From Bilabrum cf. latius (taxonomy: Eukaryota), in contig OZ237749.1 of NCBI GenBank assembly GCA_965178125.1, forward strand, positions 496,001 through 560,000: 64,000 nt of DNA, read 5' to 3'. Below are positions 1 to 64,000 of the stretch, one piece after another. Under the pieces are notes generated by a model. It worked only from the letters and a program-made list of their open reading frames with translations, was not told the origin of the DNA and did no database searches. Every line of letters starts with the position of its first letter. The first letter of the stretch is position 1. Both the position numbers and the translations under genes were made by a program.

Positions 1-581
1 AGACAAGTGCGTCTCACGGCTACAGCGCCTCTGCGGGTAGCAGCACCAGCCTTCGCGCCAACAAACCCACGGCTCATGCCCATGCCCGGTCCCAGCGAGG
101 CATGGTCCGCGGCCGCAGCAGCAAGCACGGGTTCCACGATCCGTTGGCCGACCCGGACCACGAAAGGAGCCCCGCCCCCCTCAAGCAGCGGCCCAGCCAG
201 CTGGACGTGCGGGGCAGGCAGGCGCCTCTGCGGGTCGCGGTCTCTTTCCAGGAGCAGTCTCAGATGGCAGAGAGGCTCGAGCGAGAGAACGAGCTGCAGC
301 GGCAGGCAATGGGAGAGGCTCTCGTTTTTTCGCAGGGAGGTGACCAAAAAGCCGCGGAGGCTGGCGTGTATGCTGGCCAAAGCAGGCCGGCCACGACCAC
401 TGCCGCTGGCGGGGCCGAATCGCCGGCTTCGAATGGTAGCAGAGGCCCCGGGCCGCAGAGCCCGAGCACGCCGCGGGTGCGGGTCACCATCAGCGAGCTG
501 ATGACGGCGGGCAAGGAAGACGGAGGTGGGGGCGGAGATTAGGACTCCGGCAAGGGGGGTGGCGCTGCTGCGAGCACCTGA
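1..581 (+). CDS. 3' part of a hypothetical protein (gene begins upstream of window)
   Basis: Frame of ORF 102..542 is open from position 3; it passes TAG 540-542 and ends at TGA 579-581. No recognisable domain. Confidence 0.35.
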
Positions 582-755
582 CTAGACGATGGTGTGGGTG
601 CAGGGGTTGGTGGGTGTGGAAGTGGTCCGGCATATTGTAAAGTACACATTCTCGTTACACTCTATTTCAAAAGAATCAGTCGAATCCTCCCGGCGTTGGT
701 ATCAGTACCAGTCGCACAGGACCGGATCAACAATGCATTGAATGTCCATTCAAAC

Positions 756-2037
756 TTACAAGCCCAGCCACGACTTCCATGAGAGCGCCTCCCTGTGGGC
801 TGCTTCGTCGTCGGCGGTCTGGTTGGGCATCTTGAGCGCCTTTCGGATCCACTTCTTGGCCTCGTCTTGGTGCCCCAGCTGGTAGTGGCACATGCCCAGA
901 TGCAGCACGTTCTGCTTCCAGAAGCCCGGCCTGAGGTCTTCCGCAGCCTTGAAGTGCTTCAGGGCCTCTTCGAACGTGCTGGTCGGGGGCTTCCGGAACA
1001 CCATCGCGGCGATGTTTCGTGTGACAGAGCTCATGTTGGAGACGTCGTAGCACCACCGCCCGAGCAGGTGCCTCGCGTTCGGGTCCTTTGGGTTGAGCTC
1101 GACCGCTTTGAGCCACTGGTCGCGCACACGGTACGATTTGGCGATGTAGTCGCTCGTGGTGGAGAACTCCCCCGTCGAGTTCATCGCAATGCCGTAAAAT
1201 CGCCTGGCAGACGCGCTGTTTTCGTTCAACATGACCGATGTGGCCGCGGTGCGCTCAGCGAGCTCCAGCAGCCGCTGGCGCTCGTCTGCCATCATCCTGT
1301 GGTCCTCCTGCGTTAGCTGAATGGCGGCGCGCGCCAGTCGCCACCCGAGCTCTGCAACAAAGAATCGCTCAGGGGCAGACATTGCATCGGGGTCCAGCGG
1401 CTCGTCGTCCGATGACTCAGCGACGGCATCGTACGCTCGCTTGCACGTCTCATACACAATCCGCCGGGTGTACTTGCTCGCTTCTCTTTCCTTCTCGTCC
1501 AGCTGCAAACAAGTAATTCAAACAACTTCAGGTAAACTTAAGTACAGCGAAAGTACAAGGCGTTGCGATGAAGCGCCACACCACACCGGCGAATCGTTTT
1601 TTCTGTTCCTGAAACGAAGGCAGTCTTCGACACAGGAAGAAGCAACGGCTGCAGATGGTGCTTTATTGCACATATGACACTCAACATTATAGCGCATCGC
1701 CTCAGACAACTCTCACTTCTTCAAGGGCATCTTCTGTTCGCTTGCCACGCAAGAAAGATTGGATCTTCTAGCCTATCGTCGGTCGGTCGGGCGTCGTGGA
1801 GGGCGGTCTCATGTCAGCAGACCAAGATGTTGAGCTTGATTTGGATGCTTCGTCCGTACAACGGATGTTAGCTGTTGTGCCAGCAGCCGCAATAGAAATC
1901 GCACCTGCGGCTGCCAATCCGACTGCGCTTACCTTTGCTGCACGGCCCAGCGCAGCCCTTCCGGCTGACGCTCTCCTGGTAAGCAACATTGAAGTTGATC
2001 TTAGCTGAGCAGAGATTCTGTTCGCAGACCGCATCAT
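756..2037 (-). CDS. Regulator of microtubule dynamics (RMDN/FAM82)-like TPR protein, 2 exons (2037-1717, 1502-756)
   Basis: Motifs WRLARA, KAVELNPKDPNARHLLGRWCY, PPTSTFEEALKHFKAAE. GT..AG intron 1716-1503 keeps the frame. In-frame TAG at 1768-1770; TAA stop. Confidence 0.8.
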
Positions 2038-2362
2038 ACTAGATAATTTGGTCCTGAAATGATGAGCCGCGCTTCGCCCACTGTTCGCGAATAGTTCCGG
2101 TTTTTACCAGACGAACAGTCACCTGGTGATCGGGTCGCTCGTCATCACAACCACGCAAATAGAGCACCCAGCTGGTTCACGGCACGCCAGCCCCCCTCAA
2201 AGCGAACCACCGCGCATCAAGTACGCCGCGGCGCGCATCCACCGACCGACCGCCGCCCTTGGAAACCGGCCTGGCCAACGTGACCGACCACTGGCACGAG
2301 GTGAGCCCGACCACCGATCCGACCGAACGGCAGCGGCGCTCGCTGCTGAGCCGGCAGGCTTG

Positions 2363-2819
2363 CAGGCAATGGTCGTTGGCCGCACCTGCTCAGGCAGTGG
2401 TCGTTGGCCGCACCTGCTCAGGCAGTGGTCGTTGGCCGCACCTGCTCAGGCAGTGGTCGTTGGCCACACCTGCTCAGGCAGTGGTCGTTGGCCGCACCTG
2501 CTCAGGCAGTGGTCGTTGGCCGCACCTGCTCAGGCAGTGGTCGTTGGCCGCACCTGCTCAGGCAGTGGTCGTTGGCCGCACCTGCTCAGGCAGTGGTCGT
2601 TGGCCGCACCTACTCAGGCAGTGGTCGTTGGCCGCACCTACTCAGGCAATGGTCGTTGGCCGCACCTGCTCAGGCAGTGGTCGTTGGCCGCACCTACTCA
2701 GGCAGTGGTCGTTGGCCGCACCTGCTCAGGCAGTGGTCGTTGGCCGCACCTGCTCAGGCAGTGGTCGTTGGCCGCACCTGCTCAGGCAGTGGTCGTTGGC
2801 CGCACCTGCTCAGGCAATG
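2363..2819. repeat. 28-bp minisatellite, about 16 copies (GGTCGTTGGCCGCACCTGCTCAGGCAGT)
   Basis: Head-to-tail units with period 28 (2371, 2399, ...), few substitutions, no spacers. Confidence 0.95.
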
Positions 2820-4651
2820 CTGTACTGTACAGCGCCTGGCGGTCCAGCCGGCGACAGCCCGCCCCTGTTGCCCTGGTCGATCTCCACGAACACAGTCCCG
2901 TTGAAAGCCCTGTCAGCAACCACTCTGACAAGATTTCTGGCGGTCTATCCCGCCCCCTTCATGTCAGCAAAGGCTAGCACGGGCAGGCTGTGGACGGTGC
3001 TGGGGAGGTCAGGTGTCCTCAGAGACACCTGGCCAAAGGCCTGCCCGCAGGACTGCTGGTCCAGGACCAGCTGTTCCCCGAAATTAAAGTCGGCCCGGGT
3101 GCCGTTGCTCACGTAGTGCCTCGCTCTCACCCGCGTGCTAGTCGCGTTCATGTTTACGAAGGCATTCCCAGAGACCTCGAAGTCCTTCACGCCACACTGG
3201 TCCACCAGCCCCGCAAGAGCGATCATCACAGGTGCCCTTCCGATGTACGAGCATTCGATGCCGTGGAAGAGCCCGTTCGTCACACTGACCCCTTGCAGGT
3301 CGCTGGACCACCCTTGTTCCCTGGCGCTCGCGATGGTGTCGTTGTCACCCAGCACCAGGAAGGCCGGGGGCCCGTCCTCGCCGCCCGGTACGAAGCCTCC
3401 CGAGGGGCATCCCAGGGCGAACGGGTTCTCGATCACGTTGTTATAGGGAAGCTTCATGTGGATGGTGCACGTGTCAATGTACGGAGCCACCACGCGTGTT
3501 GAGTGGCCCTCTTTCCCAAAGGTAGCAAAGCCGTGGCCGACATCGTTCAGGACGCCAAACACATGCACGTCGATGAGAGCGTAGGAGGAACCGTTGACGA
3601 AGAGCCCTCCCGCGCTGCAAGCCACGATGAAGTTATCCACGACACCGTCTGGCACTTCCAGCCCCAGGGCCATCCCGGTCTCGTTCTTTCTCGTGTTGCA
3701 CTCCGGGCTCGGCCAATCGAAGCCAGAGGCGTAACTGTTCGCCACGTACAGCGCCCCGCCTGCCACGGCCGTGTGGACGCCGTATGATCCGGCGGCGTAC
3801 CCTAGAAAGTAGCACGACTCGAAGGAGATGCGCAGCGTGTTCTCGAGGAGCACGCCGCCGCCGCGCAGACCAGCGTCGAACAGGATGTTCTGGAACCGAA
3901 TGAAGTCGTAGCCTGTTGCGGATCCACCCAGCCGCACCTGTGCTCGCCCCAATGGATCCCATATTCGCTCTGCATTGCTGCCGAGAACCGAAATAGTGTT
4001 TTGAGCCGAGGCTGCTGCGACTGCGGCTGCCACTGCGTCTGCGGAGGGGTCAACAGGCACTTGCTCAGATTGGGCCTCTCGGGTATCAGCAGTACCAGCC
4101 TCGTACGGGACCCTGTTCATTTCAAACAAATATCTTCCCTTCGGAAACGATTTTGTGGCGTGAATGGAGCCCCCCTCGATGAGTAAGTTGCCTCCCGGCC
4201 TGTCTGGGAAAGGTACCGGAGATTCGAGCACGTACTAGCCGCCTTGAAGATCCACCACGACACCCAAATCAGGCCCAAACGTAAAGTTAAATCCAGAGGC
4301 TTCCCCTATCTCCCATGCCTTGGCAAGAACTGCAGCGAATGCACCTGAGCTGTCTTTCTTTCCAGTTGGGTCCGCCCCGAATTCTACCGGGTACAGAACT
4401 CGCTAGTCGGAGCCCAAGCCGGCCATTGCAGATTTGGCTCGTAAGCTTGAGGTTGCACGGAGCTGCGACTGTCGGAACACTCGCGGAATAGCCATCCGGC
4501 GACCCAGTGATGTTGACAGCAGCGAAGACCGATGCTGCTCGAGGAGGGCTGCGCCTGGCTGGCCTTTTCCAGGGCTGCTGTGAGATTTGAGAATATATCT
4601 GGAGCAATGAGCGCCTGTGACCGCCAGCAGGGCTGCAAGAACAGAGAGCAT
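2810..4651 (-). CDS. Secreted pectate-lyase-3/QRT3-like beta-helix protein (about 613 aa with TAG=Gln)
   Basis: Signal-peptide-like N-terminus, then YPVEFGADPTGKKDS and DLQGG*YVLESP..GGNLLIEGG. ORFs 4403..4651 and 2945..4231 are in one frame linked by TAGs; ends at TGA 2810-2812. Confidence 0.7.
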
Positions 4652-4951
4652 ACTTCTCGTGAATGAGAAGCTCGAAGTAGTTCAACAAGTTGCACTTCAA
4701 CATTATTAATGCATTCCCGCAGATTATCTGTGCGACGCTAGGAATTGAATGTACCGTATGACCGAAGGGTTTCATATTCTTACAATTTTCATTTCAAACA
4801 AGCAAACGCTGCTCGCCAACGTCCGTGCTGTGCTGGACTGCAGCTGTCGAGAGGCTGGGCGCATGGAAGCTGCATGGTACTGCCAGTAAATAGGGGAATG
4901 GCATTGCTACCGTCCCCACGACATGCTTCATACCATCTCTGGACTCCTTGC

Positions 4952-5404
4952 TTAGGCAAAACACTTCTCTATTGACGCCAGGATGGGTGTGTCAAGGTCC
5001 CACGAGAGAGACACAGCGATCCGCACCAAAAAATAGAAGGATGCAAGAAATGCGAGCATCCTCGATAACACGTGATTGAAAGTTATGTGGATTACGGAAT
5101 GAGCAAGCCTTGCCGCCACAAAGCCCCAGGCGTACCTCGTTATTTCCACAGAGCTGCCAAACCCGAGCTGGCCAGCTGCAATGCACGCACAGTAAAAAAC
5201 TACAGGGAGCTGAAAGCAGTTGTTGAAGTTGTTCCCAAGTTGCTAGCACCAATCAGGCACCACCCCTTGATGCAACTTCCACACGCTGCGGTCAACCTTC
5301 TTCGACATGGTTACGTACACCCGTGCAGCCACTGTGCCTGCTCCAACCAGCGCGTGTATCAGCATCATCACAAAGACTGGACCGTATACGATAGGAACTG
5401 CCAT
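4952..5404 (-). CDS. MAPEG-family membrane protein (150 aa)
   Basis: NNFNNCFQLPVVFY and AWGFVAARLAHSVIHITFNHVLSR motifs. One in-frame TAG; TAA stop. Confidence 0.75.
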
Positions 5405-5867
5405 TATATTCCTTAGCCTCTTGATGAGATTGTGTGGGAGATGCAGGGGTCCACACGGAACCGATCTCGGGTAAAAGATTTCCCGCCGGATGCCGGTGCC
5501 ACCTGTGGCTACCGTGACTGTTCGTAACGAGCATCTGCCGCAGTCGCTTGTAGCGGTGAAGACCTACAATACAAACTTTGCTTAGTTAGCTGCGTATGTC
5601 CCGCAGGAGGTCATCCGGACACCTCGAGAGAGTCGAGTCACCAATAGTCTTGTGTTCGACATGAGGCCACGGAGCCAAGGCCACTGGCGCCCTGGCGGAG
5701 TGGTTGGTCTGCGAGCTGGCTAGGCATTGGTGCAGCGGGTCACTTGACGCATCATGTAGCTGGGGCAACTCCAACTCCCAACTGGGAGTACTTGACCGTC
5801 GGAGGACCCGGTCCAGATCATCTGCCAGTGGGTGCATTGCTTTCAGTTCCGGTTTTGGTTCGACCAA

Positions 5868-8800
5868 ATGCAGTGCCATCATATTTCAATCAGGACAATG
5901 GGAGATGCGAACGGCACAACTGAAAGCTACGAGCGCGCTCTTGGCCTTGAAAAGATGCGAACTGTTATGCAGGGAAAGGTGCCTGTCCTGGATCTTCGAC
6001 TGGATAATGTGACAGTCCTCGGGAAGAGGACCGCTAAAGCGGAAGCAACCAATGCCTTCTCCGTGCTCTGTCAATGCGGCGCAGCCTGCCGGGAGACGCA
6101 AGCAATTCCCTTACTTGATAAAGTGTCTGCCACTTTCCCCCACGGAAAGCTGACGTTGGTGAGACTGTGTTTCAGGAATGCCACAGTTGTATTTTCCCCG
6201 CAATCGCGCACCCGAGTTTTCGCATCGTTTGCTTGAATGGTAAGCCAAGCTACATCTGTTCTAACTCAATACCATAGGTAATTGCACCGCCAGGCTCCGG
6301 AAAAACCACTCTTCTCCGCGTTCTCTCCGGAACCATGCCCTTCGCACCCGCTGGAGATTCGGTCGACCATGGCAGCCCGCCAAGCGCGCCTACTGCCTAC
6401 GGCGAATACAAGCTAGGCGGTAAGTCCGTGCGAGAGCTAGGATCGACGAGGACGAGCCGCATAGTATCGCGCGTAGTCCAGGACGACGTGCACTATGGCC
6501 TTATCACGGTGCGGGAGACGGCCCAGCTGGCCGTCCGGCTGAGCAATCCCTCTGTCGAGCCAGGGACTGGGAGGGGGGGTCAGAGTGCCGCGCGTGAGGC
6601 GGGCATTCCTGAGGACATAGAGGAAATGTTCGGCAAGAAGGCTGAAGCGCTGATGGAGCTGCTGGGTATCGACAACGTGGCCGACACTGTGATCGGAAAC
6701 GAGACCGTGCGAGGGGTCTCTGGCGGAGAGGTGAGCAATGCAATGCAGTGCAGATCGGTTCTTTTGGTGCGAGCTTGCATACATTGTTCCTGCCTTGCTA
6801 TGCCCGCGCTTGGCTCTCCCGGGGCAGTCTCCTGACCCTTTCCTACAGAATAGCATCATCAATGCCGCTGACGACCCCCGTCCGTACCGCAGGCCAAGCG
6901 CGTGACCATTCTCGAAGCCCTCGCTACGCCCATGAGGGCCCTGGTCATGGACGATGCCTCTAATGGGCTGGACGGTGCCCGCACCAAAGACATCATCCAG
7001 CGCGTGAGGGGGTTTGCGCAGGCCTCCAACATCCCCGTGGTGATGTCCCTGCAGCAGCCGTCCAGGGAGGTGTTCGACCTCTTCGACCGAGTGGTGCTCA
7101 TGAGGCATGGTCGGGTGATGTACGAGGGACCTCGTGACGAAGCAGGCGCGTTCCTGGCGTCTATTGGCCTGGCCCCTCCGAAGCACCAGTCGGTCCCCGA
7201 CTGGCTGCTGGAGGTTGCCTCCAACCCCGCGCTCTTCCACCCCGAGGTGGAGGTGCTGCGGAAGGCGCACGAGAACGGTCTGGCCCAATTCGAGTTCAAG
7301 AAGCTGAACCAGCCCAAAGAGGATAGTGGGAATGCGGTGGCTAAGAGCTCCATGGGCGCCTCATCGGCATCTGCGCCCCGAGAGCAGCAGCCCCCTAGTG
7401 CTGCGAGCGGCAGTGCAGCGGCAAACTCCCACGTCGCTGTTTCGCCAAGCACCGTCCAGCTCGGCGAAAACGAGCACAAATTTACCAGGCAGTTGTCCAG
7501 TGGAGACGGCCAGCAACGGCCCTTTGATGCTCTTGAGGCGATGCACGAGCTCCCTATGTACACGACGGACGGCATCGCAACCGCGTTCGAGGAGCAGTGG
7601 CGGCAAGCGAGGCCGAAGGCTGGCTCTTCTACACCTCGAGGCAATGTGGAAGGGGCAACCAACCTACCCGGGGGCTACGTACCGGCCTCTGCAGTGCCTA
7701 CATCGCTGCCTGCTGCGGAAGCCTGGCCGGAAAGCCAGCTGTCAGAGTCGCTGTTCGGTGACGGGTATGCAACGCCACTGTGCACGCAGTTCGGCCTGCT
7801 CTTGTGGAGAGAGTTCACGCTGATGGGAAGGGATCTGGCCTTCCTTCGCAGTCACTTTGTCAAGTGCATCGTCATGGGGTTTCTGGTGGGCGGGCTCTTC
7901 TTTGATCTTGGTGACGAGGATTTCCAGTCGTGAGTCGGGATGAACTGCCCCGTCGCGCCGTCCACGTCGCGCAGGGTCTTCGCTGCTCTCCAGTCAGCGA
8001 TTCCAGTTGAGCCACAATATCCATCCTCGCAGGTTTGTGGCACTCAGTTTTTTTGGTGAGCTCTTGATCCCGTTTTCGCGCAGTGACTGTCTTGTGTGTC
8101 CTGTCTGACCTGCTGTCGCTTGAGAGTTTTCGTCTCTTCCCGACACGCAAGCGATATCCATTGAGGTATGATGAATTCCTGATCCACATGACGCAGCGGG
8201 TTTGTTCCTTGGTATGGGTAACTTCGCGGAGCTACCAGTAACGCTCAACAACCGAGCAGTGGCTGACAAGCAGGTGGTGGCCGGGATGTACAACCCAACT
8301 CTGTACGCGCTCGTCTCCAACCTCGCACACCTTCCAGTGGCGCTGCTCGAGGCCATCCTGCTGTGCACGACTATTTACTGGATGTCGGGATTTGCAAGCG
8401 ACGCGGAGCGCTTCGTTATCTTCGTGTTCGTTGCATTCTTGATCAACGTAGTCCTGGCAGCGTACTTCCGCTCGGTTGCTTGGCTGGCAGGCGACGGCGG
8501 ATTTGCGATGGCGCAGGGCATGGCAATCGTGCCGCTGGCACTGTTGATGGTCACCAATGGATTCATCGTCACGCTCGACAACCTGGGCCCGGCCCTTCAA
8601 TGGTTCTACTACATCAACCCGCTCTCATACATGATCCGCTCCCTTGTCGTGTCCGAGTACTCGGCTCCGAGGTGGGACACGCAGATCCCCGTCTTTGAGC
8701 AGGTCTAGTCAGGAAACGCAACGCAGCGCGTGCAGGTTGGAGCCCAGAGGGTCGGCGATGTGTACCTAGACACGTACGACATGCCGACGGATGATTACGA

Positions 8801-11060
8801 CTACTGGGTCTACACGGGGATCGCTGTGCTCGCGGCCGAGTGGCTTGCCTTCGTGATTGGCGGTGTGCTGGCATTCTCGTTGACACGGACGCACGGATCC
8901 AAGGGAACTCAGCGTGAAGAGCAGGAAGAGTCAGAGCTGGAATTGGCGACAGCTGCCTCAAAGGCGGTGAAGTAGAGCGTGTCCCGTGCCAGGGCTGCAG
9001 GCAAGCCTGACACTGCGGCCGATGCAGAGGTTCGTGCTATGTCAAGGGGAAGCAAGGCAGTGGCTGCAGCAGGTGAGGCATCCGGCGGGTCTGCGATGAT
9101 GTGGGAGAATGTCAGGTACACTGTCAAGCTGCCCAACGGCTCTGACAAGACTCTCCTGCACGGCATCTCGGGATGGGCCAAGCCGGGCCAGATCACTGCG
9201 CTGCTGGGCGAGTCGGGCGCGGGCAAGAGCACGCTGCTGGACTGCCTGGCGGGCCGCAAGAACCAGGGCAAGCTCGAGGGCTCGATCCTGCTGGACGGCA
9301 AGCCCGCCACTCGGGATGCCATCAACCTCGTGGCATCGTACGTGGAGCAGTTCGACCACCACGTGCCGCAGCAGACCGTGCGCGAGGCCCTCGAGTTTTC
9401 TGCCGATCTGCGTCTGCCGGCAAGCAAGTCGCCAGAGGAGAGGGCGGCTGTTGTAGACCGCGTGCTGGAACTTCTCGAGCTCGACGGCATTCAAGACCAG
9501 CGCGTGGGAACGCCTGGCTCTAGCGGCATCAGCGCGGGCGAGAGGAAGAGGCTGTCGATCGCGGTGGAGCTCGTGTCCCAGCCGAGGATCATCTTCCTGG
9601 ACGAGCCCACGACCGGGCTGTCCAGCCTTTAGGCCCTGGGGCTCATGAGGGCCTTGAGGAGGATCGCCGATGCGGGGCACTCGATCGTGGCCACGGTGCA
9701 CCAGCCCAGCGCCTCCATCTTCTTTTAGATGGACAGGCTGCTGCTGCTCCGGAGGGGCGGCGCCACTGTGTACTTTGGTCCCCTGGGTGACAAGGGCTCT
9801 GCCCTGACCTAGTACCTCGAGGGCTGCAAGGGAGTGCGGCCGCTACCCGAGGGAACAAACCCGGCCGACTGGATGCTCGAAGTCGTGGGCGAGGTTGGCA
9901 AGATGCGACTCAGGGAGGCAGAGAGAGGGCAGTCGCCACAAGGTGGCAACAACGGAGCGTCGGCCGCTAGAGCATCACCAACCGACGTGGAGGCAGCTGA
10001 TGGCTCCACGGTCGGATCGGTGCCAGATCTTGCCGATCAGTTCAACGAGTCTTCGGCGGCTGCGACAATGAAGGCGGGATTGGCCACCTTCCGATCCGGC
10101 AGTGGGGCCGCTGGCTTGGCCAACGCTGCTGCAGCGCCGGTTCGCCGCGGGTGGTGCTCTGAGTTTAGCGTGGTGCTCTGGCGAACCGCCGTGGTGTCAT
10201 TCAGGGACATCGACTACAACACGACCAGAATGATCGGCCTGCCGGTGCTGGCCGCCCTGTTCGGCCTGACCTTCTTTCAGATCGAAGACACGGACCAGTC
10301 CGGGGTGTTTTCCGTTATCGGTGCTGCATTCCTCGGCGGGCTCTTTGCTGCTGTGATCGGTATGAACCTCGCCATCGTGCCCACGATCACCACGCGGCCT
10401 TCCCTGTACCGCGAGATTGACGCGGGTTTCTTCCTGCCCGAGAGCCACTCGCTGGCTACCACGCTCGTGGAAGTACCATGGGTGACTGCCCTCATGCTGG
10501 TCTACACTGCGATCTTCTTCTTCATGCTGGGGCTAGACGAGAGCAAGTTCTGGTTCTTCTACGCGGCTGTGCTGCTGCTTGGTCACGTCTTTACGTTTCT
10601 GGGGCACACGCTGGCGGCAGTGTCCAACTCGCAGCAGATTGCGACCGCGATCTCGAGCGTGTTAATGGGAATATTCGCGTTGTTCGGCGGTTTCCTCGTC
10701 CCCGGGCCAAACATGGCCGACGGATGGGTGTGGATCCACTACATTAACCCGCTGCGGTACGGGATCGGGGCGCTGGTATCTCCGCCGTTCGAGTGCGGGG
10801 GCGTTCCGGATGGGGGGAGTGCCCGTGCTCAGGCCATCGCGGCTTTGCCTGCCGGCGAGTCGGGGCCGTGTGCAACGATTTCCGTCGTGAACGAGGGGCA
10901 GCTGCAGCCAGGGGTGCTCAAGGCGGACTTTGTGGAGTCCTTCTTTGGGTTTTCTTTCGAGCACATCGATTTCTACTTGGGCATGCTGGCCATGTACTGC
11001 GTGATTCTGGTGGGGATCAAGATGCTGGCCAACCGGTTCGTGAGGCATCAGAGCAGGTGA
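5868..11060 (+). CDS. Full-size ABCG/PDR-type ABC transporter, multi-exon
   Basis: NBD1 APPGSGKT and VSGGE..RVTI; NBD2 GESGAGKSTLLD, SAGERKRLSIAVEL, FLDEPTTGL; two TM domains. Introns at about 6159-6277, 6731-6891, 7930-8032, 8056-8196. In-frame TAGs at 8706, 8973, 9630, 9810; TGA stop. Start approximate. Confidence 0.9.
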
Positions 11061-11365
11061 AGGCAGGCCTTGCACTGTATCCCCCGGACACTCACCCCGG
11101 ACAGCTTTGCTGGAGCGCCTGCGTCCGGGGGATGGCCACCGTGAAGGGGGTGGCATCGGCAGGAGCAGGGGGCTGCGGATGATTGGGATGTAGAAAACTT
11201 GTGAACATGCATGAATCGCCTTGTCATCTCAAAAGAGCAACACAACAGAGGTTCCGCACTGCCAGTGCAGTGGACTCGCGCGGCGACCCACTGGCAGTGC
11301 CGGCGGCCCAGTTGCCGCTGGTCAGCCTCCGTGCGCGCCACCTGTCTCCGTGCACTCCAGCTGTA

Positions 11366-13596
11366 ATGAGTGCGATCGCAGCTGTAATTTCAGCTGTATG
11401 CTTTTGTACCTTCGCCGCTCGATACGTCTCGGCCAAGGCCCCACACGTCGTTGTGTTTTTGGTGAGTATTTGGATTTGTGTGTTCTACTACTGCATAATC
11501 AGAGGTAACCATTTGGGCAAGAGCACAACCTCGTGTGTACAAAATCAAACTAGTGCAGGTAGACGACCTCGGTTGGAACGACGTGGCTGGTTTCGCAGGT
11601 AATGACAGTCACATACACATGCCGAACATGCAGCAGTACGTTCGAGAGGGAGTGGAGCTGCGAAACTTCCACACCTTTCGGTTTTGCTCACCGACTCGTT
11701 CATCTCTCATGACGGCGCGCTACCCGTACCACATGGGCCAGCAAACGAACATGAACCTGAATCCTGCAGCTAAAATTCCATGCGGGATCCCGTTGAACTA
11801 TTCCTTCCTACCAGAATTGCTGCAACAAAAGGCGCCTTAGGGGAACAAACCTAGGTCCTTGTTTCTTGGGAAGGTGAGTTTGCTGTGCTGGATCGGCCTG
11901 ATTTGTACAGTAGAGAGCTCCCGTGCAGCAGCTTGTGTTGAAGCTCTACCCTTTGTCCGTATTTGCACCAATGATTTTCGCAGTGGCACCTCGGTTTTTT
12001 TAAGTCGGACTACATCCCCACTCGACGGGGATTCGACCGGGCCCTTGGCTTCACGCAAGGCGGCGAGACGCATTCTACACACGTCGCCCCCTACGGCCAT
12101 GTACCTCTCTGGTGGCAGCCGGAGAACAACGACACACACCCTGAGAACGACGTGCTCATCGACCTGTTCAACAACTCGCGCGGCGAGCCTTTCAATCCCC
12201 TCGGGCAAGGCCTCAACAACACCTACTCTGCGGACCTCTACGCATCCGAGTTCGAGAACGTCGTGTCGCAGCATGACCCGTCCGTGCCCCTCTTCGTGTA
12301 CTACTCAAACCACGACGTCCACGTCCCCTTCGAGGCACCTCAGCGGCTCTATGACCTGTACGAAGGCGTCATCCAGGACGAGGTCAGGAGGGTGTACGCT
12401 GCAATGATGACGGCGACGGATGAGGCGTTCGGGCGCATGACACGGGCGCTGGCAGCGAGAGGCATGCTGGATGACACTGTGATCATGATGATGAGCGATA
12501 ACGGTGGCAATACCAAGGGCTGCAGTGCGGATAAGAGGGGTGGGAACAACTGGCCGCTGCGGTGAGAGCATCAAGAGGCGCGATTCCGTGCTGCTGGGGA
12601 CCTGCGGACGTGCGGACGTGCGTGCGGCCCTGGTGCTGCTGCACTAGTCTGGCATGCAAGCACAGACGCACGGTGCTTCCCCCTTGCCTGTTTGGCTGCG
12701 TTTTGAGTCCCTTCCATGAATCCGTGTTGCTTGCTGTTCCTACCTTTCTTTGTCGCAGAGGCGCGAAGTTCACCCACTGGCGAGGAGGCACAACGGTCCC
12801 GGCCTTCGCTTGGGCGGGGAGCCGGACAGGGCTGCTGCCTGAGTCGCGGCGCGGGTCCATCTACGAGCACCAGCTGCACGCAGTAGATGTGTACCCCACG
12901 ATCGCGAAGATGTACGGGGTGAGCGACCAGGACCTGAAGGAGTCCGGGCCTTTGCCTCCTGATGGGGTCGATTTCTGGCCCGCGGTGTCAGGAGAGAGCG
13001 GTACCCCGGCGCGAAACGAGACGGTTATCAACGTGTGGACCCTTGGGGATGGAACACTAACGGGGGCCCTGGTGCAGGGCGACTACAGGCTGTACATGGG
13101 CTTCCCGGGGACTCCGGACGACTGGGGACTGCCTTCCGACTAGAACGCATCCGAGCCAGTGCCCCCAACCCCGAAAGGCGTGTACGTCTCGCACGGGATC
13201 CGGCGCATCCCATGCGGGCCTGACACCGAGACAGCTGACGGCTCCGGAGATGCACCCTTCAGCAGCGGCGGTGGGGAGCCCTCCCGCCCGTGTGACGAGT
13301 CCCCCTGTTTATTCAATGTGAAGGAGGACCCGGGGGAGCACACCCGCCCGTGTGACGAGTCCCCCTGTTTATTCAATGTGAAGGAGGACCCGGGGGAGCA
13401 CACCGACATCGCCTCTCAGCACCCGGACATTGTGCAGGCCATGGTGACCCGCATGAAGGAGCTGCAGAAGAGCGAGGTCTCCGTGGAGGCCAGCGGCCTC
13501 TGCCCATCGCCGCCCCCGGGGCACAAGAAGTGGCCGGACAGCTACGATTCAACGTACAAGACCGGGTTCTGGCAGCCTTGGTGTGATGGCCTCTGA
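11366..13596 (+). CDS. Arylsulfatase (ARSB-like), multi-exon
   Basis: PHVVVFL|VDDLGWND, formylglycine motif CSPTR, GK|WHLG, SDNGG, NWPLR|GAK. In-frame TAGs at 11838 and 13141; TGA stop. Confidence 0.9.
13283..13404. repeat. Exact 60-bp tandem duplication inside the sulfatase CDS
   Basis: RPCDESPCLFNVKEDPGEH is encoded twice at 60-nt spacing. Confidence 0.95.
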
Positions 13597-13816
13597 TGCA
13601 CGGCACAACCATTGAACTACCATGCTGCCGCACGCATCCGTACGAGCATACGCGGGGCAACAGCAGCCTGTCCACATCCTGGTGCATGTGCATCAAAGTG
13701 TGAAGATGAAGATAATTGTGCCTCCCGCAAGACTTTGTTGCGCGACGCGGTCCAGACCTGCGCTGCTTCGAATCAAGTAATGGTCGTGGTGTTAAACTGA
13801 GTGGAGGCTTGTGCCA

Positions 13817-16800
13817 ATGCGAGCAGCTAGAGGGCAACGGAGACTGCAGTCACTGTACTAGAGGCGATTGTTGTTCCAACTGCAACAGCGAACAGCGCAA
13901 GTGTGGCTGCATACCAGGCCAGGAATGTACCGTGTAAATAAAGCCAGCTAGAAGGAGCAATTATGCAGAAATCTCGCTAGTAGTTCATGCGTTGTTCAGG
14001 GTACCCGTATTTCAACTGAGAGTGAAAGCCCTACGGATGACGTCCTTGCAACCCTCAAGCAGCAGCATTTGGAGCTGAAGGCATACGCTGAAGCTCTTGA
14101 ACTGCAAGTAGAGGATTCCAATATATCTGAGGATCTACACTAGAAAATTTCAAGCCAGATTCGACTGCCTCAGCGCCAACGCGAGCGGAGCGTGAGGGGC
14201 GCTGTTGCAGCAATCATTAGGCTCAGTGCGACGCAAGCTAGCAAAGAAATTGCGCGAATCAAGCTCAAAGAGGACGTTGAATCGGCTGACTATATAAGCA
14301 GTTTGGCATCACCGATTGCGATTTCTCTGCAGAAGCATGCAATCTCAATGGTTAGGCTGGCTGGTCGAGCGGACAGGGTGCTGGCCGCCCTCAGGTAGGC
14401 CCCACCCGGAGCAACCCCCATCGCATCTGATTAGGATCCTGATAAGGCACGTGGCAAACCAAGGGAAATTACAACTAAGTCACAACCTGACAGTTCTCCA
14501 ATCGCACGGTCAAGCTCCGATACAGTCGCATCGGCACACCCTGCACGCCTGGCACTGCAGCAGGAACTCATGGAGCGCGGCTTGCTACAGTTGGACGGAT
14601 CCCCGAATCCGACAAGCGGTGCGTTTGCATAGGCAGCTTCTGCGCTCATGGCGCTTCCCCCATCGCTGCAGAGCAGCATTGCTGGTGACCCGGGTGCCAT
14701 CGAACGGCTCCTCGTCGCAGATGCATCCGTGACAGTTGACTGGGATTCCCTCGGCTCGCATGCTGGCAGCCACGCAGGCGAATCAGTGGCAGGCGTTTCT
14801 AATTCACACGTGTCCGCTGCATCGCCGCAGCAGCCTATAGCGGCACCAGAGCACCTGCTCGGTGCGATACCGCAAGTGACGGATTTTTCGTCTGCGTCAA
14901 CCGAGCGGCTGGACTTGGATGGCTTCACACAGCAGCTCAAACACCTCAGCGGGGCCTCTCAGCAAGCAGCCGTTTCTCTTGTTACAACATTGGTACAGAT
15001 GCAGAGCATCTGCGGGATGGCCACGGAGGCGTTGTGCTTCGTTCGCTCCATGCATGCCGCTGGAATCCCGGTCCGTGCTCGGCACTTCCTGCCCATGCTG
15101 GATCGTGCGGCTGAAGCTGGAGACGTGTCCACCGTAAAGGAAGCCTTAGAAACGATGGATTCCATTGGGATGGCGCCGACAATAGCCATCGTGGCAAGGC
15201 AGATCACTGCATATGGGCTGGGGGCCGACAGGCTCGCTCGCGATGACGCCCTCAAGGCATAGGGCGATGTCACAGGCAAACACGAATTGGGTGAACTCGA
15301 AGAGTCCCGCGGGTTGCTACAAGCTGCATTTGACTAGGCCGTCCAGGTCACGTCAGACCAATCATTTGGCGTGTCTCGCAGCGACAGGAACGGCTTCCTG
15401 GCCGCAATCCTTGCAGCCTTCAGCACTGGTACTGCGAGGCGACTAGGCTGGTCTGTGTTCCCGCACGCCAAGCTGGATCACCTGAGCAGCAAATTGGAGC
15501 TTGACGGAGGAAGTACTGGTGATGGTACCGCGCTGCAGCACACAGTGTCTCCAGCCACGTTGGACTCTCAAGACGATGGCGGCGGCAGCAGCGATGCAAC
15601 CTCGGTGGATGCTGACATGAACTCCGTGCACTTGCCGCCCTCTGAGCTTACTGAGGACGATCTGTCTCTATTGCTGCGGCGTATCGAGGCAGCAATAGCG
15701 GTTGAATCGCCCGCGTACCCTGGGAGAGGAAGAGGCGGGGCACAGGGCCGCGCGGCGGTTAGCCAACACGGAGAGGTATCTTAGCTGGATGCGTTGCGTC
15801 AGCACATCGAGAGGCACGGCCCGTTCGATGCGCTTGTGGACGGCGCGAATCTTGCACATACGCTGCATGCAGACCGCGGCACGGATGGGTTCAGTTTTCC
15901 GCACCTGATCCACGCGGTCAGCTCCATTCGCGGTGCCGGGCTGCGGCCGCTGGTGGTGCTGCACCGGAAGTGGCTGACCAGGAGCAGGATGCAGCCCCTC
16001 GCTGATGCTTTATCGGGTAGGGATCAAAGTGGGCATGGGGACAGGCCCGCGGGGCTTGAAGGCGACCAGCTCCTCAGCACGTTTCGCAAGCAGATGGGCC
16101 TGCCGCCCCAGCAGGCGGTCACGGCGAACGAACTCGCAGACAGGCTGACGGCGTGCCTGGCCCCGGTGCACGGAGGCATGTTCACGACTTGGACTGGAAA
16201 TGACGACTTGTTTTGGATATGGGCTGCATTGCAAGGGCAGATATCGCTGCTGCGGGCAAACCGAAGCGGAAGTGCCAGTGGCGCCGAGGAAGTATCTCTT
16301 CAAGCCAGGCCTGCTGGAATGGCCCGAAGCCGTGGCCCCAGCCGACTTGCCGGAACGAAGGCCCTCTAGGCCGGGACGGGCGGCCTACTTGGGGCACTGC
16401 AAGGCAGTGCAGCTGCGCAGGGCAGTGCAGACTAGGATTCGGCCGGGGCTAGACGTGGCAGCGAGGCAGGGGTGGAGCTGCCGCGGCGCGTGTACGTCGT
16501 GACAAACGATGCAATGAGGGACCACGGAAACATGTCCGAGTGCGGCCCTCTGTTCGCCCGCTGGAGGCTGCTGCACACCATCAGGCCACTGTCGAGGTTT
16601 CCGCTCGAGAGTGGGTCTGTGGGGTCCTGGGACGGAAGCGAGGCCAGCATTCCGGTCCGCGTGCCGCCGGTGGTGGCGTGGCACGCGCACCGTGCTGATG
16701 GATTTGACGGCGAGGCTGGCAGCAAGATTCTGGCCCTGCCGGCGAGCGACATTTCAGCAGACGTTGAGATGACGATGCGCATCCCCGCGGCGCCGGTGCG

Positions 16801-16960
16801 CGACGGATCGAGCGAATCGGAGGAGCTAGACGGCGCGGTATCAGCTCGCAGTGCGCGGGCCTACGTGGCCGGACGGCGGCCCGATCCCTCGGCACAGCCT
16901 TGTGTGGTCGAGATACCTGGACCTATGCAGTGGTGCGTAGTATTGAAAAGAAACACGTGA
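13817..16960 (+). CDS. PRORP: Protein-only RNase P (PRORP; PPR-like region plus NYN nuclease), about 1047 aa with TAG=Gln
   Basis: HGPFDALVDGANLA, VVLH, GNDDLFWIWAAL, VVTNDAMRDH. Five ORF fragments share one frame separated only by TAG. Arg-rich N-terminus; TGA stop. Confidence 0.8.
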
Positions 16961-17134
16961 TTTGCACAGGTTCAATTCGATTCTGCAGCCTCGCAAACCA
17001 TCTGCGCGAGCTATGTCACCATCCATCCCTAGACCATGGTGCTAAAGTACCATTATTACTAGCAGTACGCATATTCTGCGTGCATTTGTCTCTCATGTCT
17101 ACTGTCTGAGTGGTTGCAGCGTGTTCAGCACCGA

Positions 17135-17526
17135 TCACAGGAGGAAAGTGTCCTCCTTGATGGGCAGCAACATTCGGTGAGTAGTTGGCCCAAAGAGATT
17201 CTCCTTGATTTCATCATCAATCTCTACTCTCTTGGGGTTCTTCAGCCATGACTTGACAGAGCTGCAGAGTTGGAAAGTTGGATCACTTGTAGCTGGGTAT
17301 TGACGGTGAACTAGCGACGCAGCGACACAATCAGATGCATTTACCTTGTATCATGCCACTCGCTGAGCACAACAATTCGCTGGGGCTCATGCTCGCAGCG
17401 AAACGCCGTACTCTATACGAATCCACGAGCATCGATCGCAACTTTCCTCATGCTCTTAAGCATGCGGAAAACCGCCCGCTCTTTGCCCTCGAGTACAAGA
17501 CGCTCGGTTAAGACTCGGACTGACAT
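17135..17526 (-). CDS. Small ABM (antibiotic biosynthesis monooxygenase)-like protein, 2 exons
   Basis: GFV*STAFRCEHEPQRIVVLSEWHD|..SVKSWLKNP; GTAAAT..CAG intron; TGA stop. Confidence 0.5.
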
Positions 17527-17723
17527 GTTCTTGTCAACGAGACCTGTTCAAACAGTGCCAGTTAAGTCTGCAAGAACGGTCTCGCTTGTGGTGCGGCTCC
17601 GGACGGTTTCTGGCTGTTCATGCGTTGGTGGTTTTGTGGCAAGTTCGGGGTGGTAGTGTTGAGTTCACATAACATTGCAAATCACATTGGCCCTGGAATA
17701 CGCTCTCGGTGGACTGGGCATGC

Positions 17724-20699
17724 TCAACCAGACGAATCACCAGCTGGGGGCCCCGGTGGCGGCGGTGGCGGAGGCGGTGGTGGAGGCGCCGATGGCGGCT
17801 ACCCGCCAGCTCCTGCCATCCCTGGCTACCCTTGTAACTGGACTCCTGCTTGCGCCTGCTCGGGCTGCTGGAAATGCGCATAACCCATAGAATGCTGCTG
17901 CTGCTGCTGCTGCTGCTGCTACATGGCCTGGTGGAATCCAGGGTGAAATTGCGGCTGTTGATGAAAACCCATGCCTGGCATCATCATCATCGCCTGCCCG
18001 TGCCCTTGCATCTGCATCGTCTGCCCCTGCATCTGCCCATGCGTGTGCGCTCCTCCGTACATTGAGTGTGGTTGCTAAAAACCAGGTGCCACCATCCCCT
18101 GCATAGGCTGCTGCTGGTACATGGCAGCACCGAGCGGCTGCATCGCTGCCTGCTGGTGCGTCTACTGCGGTCTGGCTTGAGGCATCCCGGCCTGCTGGTG
18201 GAACGGTGGGCCCGGTGGTCCCTGCTGCTGGTGCTTTACAGTGGTTGGTTGCTTCCCGGCGGTCGCCCAGGCCTTCGCGATGGCAGCCAATCCAGCGGTG
18301 GATCCGTCGGCCTCCATGGCTGCATGCATCTGGGCGCGCATCCTCGCCTGCTCCTCCTCCTTTTTCTGCTGCCGCCGCTGCTGCTCCTGCAGCACGAGCA
18401 TCTCTTGCTCCTGGATGGCCGCGAGGTGCATCTCGAGAGACTTGGCCTGCTCCGCCACCGCCTCCTGGGCTGCTGCAACCGGGTCTGTGGTCTTCGTGCC
18501 CTCGCCTTCCCCTGCTGCAGCTGCGTCTGAGCCTGCGCCGTCTGCACTTGCCGGTCGCTCCGCCGAATCTGACTGAGCTGCAGTGGGCACAGGAGCGGGT
18601 GCTGTGGACGGTGCCTGTGTGGTCGCATCACCCCGCGGTGCCGAAGACGATGCCGCGGCCGCTGAAGAGCTTGAAGACGACAAACCAACACCATGGCTTG
18701 CAGGCGCCTGTGACTTTGGGCTCGGACTAGGTATACCGAGACGATCCCGCATGGCCTTCAGCTCAGCTTCCCTCCGCTGCGCCTCGGCTTGCATCGCCAG
18801 CACCCTCATTTTCTCCGCCTCGAGGAGAGCCTGCCTCTGGGCCTGAGCCGTGGCCGCGAGCTCGGCGTCGTGCTTCTTCTTCCACTCGAGATAGGACGTC
18901 GCAGCTTCACCGGGTGCAGACCCTGACCCTCCTGCCGCCGACGATGATGATGAAGAAGAAGAAAAGGAAGATGATGACGACGACGATGATGATGAAGCTG
19001 CCTGGCCTGATGCGGCCCCGGTGCCTTTGGAGGCGCTGCCTGACTCTCCTGACCCTCCCGATGCGCCGGCAGGAGCCGCAATCCCGTCGTTATCGCCATC
19101 GTCCGCGTCGGTATCAAGCGACACGCCGGCAGCCTTGGCTTTTTGCGCGAGCGCAAGGGCGGTCTTGTCTCCCTGGCTGGCCATGAACTTGATGTAATCC
19201 CTGTCCTCTGCACTGTACTTGCTTGGGTCCACGTCGATGAGCAAAAAGAGCGTGTCCACGGGCTTCTGGCTGCCTGATGAAGCCTCCTGCTGCCGCTCGA
19301 GCTGCATGAGCTCCCACTGCTTGCGACCAAGCGCCGCAGCACCTGCCCCGAGCCCGCCATTGTACACCTGCAGCTCCATCTGCTGGTACTCTTTGTGCTG
19401 CTGCAACGACTCGTCCATCTGCATCAGCCGCTTCACCACATCGGCACACGCCTCGACGGCCGATAGGTCTGAGCCCTCCACGAGCGCGTACGTGGGAGCC
19501 CCCCCATCGGGGGCGGCCTGCCTCCCCTCCTTGTGAGCCGATTTGCCCCGAATGCTGATGTTGCACAGGGTCTCCCGCATCAGCCGCTTCTGCGTGTTCC
19601 CCCGCGGCCCCAGCACGAAGCCCATCACGTCCTTCTCGTCGCAGCCAGGGGGCATGGGCACCCTCCGTGCGAAACGCGCGCCCGTGCCCAGCTGCCCTTT
19701 GCCCGAGGTCGAGCCGGGCCCGCCGCTGGCCTCCTCGATGGCAGCATGCGCAGCCACCGCCGGGTGCTCGTCGTCGATCCTGACTCGCAGCCTTCGCCCG
19801 CCCACGATCTCGGGGTAGAGGTCAATGAGCTCTTCGATCAGCTTTTCCTTCTCCTCAACCAGGGCTTTGATCCTCCTCTGCAGCCTAGAGTTGGTCCGCT
19901 TGCCCGTGTCGTCGTATTGGGGCGCCGGGGAGCGAGGCCGGTTGGGGTCGTCTCCCTCGGCCACAGCCACCTCTGGCGCCTGCAAGAGCTAAAGGTTCAC
20001 TTCATCGATGCGAACCTTGAGAAGAAAAGCCCGCTGCTGCCGCAAGGTGAGGCCGCCCGGCATGAGAGTGGCGTGAGCCGGCAGCACGCGGGCCCCGAAT
20101 CGAGTGCTCGTGCGCTCCTTGGCCTCCCATCTTCGCCGGCGGCGGCGCTTGCGAGGAGGCTGCTGCGGGGCCGCCGCGCTGCTCTGATGGGTAGAGCTGC
20201 CTGCCTGAACGCCTGCTCCTGACGACCCGTGCTGCTCCGTACCTGTCGTTGCTGGCAGCGATGGGGCGATTGCAGAGCTCAATCCTTCCCTCGTCGCAGA
20301 AACTTGCTCTGTAGCACGTTTGATATCAACTGCACTTGAAGCGCTGCTCTATTTTGAGTCCTTAGGAGATACTGGAGCGGACGCCGCACCCGGTGGCGCT
20401 AATTCGGCAGCCGGAGCAGAAGTATGATTTGCTCCAGCGATGGATACAAGCTCCGCGCCGCTCAGTGGGTCCCGGCCGGAATCTGTGCGATCCTAGGATA
20501 CTCTGAATGCCTTTTGAACTCCAGCATAATGCGTCCAACTCGACAAGTCTTGCCAAAACGTAGGAAAGCTGCCAAACTCAGACACTAGCTCCGGGCAAGC
20601 CTTGTACCACTTCTTCATCGGCTTGTGAATTCCCTTTAGCGTGGCTTGCTCCTCCTGAGCACGCTCCTGGGCCATACGGGCCCCGCTATCGTCTGCCAT
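17724..20699 (-). CDS. SF1: Splicing factor 1 / branchpoint-binding protein (KH domain; Q/P-rich tail)
   Basis: KRRRRRRW, RSPAPQYDDTGKRTNSR, GFVLGPRGNTQKRL..ISIRGKS. One frame across several TAGs, including one heading a (CAG)8 run at 17919-17921; TGA stop. Confidence 0.85.
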
Positions 20700-20811
20700 T
20701 TGGGAAGGAACAATAAATGGACGTACTGGGCGACGATTTGTGCTATTGCTTGCAGTCCTGTGAAGATGCACTGTTCAAAATCTGGTTTGATCGGCAGCCC
20801 GATTGGATCGG

Positions 20812-21831
20812 TCACTCATTTTGTGGCAACGCCCCCAATCCGCTCCCGTCGTTGCTCATCACAGCACCGAGCAGTTCCTTCTCCTACTCGTCCCGGGGCA
20901 CGAAGAACCTGGGGACCGTCCACCTCGTCTCTCGGGTCACCTCGTGCCAAAAGTAGCAGTCCCCCCTCTGAAGCTGCTCGGGGCTGCGGGGCGCCAGTCC
21001 GTTCTTCTTGTCCGCGAGCTCTGCAAGGACCGGACTCCTGGGCACGTACCCGCTCCTCTGCAGCCTCCAGTACCTCGCCATCCGCATGGACTGCAGGGGA
21101 ACAGCACCCCCCTTCTCAGACGCTCTCTCCGCGTCTGCCTGCGTCGGCCCGTGGCCCGGAAGAGCTCCCAAGATATTTCCCGTCAGGGCGCGGCGCAAGG
21201 CCGCACCGTCCGGAACGACAGCCCCGTCTCCGATCTCTGCGAAGAGCCAGGGCCTCGCCGTCTCCAGCTGCTCGATCCGCTCCTGCTTTATGGCAGCGGG
21301 GTTGCCGGGCAGAAAACCAATGTCCACGGTGCCTGTCTGAGTTTCAACTTCCTTGGTGAGGTGAAGCAATGGGATTGGGATGGTGGTCTCGGTCCGACCG
21401 ATGCCCAGGGGACCGAGCATGCTGTGCGAGACGTACCTGACGTACAAGCCGTCCGGAGACAGAAACATGTACTTCGCGTTCTAGAACGCCATCCGCTTCC
21501 CAAAAACAAGGGTCATTCCGCCTGTACCTAGCCCCAACGCGGTGGGGAAGAAACCTAGCACGTCTGGGAGGCCCTGAAACGTCGTCATAGCGTGGTTGAC
21601 GACCACGAACGTGGCCAAACTAGCGCCTCCTAGCACTAATGCCATGATTGTGTTCTGCTTTCGGTTTCCACTAGCAAACAATAACCTCTCTCCGTCCTGA
21701 GCTGGCGCTCTCACCGCAGCTACAGCATCCAGCATTGCTCGGCTTGACTGCGTCAATCCATCGCTGTCTACTCCTTGCTCTTTTCTGGTCGGTGCGCAGC
21801 CGTGGATCGATCGAAGCTAACTAGATTCCAT
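20812..21831 (-). CDS. Hypothetical membrane protein with C-terminal WW-like domain
   Basis: Two hydrophobic segments and DCYFWHEVTRETRWTVP. ORFs 21481..21756 and 20884..21468 join across TAG. Confidence 0.55.
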
Positions 21832-22180
21832 TCTTTTCTAACTGCGACCCCAACTATTCGATCGTTCTTTCCAATGGGGAATAATCGCGTGCGTATCAGC
21901 GAGGCTTGACACGGCCTGGCAGCTAGACCATAGGGATCGCGAAAACAACCTTCCTCGTGTCTACAGTCTCATCAGTCGTAGTGAATGCATTGTAAATTCA
22001 CCGAGGCACGTCCGTTCGGCTGCACCGAAGGCTTCTGAGGGCAACGCAAGTTCACTTGATGGTGTCCAATATTTGCACGCAACAATGCCGAAATGGCAGC
22101 CATTGGAAGGCGCCGTGTAATGCTGGGTTTAGAACAACTATTCAGACACCAATCCATCAATTCAAGCTCCGGCCTCTGCC

Positions 22181-23017
22181 TCACTGCCTGCCACCCTCCT
22201 GCCCATCGGCCCCGTCGTCTGCTGCGCTGTCTGCTTCTGGCGCAGGCGACGATGCAGCCGGCTTGCCCGATTCCACGGGGAGCCTGGGCCCTCCCCTACG
22301 CCTAGGGCCAGTCAACTGTCTTGCCTATGCCTCAGCCAGGGTGGGATTCTCGGGAATCCCGAACACGATCTGCCTCGTCGGGTCGTCCTCGCGCCTGGGC
22401 AGCTTGCCAGAGAGCATGGCAGTCAGCTCGCCGATACCCTCGTGGGGCACCTCGGGGTCATCCGGGTCTCCCACCAGGCCCTTCGTGGGTGCCTTCATGA
22501 ACTTTCGGATGCTCTCCACCTCGAGGTCGTACGCGGCCGCGCGCTCCCTCTCGAGGCGCGACTCGACGTCCACGGCGATTTGGTCCCTGCGAGCCTTCTG
22601 CTCCGGGGTCAAATCGTACCGAGCGATGTCTCTCTCGCGCTATCGTTCCAATTTTCGCTGGCCCTGAACTCGTTTCTCCATCAAGGCGGGCATGCCAGTG
22701 GCGTGCACCGCTCCGCAGACTGCAGCGAACGAGTACGGCTCAGTCTGAGCCAGGTTGGACAGCACTGCTCGATTCAAGCGAATCCCACTGTCAGCAAGAC
22801 AGCCCATGAGCTCACTATACCGCAGGCCTTGCTGTTTTGCCGCGGCATTGATCGACTGAATCCACTCCTTTCGCATCCGTCGGCGGTGCTGCTTGCGCCC
22901 CGCGTACGCATATTGCAAAGCTTTCTCGACACGGCGTTTCGCAACCCTGTAGCAATTCTTAGACCTACCACGGTAGCCTTTCGCTAATCTCAAGATCTTC
23001 TTGTGCTTGGGCTTCAT
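22181..23017 (-). CDS. rplT: Organellar (likely mitochondrial) ribosomal protein bL20 with C-terminal extension
   Basis: KHKKILRLAKGYRGRSKNCYRVAK..KALQYAYAGRK..WIQSINAA..LNRAVLSNLAQTEPYSF. Continues across TAGs at 22640 and 22325 to TGA 22181. Confidence 0.85.
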
Positions 23018-23266
23018 GACTACGGCCCCTAGTTACGATCGATGTTAATTGTAGTCCGACTATACTCGTATGCAAACGGAACACAAGCGTAATCACCCAC
23101 ACGTTGGATTCTATCCACAAGTTCAAACAATAGGACGTCTCGAATAGGACGATGTGGACGCTTCCAGTGCTTGAATTTCGCGTGCTGACGGTCGTGAGGC
23201 AAACAGTCGTTGTAAGGTGTACCTTCAGCAGAAAATAACCATCAAAAAATCGAGCAAGCGCAGCGC

Positions 23267-26200
23267 TTAGTGCAGGTCTTGCGAACGCAGGGGTTGTCCC
23301 TAGTCGCGCCTATCAGTCTCCTTCATGCTCACCCCTTCCTCCTCCCAAGTCCCGCCGGCTCCGCCCACCCCGACCCCGGAGATGTCCCCGTCATCAATCC
23401 CCACGAAGCTCGGGTCCACCTGCGAACCAGCCACATGAGCCCCGCCAGCACTGCCCCGAATGCGCCCCTACCCCTAGCCCTAGCCCCAGATCTAGCCCCT
23501 ACCTGTCGCAAACCTGCTGCGCCTGGCAGACTGGGTATCCACGAGCGAAGGGGGTGCCGTCTCTTGCAGCCGACGCGAGGACGACGACCCTGCCGCCGCA
23601 GACCGCCTGCCAGTGCTCACCTTCTCGCCGTCCACGTACACTTCCGCATCCGGGTCACCAAGAACTCTGACGTCACTCGATGATCCGCCTCGCTTGGATG
23701 CTCCGCCGGTGATCACTTCAACGACCGAGGACCGGCGGCGGGACCTACGGCCACGGCGCGAAGCACCTGCTCCGTTGCGGTGCTCGCTCTCTTTCCCATC
23801 GCCAGCCGCTGCTGCCCCGTCGTCCAGCTGGGTCGTCGTCACACGGACACGGGGCCCGCGGGAGGACCCCGACTTAGAAGGGGACCGGTCAAACTCAACG
23901 GCGATTTCTATCTCGTCGTCGCGCTCGTCTCTGCCCGTAGTCGCCGCGGCGCTCCGCTTCAGCTTCAGCTGTCGCCGGGCCTACCTCTCTTGTTCCCTGG
24001 CACGCACAACCGCGAGCTTCGCCTCCGCGGTCTCGGCTTGTTCCCTGGCACGACGAGCGTCCTTCCGCGCCCTGGCCGAACGCTGCTGCTCCTCTTCCAC
24101 CAGACCCAGGAAACGCTGCGATTCGCTCGCGCCCTACCGCAGCTCGGACTCCAGCTCGCCGCAGCGCAGGTTCGATTCCCTGAGCTGCTGCTCCAGCTCG
24201 GTGCACTGCATTGCAAGGTCGTCTCTCTCCCCGGTCAGTCGCCTGCACGTGCCCGCCAGCTTGTCGTGGAGCGCCCGGATCCGCTTCGCCTGCTCCCTCA
24301 ACTGCGTCTTCTCGCCGACGGCTCTCGATCGCTCACGCTCGACATCGAGGAGCTTCTTGCGAAGGTCCTGTTGCATGCGCTGGAGCTCCTCTCCTTGTTC
24401 CCTGAGGGAGCTGGCCCTCTGCTCGGCGTCCTGCAGCTGTCCCTGGGATTTGCGCAGGGAATGCTCGCCCTCCTCGAGCAACTGCTCCGCGCGCTCCTCG
24501 GCGGCCGATGCTCGGCTCCTCGCCTCTGCCGCCTCTGTCCTGGCCCGAATCGCCTCTGCGTCCGCCCTCCGCGCATCGTCACTGACCTCCCGCAGCGCAA
24601 GTTCCGCTTCTTCTGCGCGGCGCCGCAGAGCCTCCGCGTCGGCCCTGGAGTCGTCCGCCCGAGCCGCTTTGGCACGCGCCTCCTCCAGCTCGTCCATGGC
24701 CTCGGCCGCCTATGCCTTCGCACGGGTCAGCTGCAACTCGGAATCGATCAGCCGCACCTCGAGGGCTTCCACCTGACCCCGCAGGTCGGCCGTCTCGACG
24801 TCCCTGACGGCGTCGTCGGCAAACGAGCCCCTCGAGGGGGGGCTGCCCCCGCGGCTGACCGAGGCCAGGGGAGCTCGAAGCTTGCGGGCGCTGCCGCCGG
24901 GAGCACCCGCCTTGCCGAAACCGCTGCCGCTACTTTGGCCCTCGACGAAGCTGCCGAGCCTGGATCCCCCCTTGTTCCCTGGTTTGCGACCAGAGGTCGC
25001 AAGAGCAAGTGCCACCCTCGAGTGCGCCGAGCCCAGCGGAGTGGAGGGGCTGTCGGCGCCGCGCGCAGCGGAACCTACCGTCAGTTTGCCGAGGGGCATC
25101 AGATCCGTGCCGCCCTCGGTCCTACCGCCGCCCCCGCTCTCGCTCTCGCTCTGGCTCTCGCTGCTACCAACGCCTCCGCCGATCCCCGACCGACCCCCCA
25201 CAGTGGACGCGCCCAGCCCCTTGATCCGATCCTGAAGCTCCTTCAGCGCCCTCCTGCACTCCTCCAGCTCCGCGCCCTGTTCCTCCACCATCTCCAGGAG
25301 CAGCGGCCGCTGGTGGAGGTGCCTCTCCAGCTCAGGGCACAAATCGCGGAACATGGACAAGGCGCGGCCCACCGCGGCGCCGGCGCTGTAAGGCTCTTCG
25401 TCGCCCGTTCGATCTTCATCTTCGAATTCGCCGGGCTCCTCGCCCCTCTCGACCGCCGCAAGCGCCTCGCGCAGCCTCCCCGTACCCGCGCCGCTGTCCC
25501 CCGCACGCAGCCCCGCCCCCGCCCTGGCCCTCAGCTCGGCAGCCGCCCGTCCGCGGGCCGCGACGGGCCCGGGACGGGCCCCCGCCCCCGAGTCGCCCAA
25601 TCCACCGGTGGACTGCATCCACCGGTCGTGCGCCGTGGCACCTTCCTCCTCCCGCTCCGAGGCAGCCACGAACGCCGCCACCACTCGCTCCAGCCCATTC
25701 GCCAGCGCCTCTGCTGTTCCCTGGGCGTCCTGCTCCATGGCATCTAGCCGCCTGCACTTGGCCTGCAGGCTGTCCCGCTCTTTGCTAGCTCCGCTGGCCT
25801 CGCGCTGCAATGCAGTGATCCTTGCCCTGGCGGCAGCGAGCTCCTGCTGCGCGGTCCGGAGCCGCCTCGCCTGCGCGTCCTGGGACTCGCGGTCTGAATG
25901 TTCCGCTTGGCGCCGCGCATTTTCGGCCTTGGAGGCCCGCGCCCTGGCCTCTTCCAGAGCGGTCTCAAGCCTCTAGCCGTCCGCCTGCAGCGCCCTAACC
26001 TCCTGCTCCTGCGCCTCGACTCGTCCCCTGAGCCCAGCCATCTCCGAGCGAAGAGCCTCTTCCCGGCGCCGCGCATCCTCACCTTCAAGTTCCGCTTCCC
26101 GGCGCGCCGTCTCCACCTCGGCCGAGGCGGCAGCTCTGGCATCGGCTGCCTGCTCGCTCGCGAGGCGCACCCTCTCCCCCGCTTGTTCCCTGAGGGCCTC

Positions 26201-27349
26201 TGCCTCCCGCTGCAGTGCCCGCAGCTCTTCCACGGACTAAGTTGCCTTCTCGCGGGCCCGCTTTGCTTGTTCCCTGGCGATGGCCGCGTCAGACTCGGCC
26301 TTGTCGGCCCGAGCCTTGGCGCTGCGGAGCTCTGCCTCCTACCGCGCGGCGCCGGCGCCGCGCGCTTGTTCCGCAGCGACGGAGGCGTCCCGGTCCCGCT
26401 TCGCGGCGGCACGCAGCTGCGACACCTCGTCCCTGGCCCTCTGCGCCGCAGCGCGGTGGCTCTCCGCCTCTGCGCGGGCCGAGCCGACCTCCCTGTCCAC
26501 GTCCCTGCGGTGCTCCTCGCGCACCTGCCTGATCCGATCCTCGTGCCTCTGACGCTGTTCCCCGGCCGCTTCCCGCGACGCCCTCAGTTCCCTTTCCAGC
26601 CTCCTGTTCTCCGATTCGAGTCGGGATATCTTCTCTCGAATCAGGGGCGCCGTCTGCCGGAGCGTTTCGCGGGTGGCGCTCGCCTGCACTGCACTGCTGC
26701 GCAAGTAGGGGCTGCCATGTCTGCTGCTGCTGCTGTTGCTGCTCAGCAGTGCCCCGCTTCCGACCGGCGGTGACCGAAGCCCTCGTCTCGCTGGGGTGTA
26801 CTATGACTGTGCGAGCGCGTGCCGGCCAGGCAGTTGCTCGCGGTTCGCGAGGGGGGTGCCGCCCATTGCCCTCGATTCGACATCGATGCCGGCCGAAGAT
26901 GCTCCCAAACCGCTCGGTGCTTGCATGGTTTCAGTGGCGGGTGAAAGACCCGCTGCAGCGAGCGACTGCCGCAGGCGTGCCCCGCTCCCGCTGGGCGCCG
27001 GGCTCACACCGCCGGACCGAGAGATTCTACCTTCAAATGATTCGTCTCTCATCATGTAAGACGATTTACCTAAATCCTGCTCGTCGACCGCAGCAGGCCC
27101 CGGCGTGAAAGGCAGCCGCCTGCCAGAGTCTGCAGCCAGCCGTTGCTGCTCAAAACGCCGGGAGGATTCGGTGTGCCCCATCGACTCTATGTCCCCGCGC
27201 TCCGACGAAAACTGTGTCTGATCAAGTTCATCTCCATCCAGCTACGTTGGCGTCGTACTGGGCTCCGTAGGCCCCACATCGCCAGCCTAGTCTTGACGAG
27301 GGAGACGACCGGACCGGGTGGATGGATCGAGGGGTGGCGACTCTGACAT
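23267..27349 (-). CDS. Large coiled-coil protein (about 1360 aa with TAG=Gln)
   Basis: Six ORF fragments are in one frame, separated by TAG. E/R/A-rich heptad-like sequence; TAA stop. Confidence 0.7.
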
Positions 27350-27714
27350 TCGAAGCAGCTACTGCAACAGCTTAGACTAATAACGTAAACCTCTACCACC
27401 AAACGATTGAAGGCTCACTGGAAGAGGTGCATGAGCGACGCCGGGCAGCAACAGCCATAGAATCATCACCGAACGTTCGTTATCACAAATACTTTGTGAA
27501 AACACACTGTATAATAAGCAGCTGATCGGCAGTGGCATCATCAGTCAATCTGTGGACAAAGGCAATATATTTTCAGATCATGTAAGAAGGATTGACTATT
27601 GGTATTTAGTACCAACTAGTTTCGAGCTGATCAGGGGTAAATTGCCGGATGTAAGCCTCCGTTTGAACGCCGATTGGTCACACGAACCGCATCGTACTTC
27701 TGTTGTATCGCAGC

Positions 27715-28137
27715 ATGGCAAAACCATTGAGAGCCGTTCGCGCCACTAGTGCCACAGCAAGTGCAGATGAAGAGAAGAAGTGGGAGACATTTGAGCACAA
27801 GGGGTTCCAGATTTATCCGGCAGACGCCCCGAAAAGTCTCAAGCACGATCAGGCATATAGGGAGATGCAGAAGGCAGCCGTGCAATGGGGAGCAGTCACT
27901 GGCAGCATTGGCATTGCCTTGCACTTTCTAGGGATGAGGTACTCCAAGTTTTACGCCGGTCCCAGGCTCACACCAGCCATCCGCCTCTTCTTCGTTTCCT
28001 CGTCGGTCGCTCTGGGAGGATGGGCTGGGGCAGAGGATAAGCACATGAGATACGTCAGGACGCAGAGCCAGTACGATGCTGATCAGTTTGATAAGAAGGT
28101 GGTCGCGCACAACAAGCGCCCTGGGGACTGGGACTGA
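27715..28137 (+). CDS. Small hypothetical membrane protein
   Basis: ATG-initiated ORF with two hydrophobic segments; TGA stop. Confidence 0.5.
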   Translation: MAKPLRAVRATSATASADEEKKWETFEHKGFQIYPADAPKSLKHDQAYREMQKAAVQWGAVTGSIGIALHFLGMRYSKFYAGPRLTPAIRLFFVSSSVALGGWAGAEDKHMRYVRTQSQYDADQFDKKVVAHNKRPGDWD

Positions 28138-29000
28138 GCGGGCAGAGCGTGCGCGCCGATGCCTGTGCAGTGCATAGAATGTTGAATAGGAAAGAGCCAT
28201 TTTCTTCCTCGCTTGATCCCGGTCATGAAATTCGCATGCACACTATCCATCGTTTGCTTAGCGTTGGCTCCCGCCGCCCTAGCTAGCGCACCGCGGTCGC
28301 GCGAAACCCCTCCGCCCTCAGGCTGGCGTCTGCCTCCTGAAGTGGGCGAGCCCTGGTTCCTGGGTGCTGCCACACAGGGGCCAGTCCATCTCACACTTTG
28401 TCCGTGGCAGAGAGCCAGCAAGTTTTCTATATTTCGAACCAACGTTTGTGCCCCAGTGCACAGGCCGTGCAGCACCGCACTACTCGTCACATGGGACCGC
28501 GAGATATCCGGAGCCGGATAAAAAGCCTTTCGCCGCAGGAGCGCTCACAATTTCCCTTGTATACAGTGAGAAACTTGTACCAGATCTGACCGAGCCGAAT
28601 AAGTGTTATCATAAGGATGTTTAGTGGCTCTTGTGTCGGTGTAACAGTGAAAAGTCGCCTTGATTCGAGCAGAACTAGCCCTGTTGCACTCTTAAGATCG
28701 CTCGATCACTGGCCAGTCAACGCGTCGGCTTGCCGAGTATTCGGCTCGTTATTCTGATGAATTACCTGGCAGGCTGCTTCGTTGTTGACATTACATATTG
28801 TAGTGCTGGTTTACGCGACAATATTGGGTGCGGACGTTTTCTTTGGACGCTCGAAATGTCCCAGATTGCGTTCCTGATGGACTCGTGATTGCTGGGTGAT
28901 CTTTCGTATCTTTCACATTTTCCGTGACTCCGAGCCCGACACAACGGAGAATACTGTTGTTTTACATATTTGTAATGCAGGCCGGTACATTCCAGGAGCC

Positions 29001-32000
29001 ATGGCAACAGAAAAAACGAAAGCGTACCTGTTCGGCGGGCCCTCCGGCGCAGACGGCAACTCGTCCCAAAAGGCGCTGCTGGGAGGAAAAGGCGCGAACC
29101 TTGCTGAAATGGCACGTGTTGGTCTGCCTGTTCCGCCTGGATTCACCCTGCCGACGACTATCTGCCAGGTGATTGAGTCTGGAGATGATCTTCCCGACGA
29201 GGTCGTGGACGAGGTGAGCAAGAGGAAGGCGAAGGCCATCAGCACCACGCCTGCCCCATACATGCGCAACTAGCACGCTTTCTATTGAATTGAATCGTGG
29301 CACCTGTTAGTTTGTTTCGATCGCGGCAGCTTACACCCCTGGCAGAATCGCGGCACTGCTGCTGCTGCTGCCAGTGCTTCCAGCCATTGCTCGGTGCATC
29401 ATTCCACCATCCAGGCCTTCCCCACAATGAATAGATACCCTCGCTATTTTTCCCCGCAGCTGCGACGCGGGCTCAAGCACGTCGAGGAGACGTACGGGGC
29501 CAAGCTGGGCGAAGGCCTCACTCTGAGCGTCAGGTCCGGCGCGGCGCAATCCATGCCTGGGATGCTCGACACGATCCTGTGCCTGGGCCTTAACGACGAG
29601 AACGCGGAGGCGATGGCGAAGCGCTGGGGCGACGCTCGCTTCGCCTTTGACTGCTACCGCCGCCTCATCTCCATGTACGCGGACGTGGTGATGAGCTGCT
29701 CCCTCGAGCCCTTCGAGGAGGAGCTCACCAGGGCGAGGAGGACACGCGGGTGCGAGCACGACCACCAGCTGACCGCGGACGACATGCGCAAGGTGGCTGA
29801 CAACTTCAAGGCCATCTACAAGAGGGAGACCGGGGAGGATTTCCCCCAGGATCCTTGGACGCAGCTGGTTCGCGCGGTGACCGGCGTGTTCGGGTCCTGG
29901 AACAACGAGCGTGCCGTGGCCTACCGCCGCATCAACCACATCCACGGGCTGCTGGGCACGGCGTGCAACGTGATGGCCATGGTATACGGCAACAAAGATG
30001 ACAACAGCGGCACCGGCGTGCTGTTCACCCGCTCCCCCTCCAACGGGCAGAAGTGGGCCGGCAAGTGCGACGACGGCACGCCTGCCCTGTACGGCGAGTT
30101 CCTCGTGAACGCACAAGGTGAAGACGTCGTGAGCGGAGTGAGGACCCCCCTTGGGATGGATGACATGCACAGGAGGATGCCGGCTGTGTACAATGAGCTG
30201 GTGGAGAGTGTCAGGAGGCTAGAGGCCCACCAGGGAGACGCTCAGGACATCGAGTTCACGGTGGAGTCCGGCAAGCTGTACATTCTGCAGACAAGGGACG
30301 CAAAGAGGACGGGCCCTGCCGCCCTGCGCATCGCCTGTGACCTGGTGGAGGAAGGCATCGCCACGAAGAGACATGCCGTGCGCAAGCTGGTCTCCCCGGA
30401 ACACGTCAGCCAGCTGCTGCTGCCTCGGGTGGACCCCGTTGAGGTGAAGGCGTACCAGAAGGAGGACCAGGACTGGACCACTGCCGGCGAGCCCAAGTTC
30501 TCCGAAGGAGCGTCGCCCTCGGCCGCTCCCCCAAAGCCGTCTACTCGCCTGATCGGCAAGGGGCTTGCCGCATCGCCCGGAGGTGCCACTGGCAAGATTG
30601 TGTTCTCTGCTGCTGCAGCGGAGGCGGAGGCGAAAGCAGGTCGCGGCCCGGTGCTGCTGGTGCGCGTGGACACTTCGCCAGAGGACATCGGCGGCATGCA
30701 CGCCGCAGCAGGAGTGGTCACTGCCACGGGAGGCATGACAAGCCACGCTGCAGTGGTGGCCCGCGGCTGGGGCAAGCCCTGTGTGGCCGGTTGCGGCGAC
30801 CTCGCGATCTCTTACAGAGATGGTACCGTTACCTCACGCAGGACCGGGCAGGTGCTCCGTGGCGGCGACTGGCTGAGCATCAACGCATCCGAGGGCGACG
30901 TGGTTGTTGGCCGGGTCAAGCTCGTTGACCCCGCCAACATGGGCGTCAAAGAGGGAGGGGAAGGAGGCGACTCCAAGCCAGCGGCTGCGGCCAGCGGGAG
31001 CGGCTCGGACGGGGCCTCCGACGCCGTTGACGAAGACGCGGCGAGACTGGCTTCGCTCCTGTCGTGGGCAGACTCAGAGCTAGGCGAGTCTGAGAGCGAT
31101 GCTTTCGCCGTGCAGGCGAACGCCGACACGCCTGCCGATGCCATCCGGGCCATTCACCTGGGCGCCAGAGGTATTGGGCTGACCCGCACAGAGCACCAGT
31201 GGTTTGGCAGTGCCGCGAAGCTCATGGCAGTGCGTCGCATGATTCTGTCTTCTGATGAGGGAGACAGGCGACGGGCGCTGGACAAGATGAAGCCGTACCA
31301 GGAGGACGACTTCCGGGGCATCTATGAGGGCGTGCTGGGCGCAACTGGCGAGCGGCTGCAGACAGGCCTACTGCGTGCTCCTTCCTCTGGTACTATGGAG
31401 GTTCCCGTGACCGTCAGGCTGCTCGACCCGCCCCTCCACGAGTTCCTTCCCCAGCCCGGGTCCAGGCAGGCGGTGGCGGTGGCGGAGGATTTGGGCATCT
31501 CCGACGACGAGCTGAGCAGGGCTGTGCGCAGGCTACACGAGTCCAACCCCATGCTGGGCCACAGGGGCTGCAGGCTCGGCATCACCAAGCCCGACGTCAC
31601 CGCAATGCAGGCTGCCGCCATCACTCGCGCGGCGCTTGAGAGCGTCACAAACATCGCGCAGAAGGCAAGAGAGGAGGGGTGGAAGCACGTGCCCACGCTC
31701 GCTGCTCAGATCATGGTGCCGCTGGTGTCGTGCGAGAAGGAGCTGTCGGACCAGCGTCAGGTGGTGGTGGATGCCGTCCGCGGCGAGGTGCTGCGGTGGC
31801 ACAGAGAAAAGGAGGCAGAGGACGAGGCATCCTCGAGCGCAGGGGGCACTGCCGAGAGCAAGACAGCCGAGTCGGCGAGTGCCTCTTCGGGCGTGAGCCG
31901 AAAGTACTCGGGTCCCACAGGTCCAGGCGTGGCGACGCTTGAGGGGCTGGCGCTTCCCGGCGGCCTCGTGATCAGGGTTGGTACCATGATCGAAACGCCG

Positions 32001-32420
32001 CGCGCAGCTCTGCTCGCCGGCCGACTTGCGGAGCAATCCGATTTCTTCAGCTACGGGACCAACGACCTGCACCAGATGACCTACGGGTTCTCTCGCGATG
32101 ATGCGGGCACGTTCATTCCGGCCTACATCGACAAAGGAATCCTGCAGGACGACCCGTTCCAGACCGTGGACCAGGAGGGTGTGGGCATCCTTATGGACAT
32201 GTCCGTCAAGAGCGGCCGGGAGACGGCCAAGGGCAGGCACTTCTCCGTGGGTGTTTGCGGCGAGCACGGCGGGGATGCTCGGTCCATCGAGTTCTTCGTG
32301 CGCAAGCTCAAGATCGACTACGTGTCGTGCTCGCCCATGCGCGTGCCGGCGGCGCTGCTGGCTGCTGCTGCGGCGCGCATCAGGGAGCAGGATGAATAGG
32401 CTGCCAGCAAGAAATCATGA
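29001..32420 (+). CDS. ppdK: Pyruvate, phosphate dikinase, 2 exons (29001-29213, 29460-32420)
   Basis: LLGGKGANLAEM..PVPPGFT, SVRSGA..SMPGMLDT, GGMTSHAAVVARG, NPMLGHRGCRLG, GTNDL, CGEHGGD. TAG at 32397 is followed by TGA at 32418-32420. Confidence 0.95.
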
Positions 32421-32725
32421 GACAAAGTTGGCCAGCGCAGGGAGCGGGACCAACTTGGCCATCCGTTTGGATCGGTGGAACTGATGCTCCTCTGGTGCGG
32501 GGGTGACCTCTTCGTGGGTAGAGTCTAGTCCGTCCACTACTTAGCACCTAGGTGCTAAGTTTTGCTTGATTGCACCTCGCCCAACTCGTGGATACTGACA
32601 GGAGCGGGGTCTGGTTGCGTCAATGTTGCTACGTAAAGTGATTTGAAAGTTGATTCTTGTTTTCAATTGTGACCTTCACTTACGCACCAAACGTCAAAAC
32701 AGGATCCGCAATGTCACATCCTGGA

Positions 32726-35700
32726 TCACCACACGCTCTCATCGCTTAGGCCAGATACCGCCAGCCAGGCATCCCAAATGCGTGGCCAGTACTTGCTGAT
32801 CATTCCAGGGGACAAACGTCCAGCAAGTCCTTCCGCAAAACAGAAACAGAGGCAGCCACAGCATAGATCTGCCCACTTGTCCATTGCCTCGTCGGAGACC
32901 TGCAGCCAGCTTTGGATGTCGGCCAGTCGCACCAGCATGTTGGACACGGCAGATGCCTTGATGGCTTCCAGGGCGCAGTCGAAGTCCTGCACATCAGACG
33001 GAGGCCCATCGCTCGCCGCCTCCTTTGCTGCCTTACGCCCACTCTTCCCCTTTCCTTTCCCCCTACCCTTCCCGCCCCGTGCAGCCCATACCCCCTCAGC
33101 AGCATCTGCCTCGCGGTCTCCGTCCGTGCTCGTTGCACCTTTCGCTGGCTGCAGAGGACGCACAGCCTCCAAGACAGCCCCTACACTAGCTCCAGCCACC
33201 TTCAGCTTGCTTCCATTCCATCTTGATCGCAGAAATGCGAGAGCAACATCAGCGCGCTCCTCATTGGACTTTGGGCCTATCCCTAGTGGTCGGCCTGCCC
33301 GTCCGCTTGATGCCGCTGCTGCCCCGGCCCCAGTAGCTTGCTCTGCCAGCATGGCCTCCTTGATCCAATCGGTTGCTGCGCCGCCGTACACCGAGCCGGT
33401 CGCGATGGATACTAGCAGCGCACCGTTGGATCGCAGCTGCTCGGCTGCGTCAGTGGCCCTTTCAGCCGCCGCTGAGCCCGCTGCGGAGCTGGCTGGTCCA
33501 CCGGACCCGGGCAGGTCTAGTAGGGTGCGCAGCCTAGCATCCAACTCGTGCAGCCGTTCGAGTTTTCCCCAACCAGCTTCAGCCCGCTCCCATTTGCCCC
33601 ACTGCCGCAGCCGACGCATGACCGCTGACCTCGCCAGAGCGCCGCACTTGTCTGAGCTGATCCCTCGGGCCAAAACGGAGCCAACCCTGACCTTGCCCCG
33701 CAGCACCGTTTCCCGACCGGCTTCTTGCCCTCCCGCTGATTGCTGCGACTCGAAGGCCTCCTGAACGATCCTGAGATACTCATCCATCCTAGGGTCTGAC
33801 CTGCTGGCTGCTGCTACTATCTCTGCGGCAGCACCGCCGACAGCTTCTTCCGTGGATTGTGCGCATTCTTTGCTCCCTGCTGCAGCACCTGCGCCACCTC
33901 TGGCAGCGGCGGCAGGACCGCGCGCCTTTGCGCGGTGCAAATCATCAAGTAGCTTGTTCGTTGCGGACGATTTCAAAGTACCAGCCAGTTGAGACAGGAG
34001 CCCGCGCGCCTTCTCCCTGCACGCTCGTACTACGACGTACCAAACCGACTTGAGCTTCTGCAAGCCGATCACCCTTAAGTGCCCTGGCATCGACAGTTTC
34101 TATTCAGCCAATGCGACGAGCTTCAGGCCAGCCGGATCTTTGGCAGCGTCACCAGCAACCGAGGATGCGGAGGGGTCTGCACCTTGAGCTGCTGCTGCTG
34201 CTGCTGCTGCTGGATCGCCTGCAGATGGCGCTAAGAAGTACAGGACGCGCCCCTCGAGCCCGTCCATCTACCTGGTCTCCTTGACCACCTTTGCCACGTC
34301 GCCGATCGGAATCACGTCGCAGCCTACATGCTTTAGTCCAAAGGTGGACGACACGGATGAGGCAACCGCAGGGCTTACGCCACGCTCCAAACCCTTGATC
34401 ATGAATGGGGAATTAGGATCACCATCTACCGTCGGAACCATGGTGATCACGCAGAGAACGGATGGTGATCCGGCGGGAAAGCGCTCCACATGCAGTGACG
34501 TGGGCTGCAGGAACTCTAAGCAGACGGTGAGTCTGAGCTCCATGAGCATCCACAGGAATTGCTCCCGCCTCGTCGGAAACTCTGGCTCTTTGGGTCCCGA
34601 GCCCGGAATGACTGGAAGGAGATTTCCCGCGACAGGAGGCATCGATGAGAGCACTTCGAGGTGCGCTAGCCACTTGTGGGCCAGCGGGGCGGCCACCATG
34701 GTCCTGGACGACGTCTCTGCTTCCGCCGCTAGCAAGTCGTCTTCGTCGCGGAAGGCTATGTGAACGTTCTTGGACCCCGCAATGAGGATGCACCGGTTGA
34801 CGCTGTCCAAGACCTGATCGTTGGTAGGACTCGGTGGCAAGGGGTGCTCTGGATGCCTCATCACGGCGAAGTGGCCTGCCTCCCCGTTGGCCTTGCCGGT
34901 CAGCAGCACGGACTCGGCTGTCTCCACTGGGGCGGAGAAATACTTTGCCCAAGCTGGCTACTCCTTTTCAGTGCTAGACGCACCTGCAGCTCCTGCTGCT
35001 ACCTAGCTCTCCTTCTTCTCCTCCTCGGCGACACCAGCACCAGCGCCAGCACCAGCACCAGCGCCAGCGCCAGCGCCAGCGCCAGCACCTGCGTCCTTCT
35101 TGAGAGAGGAACCATCGTGTGGCAGCGTGTCATCATCGTCTCCCACCCCGCCCGTGAACTTCTTCATGCCGCTGACTGCAACTCGGAGCCACAATCTATC
35201 GCCGACCCTTTTCTCGGGGTGCACCGTACAGGTATTCCCGACTTTCTTGGGGACCATCGCGGGCTGGGGCTCTGCGTGACCGGCACTATGACCTCGCTTG
35301 CGCCCTTTGCCGCCAGATCTGCCCGGGCCACTCCCGGCTTTGGCGCGCACCATGCGGGTGACTTGGACGATCTCGGGTGCGAGCAGTGATGCAGCGATAG
35401 CCTTGCTAGCGTCTGGGGTCTTCGGGATGCGGACTAGAAGCTTAGCGCCATCAGAGCTACCATCAGTAGGATAGCACCACGACCAAGGGTGCTTCTACCC
35501 TGGCATATCCTGCCACCGCGATGGATCGGTTCTTTTTGATGATGAGATCCGTACTAACTACAGGTCATCGAAAGGCAGCCTACAGATTTCCCTAGAGCAA
35601 AAATCGGAAAGAGTGGCAACTGGCATTGTGCGGGCCTCCAGAATAGTAAGGCCTCGTGGCACCCTGTCCCTTAACTCCTTCGAGCTCGCGTACAGCTTGT

Positions 35701-35971
35701 CGTCCGGCTCTCGCGTGGCCCCATACACTTTGGCGTCATGAACCAGCACAATCTTAACCGTATTATCATCAAGCAGCTGAATTGGCATGCTTGAGACCGT
35801 AGAAACAATCTTCACATTGGTATTGGTGGCCAAGAACTCTAGGAGAGCACTAGCTGATTCTCCAGCGTGCTTGTCTGCTTGAGCGTGAGAAAGCAGTCTG
35901 CATGCCTCAAGCTCGCATTCTACAAGGGATTGCAAGGAAGTATCAATACCCCTCGTGAGAGAAATCGCCAT
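32726..35971 (-). CDS. RNA-ligase-like (covalent nucleotidyltransferase fold) protein, about 1081 aa with TAG=Gln
   Basis: Four ORF fragments in one frame. Motif I-like GKANGEAGH, GSKNVH, motif III-like CLEF, motif IV-like LEGRVLYF, motif V-like QKLKS. Confidence 0.55.
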
Positions 35972-36643
35972 GCCCGCACCACCACGTGCACTTCTGCTGC
36001 ACAGTTCTCGCCGCCGAGGATCTCGCGGAAGCCGAACCCGGAACAACGACTTTCCACAGTTCTGTACGGTGCCTGGCCTGGTTGATAACGAATTATATAT
36101 AAAGACGGGGAAACAAAGTACGTCTCTATAGCTCTGCTCACAACTGAGCTGAGCATCAACGGCCGTAGTTCCGTTTAGAACCCTCTATCTTCGCGAACCT
36201 TCGCTTCGAATTACCAAGCCTAACTTGAAGTCTGCACCGCACTCCCCCAGAGTAGTGGAGGACGTGAGGATCGCCATTCGCTCACACAGTGGTGCACACA
36301 CAGCAGGACCCGTCTGGTAGTGCAACAGAGGCATCACTGAAGCCGTCTTCCAACAGAGGGTATGCGCCACCGGCAGGCTGTACGTGCCCTGCATCAAAGC
36401 GCGCCCCATCGCCCAGCTGCGAGTCAAACAGACAATAGAGGGGTAGCACGACCTCGAGAAGGGAAAAACCACAACTGCCCGATATGCGCGTAATTGGCAA
36501 CCACTGGCGGCCCGCATGGGTCCGGGCAGGGTCAGATGTTCGCTCTCGAACGTTCAGCCGATACTCAGGCCATGTACCGATGACACTTTCAGGACTTGCA
36601 TCCCCCGCGAGAACAACATGCACTGCTCCCCATCCCATCAACC

Positions 36644-37382
36644 TCACGAGCAACGCGCGCTCATCCAAACACCGCAAGGTGCCTGCTGCTTTGTAACGTG
36701 CCCGCCGCTGCCGCTCCAGCAGCCCCCACCGCCCCTGCTGCCACAGCCATACCCACCTGCCCGTGCTCCCCGCCGCCCAAGTCCCCTGGTGCCCCCCCCT
36801 ACCACTGGCACCGAGCTCACCATTCCCCCCTTCCTCTCAGAACCCCCACTCTTCGCCATGCCATCCACCATCCACACTGCCCGCTTCATCGTCCTCCAGA
36901 TGCTGCCCCTCGCCACGTACAGCCCCGCTCCAATCACCACCAGGCTGGACAGGAACATCACACCCGTCGCGCTGCACGCCGTGGCCTCGCCCGAGTTGGG
37001 GGCGTGCAGGAAGAGACCCACCTCGAAGGTCAGGAAAACGCCCACCAGTGCCACCAGCTCCAGCCGGTTTCGGTTCAGAGCAGCCGCCTTGTGCGGCTAC
37101 TGCCACGTGTGCACCACCCTGGCGGCAAAGATGACGGCCGGCGCCGAGTACATCTGCACTCTCACCCCCCACGGCTGCACCAGCACCGTGATGGCCACCA
37201 CCGCCAGCTTGCGAACCATCACCACCACCTCCCAGTATCCATCCCTGTGGAAGCCCTGCATCAGGAAGCCCAGCGTGGTCAGCACCTCTGAACTGTCCAG
37301 CCGGTCCCCCCCCTCCACAGCTGCACCCCGGTTACCAATTGCAGCGCACGTTTGGGACCTTCTAGACCACCACACCTGTACA
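36644..37382 (-). pseudogene. 3' fragment of a host multi-pass membrane protein gene, 5' part cut off at the virophage junction
   Basis: LGFLMQGFHRDGYWEVVVMVRKL..HTWQ*P..NRLEL pattern of protist multi-TM proteins. The frame runs into the virophage terminal repeat with no native start. Confidence 0.6.
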
Positions 37383-37392
37383 GGGGGGGGGG

Positions 37393-38040
37393 TCAATGGG
37401 GGTGTGTGGGACACCCGCAGTATAGAGGAGACGCTTCGCGCCTCTCTACTCCTCTAAGAACTTTGTAGAGGGTCCCATAGTCTATGTCTCATAAAACAGA
37501 CTACTTTATATCCCTACAAAGTAGGGGAATTTAAAGTTTAACTATTATATTATCTCCTATTATCTCTATACAGCAAACACAGAGAAGTTTTTATAAAAGT
37601 GTCAGAAGAAATTTGAAGAATCCAACGGCCTCCCAAAAACATCGCTGTGTTTGCTGTTAGAGGGAGACGGGAGCCGAAGGAACGAATTTTGCTCTGCAAA
37701 GTAGGAAAAACCAAATCAATGGGGGTGTGTGGGACACCCGCAGTATAGAGGAGACGCTTCGCGCCTCTCTACTCCTATAAGAGCTTTGTAGAGGGTCCCA
37801 TAGTCTATGTCTTATAAAACAGACTACTTTATATCCCTACAAAGTAGGGGAATTTAAAGTTTAACTTTTATATTATCTCCTATTATCTCTATACAGCAAA
37901 CACAGAGAAGTTTTTATAAAAGTGTCAGAAGAAATTTGAAGAATCCAACGGCCTTCCAAAAACATCGCTGTGTTTGCTGTTCGAGGGAGACGGGAGCCGA
38001 AGGAACGAATTTTTCCCTACAAAGTAGGCAAAAACCAAAT
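37393..38040. repeat. Tandem duplication of a about 323-bp terminal unit (37393-37715, 37716-38040)
   Basis: Both units begin TCAATGGGGGTGTGTGGGACACC and end AAAACCAAA, with few substitutions. Confidence 0.95.
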
Positions 38041-38147
38041 TATGAGTCAATACATCGGTCTGCATCAAGAGGGTCAAAAGGAGAGCGAAAGAACGTTTGG
38101 TCTTTCTCAACACGGGTTGTCGGAAGGAAGCGAAGGAAACTCCAAGG
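37923..38147 (+). repeat. Left terminal inverted repeat (part shared with right end)
   Basis: TGTCAGAAGAAATTTG...AAACTCCAAGG is the near-exact reverse complement of 60438-60662. Confidence 0.95.
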
Positions 38148-38160
38148 GTATATAGTAAGA

Positions 38161-38355
38161 ATGGAAATAAAGTTTATAAGCGATTCACTCTCTAAATCAC
38201 CCAAGGAGGCTGACACGTTTCCCAACAAGAACACGAAACGATTCTATCGCGCACTTATGACTGATTCTCTTATCAAAAAAATCAATCCTGCAATTTGGAA
38301 CAAACTCAAGATTAAATTGGAAACGTTTAGGGGGAACGAACAAGGAACGTAGTAA
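38161..38355 (+). CDS. Small virophage hypothetical protein (64 aa)
   Basis: ATG preceded by TATATAGTAAGA; ends TAG-TAA. Confidence 0.5.
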
Positions 38356-38361
38356 AACCAA

Positions 38362-39558
38362 TTAATCGTAAGCAAACATTTTCCAAGCCATTCCCAAGGC
38401 TTTCTTGTTGCTTATCCCTTGCCCCCGGAGAATAGACGCCATTTTCATCACCTTTGAACGCTTTCCCGAAGACTTCCCATTTCCAAACATTTCCACCCAC
38501 GCCCCACTGACAGGGTCATCAACCACGGAATTAATTCCCTTCATCATAGGCACTCCCACGGTCTTTGTAGCCAAATCCCAACCCTCCTTGAAATCTTTCC
38601 CAAAGTCCCTTTCTGTGTTCTACTTGCGCTTGGACTGATTTTCCCTCAAAGCGTCCCTTATTGCAGGCGGTAGGCTGTCTATCTTATTTTTTTGGTCAAG
38701 CTTTTTCCCAGAAAGCTCACCTTTTCCGAATAGTTTGGAAGTCCAACCAGCTAAATCTGTAGCGACATTGGCGATTCCCTTGAACGCAGGGCTCATCTAT
38801 TTTGCGATTTCAGCGACGGGCTACATAATGAAAGACTCTAAGGAAGACGTTAATAGCTTATTCACTTTTAGTATATCTCGGATAAACCTCTAGCAGTTCA
38901 AATCAAACGCTCTGTATTGGTAAAAATTGTATTCCCCTATGCTTTCCAGGGTGTTTCCCAACAGTTCGTTTGCGGTTACAACACGCCCTCTCAAATCCAC
39001 GTCCATCGTTTGACTGCGTTTATCCTTCTTATAGGTAAACCCAACATTAACCCTTTCATTTTTCTCAATTACTAGGGGTTTTCCAGAGCCAATATTGGCG
39101 ACAAGGTAGAGATGGAAATAGTCGCTGAATTTGTATTTCTTCTTCATCCGTTTCATCTTCCCTAAACTCAGGACATTTAACAAGCGGTTCAAACCAGACG
39201 ACAAAGGGGTTCTCACAATCTTCAGGGAGAAAATCTAACGATTTCCATACTTTTCCAAGGTTTTCCGAGTCGCGTTCGTGTGTCCCACGACGAGTCCGCC
39301 ACACATACAACCACCCCTTTGAGTCATATATGAGTCCAATGTATTGGATTGTATTTCTTTTTGTTTCCTAGGCCTTCCCCGCTTAGATTTCTTAATATCC
39401 AAAGATTTCTAGATGCTTTCCAGCATTTCCTTGGAGTATGGGTGTTTTCCCTTCCACGCCACCTAGGTTGCCTCGTTAGGTTTTCTCACGGAAAGCATTG
39501 TTTTGATAAATCCAGTGTCTTGTTTGCCTCCAGAAAGCTCGTAGAATGACTCCGCCAT
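38362..39558 (-). CDS. Conserved virophage protein, Sputnik V21-like (398 aa)
   Basis: RTPLS..LNVLSLG, YFHLYL, IEKNERVNV, YRAFDLNC*RFI (NCQ). One frame across TAGs; TAA stop. Confidence 0.65.
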
Positions 39559-39627
39559 ATTTAGTATAGATTTCCATACTTTTCCAACCTCGGGATTTAA
39601 GTATATTTTAGCAGTCTATAGTATAGA

Positions 39628-39903
39628 ATGGTATTTGAGAGAGAATTGGAAGGATTCACATTTGTTGCCCCCTCTAAATAGAAAGGGAAGAAGTATGATG
39701 TGTATGACGAAAATGGTAAGTATATTACCAGCTTCGGAAGTAATTCCCACGAGCAGTATTTTGACCGCATCGGGTATTATTCCCATTTAGACCACAAGGA
39801 CGACGACCGAATGCGACGGTTTCACCTTAGATTTAAAACCCATAGCAATCCACCGAAGCCTAGAAGCCCCCTATTCTTTAGTTCTTTCTACCTTTGGATT
39901 TAA
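39628..39903 (+). CDS. Tlr6F-like small protein found in virophages, Polinton-like viruses and NCLDVs (91 aa)
   Basis: KKYDV..YITSFG..HKDDDRMRRFHLR..SPLFFSSFYLW; one TAG; promoter motif directly upstream. Confidence 0.65.
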
Positions 39904-40023
39904 ATGCTTTCCCCTCGGTTTCCCCTCGGTTCTCGCACTGCGTGCTCCGCTTCCGACGATTTCCCATCAGTGTAGGAAAAGGGATATATGATTTCCCATT
40001 GAATAACTCTTCGTCTAAACTGC

Positions 40024-40644
40024 TCACAGACGGTTTCCCAAGTCAAAGGTTTGCCGAATGAAGTTTTCCAACTGACTAAATGATGAAAACACCGTGTAGT
40101 GTGATTTGTCTAACTGACTAATCAGACCGATTCGGCTTCTTTCCACTGCATCCAAGATATCCTTGGACTCGGATTTAATATCCTCAAACAAGGAGTGACT
40201 TGGAACACACACGAAAATACTTTCCAGCTTAAATAAATCTTTTCCAAGCTCAATATCACTACAGAAGACAATGATGCGCCGACCTTTCTTGGTTAGCCAA
40301 CGACTCTTCACATCCTCATATACTTTCTTACAGTGTCCGTAGTAAGTAAGACGGTGAGTAGACTCATCTCCACTCTCAATCATTTTGTCTAACTTTCTAA
40401 TTTCATCCGTTTTAAGGTGCGCCCTAACGACCTCGTCCAAATCCACTAGAAGTAGATTTTTATCCACGGATTCCAATTCCCTGACTAGGTGAGTCTTTCC
40501 CGCTCATCTGGGAACAACTACACACACCTTCTGACGCTAATGCGGTAATTTAGTGGCCCATCCATACACACATTTGGACCCCTGGTATGCCAAAGGCACC
40601 ATTGTTCCAATCACGGTCGCTCCAGTAAGAATCGCTGAAGCCAT
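40024..40644 (-). pseudogene. P-loop NTPase/kinase-like virophage gene with an internal TGA
   Basis: VCVVVPR[TGA]AGKTHLV with TGA at 40504-40506, followed by LLLVDLDE. Promoter motif lies upstream of ATG 40644. Confidence 0.55.
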
Positions 40645-40689
40645 TCTGTCGTTTTATATACTATAAGACAACACAATATATATATTCCA

Positions 40690-42459
40690 TCACTAGTTCA
40701 TTATTGCGAGCAACTGATTACGAGATAGTGATTTTCCTCCCGTTAATCCGGCCGCGGTCATACCTGCAGCAGTCATTCCTCGGCCTTTCTTTCCTTTCCC
40801 CATCCCTGCTAATTTAGCGACTTGCGTGCCAGTCTACACGACATCTCCTATTGTGGAAAGTAGTTTCTTGGCTTTTCCGCTCTTTACATAGTCCGCTACC
40901 TTCCTTAGAGCGTGTCTAATCTTGCGACCAAGATGCCTCCTCTTGCCACCGTGAAGACCACTGATTTGACTCTCGTAAACCGTAGGAAGTTTCTGGGCGG
41001 AAAGAACATCAGCACGACTGATAACACCCTAAGAATATTCGTATTTGGTGCCCTCAATCAGGTTTAGCACACCTTCATACAGACCCACAATTACCAGCTC
41101 CACACCACCTGCGGGGTAATCCTCTAAGTCGTTGTTCTGAACCTAAGCGGTGATGGAAATCTCGTTGGAACCGTTAGAACCATTCGTCTAATCCACATCT
41201 AGGCTCAAGTCCTTGGCGGGGTCAAGGCAGATAAGTCCACCGCTCAGAACCTTGTCGCCAAACTTTCTCATTACCCACTCTTCATACTCCTGTTCCAAGC
41301 CGTTTGTTCTGGATAAGTCCCACAGTTGCTCTCGTGATGCGTCTGCAAGAAGACCCGAACGGTTGTTCATCTGGACGGAGAGCGATTGAATCCCTAGGAA
41401 TGTGTTCCCCTTGTCCGTAGGAAGAGTGTTGGGCGACCGCCTTGCGAACACGAAAATGCGAGAAGGAACGGAATTGGAAAGTTTATTGTTGTTATTCACT
41501 AGAGTAGCGGTGGCTCCGCTTGAAATTGCGGCGCCGTGTGCCTGGACATACTGCGTCATTTCAAAGACGTCGTAGGAAACTTGCTTGGGTAGGGTAAAGC
41601 CGACCTTTGGGGTAAGCATTTCAAGCATTAGCCTGGGGTTCATTACCTTGACATCCGAGACGCTCACGGAAGCTCCCTGGGGAACATATTGAGACCAAAG
41701 GGTGTTGCGAAGATTGGCGAAGTTCACATCCAATTCAAGGGTTTCCAGACCGAATAAGGCGGGTTGCTCTTGCTTGGTTTCATAGTGGAAAGGGGGAACC
41801 ATAATACATTCGGCTACGGTGAACCTCACGGTGCGTTGTGCCGTGCCTGGACCTGCTGCGGTCTAGGCGGGAACTGGGGTATTGTCTGGTGTGTTTTCCA
41901 ACTAGAAATATCCGACACCACGTCCTGGACTCTGATACATACCGTCAGAATACGACCGAAGAGGGTTATTGGAAGCAGCGTTCATCATTGAATAACTGGG
42001 ACAATTATCACGGCGATACACGGAATTCAGGCAGTTTACCTTGTGGACTTCGTCATCAAGACAGTGATTGACAACATCCATAATCTGTGCGTTATTCTGG
42101 GTAAAGCGAACGGAATCAAGCGTTGCGGTTTGGGTGGCGATAGAACGGTTCAAGGGGTATGCCCTGGGGGCGTAAGCGTCTTCTCCAAATGGGACAATTG
42201 TTGCTGCATTCGTGTTGCTGAAGTCAATAGTTAGTTCAAAGGTTGCGGACATATACCCACGGCGACTGACACCGACCCCTGAGGGGATGGAAAGCGACCA
42301 ATTCACGCCTGAGGAATAGTCACCGGCAGACCCTGAAGGGGCGTAGGAACGGAAGGTTCGGTTGGCGTATCCAGTATCCACGGCGTAGGGTTTGGGAGTG
42401 ATGTCAAGAGAAGCGGGTTCAATCTTAACTGGCTCCAATGCGTGAATATTGAGGCTCAT
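40690..42459 (-). CDS. Virophage major capsid protein (589 aa with TAG=Gln)
   Basis: PRAYPLN, NNPL, ECIMVPPF, VPSRIFVFAR, NNRSGLLADASREQLWDLSRTNG, DPAKDLSL, YEGVL, and a Gly/basic tail after GLHGG. 7 TAGs; ends TAG-TGA. Confidence 0.92.
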
Positions 42460-42673
42460 TGTCTGTTATACTATACAGTCCGTTTTAAATTCTGATATTC
42501 CTTTCAAGAAATATCAAACAAATCATTTCCAATGCTTTCCAATGCTTTCCAATGCATTTCTCAAACATCACGTTTTCACAAAAAGTAACATAAAAATGTG
42601 AAAGTGAAGCAAACGCTTCATTCTTAGCCTTTTGGTCAAGATGCTCGCGCTTGAGCGCGCTCCGCTCTTTTGC

Positions 42674-43789
42674 TTATTCTTTTCTAAAAAGCTCAAACTT
42701 AAATTTCACCGATGCGGAACCGTGCCGAAGATATAGGGGGTGCGTCTCTCCGTAGGAATCTTTCCAATACAAATTAAACTGTAGCGTGTCAATACTAGAA
42801 GCGTTGAGAAGGTCTATGGTGTGTTCTATCTTGGGCTGATACTGGAGAACGGCCTGGTTAATCATCTGGGAATCATCTAGGACACAATCCATATCCACCA
42901 AAACACTTTCCGTGCCTCCTGTAGAACTAATGGACTAATTCGTGGAAAATCCAAATGGAGTTTTGGCCGATACCCCCTCGCTTCGCACTGGAAGACTGCT
43001 CGTTGTGAAAACGACTCCGCGGAACACCTGGAAATGTGCTAAGCTACCCCTATCCTGGGTCATCTTGAGTCTGTAAGGTGACTGGGGAATTGTTTCCGTG
43101 TATGCAATTGGTGTGAATCCATCATCATCGTTTTTCACTAAATAGTTTGTTCCTAGGGATTTGAAAAGAACGGAGGAAAACACGTCTGGGTTCGTGTCTT
43201 GGATTCGTTGGACTGGGAAACCGCTTAGAAGTTCGCCCAATGGTTCATTCAACACCAATCTGTATTTCTGGGAAGGTTGTCCTTCGTGATAGTTGGAATC
43301 AGCGAACAGGGAAAACTTTCCGTCGTCATAGGTAAGCGTTGGCGTGGTTGCTACTGCTGACTAGGAAAACTTCTGCATTGTCTCATTGAAGAGACTGACA
43401 AAGTGTTCTATCGTGTATAAATAATAATATCTTGTAAATGCCTGGGGGGACTACCAGCTCGGCTACGGTTCTGCGATTAACTAGGGTTTCCAAATGATGG
43501 GTTGCGTTGCTACAATGCTCCCGTCCTTCACGTCTTGGATGCTGATTCTGTAGATGGTCTGGTCTGGATTCTTGCTGGAATTTGTGGAAAGGTCTATATC
43601 TATGTGGGGAATCCATACGGGAATTGTATTGGTGGATATAGTGAACCGTTGGACGCTTAATTTGTAATCCTCTACATTTGCACTTAAGATTGGCTTCTTC
43701 CTCACCTCATTGTATTGGGCGGGCTGGTAGGAGTCTTCGTTATTGCGTATATTTGCGTTGATGTAGAAGTAGTCAGGTTGCTTTGACAT
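42674..43789 (-). CDS. Virophage minor capsid (penton) protein (371 aa)
   Basis: YNEVRKKPIL..DYKLSVQRF..IPVWIP, IIWKP*, C-terminal LYWKDSYGETHPLYL..KFELFRKE. 5 TAGs; TAA stop. Confidence 0.9.
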
Positions 43790-43829
43790 TTACTATACTA
43801 TCACTTTTTTAGAAAAAGTAATCCTTTTA

Positions 43830-44007
43830 ATGATCCTAACGCCGGATGGGGTTCGGTGTTGATGCCAGAGTGGGAGCGCGTGAACGTCTCGTTGGGTTCC
43901 GATGGCGGTTGCGACCGGGAAGGTGCGACCAAGCCAACGGATTGCTTGCGATGACGCGCATACCCTCTCTGTGTTCAGGAGAGGGGCGGAGATTGGGTAA
44001 TTTTTGC
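43830..44007 (+). repeat. Ngaro repeat A1 (copy A2 at 48924-49101)
   Basis: 178-bp direct repeat at offset 5094. Confidence 0.95.
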
Positions 44008-44024
44008 ACCGACTGGCAGCTTCG

Positions 44025-47000
44025 ATGCACTCATCCCCGCCACCGGTCGACGCTCTACCCGCTCATCAGCCACCCCGTGAACCTCCTGTCTCATCTTCTG
44101 CCTCACCGCAGCCTGCGTCTTCAATTGACCCAGTTTCACCGGGCGCAGGCACGGCAGTGGACTCCGCGGTCGGTCGCTCGCAACCAGTGGAGAATTTGTA
44201 GCGTGAGGCCTCTGCACCTTCAATCGCTGCAATTCGAATGCAGAATTGGTTTTCTGATGATTTCTTGGCAACGTTGACCTCGATCTTTCGCCAATCCGCG
44301 TTCATGCCGCGGTTTTGCTAGGCTGACGCGCTTCATTTGGACGCTAGCGGCCGCGATTTCGCTGCCGAACTGGCCCGTGCCCTGTTTGGTCAGGCTGTGA
44401 CGAGAGCCAAGATTGAATCGGCTATTTTCTCGTTCACGAGCCGGCTTCATGCAGCTCTGCCGATGAGCAATGCTAGTTTTGGGAAGTTTGATGCGTCCAA
44501 CTCGGAGTCGTCTGCTGCAGGCGGACGAGACAAGTAGGTACCATCTAGCGAGTTACTATGCACTATTTACTCGGCTATTTCCTTTGCTTTAGGCTGTGTG
44601 CTTGTGCGGGCTGCTTGCGTGCATTCGACGGCGTCCTTGCCGTCCTGGTTGCCGCAGGGCAGCAGCTCGTGGTAGTGTCCAGCATCACTAGTGCCCGATT
44701 GGAAAACCTTAGGGCAGGTTCGCAATGATTTTCTTCGTTTAGTTAGTGCTTCCGGGGCATCATCTGCATCGGCGTCCAGACTAGAGGTGGTGTTTGCCGC
44801 TGTGTGTGTGATACCACGCGGAAGTTCAGCTTTTGAGATGCTCTCATCCCATGCTTGGCGCCATACAGGCGAACGCTGTGACGTTGAGATTCGTGACCTT
44901 GTTGGGAATGAGATTCCATCGTGCTCTTCTGGCGACTGCATGCGTCTCCTACAATTGCTGCATCCGTGGGCCACTGAGGCATGCAGATCAGGCGAACCTG
45001 GCCTCGTGCGCGGACTGCTACAGGGAGTCCAGGCTGACATGCAGGCGCCGTCCCGTCGAGCAGCACTGTCCCGTCACTTCGACCCCCGCGGGGGCAGTGG
45101 AGGCCGGGGCAGTGGAGGCGGGGGCAGTGGAGGCTCCAGGCGCAGCGGGGGTGACAGCGACCAGCCCAGTGCCGATCGTGGCGGAGGTCGACACCGTCGA
45201 GGCCGTGGACGTGGCGGTGCAGGCCAGCAAGGTGGCCAGCACCAGCGTGCGGACCGGCAGGACGGGGGTTCCGCCAGGAAGTCCAAGGAGCCTTCACCTG
45301 ACCCCCCCCCACGAGGTACGTCACGTCAGAGCCAGCCCAGCACTCCAACACCAACACTGCCGCAGGGGCGTACGCAGACTACCACCACATCGGACGCGTG
45401 TGCTGCTTCCACACCACCTGTCACGTCAACGCCCGCGCTTCACCCAGTCCTGGTGGCCCTAGCGCGCCCTAAGCGACCGCAGCGGCCGCCCACGGCGTCA
45501 TCCACGAGGCTGCCAGGTAGGACGGACATCTCTCCAGCATTCGTTGACTGGGCATATCCAGCTCCGGATCCAAGCCATGAGTGGGCAGGGACGACAGCAC
45601 CCTCCGTCGAGGACTTCATACAGCGAAAGGACGATCACCAGCGTACCAGAGAATGTCCCGGCGAATTCGTGGAGGCTCCAGCTGCGACGTGGGACCGTGA
45701 GCGGATCCACCTGAAGGTTCACGACGACCCGCTGGCATTCACGCCACGCAAGTACTTCGACAAGGTGCCTCGCTAGACTGCAACACTGCGGACCCGGCGG
45801 GAGGTTCTGTTTGGCGGCCGCACACCGAGGAAGGCCCCGTCCCTTGCCGAGTTTAAAGCCCTCCCACGAGTCGAGCGTGTACTGGCAGCACTGAACTATG
45901 GTTGCCCCCTAGCCATCGTGGACTAGGTGCCCAAAGAGCACGATCTAGACTACAAGGACCGTAAGCTGTCTCCGGAAGAAAAGTGGGAGATCGCCTGCGA
46001 GATCGGGCGCTCCATGCGGGCTGGCGAGCGTGACTTCGTGTCACCCAAAGATTTCGACACAGCCCGGGCCCGGCCGCTGGTGATCCCCAAGAAGGACTCG
46101 ACAAAGCTACGGTTCCTTCAGGACTCCTCACTCAAGGTGAACGGCCAGCGTACCGGTCTGAACAAGGCCATCGACTACAGTGCAGCCACGCCTGTGCAGC
46201 AGACGAGCAGCATGGACGTGCTGCGCTCGGCAGCCGCAGCAGTTCGATCCTGCCCCAAGCGTGCCAGCGGATACGTCGTCGACATTTCCTCGTACTTTCG
46301 GGTCCTGCCGGTGGCAGTGGAGGATCTCCAATACAACCTGATCAAGCTGCCCGACGGGCGCATCGTGCAAGATTTCAGGCTCTCTATGGGCAGCTCATCA
46401 TCTCCCGCATTCGCAACTACGATCAGTTCGGCTTTGGCCCAAGCCCTCGAGGAGCAGTCCATTGGCAGGGCCATGCGACCCGGACGGAGACACAAGCAGA
46501 AGCAACGACGCCGGAAGCAGCAGCACGCCAACGCCCAATCCAGCACGACGGACCAGGCGCCCCAGGCGAACTCGTCAGCAACGTCCACCCCGCCTGCCGC
46601 TAGCACGACAACGGGACATGTCAAGACGGCCCAAGACTAGTCCCGCCATTGGTAGGTCGAAAATGAGGTGTTTGTAGATGACTTTGCCTGCCTCGGCGGA
46701 GATCACGAAGTCGATGCATGGGCAATTCGAGCCATGGGGCAGCTGGACTCCACAAACTTCCCCGTCAGCATCTCGAAAGCATTGAAGCAAGGGGCCCCAG
46801 CCCCGGTGTTCGAGTACTTGGGCCTCACCTACGACTTGATCAAACACGAGGTGCGGTGCCCTAAGGACAAGGCCAACGACGTCCTGCGCAGACTGCACGA
46901 GGCACTCACGACGAAGGGGATGCTGCTGTCTAGCTTTGAGACCTTGGTCGGCAAGTTGTCCTTCCTGTCGGGCGCACTTTATGGTATGCGCGGTGCTCTA

Positions 47001-48560
47001 CGTCCCCTGTATGACGCCAAAGGCTGGGCCCTTCACAAGTAGGCCAGCCGGTCACGACCAGGTGAGGTGTGGGTCCCCACCTCCTTTGTGTCCAAGGGTG
47101 GCTTCACAGTTGGGGAAATCCTCGAGGGATTCCAGGTGGCTATCCAGCGCAAAGGCGGGCGCAGTTTTCCGATGCGGGGCACCATTGACTGTCCCATCCT
47201 TCGCACTGATGCGTCGGTGACAGGCTACGGCGCCGAGCTGCTTCTCCACGACAAGGACGGCAACATCACTTCGCACACCGGCATCCAGGGCACTTGGCCG
47301 CATCGCCTAGAGGCGAAGGATGTAGCGGCGGCAGAACTTGCAACATGTTTGTTGGCACTGGCGCATTGGCGACAGCACCTGCGTGGACGTGTGGTGCGTT
47401 TGTGGTGTGATAATGATGCTTCCGTGTAGCTGATACGCTACGGCAGACCCAAGAGCCACATCATGGCAGCCTTACTTCGCCCTATCTTCGTACTGCAGAC
47501 AACGCAAGATGTGCAGATTCACGTGAAACACATTCCTGGCGAGGACAACGTCGTCGCGGACGCTTTGTGCCGCGGCTCACAGGAGGCATACACGCACCTG
47601 GACGCGGTGTATCAGGTCGACTGTCCCACGCCGATCTGGAACACCTTGTACAAGCACGTCCATTTCACGCTGGTGGCCTCTCTGGACTCAGTGGGTTGCG
47701 CACGGCGTGGGGGCACTTCGACAACTTCCTCACGTGGTACGACATCGACCGCAGCTTCATGGACGGGCATCTTCCAGCAGCTCGCAGACTCTTCGCGTTC
47801 AGGCTCAATGCAGCGCTCTCGAGATTCGCAGTCTTCTTAGGGGAATGTTCGCCTCTCAGTGGCGGCACCATCGCTACATACACCAGAAATGCCTAGCGAG
47901 TCGTCATCGAGTCCACAGGAGCGTGCGGCGTCCCACGGTCAAGCTAGCTCGACAGCATCCTCCGGTACTACCACAAAGCATCGCCATCGGCGCACCCGTT
48001 GCGTCGATCTTCAGCCCCACTCCGCGCAATCCGACGGTGTTTCTCGACAGCCGGTTGCAGCACAACAGAGTAGGCTGCTCGGGCAGCTGTCTGTCTCTGC
48101 TTCTGTGGGGGCCTCCGGCTGGGAGAGCTCGTCGGTGCGTCCAGACGACAAGCCGGCCTCCAATGGCAGCAAGTGCAGTTCATCACGCGAGACGGACGCA
48201 TCCATGGTGTTGCCATCCGCCTGGGCCTCCACAAAGCCGACGGCCCAGCCAAGTTCTCCATCCAAGCCGCAGAGCCCATCGCAGTCCATTGCAGAGCCGG
48301 ACGATGGGCAGTCACAGGCAGCAGGTTCTGCGGCGTGCGAGCCTTCGTGGCGTGGGCAGCAGCGAGCCACGCCCCAACTGCAGGCGCAGACGAAGACTAC
48401 GCCCGGTAGCTGGCGCTCAGCTGCCCCACGTCAGGGCCAGTCTTCGTGGCGAACACGAAGCCGATCGTCAAGGCGCAGGTAGTACGGGCGCTCCGCAGCT
48501 TCTGCTCACGAGAAGTTGCAGGAGCGGTGCACGGACATTCCATCCGCATCGCGGCAGTGA
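44025..48560 (+). CDS. Ngaro Gag-like/RT/RNase H polyprotein (1511 aa with TAG=Gln)
   Basis: Seven ORF fragments share one frame. VIPKKDSTKLRFLQD, VDISSYF, LSMGSSSSP, FVDDF, TDAS..E..WCDN..HIPGEDNVVADALCR; TGA stop. Confidence 0.85.
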
Positions 48561-48754
48561 TGTGTTTGGACCGTGCTGGGGTCGCCTTCGAGGTCATTAG
48601 GCGATTTGGCAGATGGAAGTCGGCATCTGCATGCGAGGTGTACTTGCGGGGCGTCAGGGAAGGCTTGCATCCTCTGGAGCTCGGCGGCAGGAGCCTCGAT
48701 TTGAACAGGCCAGTGTGGGTGCTGGCCAGCGCGCTGCGGCTGAACTTGGAGTGA
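47567..48754 (+). CDS. Ngaro tyrosine recombinase (start uncertain; frame open from 47417)
   Basis: GGLRLGEL (R), HKAD (K), GHSIRIAA (HxxR), GRWKS..VYLR (W, Y). Joined across TAGs; TGA stop. Confidence 0.88.
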
Positions 48755-48794
48755 GCCACACAGCCGCAGCGTACAAGACATGGCGGTAAGATTT

Positions 48795-49256
48795 GGCGGA
48801 GTAGTGCACGTGCTCTTCCCAGCCCCGGTCAGTCCGGTCAAGGGTCGCGCACAGGCACAGCTTTGTCAGGTCTTGCCATGTCTGATTGTTAACGAGACTA
48901 GGTTGCGCGTACACTCTGGCATCATGATCCTAACGCCGGATGGGGTTCGGTGTTGATGCCAGAGTGGGAGCGCGTGAACGTCTCGTTGGGTTCCGATGGC
49001 GGTTGCGACCGGGAAGGTGCGACCAAGCCAACGGATTGCTTGCGATGACGCGCATACCCTCTCTGTGTTCAGGAGAGGGGCGGAGATTGGGTAATTTTTG
49101 CCCACCCTCCCAACCCCCTCCTCCTCGGCGGAGTAGTGCACGTGCTCTTCCCAGCCCCGGTCAGTCCGGTCAAGGGTCGCGCACAGGCACAGCTTTGTCA
49201 GGTCTTGCCATGTCTGATTGTTAACGAGACTAGGTTGCGCGTACACTCTGGCATCA
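48795..49256 (+). repeat. Ngaro 3' repeat block B1-A2-B2
   Basis: B (130 bp) occurs at 48795 and 49127, flanking A2. Confidence 0.95.
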
Positions 49257-49388
49257 GAAAAGAATAAGCAAAAGAGCGGAGTGCGCACAGTGAACGGGAA
49301 GGGTTTTCAACCCTTTGGGAATTGCTAAAAAAAACATTCTAAAGATATACTAAGTGGTTTTTGTGTTACGTTTTCTGAAAAAGTAACT

Positions 49389-49919
49389 ATGGACTACGCT
49401 CTAAGTGATACAGATGTAAGGAATTTGTGCGGGAATCCGCCCAGAGTGAAGGGGTTCAAGGCGTGTGCCGTCTCCATTATACCATATGAGAACTTGGAAA
49501 GGGTGGAAAGCATAGATAGAATCGTTTCACCGTCCAAGCCTTGTATTTTGTTGTATTAGGAAAGTCCTAATTCAGGTCATTGGGTTGCCTTGTTTCGTCG
49601 TGGGAAAACCCTGTGTTTCTTTGACCCCTATGGCGTGAAACCAGATATGTAGCAGACTCTAATGAGTTCTACAGTCAGGAAACAATTCTATGAAAATCCG
49701 CACCTTGCTAGACTAATGTATGAATGCCCTTACTCTATAGATTACAATTAGTATCCTTTCCAAGCCGATGGAGACGACATAGCAACCTGTGGGAGACACT
49801 GCGTAGTCCGCCTTTGGAATCGTGGGAAAAGCACGGAAATGTATGGAAAATATGTGGAAAAGGTCTGTAACTCCCAGCAAATCAATCCAGATGAATTAGT
49901 GTTCTTATTGACGAACTAA
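49389..49919 (+). CDS. Virophage maturation cysteine protease (176 aa; absent from the ORF track)
   Basis: YALSDTDV, ILLY*ESPNSGHWVAL (His), FFDPYG (Asp), FQ..IATCGRHC (Cys). 3 TAGs; TAA stop. Confidence 0.92.
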
Positions 49920-50087
49920 CGCCCTTCCGTGGGTTCTTAAAAAGTGACGAACTGACGCCCTTCCGTGGGCGTGCTACGGGTAAACACACGAAGCGATTGC
50001 TTCGTTCTGTGCTTTTTAATTTACTTTTTCTTAAAAAGTGACGAACTAACGCCCTTCCGTGGGTTCTTAAAAAGTGACGAACTAACA
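49910..50087. repeat. 36-bp direct repeats (starts 49910, 49946, 50040, 50076)
   Basis: Unit GACGAACTAACGCCCTTCCGTGGGTTCTTAAAAAGT, two full and two partial copies. Confidence 0.9.
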
Positions 50088-50167
50088 ACTAAAATGTGTT
50101 TCCATTTTCGTCAAAACTGTATGCGTCCAGTGAAACACTATTATCGTTTTCTATACTATAGAAGGAA

Positions 50168-51079
50168 ATGCCGTCATTCACTTGGACTCAGACAACGGAC
50201 TCCATACCAATTGCGAAAGACACAGAATAGAACAGAATATTGTTCCTAGACAAGAGGGACGACCACGAGACGAAGTTTGGTGACAACGACGATATGACAG
50301 CGGAAGATTTGGAGCTCACGGAAGTTCTTAAGAATAAAGTGTCAATGAAGCGTTTGGATTTACTCAGGAAACATTTGATTCAGTCTGTAGAACCTTTGGA
50401 TAGCGATATGAAGCGGTTCTATGACTTGGCGTAGGAAAAGAAGCGAAAGGAAGTCAGTCTGCGGAAAGGACAATTTGACCCAATGCCGAGTGGGAAAGGG
50501 CGGGAAGTGATATATATTACTGCTCCAAGCGGTGCGGGTAAGTCCACTTGGGTTTCCAAGTATTCCAGGAACTATTCCAGGCTTTTCCCAGGCAGAAAAA
50601 TTGTCTTGTTCTCACGCTTGCAAGACGACGAGGTGTTAGATGCGATTCCATCTCTCGTGAGAATCCAATTAGATGAAGAATTGGTAGAGAATCCCATTGA
50701 TATTCATACCGAATTAAAGGATTGCTTAGTGATTCTAGATGATATTGATACTGTGAATGACAAGAAAATCCGTTTGGCGTTGGAATAGTTGTAGGACGAC
50801 TGTCTGTAGACCGGAAGGCACTCAAACACTTCTTGTTTAATTACTAGTCATTTAAGCACCAATTATAAGAGCACCAGGATAGTGTTAGCGGAATCCCACA
50901 AGGTGGTTATTTTTCCAAGGGCTTCCAGCGCTCATTCCTTGCGTTATTTGTTGAATAAATATGTTGGACTTGAGAAACAAGACATTTCTAAAGTGATGAA
51001 ATTACCGAGCCGTTGGGTGTGTATTCACAGAAATTATCCTAGATATGTTCTTGGTGAGAGACAGGCACATATAGTGTAA
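50168..51079 (+). CDS. Virophage FtsK/HerA-type genome packaging ATPase (303 aa)
   Basis: APSGAGKST, LVILDDID, DDCL*TGRH, ITSH, LAESH, SRWVCI. 5 TAGs; TAA stop. Confidence 0.92.
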
Positions 51080-51168
51080 AAGCTTTTTAGATTATCCTTT
51101 AAAAAAGAATGAAAAGAGCGGAGGCCAAAGGCCGAGCATCCCTTTCACTTAAACTTAAAAGCTTTTCC

Positions 51169-51627
51169 TTAAAAAGTGATATTCTATTCCTTAACATATT
51201 TACTTGCTTGTGGAAGAGGCATTCCAGTCTGCTCCATTACCGCCTTTACCACTCTATTCCTCCGTTTCATTTTCTCGCTTATTTTTCTCTTACGCCCTTC
51301 CGTGTGCCTTTTGGGTTTCCTAGAACCGCCTAGAGATAATCCACCAATGTTTGATAAATCTTCCACTGGGGTTCTGAGGCTGTCAAAACTGCCGACTTGA
51401 AAAGGTGTTTTCTCTTCCTTTCCAGCCAGTTTCTTCCAAATCTGTTTTCCCTTGGCGACTACGCCTTGTCCCAAGGTTCTAAATATGAATTGCATTGCCT
51501 TGGCATCATCTCTCCATTTTCCGCCTTGGAGATTGGGGGACACTTGGGCGATTCTCCCGTTGGCGTCCTTCTATTTCTGCTACACTAGCTACGCTGTCCG
51601 CTTCCTAATGTATTCGTCAATATCCAT
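51169..51627 (-). CDS. Basic putative virion core/DNA-binding protein (152 aa)
   Basis: LQGG/IGG/LGG sites, a K/R-rich stretch, RNRVVKAVMEQTGMPLPQASKYVKE; promoter motif upstream. Confidence 0.55.
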
Positions 51628-51668
51628 TATACTATACTATAACTTTTTATTCACTCTATAGAAAGCAA

Positions 51669-51827
51669 ATGGAAACCATACGAGAACTTCAAGAAGACAA
51701 AAGACTCCTATAGGGATACTGTAAACATATGTCGGAAAAGTATAAGTGGGTGATGTGGGTATAGGACTGTTTCCAACACATTTTCTGCATAAGGGGGTTG
51801 AATCCGCGCACGCTTATTAAAAAGTAA
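51669..51827 (+). CDS. Small virophage hypothetical protein (52 aa)
   Basis: ATG after TCTATAG; two TAGs; TAA stop. Confidence 0.4.
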
Positions 51828-51841
51828 TCTTATAGTAAACT

Positions 51842-53194
51842 ATGTCCTTCCAATCACCAAACGTCCAAGCACTCGTTCAGCAAGCCCTTGGGAAACAGTT
51901 AGACTGGGCGAAATTGTAGGATTTAGAAGCGAAAGACACCGCCGACCTGGAACGTGAATACGCTTCCTACATAAGGCAGAAAAATAAAATAGAACGATTA
52001 AGAGAAAGTGGAAAATACGGAACCCCTTCTATGAGGCGCAAAGCGGACCAAACCAATCAGGAAATTGTGGGGAAATCCATAGCTGGGATAATGAAGGGGG
52101 TGGTTGAGGGAGAGCTGGGGAAAGCTCAGAAAGCGACGGAAGCCCTTACGTAGTTCTTGGGAAGCATCAACGTGAGCGGGGAAATGAAAGAGTATCTAAT
52201 GAGACAACTTACGAACATAGAAAGGCTACAACGGAAGGGATATGAGGGACTGCGTGGAGTTCCAATGGAAGACTATAAAACAATCCAAAAGCTACAGGCA
52301 ACCGTGGGTAAATTCGCCGGTGTTAAGACAGCGCCGACGACACCTCCACCACGAGAACCTGCGCGTGGGGGACCTAGAACTCCAGAGGGCGAACCACCAA
52401 AGTCACGAAGAAAGGGAAAAGACTCAGTTGTCAGAGATTTATCTGGGGTGTCAGAATATTACGACCCGAGCAGTCCAGAGCCAGTAGATAAAACAGAGCG
52501 GAAATCGTAGCGAAAAAGTGGAAGACCGAAAGGAAGTCTGAATAAAGCAACAAAAATTAAAATTGTAGATGAACATATGCGCAAAAATTATCCTCAGCTA
52601 TTGGCAACGAGCGATGACATCAAGTTGGCCTTCTATAAAAGACTAGTGGACAACGGAACACTTCCGCCAGTTGTTTCATCCCTTTTTTCACCACAGACAG
52701 CCATTTCACGGGACCCTACCCCGTCGTGGGAACAGTTTCTTGAAAAGTCAGAACAACCACAAAGGGGACCCGAACTTCGTCGTTCACCAGCAAAAACAAA
52801 CCGACAATTCAGGACCATTTACAGAGACGCTTCGTCCACGGGTTTGAATTTAGATGCGATAGATAGACTCAAGCGACAAGAGGACAAACTTAAAGTGTTG
52901 CGCATTTGGGACGCTAACAGACAACTTGGGATTGACGGGGCGCTACTATTTGCAAGTGATTAGAGTGGAGTATCACCAGCACGAACGCGGGGAAAACTCA
53001 AGGCAATTGAAGATGGCGCGCAAGGCGCACCTTTGGAATTAGAAGAAGGGTCTGGGGAAGCCTAGGGGCTTTCAGGGAGAGCCCGAACACTTTTCCAAAC
53101 CGCTAAAAATGTTTCCAAGAAGGTAAAAGGGGCGACAAATGAAATCCAACACCAGGTGGCGAAAGAGGTTTTAGGTGTTCTTGGATTCCGCTGA
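51842..53194 (+). CDS. Virophage hypothetical protein (450 aa) with AT-hook-like GRPKGS motif
   Basis: One frame across TAGs joining ORFs 52157.. and 52577..; TGA stop. Confidence 0.7.
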
Positions 53195-53245
53195 AGCTTT
53201 TTCACACTCTATACTTAAATCTACTGCTATACTATATAGCACAGA

Positions 53246-53458
53246 ATGACGGAAGAATGGAGTTACAACAAATATTATTACGAGAAAAATAAGGAACGCT
53301 TAAAGAAGAAGGTGCAGTGTGGGTGTGGCTCCAAAGTAGCACACTACAACTTATAGCACCACAGGAATACCAAGAAACACAAAGCGTGGGAAACCGATGA
53401 AACCAAGCAGGAAATCCAACGACTCAAGGACGAGTTAGAATGCTTGAAACAAGAATAA
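53246..53458 (+). CDS. Zinc-ribbon/C2H2-like small protein (70 aa)
   Basis: YYEKNKE..KVQCGCGS..HHRNTKKH, the Zn-ribbon pattern known from virophages. Confidence 0.7.
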
Positions 53459-53658
53459 AAGAGCTTTTTAGGAAAATGCTGTTCCGTCAGCAAACTACGG
53501 AAGCGGACGCCGAAGGCGGAGAACCGTGCCTCAGCCAAAAAGAATTGAGAGAGTCCTTAAGTGGTTTTGGTTAAGCAAGATGCTCGGCCTTTGGCCTCCG
53601 CTCTTTTCATTCTTTTTGAAAGGATAATCTTAAAAGCTTACTATATATATATTAACGA

Positions 53659-54648
53659 ATGTCCGTCTCTAATCTTTTAGTGCCGAACACATATAGGTTG
53701 TATTGTCAAAGTATTACACCCGTTGAAGGTGGAGGAGGTGGCGGAACACCGAGTCTATCAAGTGTTCTACAAGCCGGAAATAATGCTGGAAATACTACAA
53801 TTACAAATGTTGCTCTTCCAGTCAATCTCCAAGATGTTGCTACAAAGCAATACGTGGATTCCACAAGTGGCGGAGGAGGAGGGGGAGGAACACCAACTCT
53901 AACTGCTGTGCTGACCCAAGGCGGAAATGCGGGAAACCTTACCATATCAAATTTGGGGTCTCTACACACATCAGGAAGAGGCGACATTGAGTCAAACAAA
54001 GGGACGATGGGGAGCTTAACACTCACAGGTGAGATTTACGGAGACGGGCAAAGAGAACAACCAACCATCACACTTCAAACCATACCAAGTCCTCTCAAGA
54101 ACCAAATAGAGGGAAGAAATACGAATGGAACTCCAGGAGACAACTTCATTCAATTCTGGATTGATAATGGTAGTGGAAATCCGGTAGGCACGGCACAGAT
54201 ACGTGGAGATGGAACTATGTTCGTATAGAATGGTGTTGTTCCTTTCACAGGAGCACACGTGGGAACGCTGGGAAGCGGTGCAAAACCAAAGATTGGGTAG
54301 GTTATGTCAGTAAGAACTGCGACGGTAAACGATGTGTCCAATTGCGAGTTTTCGTTCAAAGTGTGTGACCACACAAGCGTTCCATTTGGAGTCTATAGCG
54401 GAGAGGGGAAAAGTGGGGAAATAAAGGTTAATTCCGTGGGAGAAGGCGCTGTCCTTTGTTTGCGAGACGACAGCGTTCCTATTCTGGCTGGGGACTATCT
54501 GGCTATTTCCAGAACGAAAAAAGGATACGTGGAAAAGTCCAAGAGTTCTCAATTTTCTAAATGGGTCGTTGGGAAAGCAATCGTGGATGTTGAGTGGGAC
54601 GACGAGGAGGAAGAAAAGTTAATTCCAGTGGTGTATTATTGCGGATAA
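53659..54648 (+). CDS. Putative fiber/receptor-binding protein with C-terminal chaperone-like domain (329 aa)
   Basis: Repeated GGGGGGTPxLxxVLxxGxNAG, DVATKQYVD, PFTGAH, NSVGEG..GDYL..SRTKKGY..VGKA. 2 TAGs. Confidence 0.65.
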
Positions 54649-54682
54649 ACGAAAAAAGCAGATACTATAGTATACACGCAAT

Positions 54683-55207
54683 ATGAGTCTTTCTAACATC
54701 CTTCAAGACAACAGTTTTGCTCTGAAGTGTGCTTCTCTCACGACTGAAGCAATCTATGGACTACAAGGAAAGGATTTGACGATTCAAACCACAAGGGCGG
54801 ATTCTGGCGACGATGGATATGCTGTGGTGCTGAAAGCGTCAAATTCTACCACTACTGAAACGTGTGATATTCGGTTTGGAAATGGCGAGCTTGGAACAGC
54901 CTCGGCTCGTATTTACGCAAGGCAAGGCGGACAAACTCAACAAGATGACATAGATGGGTCGTATTTCCTTGGTGGGTATTGTGTTCTTTCCAAAGGGGGG
55001 GCGGGTCTTGGTCTTCCAGTAAGGACTGCGACCTAGATTGGAGACTCCACGGATACTTGTAATAAAACAGGTCGTCCAGAAGACACAAAACGAGCGGGTG
55101 TGCTTCTGTTTAATTCTACAGATTCTATTGTGATGGTTTCCGTAGGTGATGACTCTACGAGTGCTTGGAAGGAAGTGGGTGGAACAACTACCATAACACC
55201 ATCATAA
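54683..55207 (+). CDS. Second putative fiber/spike protein (174 aa)
   Basis: N-terminus MSLSNILQDNSFALKCASLT parallels that of the 53659 gene; beta-rich; one TAG. Confidence 0.55.
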
Positions 55208-55301
55208 TGTATCTCCAAAGAACCCTAAGGGCTTTTTGTAGAATACCTATCCGGTAGTTCAATACAATCACTATTGTAAGGAAATCATTCTATTGACTCC
55301 T

Positions 55302-57147
55302 TCACTATAGGAACACCTTTTTCTTCGCGTGAGTAATCACACACTCCCCCTGAGTCTCCAATTTCCACTCTCCAAGGTTTTCCGATAGTTTCAAGGGGAT
55401 TTCCATATCGCTCACAAACCCGTCCGTATTCACATAATGCATACTCTCTAGGTATGGTTCTATGACCTAGGAAAGTTTCCGCCGTCCAAAGGCTGTAAGG
55501 AAAGGGCCCAGACGAGCAAAACAAGTTCTATATGTGTGTGTTTGAGTCGCTAGAATGCCTTTCACCCTTCTTCCACCGTCCTATATGAAAGCATCTTTTA
55601 TCGTCCTAAAGTCTACCACTTCGTCGGTCGCTGGAAATGGTCTTTACTACCTAATTCCTTTGACACAACGCACCCCATACGGAATTAAGCAGTTGTTTTG
55701 CTGTTTTAAATCCTTTCTTTTTATATCCATAGAGTCGCTCCACCAAACCCTTGAAGAGGCTGACTGCCTTGATTCGCTTGTCTTTTTCGTAGATAAGGGC
55801 GTTTGCCTGTCCGTCCTGAATGATGGAAAAGGTCGCTCCCGTTTCCAAAGCTCGCTAAATATCGTGGTGAGTCCAATACTGGTTGTTCCGTGGTTGAATA
55901 AGCTTGGGATTTAGGTGTTCCACCTTTACCCTGTAAATCCCGAATTTCCAACCAAACTCCTTTGGGGTCTGGGAAAGCGTCTGGAAATCTCCGGAAAGGA
56001 CTGGAAACTACATCTGTGACTTCAACATACTTGGATAGAAGCTATTAATGTCATATTGGTAGGCTTTCTCCAGTTTAGTGTCGTTGTTTGCCCAGTTCAG
56101 TCCGCCTCCAGACGCCTTGGAAATCCACTCCGCCTCTTTTCGCCCCAAAGGCTCGGCTGGGAAAAGCTTGGAAAACTTGGAAATGTAGTTTCGCACAAAT
56201 AGAGACGCTTTGTAACCATATTTAGATATATCTATATACCCTCCAGTCTCTTGAGAGAGTGCCTCGGTGTTCTCGTGGATGCGCCTCCAAGTCGGTTCTA
56301 GGTCTTCCTCTACAGACACTTTCCAATAACACTTGTGCTTGTGGTTTTGTTCCAGTCGTGTTTCTACGTGTCTAGACGACCCATCAAACATTACATACTT
56401 GCTTTCCGCCCTTTTCCAGTAGGTCAGTAGCTGAACAGACCCTTTCTAGGGAAAACACATTAAATCCTTCTGGGATTCTGGGGAAATGAACTCGTAGTGT
56501 CCGTTGGTGAGGGACATATTCGCCAACGGGTCGTAAGACTTTCCAGATGTGTAGGAAAAATCTCCAGTAAGGTGAATGCGGATTCTCAGGAAATCCTCTA
56601 CCTCAGGAATTCTATTATAGTGGATTGGCTCGTTTCGCCCAAGGTTCAGATGGGACTTTAGTTGTGCAGGTGAAATCCTATGGAAACCGCTCTTAGTCTT
56701 TCCATTGACCTTTTTGTTCCCTCTAAATCCTACTTGGAACGGAAACGCCTTCTTGAGGGCGTTATACAGACAGTCATTATTCTCGTCCTTTCCACCCCTC
56801 GGATTGTCCTTGGGAAGCATTAGAAGTTCAAACGTGTTTAGTCTGCGGTGTTCCTATTCATCTACGTCCTCGTCCTCATATCCCTTCCACAGTGAGGTAG
56901 TTTCCTTCAGGTCTTCCGTGGTTATCCAAGCACTCCTTGTCCGCCACCCTTCCTCCACAAAATTGAGGTTAATCTTGAACTTGTATCCGTCAAAGGGATT
57001 CTCTCCGTCCTCGTCGTAGTCCTTGATAAAATCCATCACATCTTTTACCGTGATTAGCTCCTTCGCTTGAAACCTTACGCTCCAAATTGGAACGCCGTTG
57101 AGTCTCAAGTTGGTCTTCTCGGGTTCGCCGAAATCAATCTCAACCAT
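55302..57147 (-). CDS. Protein-primed family B DNA polymerase with one frameshift (between 55643 and about 55520)
   Basis: YDINSFYPSML (A) and KQLLNSVWG (B) are in one frame; ARLGPFLTAFGR..YVNTDGF (C) is in the +1 frame; ends TAG-TGA. Confidence 0.85.
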
Positions 57148-57239
57148 TCTAGAGTATATAATATACTATAGACTACCAAATTATACTTAATGTATGAACG
57201 AGAAGCAACGCTTCTACGCTTGTCCTTTTCTGAAAAGGA

Positions 57240-58922
57240 TTACGCGTCGTCAATTTTGCACAGAGACAGTTTCAGAGACTTCCCACGCTTTCCACGGGGT
57301 TTTGCCTTGGGTTTTGGTTGGTTTTCCTTCATCCACGCGGTGATTGCTATGCACGACTCGGTTACCAGTTTCTTCTGGGTTCTTCTGTGAAAAAGTTGGT
57401 TGTCGTCCATTTCCCTCTCCAGTTCCAACTCTTCTATGCGTTCCGTTTGCTCCTGTAGTTTCTTCTACATTTCCTATAGTTGTTCTCGTAGCAGTTCCAC
57501 CTCGGTCTTGGCTTTCTCTACCTCTGCTTCTTGGCGGAGAGCTTTGAACTTCGTCCTAAACCCTTCCAGTAAGTCTTTGTGCTTTACGTTGAACTCTTGC
57601 TTTCTCTATGAGTTCATCGTGGAATACACGCCTACTTCCGCCAACTGTTCCTTAATCTTCGGCGTGGAGAGGTTCTTGATTTGTCCCTTCAGTTCGTCCT
57701 TTAGGTAGTTGCGGAAGGCCATCACGGAAATGTGGAAATCTTTTCCCTCGTCCAACCACTCTTTCTTTAGCGTCCGCAGGATAGGGTGCGCCCCTTGTAG
57801 AATTCCCTAATGGAAATTCTAGGATTTTGGAGCGTATAGTCCCTTGAACTCGGGTGAGTCGTCGTAGATTTTCGCGAGGTATAGGAAGAACGCCCTCGCC
57901 ACCTCTTTGCTCTCCGTTGCTTCCTTGAGTTTCTTAAAGTATTCCTTGTCACCTTTCCTAGATGTATTGACATCCAACACGCAATATCTGCGGATTTCCT
58001 CGGTGATTTTGATGGGTGCGTCGTTCGTGTCTATGATAAGGTTGAAGGTGTTGGGACGGCTCTCGGTCTTGACGAATTTCTCATTACAGGAAAAGGTCTT
58101 CTCGGTGATAAGATTGCGTAGGGTCGCCTACATAGCGTTCCATCTAGTGTTGGAAGCTTTTGGAATCTCGTTGAAGTTCACAAGTAGTTTTCCATCTAGG
58201 ATAGAGTTGAAGGCGTCGGGCTGAAGCATAGCGTTTGTGAGCGTCTGGAGCGTCAGGGTGTATCCAAGCAGTTTTCTCATAAGGAACGTAATGATGATAG
58301 ACTTACCAGTTCCCTACGGAGACTTAAGATACAGGGCGGTCTGGAGTTTTTCCCCGCCTACAATCACGTGTGCCAGCCACTTCATCACGAAGTCAAACTG
58401 GGTGTCGTCCTCGCTCGTCCAGACCTTGTGGATATGTTCGGAAATACGAATCACGCCTTCACGTGCGTCTTCCGACACGTCTTCTAGGTTTCCGCAGTTT
58501 CCCCTCGTAATCAGGGGTATTCCCATAAGGTTAATCGTCTGCTTCTCGTAGTCTACGGTGGGTGCGTTGAATCGTCTCACCACCCTAAAGACATCTGTGT
58601 TCTCGTTAAAGAACCAATCACGAGCAGACCAATCCTTCACTCTCTTATTGTTTACCATTCGGTAGATGCAATGTCCCCCAATTAGGTAATTCTCGCTGAT
58701 GTTTCGGTTCGCCAGGAACTACCAGACTGATTTCTAAGGATTCTCGTCGGAACTGTTCTAGCGGTTCAGTTCATCCCCCTAGAGGAAATACACGCCTCCA
58801 CCTTGGTCGTGGGTGCGGTAGAAGTATTGCTGAATGTATTTGATACAATCCTCTTGATTTCCAGTGTCGCAAAGTTGCTTGAGTGTTCTGGCTGAATAGG
58901 CTGCGGTTGGCATCTGAGACAT
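57240..58922 (-). CDS. Superfamily 3 (D5/NrS-1-like) helicase (560 aa)
   Basis: FVMKWLAH, LYLKSP*GTGKS, FNS..GKLLVNFNE, LRNLIT, NLIIDTN, RRY. 11 TAGs; TAA stop. Confidence 0.88.
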
Positions 58923-59109
58923 TTTCTGTTGGTTATACTATAGACTACCAAAATATACTTAAGTGCTGACGCACAGAGTAGTCTGAGACGGATGCATCAA
59001 TTTTCCATAGTTTTCCAACGATTGAAAACCCACCGACTGTCTCCCTACTATAGGTAGTGAGTTAGCCTTAAGTAATGATTTTTTTGAACTCATCTTCATT
59101 TTTTGCTAA

Positions 59110-60237
59110 TTACGTCAGGTCTATCGGGGCTATCCCAAACTCCTCTGGAAGTTGTTTTATGGCGTCTTCTAGGGTTTCCCACGTCCAATCCTTTTCGTTT
59201 GGAAGACCGTCCCATTCCACCTAAACCCTGGTTGGCTCTCGGGTATGGACTTTCTTCATATCCTTTTTCCGGATTGCCTTGGTGTTGTGGAGCTCATCCT
59301 CGTCAATTATCTATAGTTCTTCCTTTGTGTAGGCTACTTTGTGTTTCTAATCCACGACATACAAAGGAGGTTGCCCTGGTCGCAGAAGCACCTTGGTAAT
59401 TTGTCGTTCGGTCGGGTCATAACGTAAATCGCTCGCTCTAAATGAACCCATTAATTTCTTGGAGAGTTTGTAGGCCTCCCTGGGTTCTTCCAACGGAATC
59501 CTAACAAGTGTTCCCTTTTCCAAGATATCGCAAGCCTTTCCCCTACAGTGGGTCGCTCCGAACTGAGTCGTGGGAATTGGTGGATTTTCTTTGAGTTTCT
59601 CTTTCTGGAATTCGTTGTAATCATTGACAATCGTAGGTATTAAATCCACCCAACGTCGCTCTACTTTTCCCTTGGCTATTTCCTCTACATTCTGGACGGA
59701 ATTGATGACGATTCCAAACAGTTTGTTCAAGTTTTCCACCACGGCCTGTTGTTTGTGGCGTCCTGGTTTGTTTCGGCGCACATAAACAGGCTTTTCCTAT
59801 TCTCGTAAATGCCTTGCTAATTCGTTAAATTCATTTCCGTTGTCTATTTCCAGTCTCACAGTGGGTTGCTAGACATTTCCCCGAATGAATATCTTGAGCG
59901 CTTTTTCATAGGTTTCTTTCTGGGTTTTCTTCTATAGGGGTTCTGCATCAATTAGTTTATTGTGTAAATCCACGGCTGTCAGCAGGTATTTATTTCCTTG
60001 GTCATTCGGAAGTTGCAGTAAATCCATCTGGACAACTGCGTTCGGTTGTGGAACACTTACCTTGGGCCTGTTCTTGCCCTTGGGTTTCTTTGGTCGTTTC
60101 ATTAAATTGCGGATTCTGGAGTCCTAAGGTATGTTGACTCCTTGAAGAACATATTGGAGAACATTTGGGTATTCCAAGATGCTCGGGCTTTGCCCTCCGC
60201 TCTTTTCATTCTTTTGGAAAGGATAACGGATTTCCAT
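59110..60237 (-). CDS. Retroviral-type (rve) DDE integrase with C-terminal chromodomain-like region (375 aa)
   Basis: QMDL, YLLTAVD, IDNGNEF, AVVENLNK, YTKEEL*I, VEWDGLPNEKDWTWE. 7 TAGs; TAA stop. Confidence 0.9.
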
Positions 60238-60437
60238 TCTTAGTATAGGCTTGTAGGAAAAGGGTGGGAGAAGACGGAAGCAGTGCGGGCCCCGCGCGGA
60301 AAGCACTTGGATTTCTTTGGAAAAGGTGGGATTTCTTGGGAAACACCTGGAGAACCTTGGGTAACACCTGGGGAACCTTGGGGAACACCTGGGAAACCGA
60401 CGGAAGCGGAGTCCGCAGGTAGAGAACCGAGGGAAAA

Positions 60438-60662
60438 CCTTGGAGTTTCCTTCGCTTCCTTCCGACAACCCGTGTTGAGAAAGACCAAACGTTCTTTCGC
60501 TCTCCTTTTGACCCTCTTGATGCAGACCGATGTATTGACTCATAATTTGGTTTTTGCCTACTTTGTAGGGCAAAATTCGTTCCTTCGGCTCCCGTCTCCC
60601 TCTAACAGCAAACACAGCGATGTTTTTGGAAGGCCGTTGGATTCTTCAAATTTCTTCTGACA
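60438..60662 (-). repeat. Right terminal inverted repeat (apparently truncated)
   Basis: Reverse complement of 37923-38147; homology stops abruptly after ...CTTCTGACA. Confidence 0.95.
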
Positions 60663-63600
60663 GGAACGTTCCCGGTTAGGTTCGCTAAAAATTCCCAGAT
60701 CGCGAGATTTGTATTCCCGCCTTTCACTCCATTCTGTGAACAAAATTACTCGTAACAAAGATGACCGTTTATTCATGTAGCAAAGATGCATTTCTGTTGG
60801 TTAGATTCTCAGTTTATACTTTGCGGAATGGGATCATGTGGAGAGAGATCCTGCAAGATTTGTGATTTTCTTAAAGGGGTAGATCCACTGGTAATAGGGT
60901 GCATGTCGACGCGCACCGCCCATATTGTGCTTTTACGGAGCTCTTAGACGGGATTACATCCACCGGCGGCTGTCATGAAGACGTAAGAGGTCTTGCTGGG
61001 GACCATGAATGCAGTTGCAGTTGAGCAACCCAACTTGACAATTTAGCGTATTTGGTTCGCAATGCTTGCTGCAGGGTCGTCACGGTGCCATAGGAGGATT
61101 GTATTGATCGTATACATTGCATTCCGAGGGATGTGACGTCCCGATTGAGAGTGTTTTACCACGGAAAAGAGCCTGTGAACAAAACTAAACTGAAGAAAGA
61201 GGTGAGTGTCTAGCATGTATATTGCATGACTAGCACCTATTCACGGGGCCGTTTGAACTTTAATTGATATAAATGATATCATACCTTACTGTCAGCTTCA
61301 CTAGATCACCACTACACGCACACCAACGCAGGTCAGCAAAGCAGTGTATCATTGGAAAGTTCCCATTCAAGCCCTATGGAAGAAAGAATGGCAGTTTTCA
61401 AGGGCCCAATCTTACATTAAAAACAAATTGGGACGTGAATAGGGGGATGCTCCTGTTTCGGTCCAATCATTATAGGAAGCACCCGGCAGCAGCGAGCCAG
61501 GCATGAAGGGCTTTGCCAACATCGCATCCATAGGAAGAGGCATGCTGCTTCCAAGACGTCTAGCTGAATCTATTAGGCGATTTTGTAAAAGCAAATCAGA
61601 GGAATTGCAGAAGCCAAAGTCGGCCGGGAAACGCCAACGTGAGGATGCGACTGCGGTGCAGCTGCCGCAGGCTGTGCGCGGCCGTGTGGAGTCCAAGGAT
61701 GCTCCAGCGGCTACTAATGAAAGCGGGGCAGGGTAGCTCTTGCATAGTAGTAGCGTGGATTATCTCGAAAGCTAGAAATCGCTTTCGAAGGCCGAATCAG
61801 ACGAGTCCGCCAAAGTCCGCGATCTGCATGCGACCATGAAGATCGACATGTTGTTCGAGCTGGTGGCCAAATTTCACGTCGAAATCATGCGTATGCATCA
61901 GCCTGATGTGCATATGACGGCTGAAGAGCATTTAAAATCGTGCAATAGGCTAGAAGAAGCTTTGGGGGAGCACGTCAAGGTGGATTTGCGACCTGGCTCA
62001 ACCAGCAAGAATTCGTAGCACTACTCGCTGGTCTTCACCATGCCAAACGGGAAGGAGATCGCCGTGAAAAATAGCAGCAGGAAGAGCGTCTTATCTGGAA
62101 AGGGTGCCGATGAGGGTCTCGATACGTGGTGCAAGCAGACGTTCTTGTCCGGGGAGTCATACTCGAGCGTGGTAGGCAAGCAACAAGCAGGCTAGCTCAC
62201 TCCGCGCGTGTCTTCGGATCGCTATGACCGCGCCCGCAAGGCAATAGAGCCATTCATCTTCAAGCACTTCGAACAAGTGCTCGCCAAGCACAGGGACTTG
62301 CTCAAATCTCAGCTCGAGGCGGAGCATAGAGCGACTGGCAAGGGCGCCAACCTGGCTATTGCGACTGACGGTGCATACCAGTACAGGGCAAAGCTATCGT
62401 CGCAGCGAGCGATTGTACTCATGTGTGGTCGAGCTAGCCCGGCTCACGAGTGGCTTTTGATTGATCTCGCCCTTGCGGAGGCGGCGAACCGTGCATCAGA
62501 TGTCAAGAAAGTTGCTGAGTCGCTCGGCGCAACTGGTGCGACCTTGGAGGATGGCAGCGACCTGCCTGACATTGACAAGTTGCTGTGTGTCTCAGAGCTA
62601 GAGGCCAAGCTACAGGAGGAGTTTACCCTGCACAACCATTCTGTCAGTGACTAGACCGAGCAGAGGTTTGGAACTGCCTTCCCAGAAGGGTTCGGACCAG
62701 CAGCAGTGTACAAGGTCCTCTGCAACTCGCAGGCAATCGAGACGATCATGCACGAGGTTCGCGGACAGAGCATCGGAAAATTCATTCAAGAGATCGAGGC
62801 AGTCACTAAGCTTGCCAGCGTGACGCTAATTCATGACGGCGACTCCGCCAGTGTTGATGCTCTCCGCTCCGCCATTCTCGAGTTCACGAAGGTGCTCATC
62901 CTAGTGTCGTACGATCTGTTCCACAAGATGAAGTCCGAACAGAAGTATGTCGTCACGAAGGGGGCAATAGATGATGCTCGCCTTTTGGGGAACCCTGCAT
63001 GCGAAAGAGCGGCAGCATCGCTTCAGTCGTTCGCACATTTGCTCCGACCGACTGACGGTGGTGCCCCGCCCGCAGCTGCTCTTGCATTGCCGCAACCAAG
63101 CACGGATGATACCGTCGCTGTATTCATTCCTGGGACGAGGTCTGTGATTAGTTGCACATACACTGTTCCTGTTGACGGCAAGGTGGAGGCTAAGGGACTT
63201 CTGGCAGCGATCAAGCACGGCATGTCTGCTGAGCAGTGGAAGCCGTTCAAGGGGCTTACCCTCGATAAACTGACCACCAAGTTTCGGTACTTTGGCGGCA
63301 CTTCTGCAACACTATCCGAGCAGCAAGGTTACCGTCCGATAACGAAGTTCGAGAAGAGTTCACACTCCTATCAGTTTATGCCAGCTGCAGGCCGTCGTCG
63401 TCGGGCGTGCACTCGACCGAAGCATGGGAAGGCAAAACCGAGAGCGCCCAAATTCTTCGGTCCAACGTCGTCATCCTCATCTAGCTCTAGTTCGTCATCT
63501 TCATCTAGCTCTAGTTCGGCAGTATCAGCTGCAACAGCTCCGATTATACAGGCGCGCACGTCAGTCACGAGCCACATTGCCACGCCGGTCGTCACCACCA

Positions 63601-64000
63601 AAGTGGCTCGATACATTGCTCGACGGAGCAACGCAAGCAGCACCCGAGCGGACGTGTCAGAATTTGATCGCATCAGTAGGGAGCGGAAAGGTCTGGGTGA
63701 TGGTATTACGGAGGCGCAAGCAGTTGCTTGGCTTGAATGCAACCGACAGGGGGGCGTTGATGCTCATGATGGATTCGAGAGTCTCATGCTCAATGGTGTG
63801 GCCAAGCTCCCTGTTGACGTGGCATTGTAGCTCATGATTTGGATTCTTCACTTTGCAAAGGATGGGTACGGTTTGTGGGCTGCAGAGTACAGAACGGGGT
63901 ACAAGCCAGCACTGCTTGGTGGCTCTGTCGACTGGGTGCTGCAGCACGTTAGCAAGAGTGACCTCATGGTCATTGATTTCAAGCGCTGGCATTTTATTGA
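60663..64000 (+). mobile_element. Probable Mutator-like DNA transposon, running off the window
   Basis: Starts exactly where TIR homology ends and contains a transposase-like frame. The far end is not visible. Confidence 0.5.
61257..64000 (+). CDS. Mutator-like (MULE/Phantom-type) transposase, partial
   Basis: ORFs 61503, 61836, 62208 and 62706 share one frame across TAGs. LAIATDGAYQYRAKLSS, LIHDGDSA and YDLFHKMK resemble the DG-W-x-x-RG, DGD and CxxHxxK motifs. Confidence 0.55.

What the first reader, a model, noticed from the sequence alone, without database searches (positions are those of the whole stretch)
756..35971. Host nuclear code reassigns TAG to Gln while TAA stays a stop
Seen: housekeeping genes (SF1, PRORP, bL20, ABCG, sulfatase, RMDN) contain in-frame TAGs, and I found no in-frame TAA/TGA in their exons. 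SF1 has ATG-TAG-(CAG)8 at 17924-17895. Genes end in TAA (756, 4952, 23267) or TGA. Known: most eukaryotic UAR reassignments change UAA and UAG together; UAG-only Gln is rare (reported for the fornicate Iotanema). Inference: an independent UAG-only reassignment in what looks like a bicosoecid/stramenopile flagellate.
Basis: partly seen in the sequence, partly recalled or inferred. Interest (0 to 1): 0.9.

Follow-up and report, generated by a model that had tools for sequence, protein, structure and literature searches.

The report
Protist reads TAG as glutamine
This stretch of a protist's nuclear genome, and the virophage and retrotransposon embedded in it, only make sense if the stop codon TAG is read as glutamine while TAA and TGA still end genes, a rare kind of genetic-code change seen here in a new lineage.

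Summary
Long, homology-supported genes (ABCG, sulfatase, PRORP, SF1, bL20, MAPEG and others) are open only if TAG is sense. TAA and TGA end all 24 ORFs examined.

Contigs from three runs skip eight GT..AG introns that the DNA-like run keeps, yet carry the TAG codons unchanged. So TAGs are neither spliced out nor edited.

The amino acid is glutamine:
- An integrated mavirus-like virophage in the window and nine related metagenome loci all need TAG as sense.
- Codon-level alignments put CAA/CAG or TAG opposite TAG far more often than anything else. Gln beats the next residue by 45 log-likelihood units.
- In the host ABCG gene, a variant contig differs by eight synonymous changes plus TAG to CAG.
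- A poly-Gln tract reads ATG-TAG-(CAG)8.

Not testable here, because no genome is held: tRNA-Gln(CUA), eRF1 and 18S.

The nearest named relatives are Cafeteria (ABCG, SF1) and a labyrinthulomycete, a weak pointer to Bigyra.

The code type is already known from Iotanema, Protocruzia and phyllopharyngean ciliates. This is a new member, apparently the first in a stramenopile, with a code-matched virophage lineage.

The parts
756..1517 (-). RMD1-3/TPR gene, no TAG, ends in TAA at 756-758
   Evidence: Pfam PF21033 E 1e-27; stop TAA
4952..5401 (-). MAPEG-family gene with in-frame TAG at 5245-5243, ends in TAA
   Evidence: Pfam PF01124 E 3.4e-11; TAG position; stop
5900..11060 (+). Full-size ABCG/PDR-type transporter gene. 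Introns at 6159-6277, 6731-6892, 7930-8032 and 8056-8196. Five in-frame TAGs at 8706, 8973, 9630, 9726 and 9810. Ends in TGA.
   Evidence: Pfam; introns skipped by contigs of runs X5-X7; spliced CDS open for 1,545 codons; variant contig reads CAG at 9630
11300..13596 (+). Sulfatase gene. Introns at 11462-11558, 11874-11983 and 12562-12758. TAGs at 11838 and 13141. Ends in TGA.
   Evidence: Pfam PF00884; joints; spliced ORF of 631 aa
13796..16960 (+). PRORP (protein-only RNase P) ORF with 11 in-frame TAGs, ends in TGA
   Evidence: Pfam PF16953; match to Arabidopsis PRORP1 structure 4g23; TAG list; X5 contig 13716-16788 without differences
17135..17526 (-). Small 102-aa gene with high contig depth. 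Intron at 17262-17344, in-frame TAG at 17415-17413, ends in TGA.
   Evidence: Joint bridged by contigs of X5 (depth 419, 188 nt or more each side) and X6 (depth 44); CDS reconstruction
17724..20774 (-). SF1/branchpoint-binding protein ORF with 8 in-frame TAGs, including ATG-TAG-(CAG)8 at 17924-17895. Ends in TGA.
   Evidence: Pfam PF16275 and PF22675; sequence; relatives P0243/P0244
20812..22128 (-). ORF of unknown family with 5 TAGs
   Evidence: X7 contig 20845-22010 without differences
22181..23032 (-). bL20 ribosomal protein gene with 2 TAGs in its C-terminal extension, ends in TGA
   Evidence: Pfam PF00453 E 6e-35; X6 and X7 contigs about 22123-23183 without differences
23267..27544 (-). 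Long coiled-coil ORF with 16 TAGs, ends in TAA
29424..32420 (+). Pyruvate phosphate dikinase ORF, one TAG at 32397 in the C-terminal tail, ends in TGA
   Evidence: Pfam; homologs
32726..36553 (-). 1,275-codon ORF of unknown family with 7 TAGs
37923..60662 (.). Integrated mavirus-like virophage, GC about 0.41-0.48, bounded by 225-nt inverted repeats. Carries MCP, penton, ATPase, pPolB (frameshifted), primase-helicase and rve integrase. 65 in-frame TAGs in 11 ORFs.
   Evidence: Pfam; inverted repeats; codon counts; relatives L001-L009
43830..49256 (+). GC-rich Ngaro-type retrotransposon inserted in the virophage. Split direct repeats: A1 43830-44007, B1 48795-48924, A2 48924-49101, B2 49127-49256. 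12 TAGs in its 1,519-codon ORF.
   Evidence: Repeats; RVT_3 hit; weak tyrosine-recombinase hit; codon counts

Best explanation
The window is nuclear DNA of a unicellular eukaryote whose cytoplasmic translation reads UAG as glutamine and keeps UAA and UGA as the only stops. This is the pattern of NCBI table 15 (recalled).

Everything translated in that cell follows the same rule: host genes, an endogenous mavirus-like virophage and a retrotransposon nested in it.

Shown here:
- TAG is a sense codon.
- It survives into spliced transcripts.
- It is exchanged mainly with CAA/CAG.
- TAA and TGA terminate.

Inferred, not shown: UAG is decoded by a tRNA-Gln with anticodon CUA, probably derived from tRNA-Gln(CUG), together with an eRF1 that has lost affinity for UAG. 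This is the mechanism proposed for Iotanema (PMC5304391, section 9 read).
For: (1) ORF structure. TAG-sense opens 42 ORFs of 300 aa or more, against 17 under the standard code. In the virophage parts it is 9 against 0, with no gain from TAA- or TGA-sense.

(2) Codon counts. 59 in-frame TAGs in 9,058 host codons, 65 in 4,532 virophage codons and 12 in 1,519 retrotransposon codons, with no in-frame TAA or TGA.

(3) Transcripts.
- Contigs of runs X5, X6 and X7 skip eight GT..AG introns that X1 keeps.
- The same contigs that carry ABCG splice joints run through the TAGs at 8706 and 8973.
- A spliced contig (depth 419 in X5, 44 in X6) covers the TAG at 17415-17413.
- 32 of 42 TAGs in 6000-25999 lie under listed pieces with 0 differences, 14 of 42 in X6/X7 alone.
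- No base difference is listed at any TAG except 9630.

(4) Identity of the amino acid.
- All 9 related virophage loci from metagenomes (51-70% MCP identity) also need TAG as sense.
- Opposite window TAGs in 11 virophage genes, the closest group shows TAG 13, Gln 13, Thr 5, Lys 4 and others of 53 columns.
- L002 shows Gln 8, TAG 7, Lys 5 and others of 43 columns.
- L005 shows Gln 6, TAG 4 and others of 28 columns.
- Gln has the best log-likelihood in all three comparisons, summed -267.4 against -312.7 for Glu and -339.3 for Ser.
- Over all pairs, codons opposite TAG are TAG 788, CAA 175, CAG 151, then Lys 82 and Glu 59, of 1,666.

(5) Host genes.
- The X6 variant contigs of ABCG differ at 9 sites: 8 synonymous third positions and TAG to CAG at 9630.
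- SF1 has ATG-TAG-(CAG)8.
- An unnamed SF1 relative (72% identity) has Gln at the window's TAG codon 94.

(6) Stops. 24 of 24 ORFs end in TAA (11) or TGA (13). Where both ORFs are complete and aligned to their ends, the C-termini of the TAA/TGA-bounded virophage ORFs fall within 0-8 residues of their orthologs.
Against: - In the ABCG nucleotide-binding domain, the three TAG columns are not Gln-rich among 120 distant homologs. Column 486 has S 52, A 39, Q 5. Column 518 has V 20, L 16, S 15, Q 11. Column 546 has D 25, N 18, E 16, Q 8. On those three columns alone Ser would fit better.
- In SF1, 2 of 3 TAG columns are Thr and Glu in the 72%-identical relative.
- The strong Gln evidence therefore comes mostly from the virophage genes, and its transfer to host genes rests on shared ribosomes.
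- The run kinds are the tool's guesses. X5 is flagged 'probably DNA' and has flat depth, so its unspliced contigs (PRORP, SF1) may be genomic.
- No tRNA gene lies in the window or in L001-L005.
- No genome is held, so the decoding tRNA and eRF1 are unseen.
- Only 24 gene ends were examined, so occasional use of TAG as a stop is not excluded.
Confidence: 0.87

Rival explanations
1. TAG is a sense codon but stands for another amino acid, such as Glu, Lys, Ser, Leu or Tyr. UAG is read as Leu in a rhizarian and as Ser in Scotinosphaera.
For: ABCG domain columns favour Ser or Ala over Gln. Two SF1 columns are Glu and Thr in the close relative. Lys and Glu are the next most frequent partners of TAG.
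Against: - Gln wins by 20, 12.5 and 6.5 log units in the three virophage comparisons. Ser is 72 units worse overall.
- CAA is the commonest non-TAG partner although it is two mutations from TAG, which argues for amino-acid conservation rather than mutational nearness.
- TAG to CAG is the only non-third-position change among 9 differences in the ABCG variant contigs.
- TAG sits inside a poly-Gln run.
Confidence: 0.05
2. TAG has two meanings: Gln inside genes and stop near transcript ends, as in Condylostoma or Blastocrithidia. Alternatively it is read through only partially.
For: Several genes have a TAG within a few codons of the TAA/TGA stop, namely MCP ...N-TAG-TGA and PPDK TAG six codons before TGA. 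Those genes could end at either codon.
Against: - None of 24 ORFs needs TAG to end.
- Orthologous virophage ORFs end together at TAA/TGA. TAGs five codons from the end in relatives align with Gln in the window (ATPase 'XAYLL' against 'QAHIV'). The MCP's last TAG aligns with Gln in L002.
- In-frame TAG is as frequent as off-frame TAG (59 against 62/52), which is not expected for a leaky stop.
Confidence: 0.06
3. No code change: the TAGs are artefacts. They would be pseudogenes, assembly errors, unrecognised introns, or sites edited in the RNA.
For: One apparent in-frame TAG (6275-6277) is indeed an intron end. The virophage pPolB is frameshifted.
Against: - Only TAG, never TAA or TGA, interrupts 13 or more long conserved genes.
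- Four runs under three organism labels give identical sequence at the TAGs.
- Homolog alignments pass through the TAG codons without gaps. At ABCG column 486, 1 of 120 is a gap, and MCP blocks such as LDVD-TAG-TNGS are conserved.
- Contigs with splice joints retain the TAGs, and no U-to-C change is listed except the one variant contig.
- Nine independent metagenome loci show the same rule.
Confidence: 0.02

Closest known systems
Iotanema spirale (Fornicata) nuclear code: UAG = Gln, UAA and UGA = stop
   Same: Same assignment pattern. The same mechanism is proposed here (tRNA-Gln(CUA) plus altered eRF1) (PMC5304391, abstract and section 9 read).
   Different: A different supergroup: here the nearest named relatives are stramenopiles. 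Iotanema rests on a transcriptome; here genomic DNA and spliced contigs are available. The eRF1 T32G-type change could not be checked.
Ciliates with UAG-only Gln: Protocruzia tuzeti and two phyllopharyngean lineages
   Same: UAG reassigned to Gln without UAA (PMC11687900, Discussion passages read).
   Different: These are ciliates. This window has GT..AG introns, GC of about 60%, and Cafeteria-like best hits. No ciliate hit was named among those examined.
UAR = Gln codes (table 6 type: many ciliates, Hexamita, Streblomastix, Ulvophyceae, Amoeboaphelidium)
   Same: A stop codon is captured for glutamine.
   Different: Here TAA is never in frame (0 against 22-75 off-frame) and ends 11 of 24 ORFs. 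The two UAR codons are therefore uncoupled.
Cafeteria burkhardae EMALEs with nested Ngaro retrotransposons
   Same: A low-GC mavirus-like element with inverted terminal repeats sits in a GC-rich host. It is interrupted by a GC-rich retrotransposon with A1-[ORFs]-B1A2B2 split repeats (PMC8547959, passages read).
   Different: Its genes are full of in-frame TAG. The Cafeteria genome paper describes a non-standard code only for the mitochondrion (10.1101/751586, passage read). The closest MCP relatives are unnamed metagenome loci, not IMG/VR virophages.
TAG-recoded bacteriophages (code 15, e.g. Crassvirales)
   Same: A virus whose genes contain in-frame TAG read as Gln (PMC9523058, listing and abstract only).
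   Different: Those phages differ from their hosts' code. Here the virophage matches its host's nuclear code, and neither it nor the five longest relatives carry a tRNA gene.

Membership tests
Nuclear code with UAG = Gln and UAA/UGA = stop (table 15 type) | In-frame UAG in conserved protein-coding genes, retained in mature mRNA | tested here: met
   59 TAGs in 11 host ORFs. Spliced contigs carry them. 32 of 42 lie under listed pieces without differences.
Nuclear code with UAG = Gln and UAA/UGA = stop (table 15 type) | UAG positions correspond to Gln in homologs | tested here: met
   Strong in virophage genes: Gln has the best likelihood in 3 of 3 comparisons. In host genes the support is limited: TAG/CAG in the ABCG variant, Gln at SF1 codon 94 and the poly-Gln context. 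It is neutral or contrary at 3 ABCG and 2 SF1 columns.
Nuclear code with UAG = Gln and UAA/UGA = stop (table 15 type) | UAA and UGA still terminate and are absent from reading frames | tested here: met
   24 of 24 ORFs end in TAA or TGA. C-termini coincide with orthologs. TAA-sense or TGA-sense opens no virophage ORF.
Nuclear code with UAG = Gln and UAA/UGA = stop (table 15 type) | A tRNA-Gln with anticodon CUA | not testable with these tools
   No tRNA in the window or in L001-L005. No genome is held.
Nuclear code with UAG = Gln and UAA/UGA = stop (table 15 type) | eRF1 N-domain change that weakens UAG recognition | not testable with these tools
   eRF1 is not in the window and no genome is held.
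Bicosoecida / Bigyra (host identity) | Phylogenetic placement by 18S or many proteins | tested here: inconclusive
   The best named hits are Cafeteria roenbergensis for ABCG (35-36%) and SF1 (44%, rank 2 of 150), followed by Mucochytrium quahogii at rank 12 and Pelomyxa at rank 18. The best PPDK hits are bacterial. No rRNA and no tree.
Mavirus-like endogenous virophage (EMALE type) | Virophage MCP, penton and packaging ATPase, plus pPolB, primase-helicase, rve integrase and terminal inverted repeats | tested here: met
   Pfam hits PF21915/PF22031, PF21507, PF03175, PF19263 and PF00665. 225-nt inverted repeats, 99% complementary. The ATPase hit is weak (AAA_22, E 7e-4), and the cysteine protease was not identified by Pfam.
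Ngaro (DIRS-order) retrotransposon | Split direct repeats A1-[ORFs]-B1A2B2, RT/RNase H, tyrosine recombinase | tested here: met
   Repeats 100% identical in that order. RVT_3 hit E 4e-6. The tyrosine-recombinase hit is only E 1.2e-4, below the Pfam cut-off.

The most novel reading that the evidence does not exclude
This would be the first nuclear genetic-code change in a stramenopile. A whole environmental lineage of mavirus-like virophages has adapted to it, and by implication so have the giant viruses they parasitise. Relatives of the virophage occur on 9 contigs whose names fall under 7 dataset prefixes, and all require TAG = Gln. The code would then act as a host-range barrier and as a sequence signature that ties uncultured virophages and giant viruses to this host lineage.
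Probability: 0.45. Interest if true: 0.78.

Novelty: new member of a known kind. Interest (0 to 1): 0.62.

Why it matters
UAA and UAG almost always change meaning together. Each new case where only UAG is captured tests ideas about how eRF1 and a tRNA(CUA) can separate the two codons.

A case outside ciliates and metamonads, with genomic DNA in hand, would let the tRNA and eRF1 be read directly. That was not possible for Iotanema.

There are practical consequences too. Standard-code gene prediction will shatter this organism's genes and those of its virophages. The predicted SF1 relatives P0243/P0393 stop exactly where the window has Gln. IMG/VR searches also missed the virophage lineage.

A code-matched virophage, retrotransposon and host trio also offers a natural test of whether code changes limit viral host range.

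Tried and rejected
- **Whole genome:** not held, so no Codetta-type scan and no search for tRNA, eRF1 or 18S.
- **tRNA scan:** nothing in the window or in L001-L005.
- **IMG/VR scans:** the MCP alone and the 3-sequence alignment found no relative.
- **P0121 and P0122:** these MCP relatives show Q at 5 and 2 of the window's TAG sites. I set this aside because their Q may itself be a pipeline translation of TAG. Codon-level loci were used instead.
- **ABCG distant homologs:** the TAG columns are uninformative or favour Ser/Ala.
- **PRORP against PDB:** the match confirms the family, but the TAG lies at the edge of the alignment.
- **PPDK as a host marker:** rejected, because the best hits are Bacteroidota and Rhodothermota at 43-47%.
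- one PDB query was out of frame and returned an error. It was not repeated.
- **Run kinds:** no listed holder is on record as RNA. The kinds of X5-X7 are guesses, and their RNA nature is inferred from the splice joints only.
- **TAGs without listed cover:** 10 of the 42 TAGs in 6000-25999 lie under no listed X5-X7 piece: SF1 17921, 17828 and 17801, five coiled-coil TAGs and both sulfatase TAGs. 248 pieces were not shown, so this says nothing either way.
- **Literature:** searches found no report of a nuclear UAG reassignment in a stramenopile or of TAG-recoded virophages. Supplements were not consulted, and subscription journals are not covered.

Full report
**What the window is.** The first 37 kb have a GC content of about 0.54-0.70. 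They carry eukaryotic housekeeping genes. Pfam finds an ABCG/PDR transporter, PRORP, SF1, PPDK, RMD1-3, a sulfatase, bL20 and a MAPEG protein.

From about 37.9 to 60.7 kb lies a low-GC element with Sputnik/mavirus-type major and minor capsid proteins. It also has a protein-primed polymerase B, a primase-helicase and an rve integrase. It is bounded by 225-nt inverted repeats. A GC-rich retrotransposon with split direct repeats in the order A1-[ORFs]-B1A2B2 interrupts it. This nested arrangement is the one described for Cafeteria EMALEs and Ngaro elements (PMC8547959, passages read).

**The observation.**
- Under the standard code the window has 17 stop-to-stop ORFs of 300 aa or more. With TAG as sense it has 42.
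- In the two virophage parts the figures are 0 and 9. Making TAA or TGA sense instead gives 0. In the GC-rich part, TGA-sense also lengthens many frames, as expected from base composition, so the low-GC element is the clean control.
- In 11 host ORFs (9,058 codons) there are 59 in-frame TAGs, about as many as in the two other frames (62 and 52).
- TAA and TGA occur 22/30 and 164/159 times off frame and never in frame. The zeros follow from how the ORFs were cut; the point is that frames stay open for up to 1,545 codons.
- ATG-TAG-(CAG)8 is at 17924-17895 as stated.

**Are the TAGs spliced out or edited?** One stretch of the window was found in public runs. Contigs of four runs were laid on 6000-25999.
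- Run X1 follows the genome without joints at the intron sites.
- Runs X5, X6 and X7, from two other studies under other organism labels, skip eight short GT..AG intervals. Four are in ABCG, three in the sulfatase, and one is on the minus strand at 17262-17344.
- The run kinds are only guessed by the tool, and X5 is flagged as probably DNA. The joints show that these runs hold processed transcripts.
- Removing the introns gives an ABCG frame open for 1,545 codons with five TAGs. The sulfatase frame is 631 codons with two TAGs.
- The removal also shows that the 'TAG' at 6275-6277 is an intron end, not a codon.
- The contigs that carry ABCG joints continue through the TAGs at 8706 and 8973.
- The joint at 17261/17345 belongs to a 102-codon gene with an in-frame TAG 68 nt upstream of the junction. 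It is bridged by contigs with at least 188 nt on each side, at depth 419 (X5) and 44 (X6).
- Of the 42 TAG codons in the laid stretch, 32 lie under listed pieces of X5-X7 with no differences. 14 lie under X6/X7 alone. 248 pieces were not listed.
- No difference is reported at any TAG but one.

**Which amino acid?** Distant homologs were of little use.
- Among 120 ABCG homologs, the three TAG columns in the nucleotide-binding domain are variable and, if anything, favour Ser or Ala.
- The MCP has two close protein relatives with Q at most TAG sites. Those Q may themselves be pipeline translations of TAG, so I did not count them.

A metagenome scan gave nine loci with 51-70% MCP identity. All nine also need TAG as sense: in the five loci over 5 kb the longest ORF grows from 206-294 to 620-646 codons. 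They have no GC-rich flanks.

Codon-level alignments of 11 virophage genes gave these results:

| Comparison | Columns | Partners opposite window TAG |
|---|---|---|
| Closest group | 53 | TAG 13, Gln 13, Thr 5, Lys 4, others |
| L002 | 43 | Gln 8, TAG 7, Lys 5, others |
| L005 | 28 | Gln 6, TAG 4, others |

- With substitution tables taken from the same alignments, Gln is the best of 20 residues in each comparison, by 20, 12.5 and 6.5 log units.
- Summed, Gln scores -267.4, Glu -312.7 and Ser -339.3.
- Conversely, window Gln codons face TAG in 9-11% of columns in the two closer comparisons and 3.6% against L005. Every other residue stays at or below 2.6% in the closer comparisons.
- Over all pairs, which are not independent, the partners of TAG are TAG 788, CAA 175, CAG 151, Lys 82 and Glu 59, of 1,666.
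- CAA is two changes away from TAG. Its prominence speaks for conservation of glutamine rather than mutational nearness.

**Host genes.** The evidence here is thinner but consistent.
- In run X6 the ABCG region is represented by variant contigs, either an allele or a close paralog. They differ at nine sites: eight synonymous third positions and T to C at 9630. That last change turns the TAG into CAG.
- SF1 carries a TAG at the head of a (CAG)8 run and others in its Gln/Pro-rich tail.
- An unnamed SF1 relative (72% identity over 213 residues) has Gln at the window's TAG codon 94, but Thr and Glu at codons 142 and 262.
- That relative's predicted protein, and that of its cluster mate, stops exactly where the window has a Gln codon. 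This would fit a TAG read as stop by a standard-code gene caller, but I could not see the DNA.
- Host, virophage and retrotransposon are translated by the same ribosomes, so the virophage result carries over by inference.

**TAA and TGA.**
- Where both ORFs are complete and aligned to their ends, virophage ORFs bounded by TAA/TGA end within 0-8 residues of their orthologs.
- TAGs near the ends are read through. The ATPase ends 'XAYLL' in relatives and 'QAHIV' here. The last MCP codon is TAG here and Gln in L002.
- A dual stop/sense role for TAG is thus not needed, though 24 gene ends cannot exclude it.

**Mechanism.** No tRNA gene is in the window or in the five longest related loci, and no genome is held.

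The inferred mechanism is the one argued for Iotanema (PMC5304391, section 9 read). A tRNA-Gln with anticodon CUA pairs with UAG but not UAA. It is one mutation from tRNA-Gln(CUG). It would act together with an eRF1 that binds UAG poorly, such as a change in the GTS motif.

**Who is the host?**
- The best named ABCG hits are Cafeteria roenbergensis at 35-36% identity.
- In a search of 1.84 billion representatives with the SF1 core, rank 1 is an unnamed environmental protein and rank 2 is Cafeteria (44%).
- The other named proteins among the top 20 are Mucochytrium quahogii (rank 12) and Pelomyxa (rank 18).
- PPDK points to bacteria and is useless for this purpose.

This is a pointer to Bigyra or bicosoecids, not a placement.

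**Novelty.** UAG-only reassignment to Gln is known from four places: Iotanema spirale, Protocruzia tuzeti and two phyllopharyngean ciliate lineages (PMC11687900, Discussion passages; PMC5304391, abstract).

Eight full-text searches found no nuclear UAG reassignment in a stramenopile and no TAG-recoded virophage. The one virophage paper touching the subject notes only an ochre-suppressor tRNA (PMC6905037, passage).

I therefore file this as a new member of a known kind. Its added interest is that an environmental virophage lineage shares the host's code.

**Confidence.**

| Claim | Confidence |
|---|---|
| TAG is sense, TAA/TGA are stops | about 0.95 |
| The residue is Gln | about 0.9 |
| tRNA(CUA)/eRF1 mechanism | inferred only |
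| Stramenopile host | about 0.6 |

Noticed in passing
window 37923-60662: An integrated mavirus-like virophage of about 17 kb without the insert. It has 225-nt inverted terminal repeats (99% complementary) and a 300-nt tandem duplication just outside and across the left repeat (37393-38015). Its pPolB reading frame is broken into two overlapping ORFs, which suggests decay.
   Followed up: partly
window 43830-49256: An Ngaro-type retrotransposon lies between the penton gene and the next virophage gene. Its split direct repeats are 100% identical, so the insertion is probably recent. It shares the host's GC content and its use of TAG.
   Followed up: partly
L001-L009 (metagenome loci): Nine contigs, whose names fall under seven dataset prefixes, carry virophages related to the window's. 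All are readable only with TAG as sense, none has GC-rich flanks, and the five longest have no tRNA gene. IMG/VR held no relative.
   Followed up: partly
window 17135-17526 (minus strand): A small spliced gene of 102 codons has by far the highest contig depth in the laid stretch (419 in X5). Its family was not determined. It looks like an ABM/Dabb-type small alpha-beta protein, from recall only.
   Followed up: no
window 61257-63998: A 914-codon ORF running off the window's end, with 9 TAGs, intermediate GC (0.48-0.55) and no Pfam match. It lies just outside the virophage's right repeat.
   Followed up: no
window 2066-3734: Tandem repeats of about 30 codons fill two overlapping plus-strand frames, antisense to the 623-codon ORF at 2810-4681. 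They are probably non-coding on the plus strand.
   Followed up: no
window 9096-9748: The DNA-like run's assembly breaks into short contigs here, and variant contigs appear in X1 and X6. This suggests close ABCG paralogs or alleles that share this nucleotide-binding-domain segment.
   Followed up: partly
window 6159-12758 and 17262-17344: All eight introns seen are short (83-197 nt). The seven plus-strand ones begin with GTGAG and end in CAG or TAG.
   Followed up: yes

What the first reader, a model, noticed from the sequence alone, without database searches (positions are those of the whole stretch)
37383..60662. Endogenous virophage written in a non-standard genetic code (TAG=Gln)
Seen: every core gene is broken by in-frame TAG and becomes full length when TAG is read through (MCP 7 TAGs, penton 5, protease 3, ATPase 5, helicase 11, integrase 7, pPolB 8). 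TAGs fall at expected Gln sites: helicase P-loop SP*GTGKS (58314), NC*RF (38890), integrase EEL*, ATPase DDCL*TGRH. Known: virophages use host ribosomes and need a co-infecting giant virus. Inference: this is a code-adapted virophage locked to TAG=Gln hosts, which implies a helper giant virus compatible with the same code. Standard ORF callers would miss or shred such viruses. I am not aware of a described recoded virophage but cannot check the literature.
Basis: partly seen in the sequence, partly recalled or inferred. Interest (0 to 1): 0.95.

Follow-up and report, generated by a model that had tools for sequence, protein, structure and literature searches.

The report
Integrated virophage written with TAG=glutamine
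A small virus that normally parasitises giant viruses sits integrated in a protist chromosome, and both it and its host read the stop codon TAG as glutamine, so ordinary gene finders cut its genes and those of its relatives in metagenomes into fragments.

Summary
Window 37393-60662 is a 23-kb, low-GC element with terminal inverted repeats. It encodes Sputnik-type major capsid and penton proteins, a protease that folds like Sputnik V9, a P-loop ATPase, a helicase, pPolB and an rve integrase. The twelve ORFs carry 65 in-frame TAG. pPolB also has a one-base frameshift.

TAG encodes glutamine. In 75 informative columns against metagenomic relatives, Gln is the commonest partner (25). It beats the next residue, Lys, by 23.6 log-likelihood units. 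Twelve TAG positions are shared with a relative of about 70% MCP identity.

This is not decay. Host genes in the flanks (ABCG, PRORP, SF1) and a GC-rich Ngaro-like retrotransposon inserted in the element also carry in-frame TAG. The host nuclear code is therefore UAG=Gln, with UAA and UGA as stops.

Five metagenome contigs hold relatives that use the same code, three of them syntenic over several genes. Two IMG/VR scans found none. The closest database proteins are short fragments, and the one I could trace is bounded by TAG.

A helper giant virus is only inferred, from a conserved promoter-like motif (TATAGTATA).

There is a precedent: polinton-like insertions in Streblomastix use table 6. 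I rate this a new variant of a known kind.

The parts
37393..38147 (.). Left terminal region. A 323-nt tandem duplication (37393-37692 and 37716-38015) leads into the left terminal inverted repeat, 37923-38147.
   Evidence: D1 has 2 copies at 98% identity. I1 is a 225-nt inverted repeat, 99% complementary to 60438-60662. I2 is a partial second TIR copy at 37600-37715. Sequence read.
38362..39561 (-). Conserved virophage gene of unknown function. The ORF runs to 39786, but the homologues begin at Met76. It has 8 TAG in the long ORF, including NC[TAG]RF.
   Evidence: 58% identical over 285 aa to a 310-aa ORF in L001, L002 and L004. No Pfam family.
39628..39903 (+). Small ORF of 91 aa directly behind a TATAGTATA motif.
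   Evidence: Function unknown; homology not tested.
40690..42459 (-). Major capsid protein, 589 aa, 7 TAG.
   Evidence: Pfam Sputnik_MCP_1st 2.4e-23 and MCP_V20_C 9.7e-25. Sputnik V20 (3j26) 5.1e-26; mavirus MCP (6g43) 0.0019. 69-70% identity to L001-L004.
42674..43789 (-). Penton (minor capsid) protein, 371 aa, 5 TAG.
   Evidence: Pfam V18-19 7.7e-13. 62-63% identity to L001, L002 and L004.
43830..49256 (+). GC-rich (about 60%) Ngaro-like tyrosine-recombinase retrotransposon inserted between the penton and protease genes. Repeats are A1 43830-44007, B1 48795-48924, A2 48924-49101 and B2 49127-49256. Its ORFs are 44025-48560 (1,511 aa, 12 TAG) and 47759-48754 (331 aa, 4 TAG).
   Evidence: both repeat pairs are 100% identical. 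RVT_3 (RNase H-like) 4.1e-6; Phage_integrase 6.2e-5, below the Pfam cut-off. TAG counts. GC step.
49389..49919 (+). Adenain-like (clan CE) cysteine protease, 176 aa, 3 TAG. His64, Gln125 and Cys134 are invariant. The presumed catalytic Asp79 is not invariant (Asn in 3 of 12 rows).
   Evidence: AlphaFold model pLDDT 88.3. Best viral match Sputnik V9: TM 0.86, E 3.8e-15, 34% identity. PDB matches are adenovirus proteases and CE-clan deubiquitinases, E 7e-5 to 1e-3. Alignment.
50168..51079 (+). P-loop ATPase, presumed packaging ATPase, 303 aa, 5 TAG.
   Evidence: Only sub-threshold AAA_22/AAA_16 hits, 5e-4 to 7e-4. Walker A APSGAGKS is visible in the sequence. 74% identity over 303 of 303 residues to L002/L004. 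Its role is inferred from position and family.
51169..51627 (-). ORF of 152 aa, 4 TAG, function unknown.
   Evidence: 37% identity to L002/L004. One TAG is CAG in the copies of run X6.
51842..53194 (+). ORF of 450 aa, 5 TAG, function unknown.
   Evidence: 35% identity over about 490 columns to L002/L004.
53659..55207 (+). Two ORFs: 53659-54648 (329 aa, 2 TAG, Gly-rich, fibre-like by composition only) and 54683-55207 (174 aa, 1 TAG).
   Evidence: The first is 49-53% identical to L002/L004. No Pfam family for either.
55308..57147 (-). [quoted passage not shown]
   Evidence: Pfam DNA_pol_B_2 2.1e-8. tblastn with the L002 homologue splits into frame -1 (residues 10-517) and frame -2 (491-624). Frames printed.
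57240..58922 (-). D5/VapE-like helicase, 560 aa, 11 TAG.
   Evidence: Pfam DUF5906 2.6e-15 and VapE-like 1.9e-6. 58% identity to the L002 fragment.
59110..60543 (-). rve (retroviral-type) integrase ORF, 7 TAG. The true start is probably internal.
   Evidence: Pfam rve 3.6e-10, residues 165-240. The N-terminal part overlaps the TIR and a repeated 61-nt element.
60438..60662 (.). Right terminal inverted repeat. It is shorter than in sister copies.
   Evidence: I1. In runs X1, X2 and X4, contigs run on past 60662 with letters that mirror the sequence just outside the left TIR (table 7).
39617..58942 (.). Ten exact copies of TATAGTATA. Seven lie 0-18 nt upstream of the ATG of an ORF on the same strand. 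The copy at 50152 lies 7 nt upstream of the ATPase ATG but on the opposite strand. 51641 overlaps 51636. 53236 has no ORF behind it.
   Evidence: 10 matches, all inside the element, 0.04 expected; positions relative to start codons; 8 matches in L002, 0.10 expected.
8175..11060 (+). Host ABCG/PDR-type transporter exon with 5 in-frame TAG. It stands for the host ORFs that show the host code.
   Evidence: Pfam ABC2_membrane 2.9e-62 and ABC_tran 2.1e-28. Three TAGs lie inside the conserved nucleotide-binding domain and align to polar residues (T, E, D/N) of yeast Cdr1/Pdr5.

Best explanation
Window 37393-60662 is an endogenous virophage. It has a Sputnik-type capsid module plus pPolB, a helicase and an rve integrase, and it is bounded by terminal inverted repeats. 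It is integrated in the nuclear genome of a GC-rich eukaryote whose ribosomes read UAG as glutamine and keep UAA and UGA as stops.

The virophage is translated by host ribosomes, and its lineage has long evolved under that code. About 27% of its Gln codons are TAG, spread over every gene. Its proteins could therefore not be made in a standard-code cell.

By analogy with mavirus and the EMALEs of Cafeteria, the integrated copy probably stays silent until a giant virus infects the cell. The giant virus's transcription machinery would then recognise the conserved TATAGTATA motif in front of the virophage genes. That step is inferred, not shown.

This particular copy is recent (TIRs 99% alike) but probably impaired. 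Its pPolB is frameshifted, its right TIR is shortened, and a Ngaro-like retrotransposon has landed between the penton and protease genes.
For: Virophage identity:
- MCP: Pfam 1e-23 to 1e-24; Sputnik V20 5e-26.
- Penton: V18/19, 8e-13.
- Protease: fold closest to Sputnik V9, TM 0.86.
- rve, pPolB and DUF5906 helicase domains.
- TIR of 225 nt, 99% complementary.
- GC 0.41-0.47 against about 0.55-0.70 in the upstream host flank.

TAG is a sense codon:
- 65 TAG in 12 ORFs that align end to end with homologues.

TAG means Gln:
- Of 47 window TAG columns aligned to L002, 12 are TAG and 10 are Gln. Of 47 L002 TAG columns, 13 are window Gln and 12 are TAG.
- In 75 informative columns (TAG-TAG pairs and gaps excluded), Gln 25, Lys 11, Thr 7.
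- Gln beats Lys by 23.6 nats.
- TAG columns pair with Gln as often (34%) as true CAA/CAG columns do (38%).

The host shares the code:
- 62 TAG in 9,125 codons of 11 long flank ORFs, including ABCG, PRORP and SF1.
- The host-like Ngaro element has 12 + 4 TAG.

The lineage is alive, not decaying:
- Relatives in 5 metagenome contigs have ORFs that open only with TAG as sense. Three of them (L001, L002, L004) are syntenic over several genes.
- L002 has 53 TAG in 3,811 codons, 26% of its Gln codons.
- Sister copies occur in 4 sequencing runs. Among the 40 best-supported differences, 35 are coding: 25 synonymous (2 are TAG>CAG) and 10 non-synonymous.

Promoter-like motif.
Against: - There is no RNA or protein evidence. 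No RNA run was listed among the holders, and that blank says nothing either way.
- No tRNA-Gln(CUA) or eRF1 gene lies in the window (0 tRNAs). No whole genome was held, so the decoding machinery is unseen.
- About two thirds of informative TAG columns pair with residues other than Gln. That matches the behaviour of ordinary Gln columns at this divergence, but it leaves the assignment statistical.
- No giant-virus sequence was found anywhere. A scan of IMG/VR with the extended promoter 15-mer gave 51 single hits, and nothing stood out.
- This copy has a frameshifted polymerase and a truncated TIR, so it may be inactive.
- The ATPase has only sub-threshold family hits.
- The host lineage was not identified.
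Confidence: 0.88

Rival explanations
1. The element is a dead, standard-code virophage whose genes were broken after insertion by C-to-T mutation (CAG to TAG).
For: TAG is one transition away from CAG. This copy does carry a real lesion, the pPolB frameshift.
Against: - C>T decay should also turn CAA into TAA and CGA into TGA. The genes hold 111 CAA and 38 CGA, yet no TAA or TGA lies inside any full-length homologous frame. P about 6e-22.
- 12 TAG positions are shared with a relative of only 65-70% nucleotide identity.
- The relative has its own TAGs at window Gln positions (13 of 47).
- Host genes carry TAG too.
- The listed differences between copies are mostly synonymous, 25 of 35.
Confidence: 0.01
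2. The virus has a code of its own, as recoded crAss-like and other phages do. TAG would be read as Gln only late in infection through a virus-supplied suppressor tRNA, while the host uses the standard code.
For: TAG=Gln recoding specific to a virus is established for phages (PMC9523058, abstract seen in the listing). The virophage uses TAG for Gln about twice as often as the host ORFs do, 27% against 14%.
Against: - Host ORFs with strong family matches (ABCG 3e-62, PRORP, SF1) need TAG read-through to stay open, 62 TAG in 9,125 codons.
- The GC-rich retrotransposon needs it too.
- No tRNA gene lies in the element or in L001-L005.
Confidence: 0.03
3. TAG is a sense codon but stands for another residue (Lys, Glu, Leu, Ser or Tyr, as in other UAG reassignments), or it is ambiguous (stop or sense by context).
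For: Lys is the second commonest partner, 11 of 75 columns. UAG=Leu, Ser, Glu and others exist in other eukaryotes (PMC11687900, passages). The last MCP codon before TGA is TAG, so context-dependent termination cannot be excluded.
Against: Gln beats Lys by 23.6 nats, Glu by 28.8 and Ser by 39.9. TAG>CAG changes occur between copies. Leu and Tyr columns are 72-74% conserved at this divergence, whereas TAG columns pair with Leu in only 2 of 75.
Confidence: 0.05
4. The element is a Polinton/Maverick-type self-replicating transposon or an autonomous polinton-like virus that needs no giant virus. It carries pPolB and rve, the defining Polinton pair.
For: pPolB and an rve integrase are present. Many copies exist in several genomes. 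No giant-virus sequence was seen.
Against: The MCP, penton and protease are of the Sputnik/virophage type, not the Polinton type. Mavirus-type virophages carry the same pPolB and rve pair (PMC8547959, passages). A short conserved motif directly upstream of most genes is what virophages show when they depend on a giant virus's transcription. Dependence on a helper cannot be settled from sequence.
Confidence: 0.15

Closest known systems
Endogenous mavirus-like elements (EMALEs) of Cafeteria burkhardae, with Ngaro retrotransposons inserted in them (Hackl et al. 2021, PMC8547959; passages read)
   Same: Both are low-GC virophage genomes of about 20 kb with TIRs, an rve integrase and pPolB, integrated in a GC-rich flagellate-type genome. 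Both exist as multiple diverged copies. Both have type-specific promoter motifs upstream of their ORFs. Both are interrupted by GC-rich YR retrotransposons of about 5-6 kb with the A1-[ORFs]-B1A2B2 repeat layout.
   Different: The paper does not mention a genetic code (0 occurrences of 'genetic code'). Here every gene holds TAG=Gln codons. The capsid protein here is much closer to Sputnik V20 (5e-26) than to the mavirus MCP (0.0019). The promoter motif is TATAGTATA, not the TCTA motif reported for mavirus-type (type 4) EMALEs.
Polinton-like endogenous viral elements of Streblomastix strix that use translation table 6 (Bellas et al. 2023, PMC10120064; passages read)
   Same: An integrated double-jelly-roll virus of a protist is written in the host's non-standard nuclear code. 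The authors took this as a sign of long association between virus and host.
   Different: That case is TAA and TAG = Gln (table 6) in an oxymonad, and its MCPs belong to a parabasalid-type polinton-like group. Here only TAG is reassigned (TAA ends 8 of 12 genes), the capsid module is of the virophage type, and relatives with the same code are shown in environmental metagenomes.
Sputnik virophage (Pfam families Sputnik_MCP_1st, MCP_V20_C and V18-19; PDB 3j26; V9 protease model in BFVD)
   Same: The capsid, penton and protease are recognisably homologous.
   Different: Sequence identity is low. The replication and integration genes are pPolB, a D5-like helicase and rve. By recall, Sputnik instead has a tyrosine integrase and a primase-helicase. 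The genetic code differs, and this element is integrated.
Nuclear codes with UAG=Gln but UAA=stop: Iotanema spirale, Protocruzia tuzeti and two phyllopharyngean ciliate lineages (PMC11687900, passages; PMC9161772, passages)
   Same: The same reassignment pattern is seen in the host ORFs and in the element.
   Different: The host here has a GC-rich (about 60%) chromosome with many large genes on one 64-kb stretch. From my recall of those organisms, not from any test here, I would not expect that of them. None of the passages read mentions viruses (0 occurrences of 'virus' in PMC11687900). The host's identity is not established.

Membership tests
Virophages (class Maveriviricetes; the four-gene morphogenetic core) | Double jelly-roll major capsid protein of the virophage type | tested here: met
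   Pfam Sputnik_MCP_1st 2.4e-23 and MCP_V20_C 9.7e-25, both above the cut-off. Sputnik V20 5.1e-26. 2,209 library hits at E<=0.001.
Virophages (class Maveriviricetes; the four-gene morphogenetic core) | Penton (minor capsid) protein | tested here: met
   Pfam V18-19 7.7e-13, 48.4 bits against a cut-off of 27.
Virophages (class Maveriviricetes; the four-gene morphogenetic core) | Adenain-like cysteine maturation protease | tested here: met
   No Pfam hit. The model (pLDDT 88.3) matches Sputnik V9 at TM 0.86, E 3.8e-15, and adenovirus proteases in the PDB. His, Gln and Cys are invariant in 12 sequences; the presumed Asp is Asn in 3 of them.
Virophages (class Maveriviricetes; the four-gene morphogenetic core) | FtsK/HerA-type packaging ATPase | tested here: inconclusive
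   A Walker A motif is present and generic AAA hits are sub-threshold, 5e-4. The gene is conserved and syntenic next to the protease in L002/L004. No FtsK/HerA-specific match was obtained.
Virophages (class Maveriviricetes; the four-gene morphogenetic core) | Replication depends on a co-infecting giant virus | not testable with these tools
   Only indirect evidence: a conserved motif upstream of genes. No giant-virus sequence was found.
Mavirus-like / Polinton-like replication-integration module | Protein-primed PolB plus an rve integrase, flanked by TIRs | tested here: met
   DNA_pol_B_2 2.1e-8 and rve 3.6e-10. TIR of 225 nt at 99%. pPolB is frameshifted in this copy.
NCBI translation table 15 pattern (TAG=Gln; TAA and TGA stop) | TAG in frame at positions where homologues have Gln | tested here: met
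   25 of 75 informative columns are Gln. The log-likelihood lead over the next residue is 23.6 nats. TAG<->CAG changes occur between copies.
NCBI translation table 15 pattern (TAG=Gln; TAA and TGA stop) | TAA and TGA still terminate | tested here: met
   8 of 12 genes end in TAA and 4 in TGA. The ATPase and MCP ends coincide with the ends of their homologues. Making TAA or TGA sense opens far fewer long ORFs than making TAG sense in L001-L005.
NCBI translation table 15 pattern (TAG=Gln; TAA and TGA stop) | Cognate tRNA-Gln(CUA) and an altered eRF1 in the host | not testable with these tools
   No tRNA lies in the window and no genome is held.
Ngaro (DIRS-order) YR retrotransposons | Split direct repeats A1-[ORFs]-B1A2B2 | tested here: met
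   43830-44007 = 48924-49101 and 48795-48924 = 49127-49256, both 100% identical. The layout is as described in PMC8547959.
Ngaro (DIRS-order) YR retrotransposons | Reverse transcriptase, RNase H and a tyrosine recombinase | tested here: inconclusive
   RVT_3 (RNase H-like) 4.1e-6 is above the cut-off. Phage_integrase 6.2e-5 is below it (23.3 against 27.1 bits). No RT family appeared at E<=0.01.

The most novel reading that the evidence does not exclude
A complete three-level system runs on the rare UAG=Gln, UAA=stop code: a protist host, a giant virus and a virophage. The host is a GC-rich eukaryote lineage in which this code has not been described. Its giant virus is also written in, or at least tolerant of, that code. 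The virophage clade is widespread in nature (one lineage recurs in four metagenome datasets) yet is missing from virus catalogues, because standard-code pipelines shred it.
Probability: 0.45. Interest if true: 0.85.

Novelty: new variant of a known kind. Interest (0 to 1): 0.72.

Why it matters
- It extends virophages to a host with a reassigned stop codon. My searches found no such case in print: for virophages, and for giant viruses with reassigned nuclear codes.
- Because the virophage depends on host translation, the recoding acts as a host-range barrier. It also predicts that a giant virus exists that works under the same code.
- It exposes a blind spot in current resources. Two pattern-limited IMG/VR scans found none of this clade. 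In the 1.8-billion-protein library its six closest MCP members exist only as fragments, and the one traced is cut at TAG.
- It points to a eukaryote with the rare 'UAG only' reassignment in a GC-rich genome. That would bear on how UAG and UAA become uncoupled.
- It repeats, in an apparently different host, the virophage-plus-Ngaro nesting known from Cafeteria.

Tried and rejected
- Whole genome: none is held for this window, so other copies, tRNAs and eRF1 could not be searched.
- Host identity: the PPDK search returned only about 45%-identical, mostly bacterial proteins. The SF1 search returned nothing at E<=1e-10. Both are uninformative.
- Host TAG columns against solved structures: the single PPDK TAG lies in the unaligned C-terminal tail. 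The three ABCG TAGs in the nucleotide-binding domain align to T, E and D/N of yeast transporters. These are polar but not diagnostic.
- IMG/VR: the single-protein scan and the alignment-based MCP scan found no relative. These scans are limited by their patterns.
- The extended promoter 15-mer gave 51 single hits in IMG/VR. I read them as chance. None showed motif clustering or looked like a helper virus.
- The first protease model, from 3 sequences, was poor (pLDDT 45.9) and was not used.
- phmmer of the protease against the PDB gave only spurious summed WD40-repeat hits. The profile search gave non-significant CE-clan hits, E about 0.7.
- Sequencing runs: no RNA holder was listed, so expression is untested.
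- Read laying printed 40 of about 1,600 differences, so most TAG positions could not be checked copy by copy.
- No tRNA genes in the window or in L001-L005.
- A target-site duplication could not be called, because the right TIR is truncated in this copy.
- Supplementary files of the papers were not consulted. They might list codes or elements that bear on the novelty claim.

Full report
**Observation**

With TAG read as a residue, the stretch 38.3-60.6 kb resolves into twelve sizeable ORFs. pPolB has 7 in its open frame. The four cited motifs lie at the cited coordinates. In all there are 65 TAG in 4,675 codons.

One correction is needed. pPolB is not made whole by read-through alone. A tblastn with the homologue from locus L002 splits into two frames near 55.63 kb. 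The last ~110 residues, which include YVNTDGF, lie in the other frame. I cannot tell whether this is a real lesion or an assembly error.

**What the element is**

GC falls from about 0.55-0.70 in the upstream host flank to 0.41-0.47 inside the element. A 225-nt inverted repeat, 99% complementary, bounds it (37923-38147 and 60438-60662). The left end also carries a 323-nt tandem duplication that starts at 37393. Contigs of sister copies run on past 60662 with letters that mirror the sequence outside the left TIR. The right TIR of this copy is therefore shortened (table 7).

- The MCP matches the two Sputnik MCP Pfam families (2.4e-23 and 9.7e-25) and Sputnik V20 in the PDB (5.1e-26). The mavirus MCP matches only at 0.0019.
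- The penton matches Sputnik V18/19 at 7.7e-13.
- The protease has no Pfam hit. A model built on 12 sequences (pLDDT 88.3) superposes on Sputnik V9 (TM 0.86, E 3.8e-15) and on adenovirus proteases. His64, Gln125 and Cys134 are invariant in the alignment.
- The helicase (DUF5906, 2.6e-15), the rve integrase (3.6e-10) and pPolB (2.1e-8) complete a mavirus-like replication and integration set.
- The ATPase has a Walker A motif but only sub-threshold AAA hits.

**Is TAG a sense codon, and which residue does it encode?**

The library search with the MCP gave 2,209 hits at E<=0.001. The best full-length hit is 32% identical. The six closest hits (50-77% identical) are only 133-270 aa long.

A scan of the metagenome collection with an alignment of the overlapping region returned five loci, out of 110 stretches that matched a pattern. 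In all five, long ORFs appear only when TAG is sense. In L002, ORF residues in frames of at least 150 aa rise from 971 to 4,597 with TAG sense. They reach only 1,875 with TAA sense and 2,981 with TGA sense.

L001, L002 and L004 carry stretches of the same gene order as the window. L002 spans helicase, pPolB, the fibre-like ORF, two unknown ORFs, ATPase, protease, penton, MCP and a further unknown ORF. Amino-acid identity runs from 35% to 74%. L003 and L005 hold only part of the MCP.

The column tallies against L002 are as follows.

| Direction | Columns | TAG | Gln | Next most common |
|---|---|---|---|---|
| Window TAG against L002 | 47 | 12 | 10 | Lys 4, Thr 4 |
| L002 TAG against window | 47 | 12 | 13 | Lys 6 |

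I pooled L002 and L005 in both directions and left out TAG-TAG pairs and gaps. That gives 75 informative columns: Gln 25, Lys 11, Thr 7, Asn 5. A BLOSUM62-based likelihood ranks Gln first, 23.6 nats ahead of Lys and 28.8 ahead of Glu. As a control, true CAA/CAG columns are conserved as Gln in 38% of cases and TAG columns pair with Gln in 34%.

Database protein P0121 is encoded exactly in L005. A TAG lies one codon before its start and another directly after its end.

**Decay is excluded**

C-to-T decay would also produce TAA and TGA. The genes hold 111 CAA and 38 CGA codons, yet none of the frames that align end to end with homologues contains either stop. The probability is about 6e-22.

TAG positions are shared across lineages that are only 65-70% identical in DNA.

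Contigs from four public runs, laid on 49150-60900, show both exact and diverged copies. Of the 40 best-supported differences listed (about 1,556 more were not shown), 35 are coding:
- 25 are synonymous, including two TAG>CAG changes;
- 10 are non-synonymous, including one TAG>AAG change.

**The host shares the code**

Eleven long ORFs in the flanks hold 62 TAG in 9,125 codons. These ORFs were delimited by TAA/TGA, so their lack of TAA and TGA is true by construction. They include an ABCG transporter (ABC2_membrane 2.9e-62), a PRORP and splicing factor 1. Three ABCG TAGs lie in the nucleotide-binding domain opposite polar residues of yeast Cdr1/Pdr5.

A 5.4-kb, 60%-GC insertion between the penton and protease genes has the A1-[ORFs]-B1A2B2 repeat layout of Ngaro retrotransposons. 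Both repeat pairs are 100% identical. It has an RNase H-like domain and a sub-threshold tyrosine recombinase domain. Its two ORFs carry 12 and 4 TAG.

The recoding therefore belongs to the host nucleus, and the virus follows it. TAG makes up 27% of Gln codons in the element, 26% in L002 and 14% in the host ORFs.

**How it probably works**

The nonamer TATAGTATA occurs 10 times in the 64-kb window, all inside the element, against 0.04 expected. It occurs 8 times in L002 against 0.10 expected. Most copies sit within about 20 nt upstream of a start codon. The helicase and pPolB genes share a longer version of the motif in both the window and L002.

In mavirus and the Cafeteria EMALEs, such motifs match giant-virus promoters and are held to mediate reactivation (PMC8547959, passages). 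By analogy, I infer the following course:
1. The element integrates through its rve integrase.
2. It stays silent until a giant virus infects the cell.
3. The giant virus's transcription machinery then transcribes it.
4. Host ribosomes that read UAG as Gln translate it.

Steps 1-3 are inference. Step 4 follows from the sequence evidence above. No giant-virus sequence was found.

**Relatives in nature**

L001, L002, L003 and L004 come from four differently numbered metagenome records and are 95-99.9% identical in DNA, so they are one lineage. L005 is a separate lineage. Fragments P0001-P0004 and P0007 are not encoded in any of the five loci, so further lineages exist. Two IMG/VR scans found no member of the clade.

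**Comparison with what is known**

- The closest system is the EMALE-plus-Ngaro association in Cafeteria burkhardae (PMC8547959, passages). That paper mentions no code change.
- Bellas et al. 2023 report that polinton-like insertions in Streblomastix strix use table 6, like their host (PMC10120064, passages). Viral insertions written in a host's variant code are therefore not new as a kind.
- Paez-Espino et al. 2019 noted an ochre-suppressor tRNA in one virophage clade as a hint of host stop-codon reassignment (PMC6905037, passage).
- UAG-only=Gln nuclear codes are described for Iotanema spirale, Protocruzia tuzeti and two phyllopharyngean ciliate lineages (PMC11687900, passages).
- My searches for a recoded virophage and for giant viruses together with reassigned nuclear codes found none. 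Supplements were closed, and most subscription journals are not in the library.

**Verdict**

The new points are:
- a virophage-type capsid module under the TAG-only code;
- proof that the host shares the code;
- relatives in metagenomes that use the same code, with database proteins of the clade present only as fragments.

The helper giant virus and the host's identity remain open.

Noticed in passing
window 43830-49256: A GC-rich Ngaro-like YR retrotransposon with 100%-identical split direct repeats is nested inside the virophage. This is the same nesting reported for Cafeteria EMALEs. Its ORFs also use TAG as a sense codon.
   Followed up: partly
window 51080-51140, 53579-53639, 60178-60226; also 42652-42685 and 49256-49289: A conserved element of about 50-60 nt containing a short GC-rich palindrome recurs at gene ends and intergenic sites, in both orientations (I3, I4, D5, I6). 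It may be a transcript-end or regulatory signal. One copy lies inside the annotated N-terminal part of the integrase ORF, which argues for a later start codon.
   Followed up: no
window 61257-63998 (+): An open-ended ORF of 914 aa with 9 in-frame TAG and no Pfam family sits in a stretch of intermediate GC (0.48-0.55) just outside the right TIR. It could be a host gene or another mobile element.
   Followed up: partly
window 37393-38015 and 60662: The left end has a 323-nt tandem duplication that includes part of the TIR. The right TIR is about 200 nt shorter than in sister copies seen in runs X1, X2 and X4.
   Followed up: partly
window 49909-50086: Three copies of a 48-nt direct repeat (98% and 65% identity to the reference copy) lie between the protease stop and the ATPase start (D4). 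Sister copies skip about 170-184 nt here (table 5).
   Followed up: no
window 29289-32420: The best library matches of the host pyruvate phosphate dikinase are about 45%-identical proteins. Where a source names them, they are of bacteria from the Bacteroidota/Rhodothermus group. No closer eukaryotic protein appeared. The candidate list was truncated, so this is only a hint of bacterial ancestry.
   Followed up: no
L039 (IMGVR_UViG_3300012667_000289) and L007 (IMGVR_UViG_3300017648_000055): Among the hits to the 15-mer, which I read as chance hits, these two IMG/VR loci gain much ORF coverage when TAG is read as sense (0.25 to 0.75 and 0.53 to 0.90). They are probably TAG-recoded phages unrelated to this finding.
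   Followed up: no
run X6 (organism C), laid on window 49150-60900: A different labelled organism holds many contigs 85-95% alike to the element: 539 pieces laid, most under 95% identity. The virophage family is thus multi-copy in at least one further labelled organism.
   Followed up: partly
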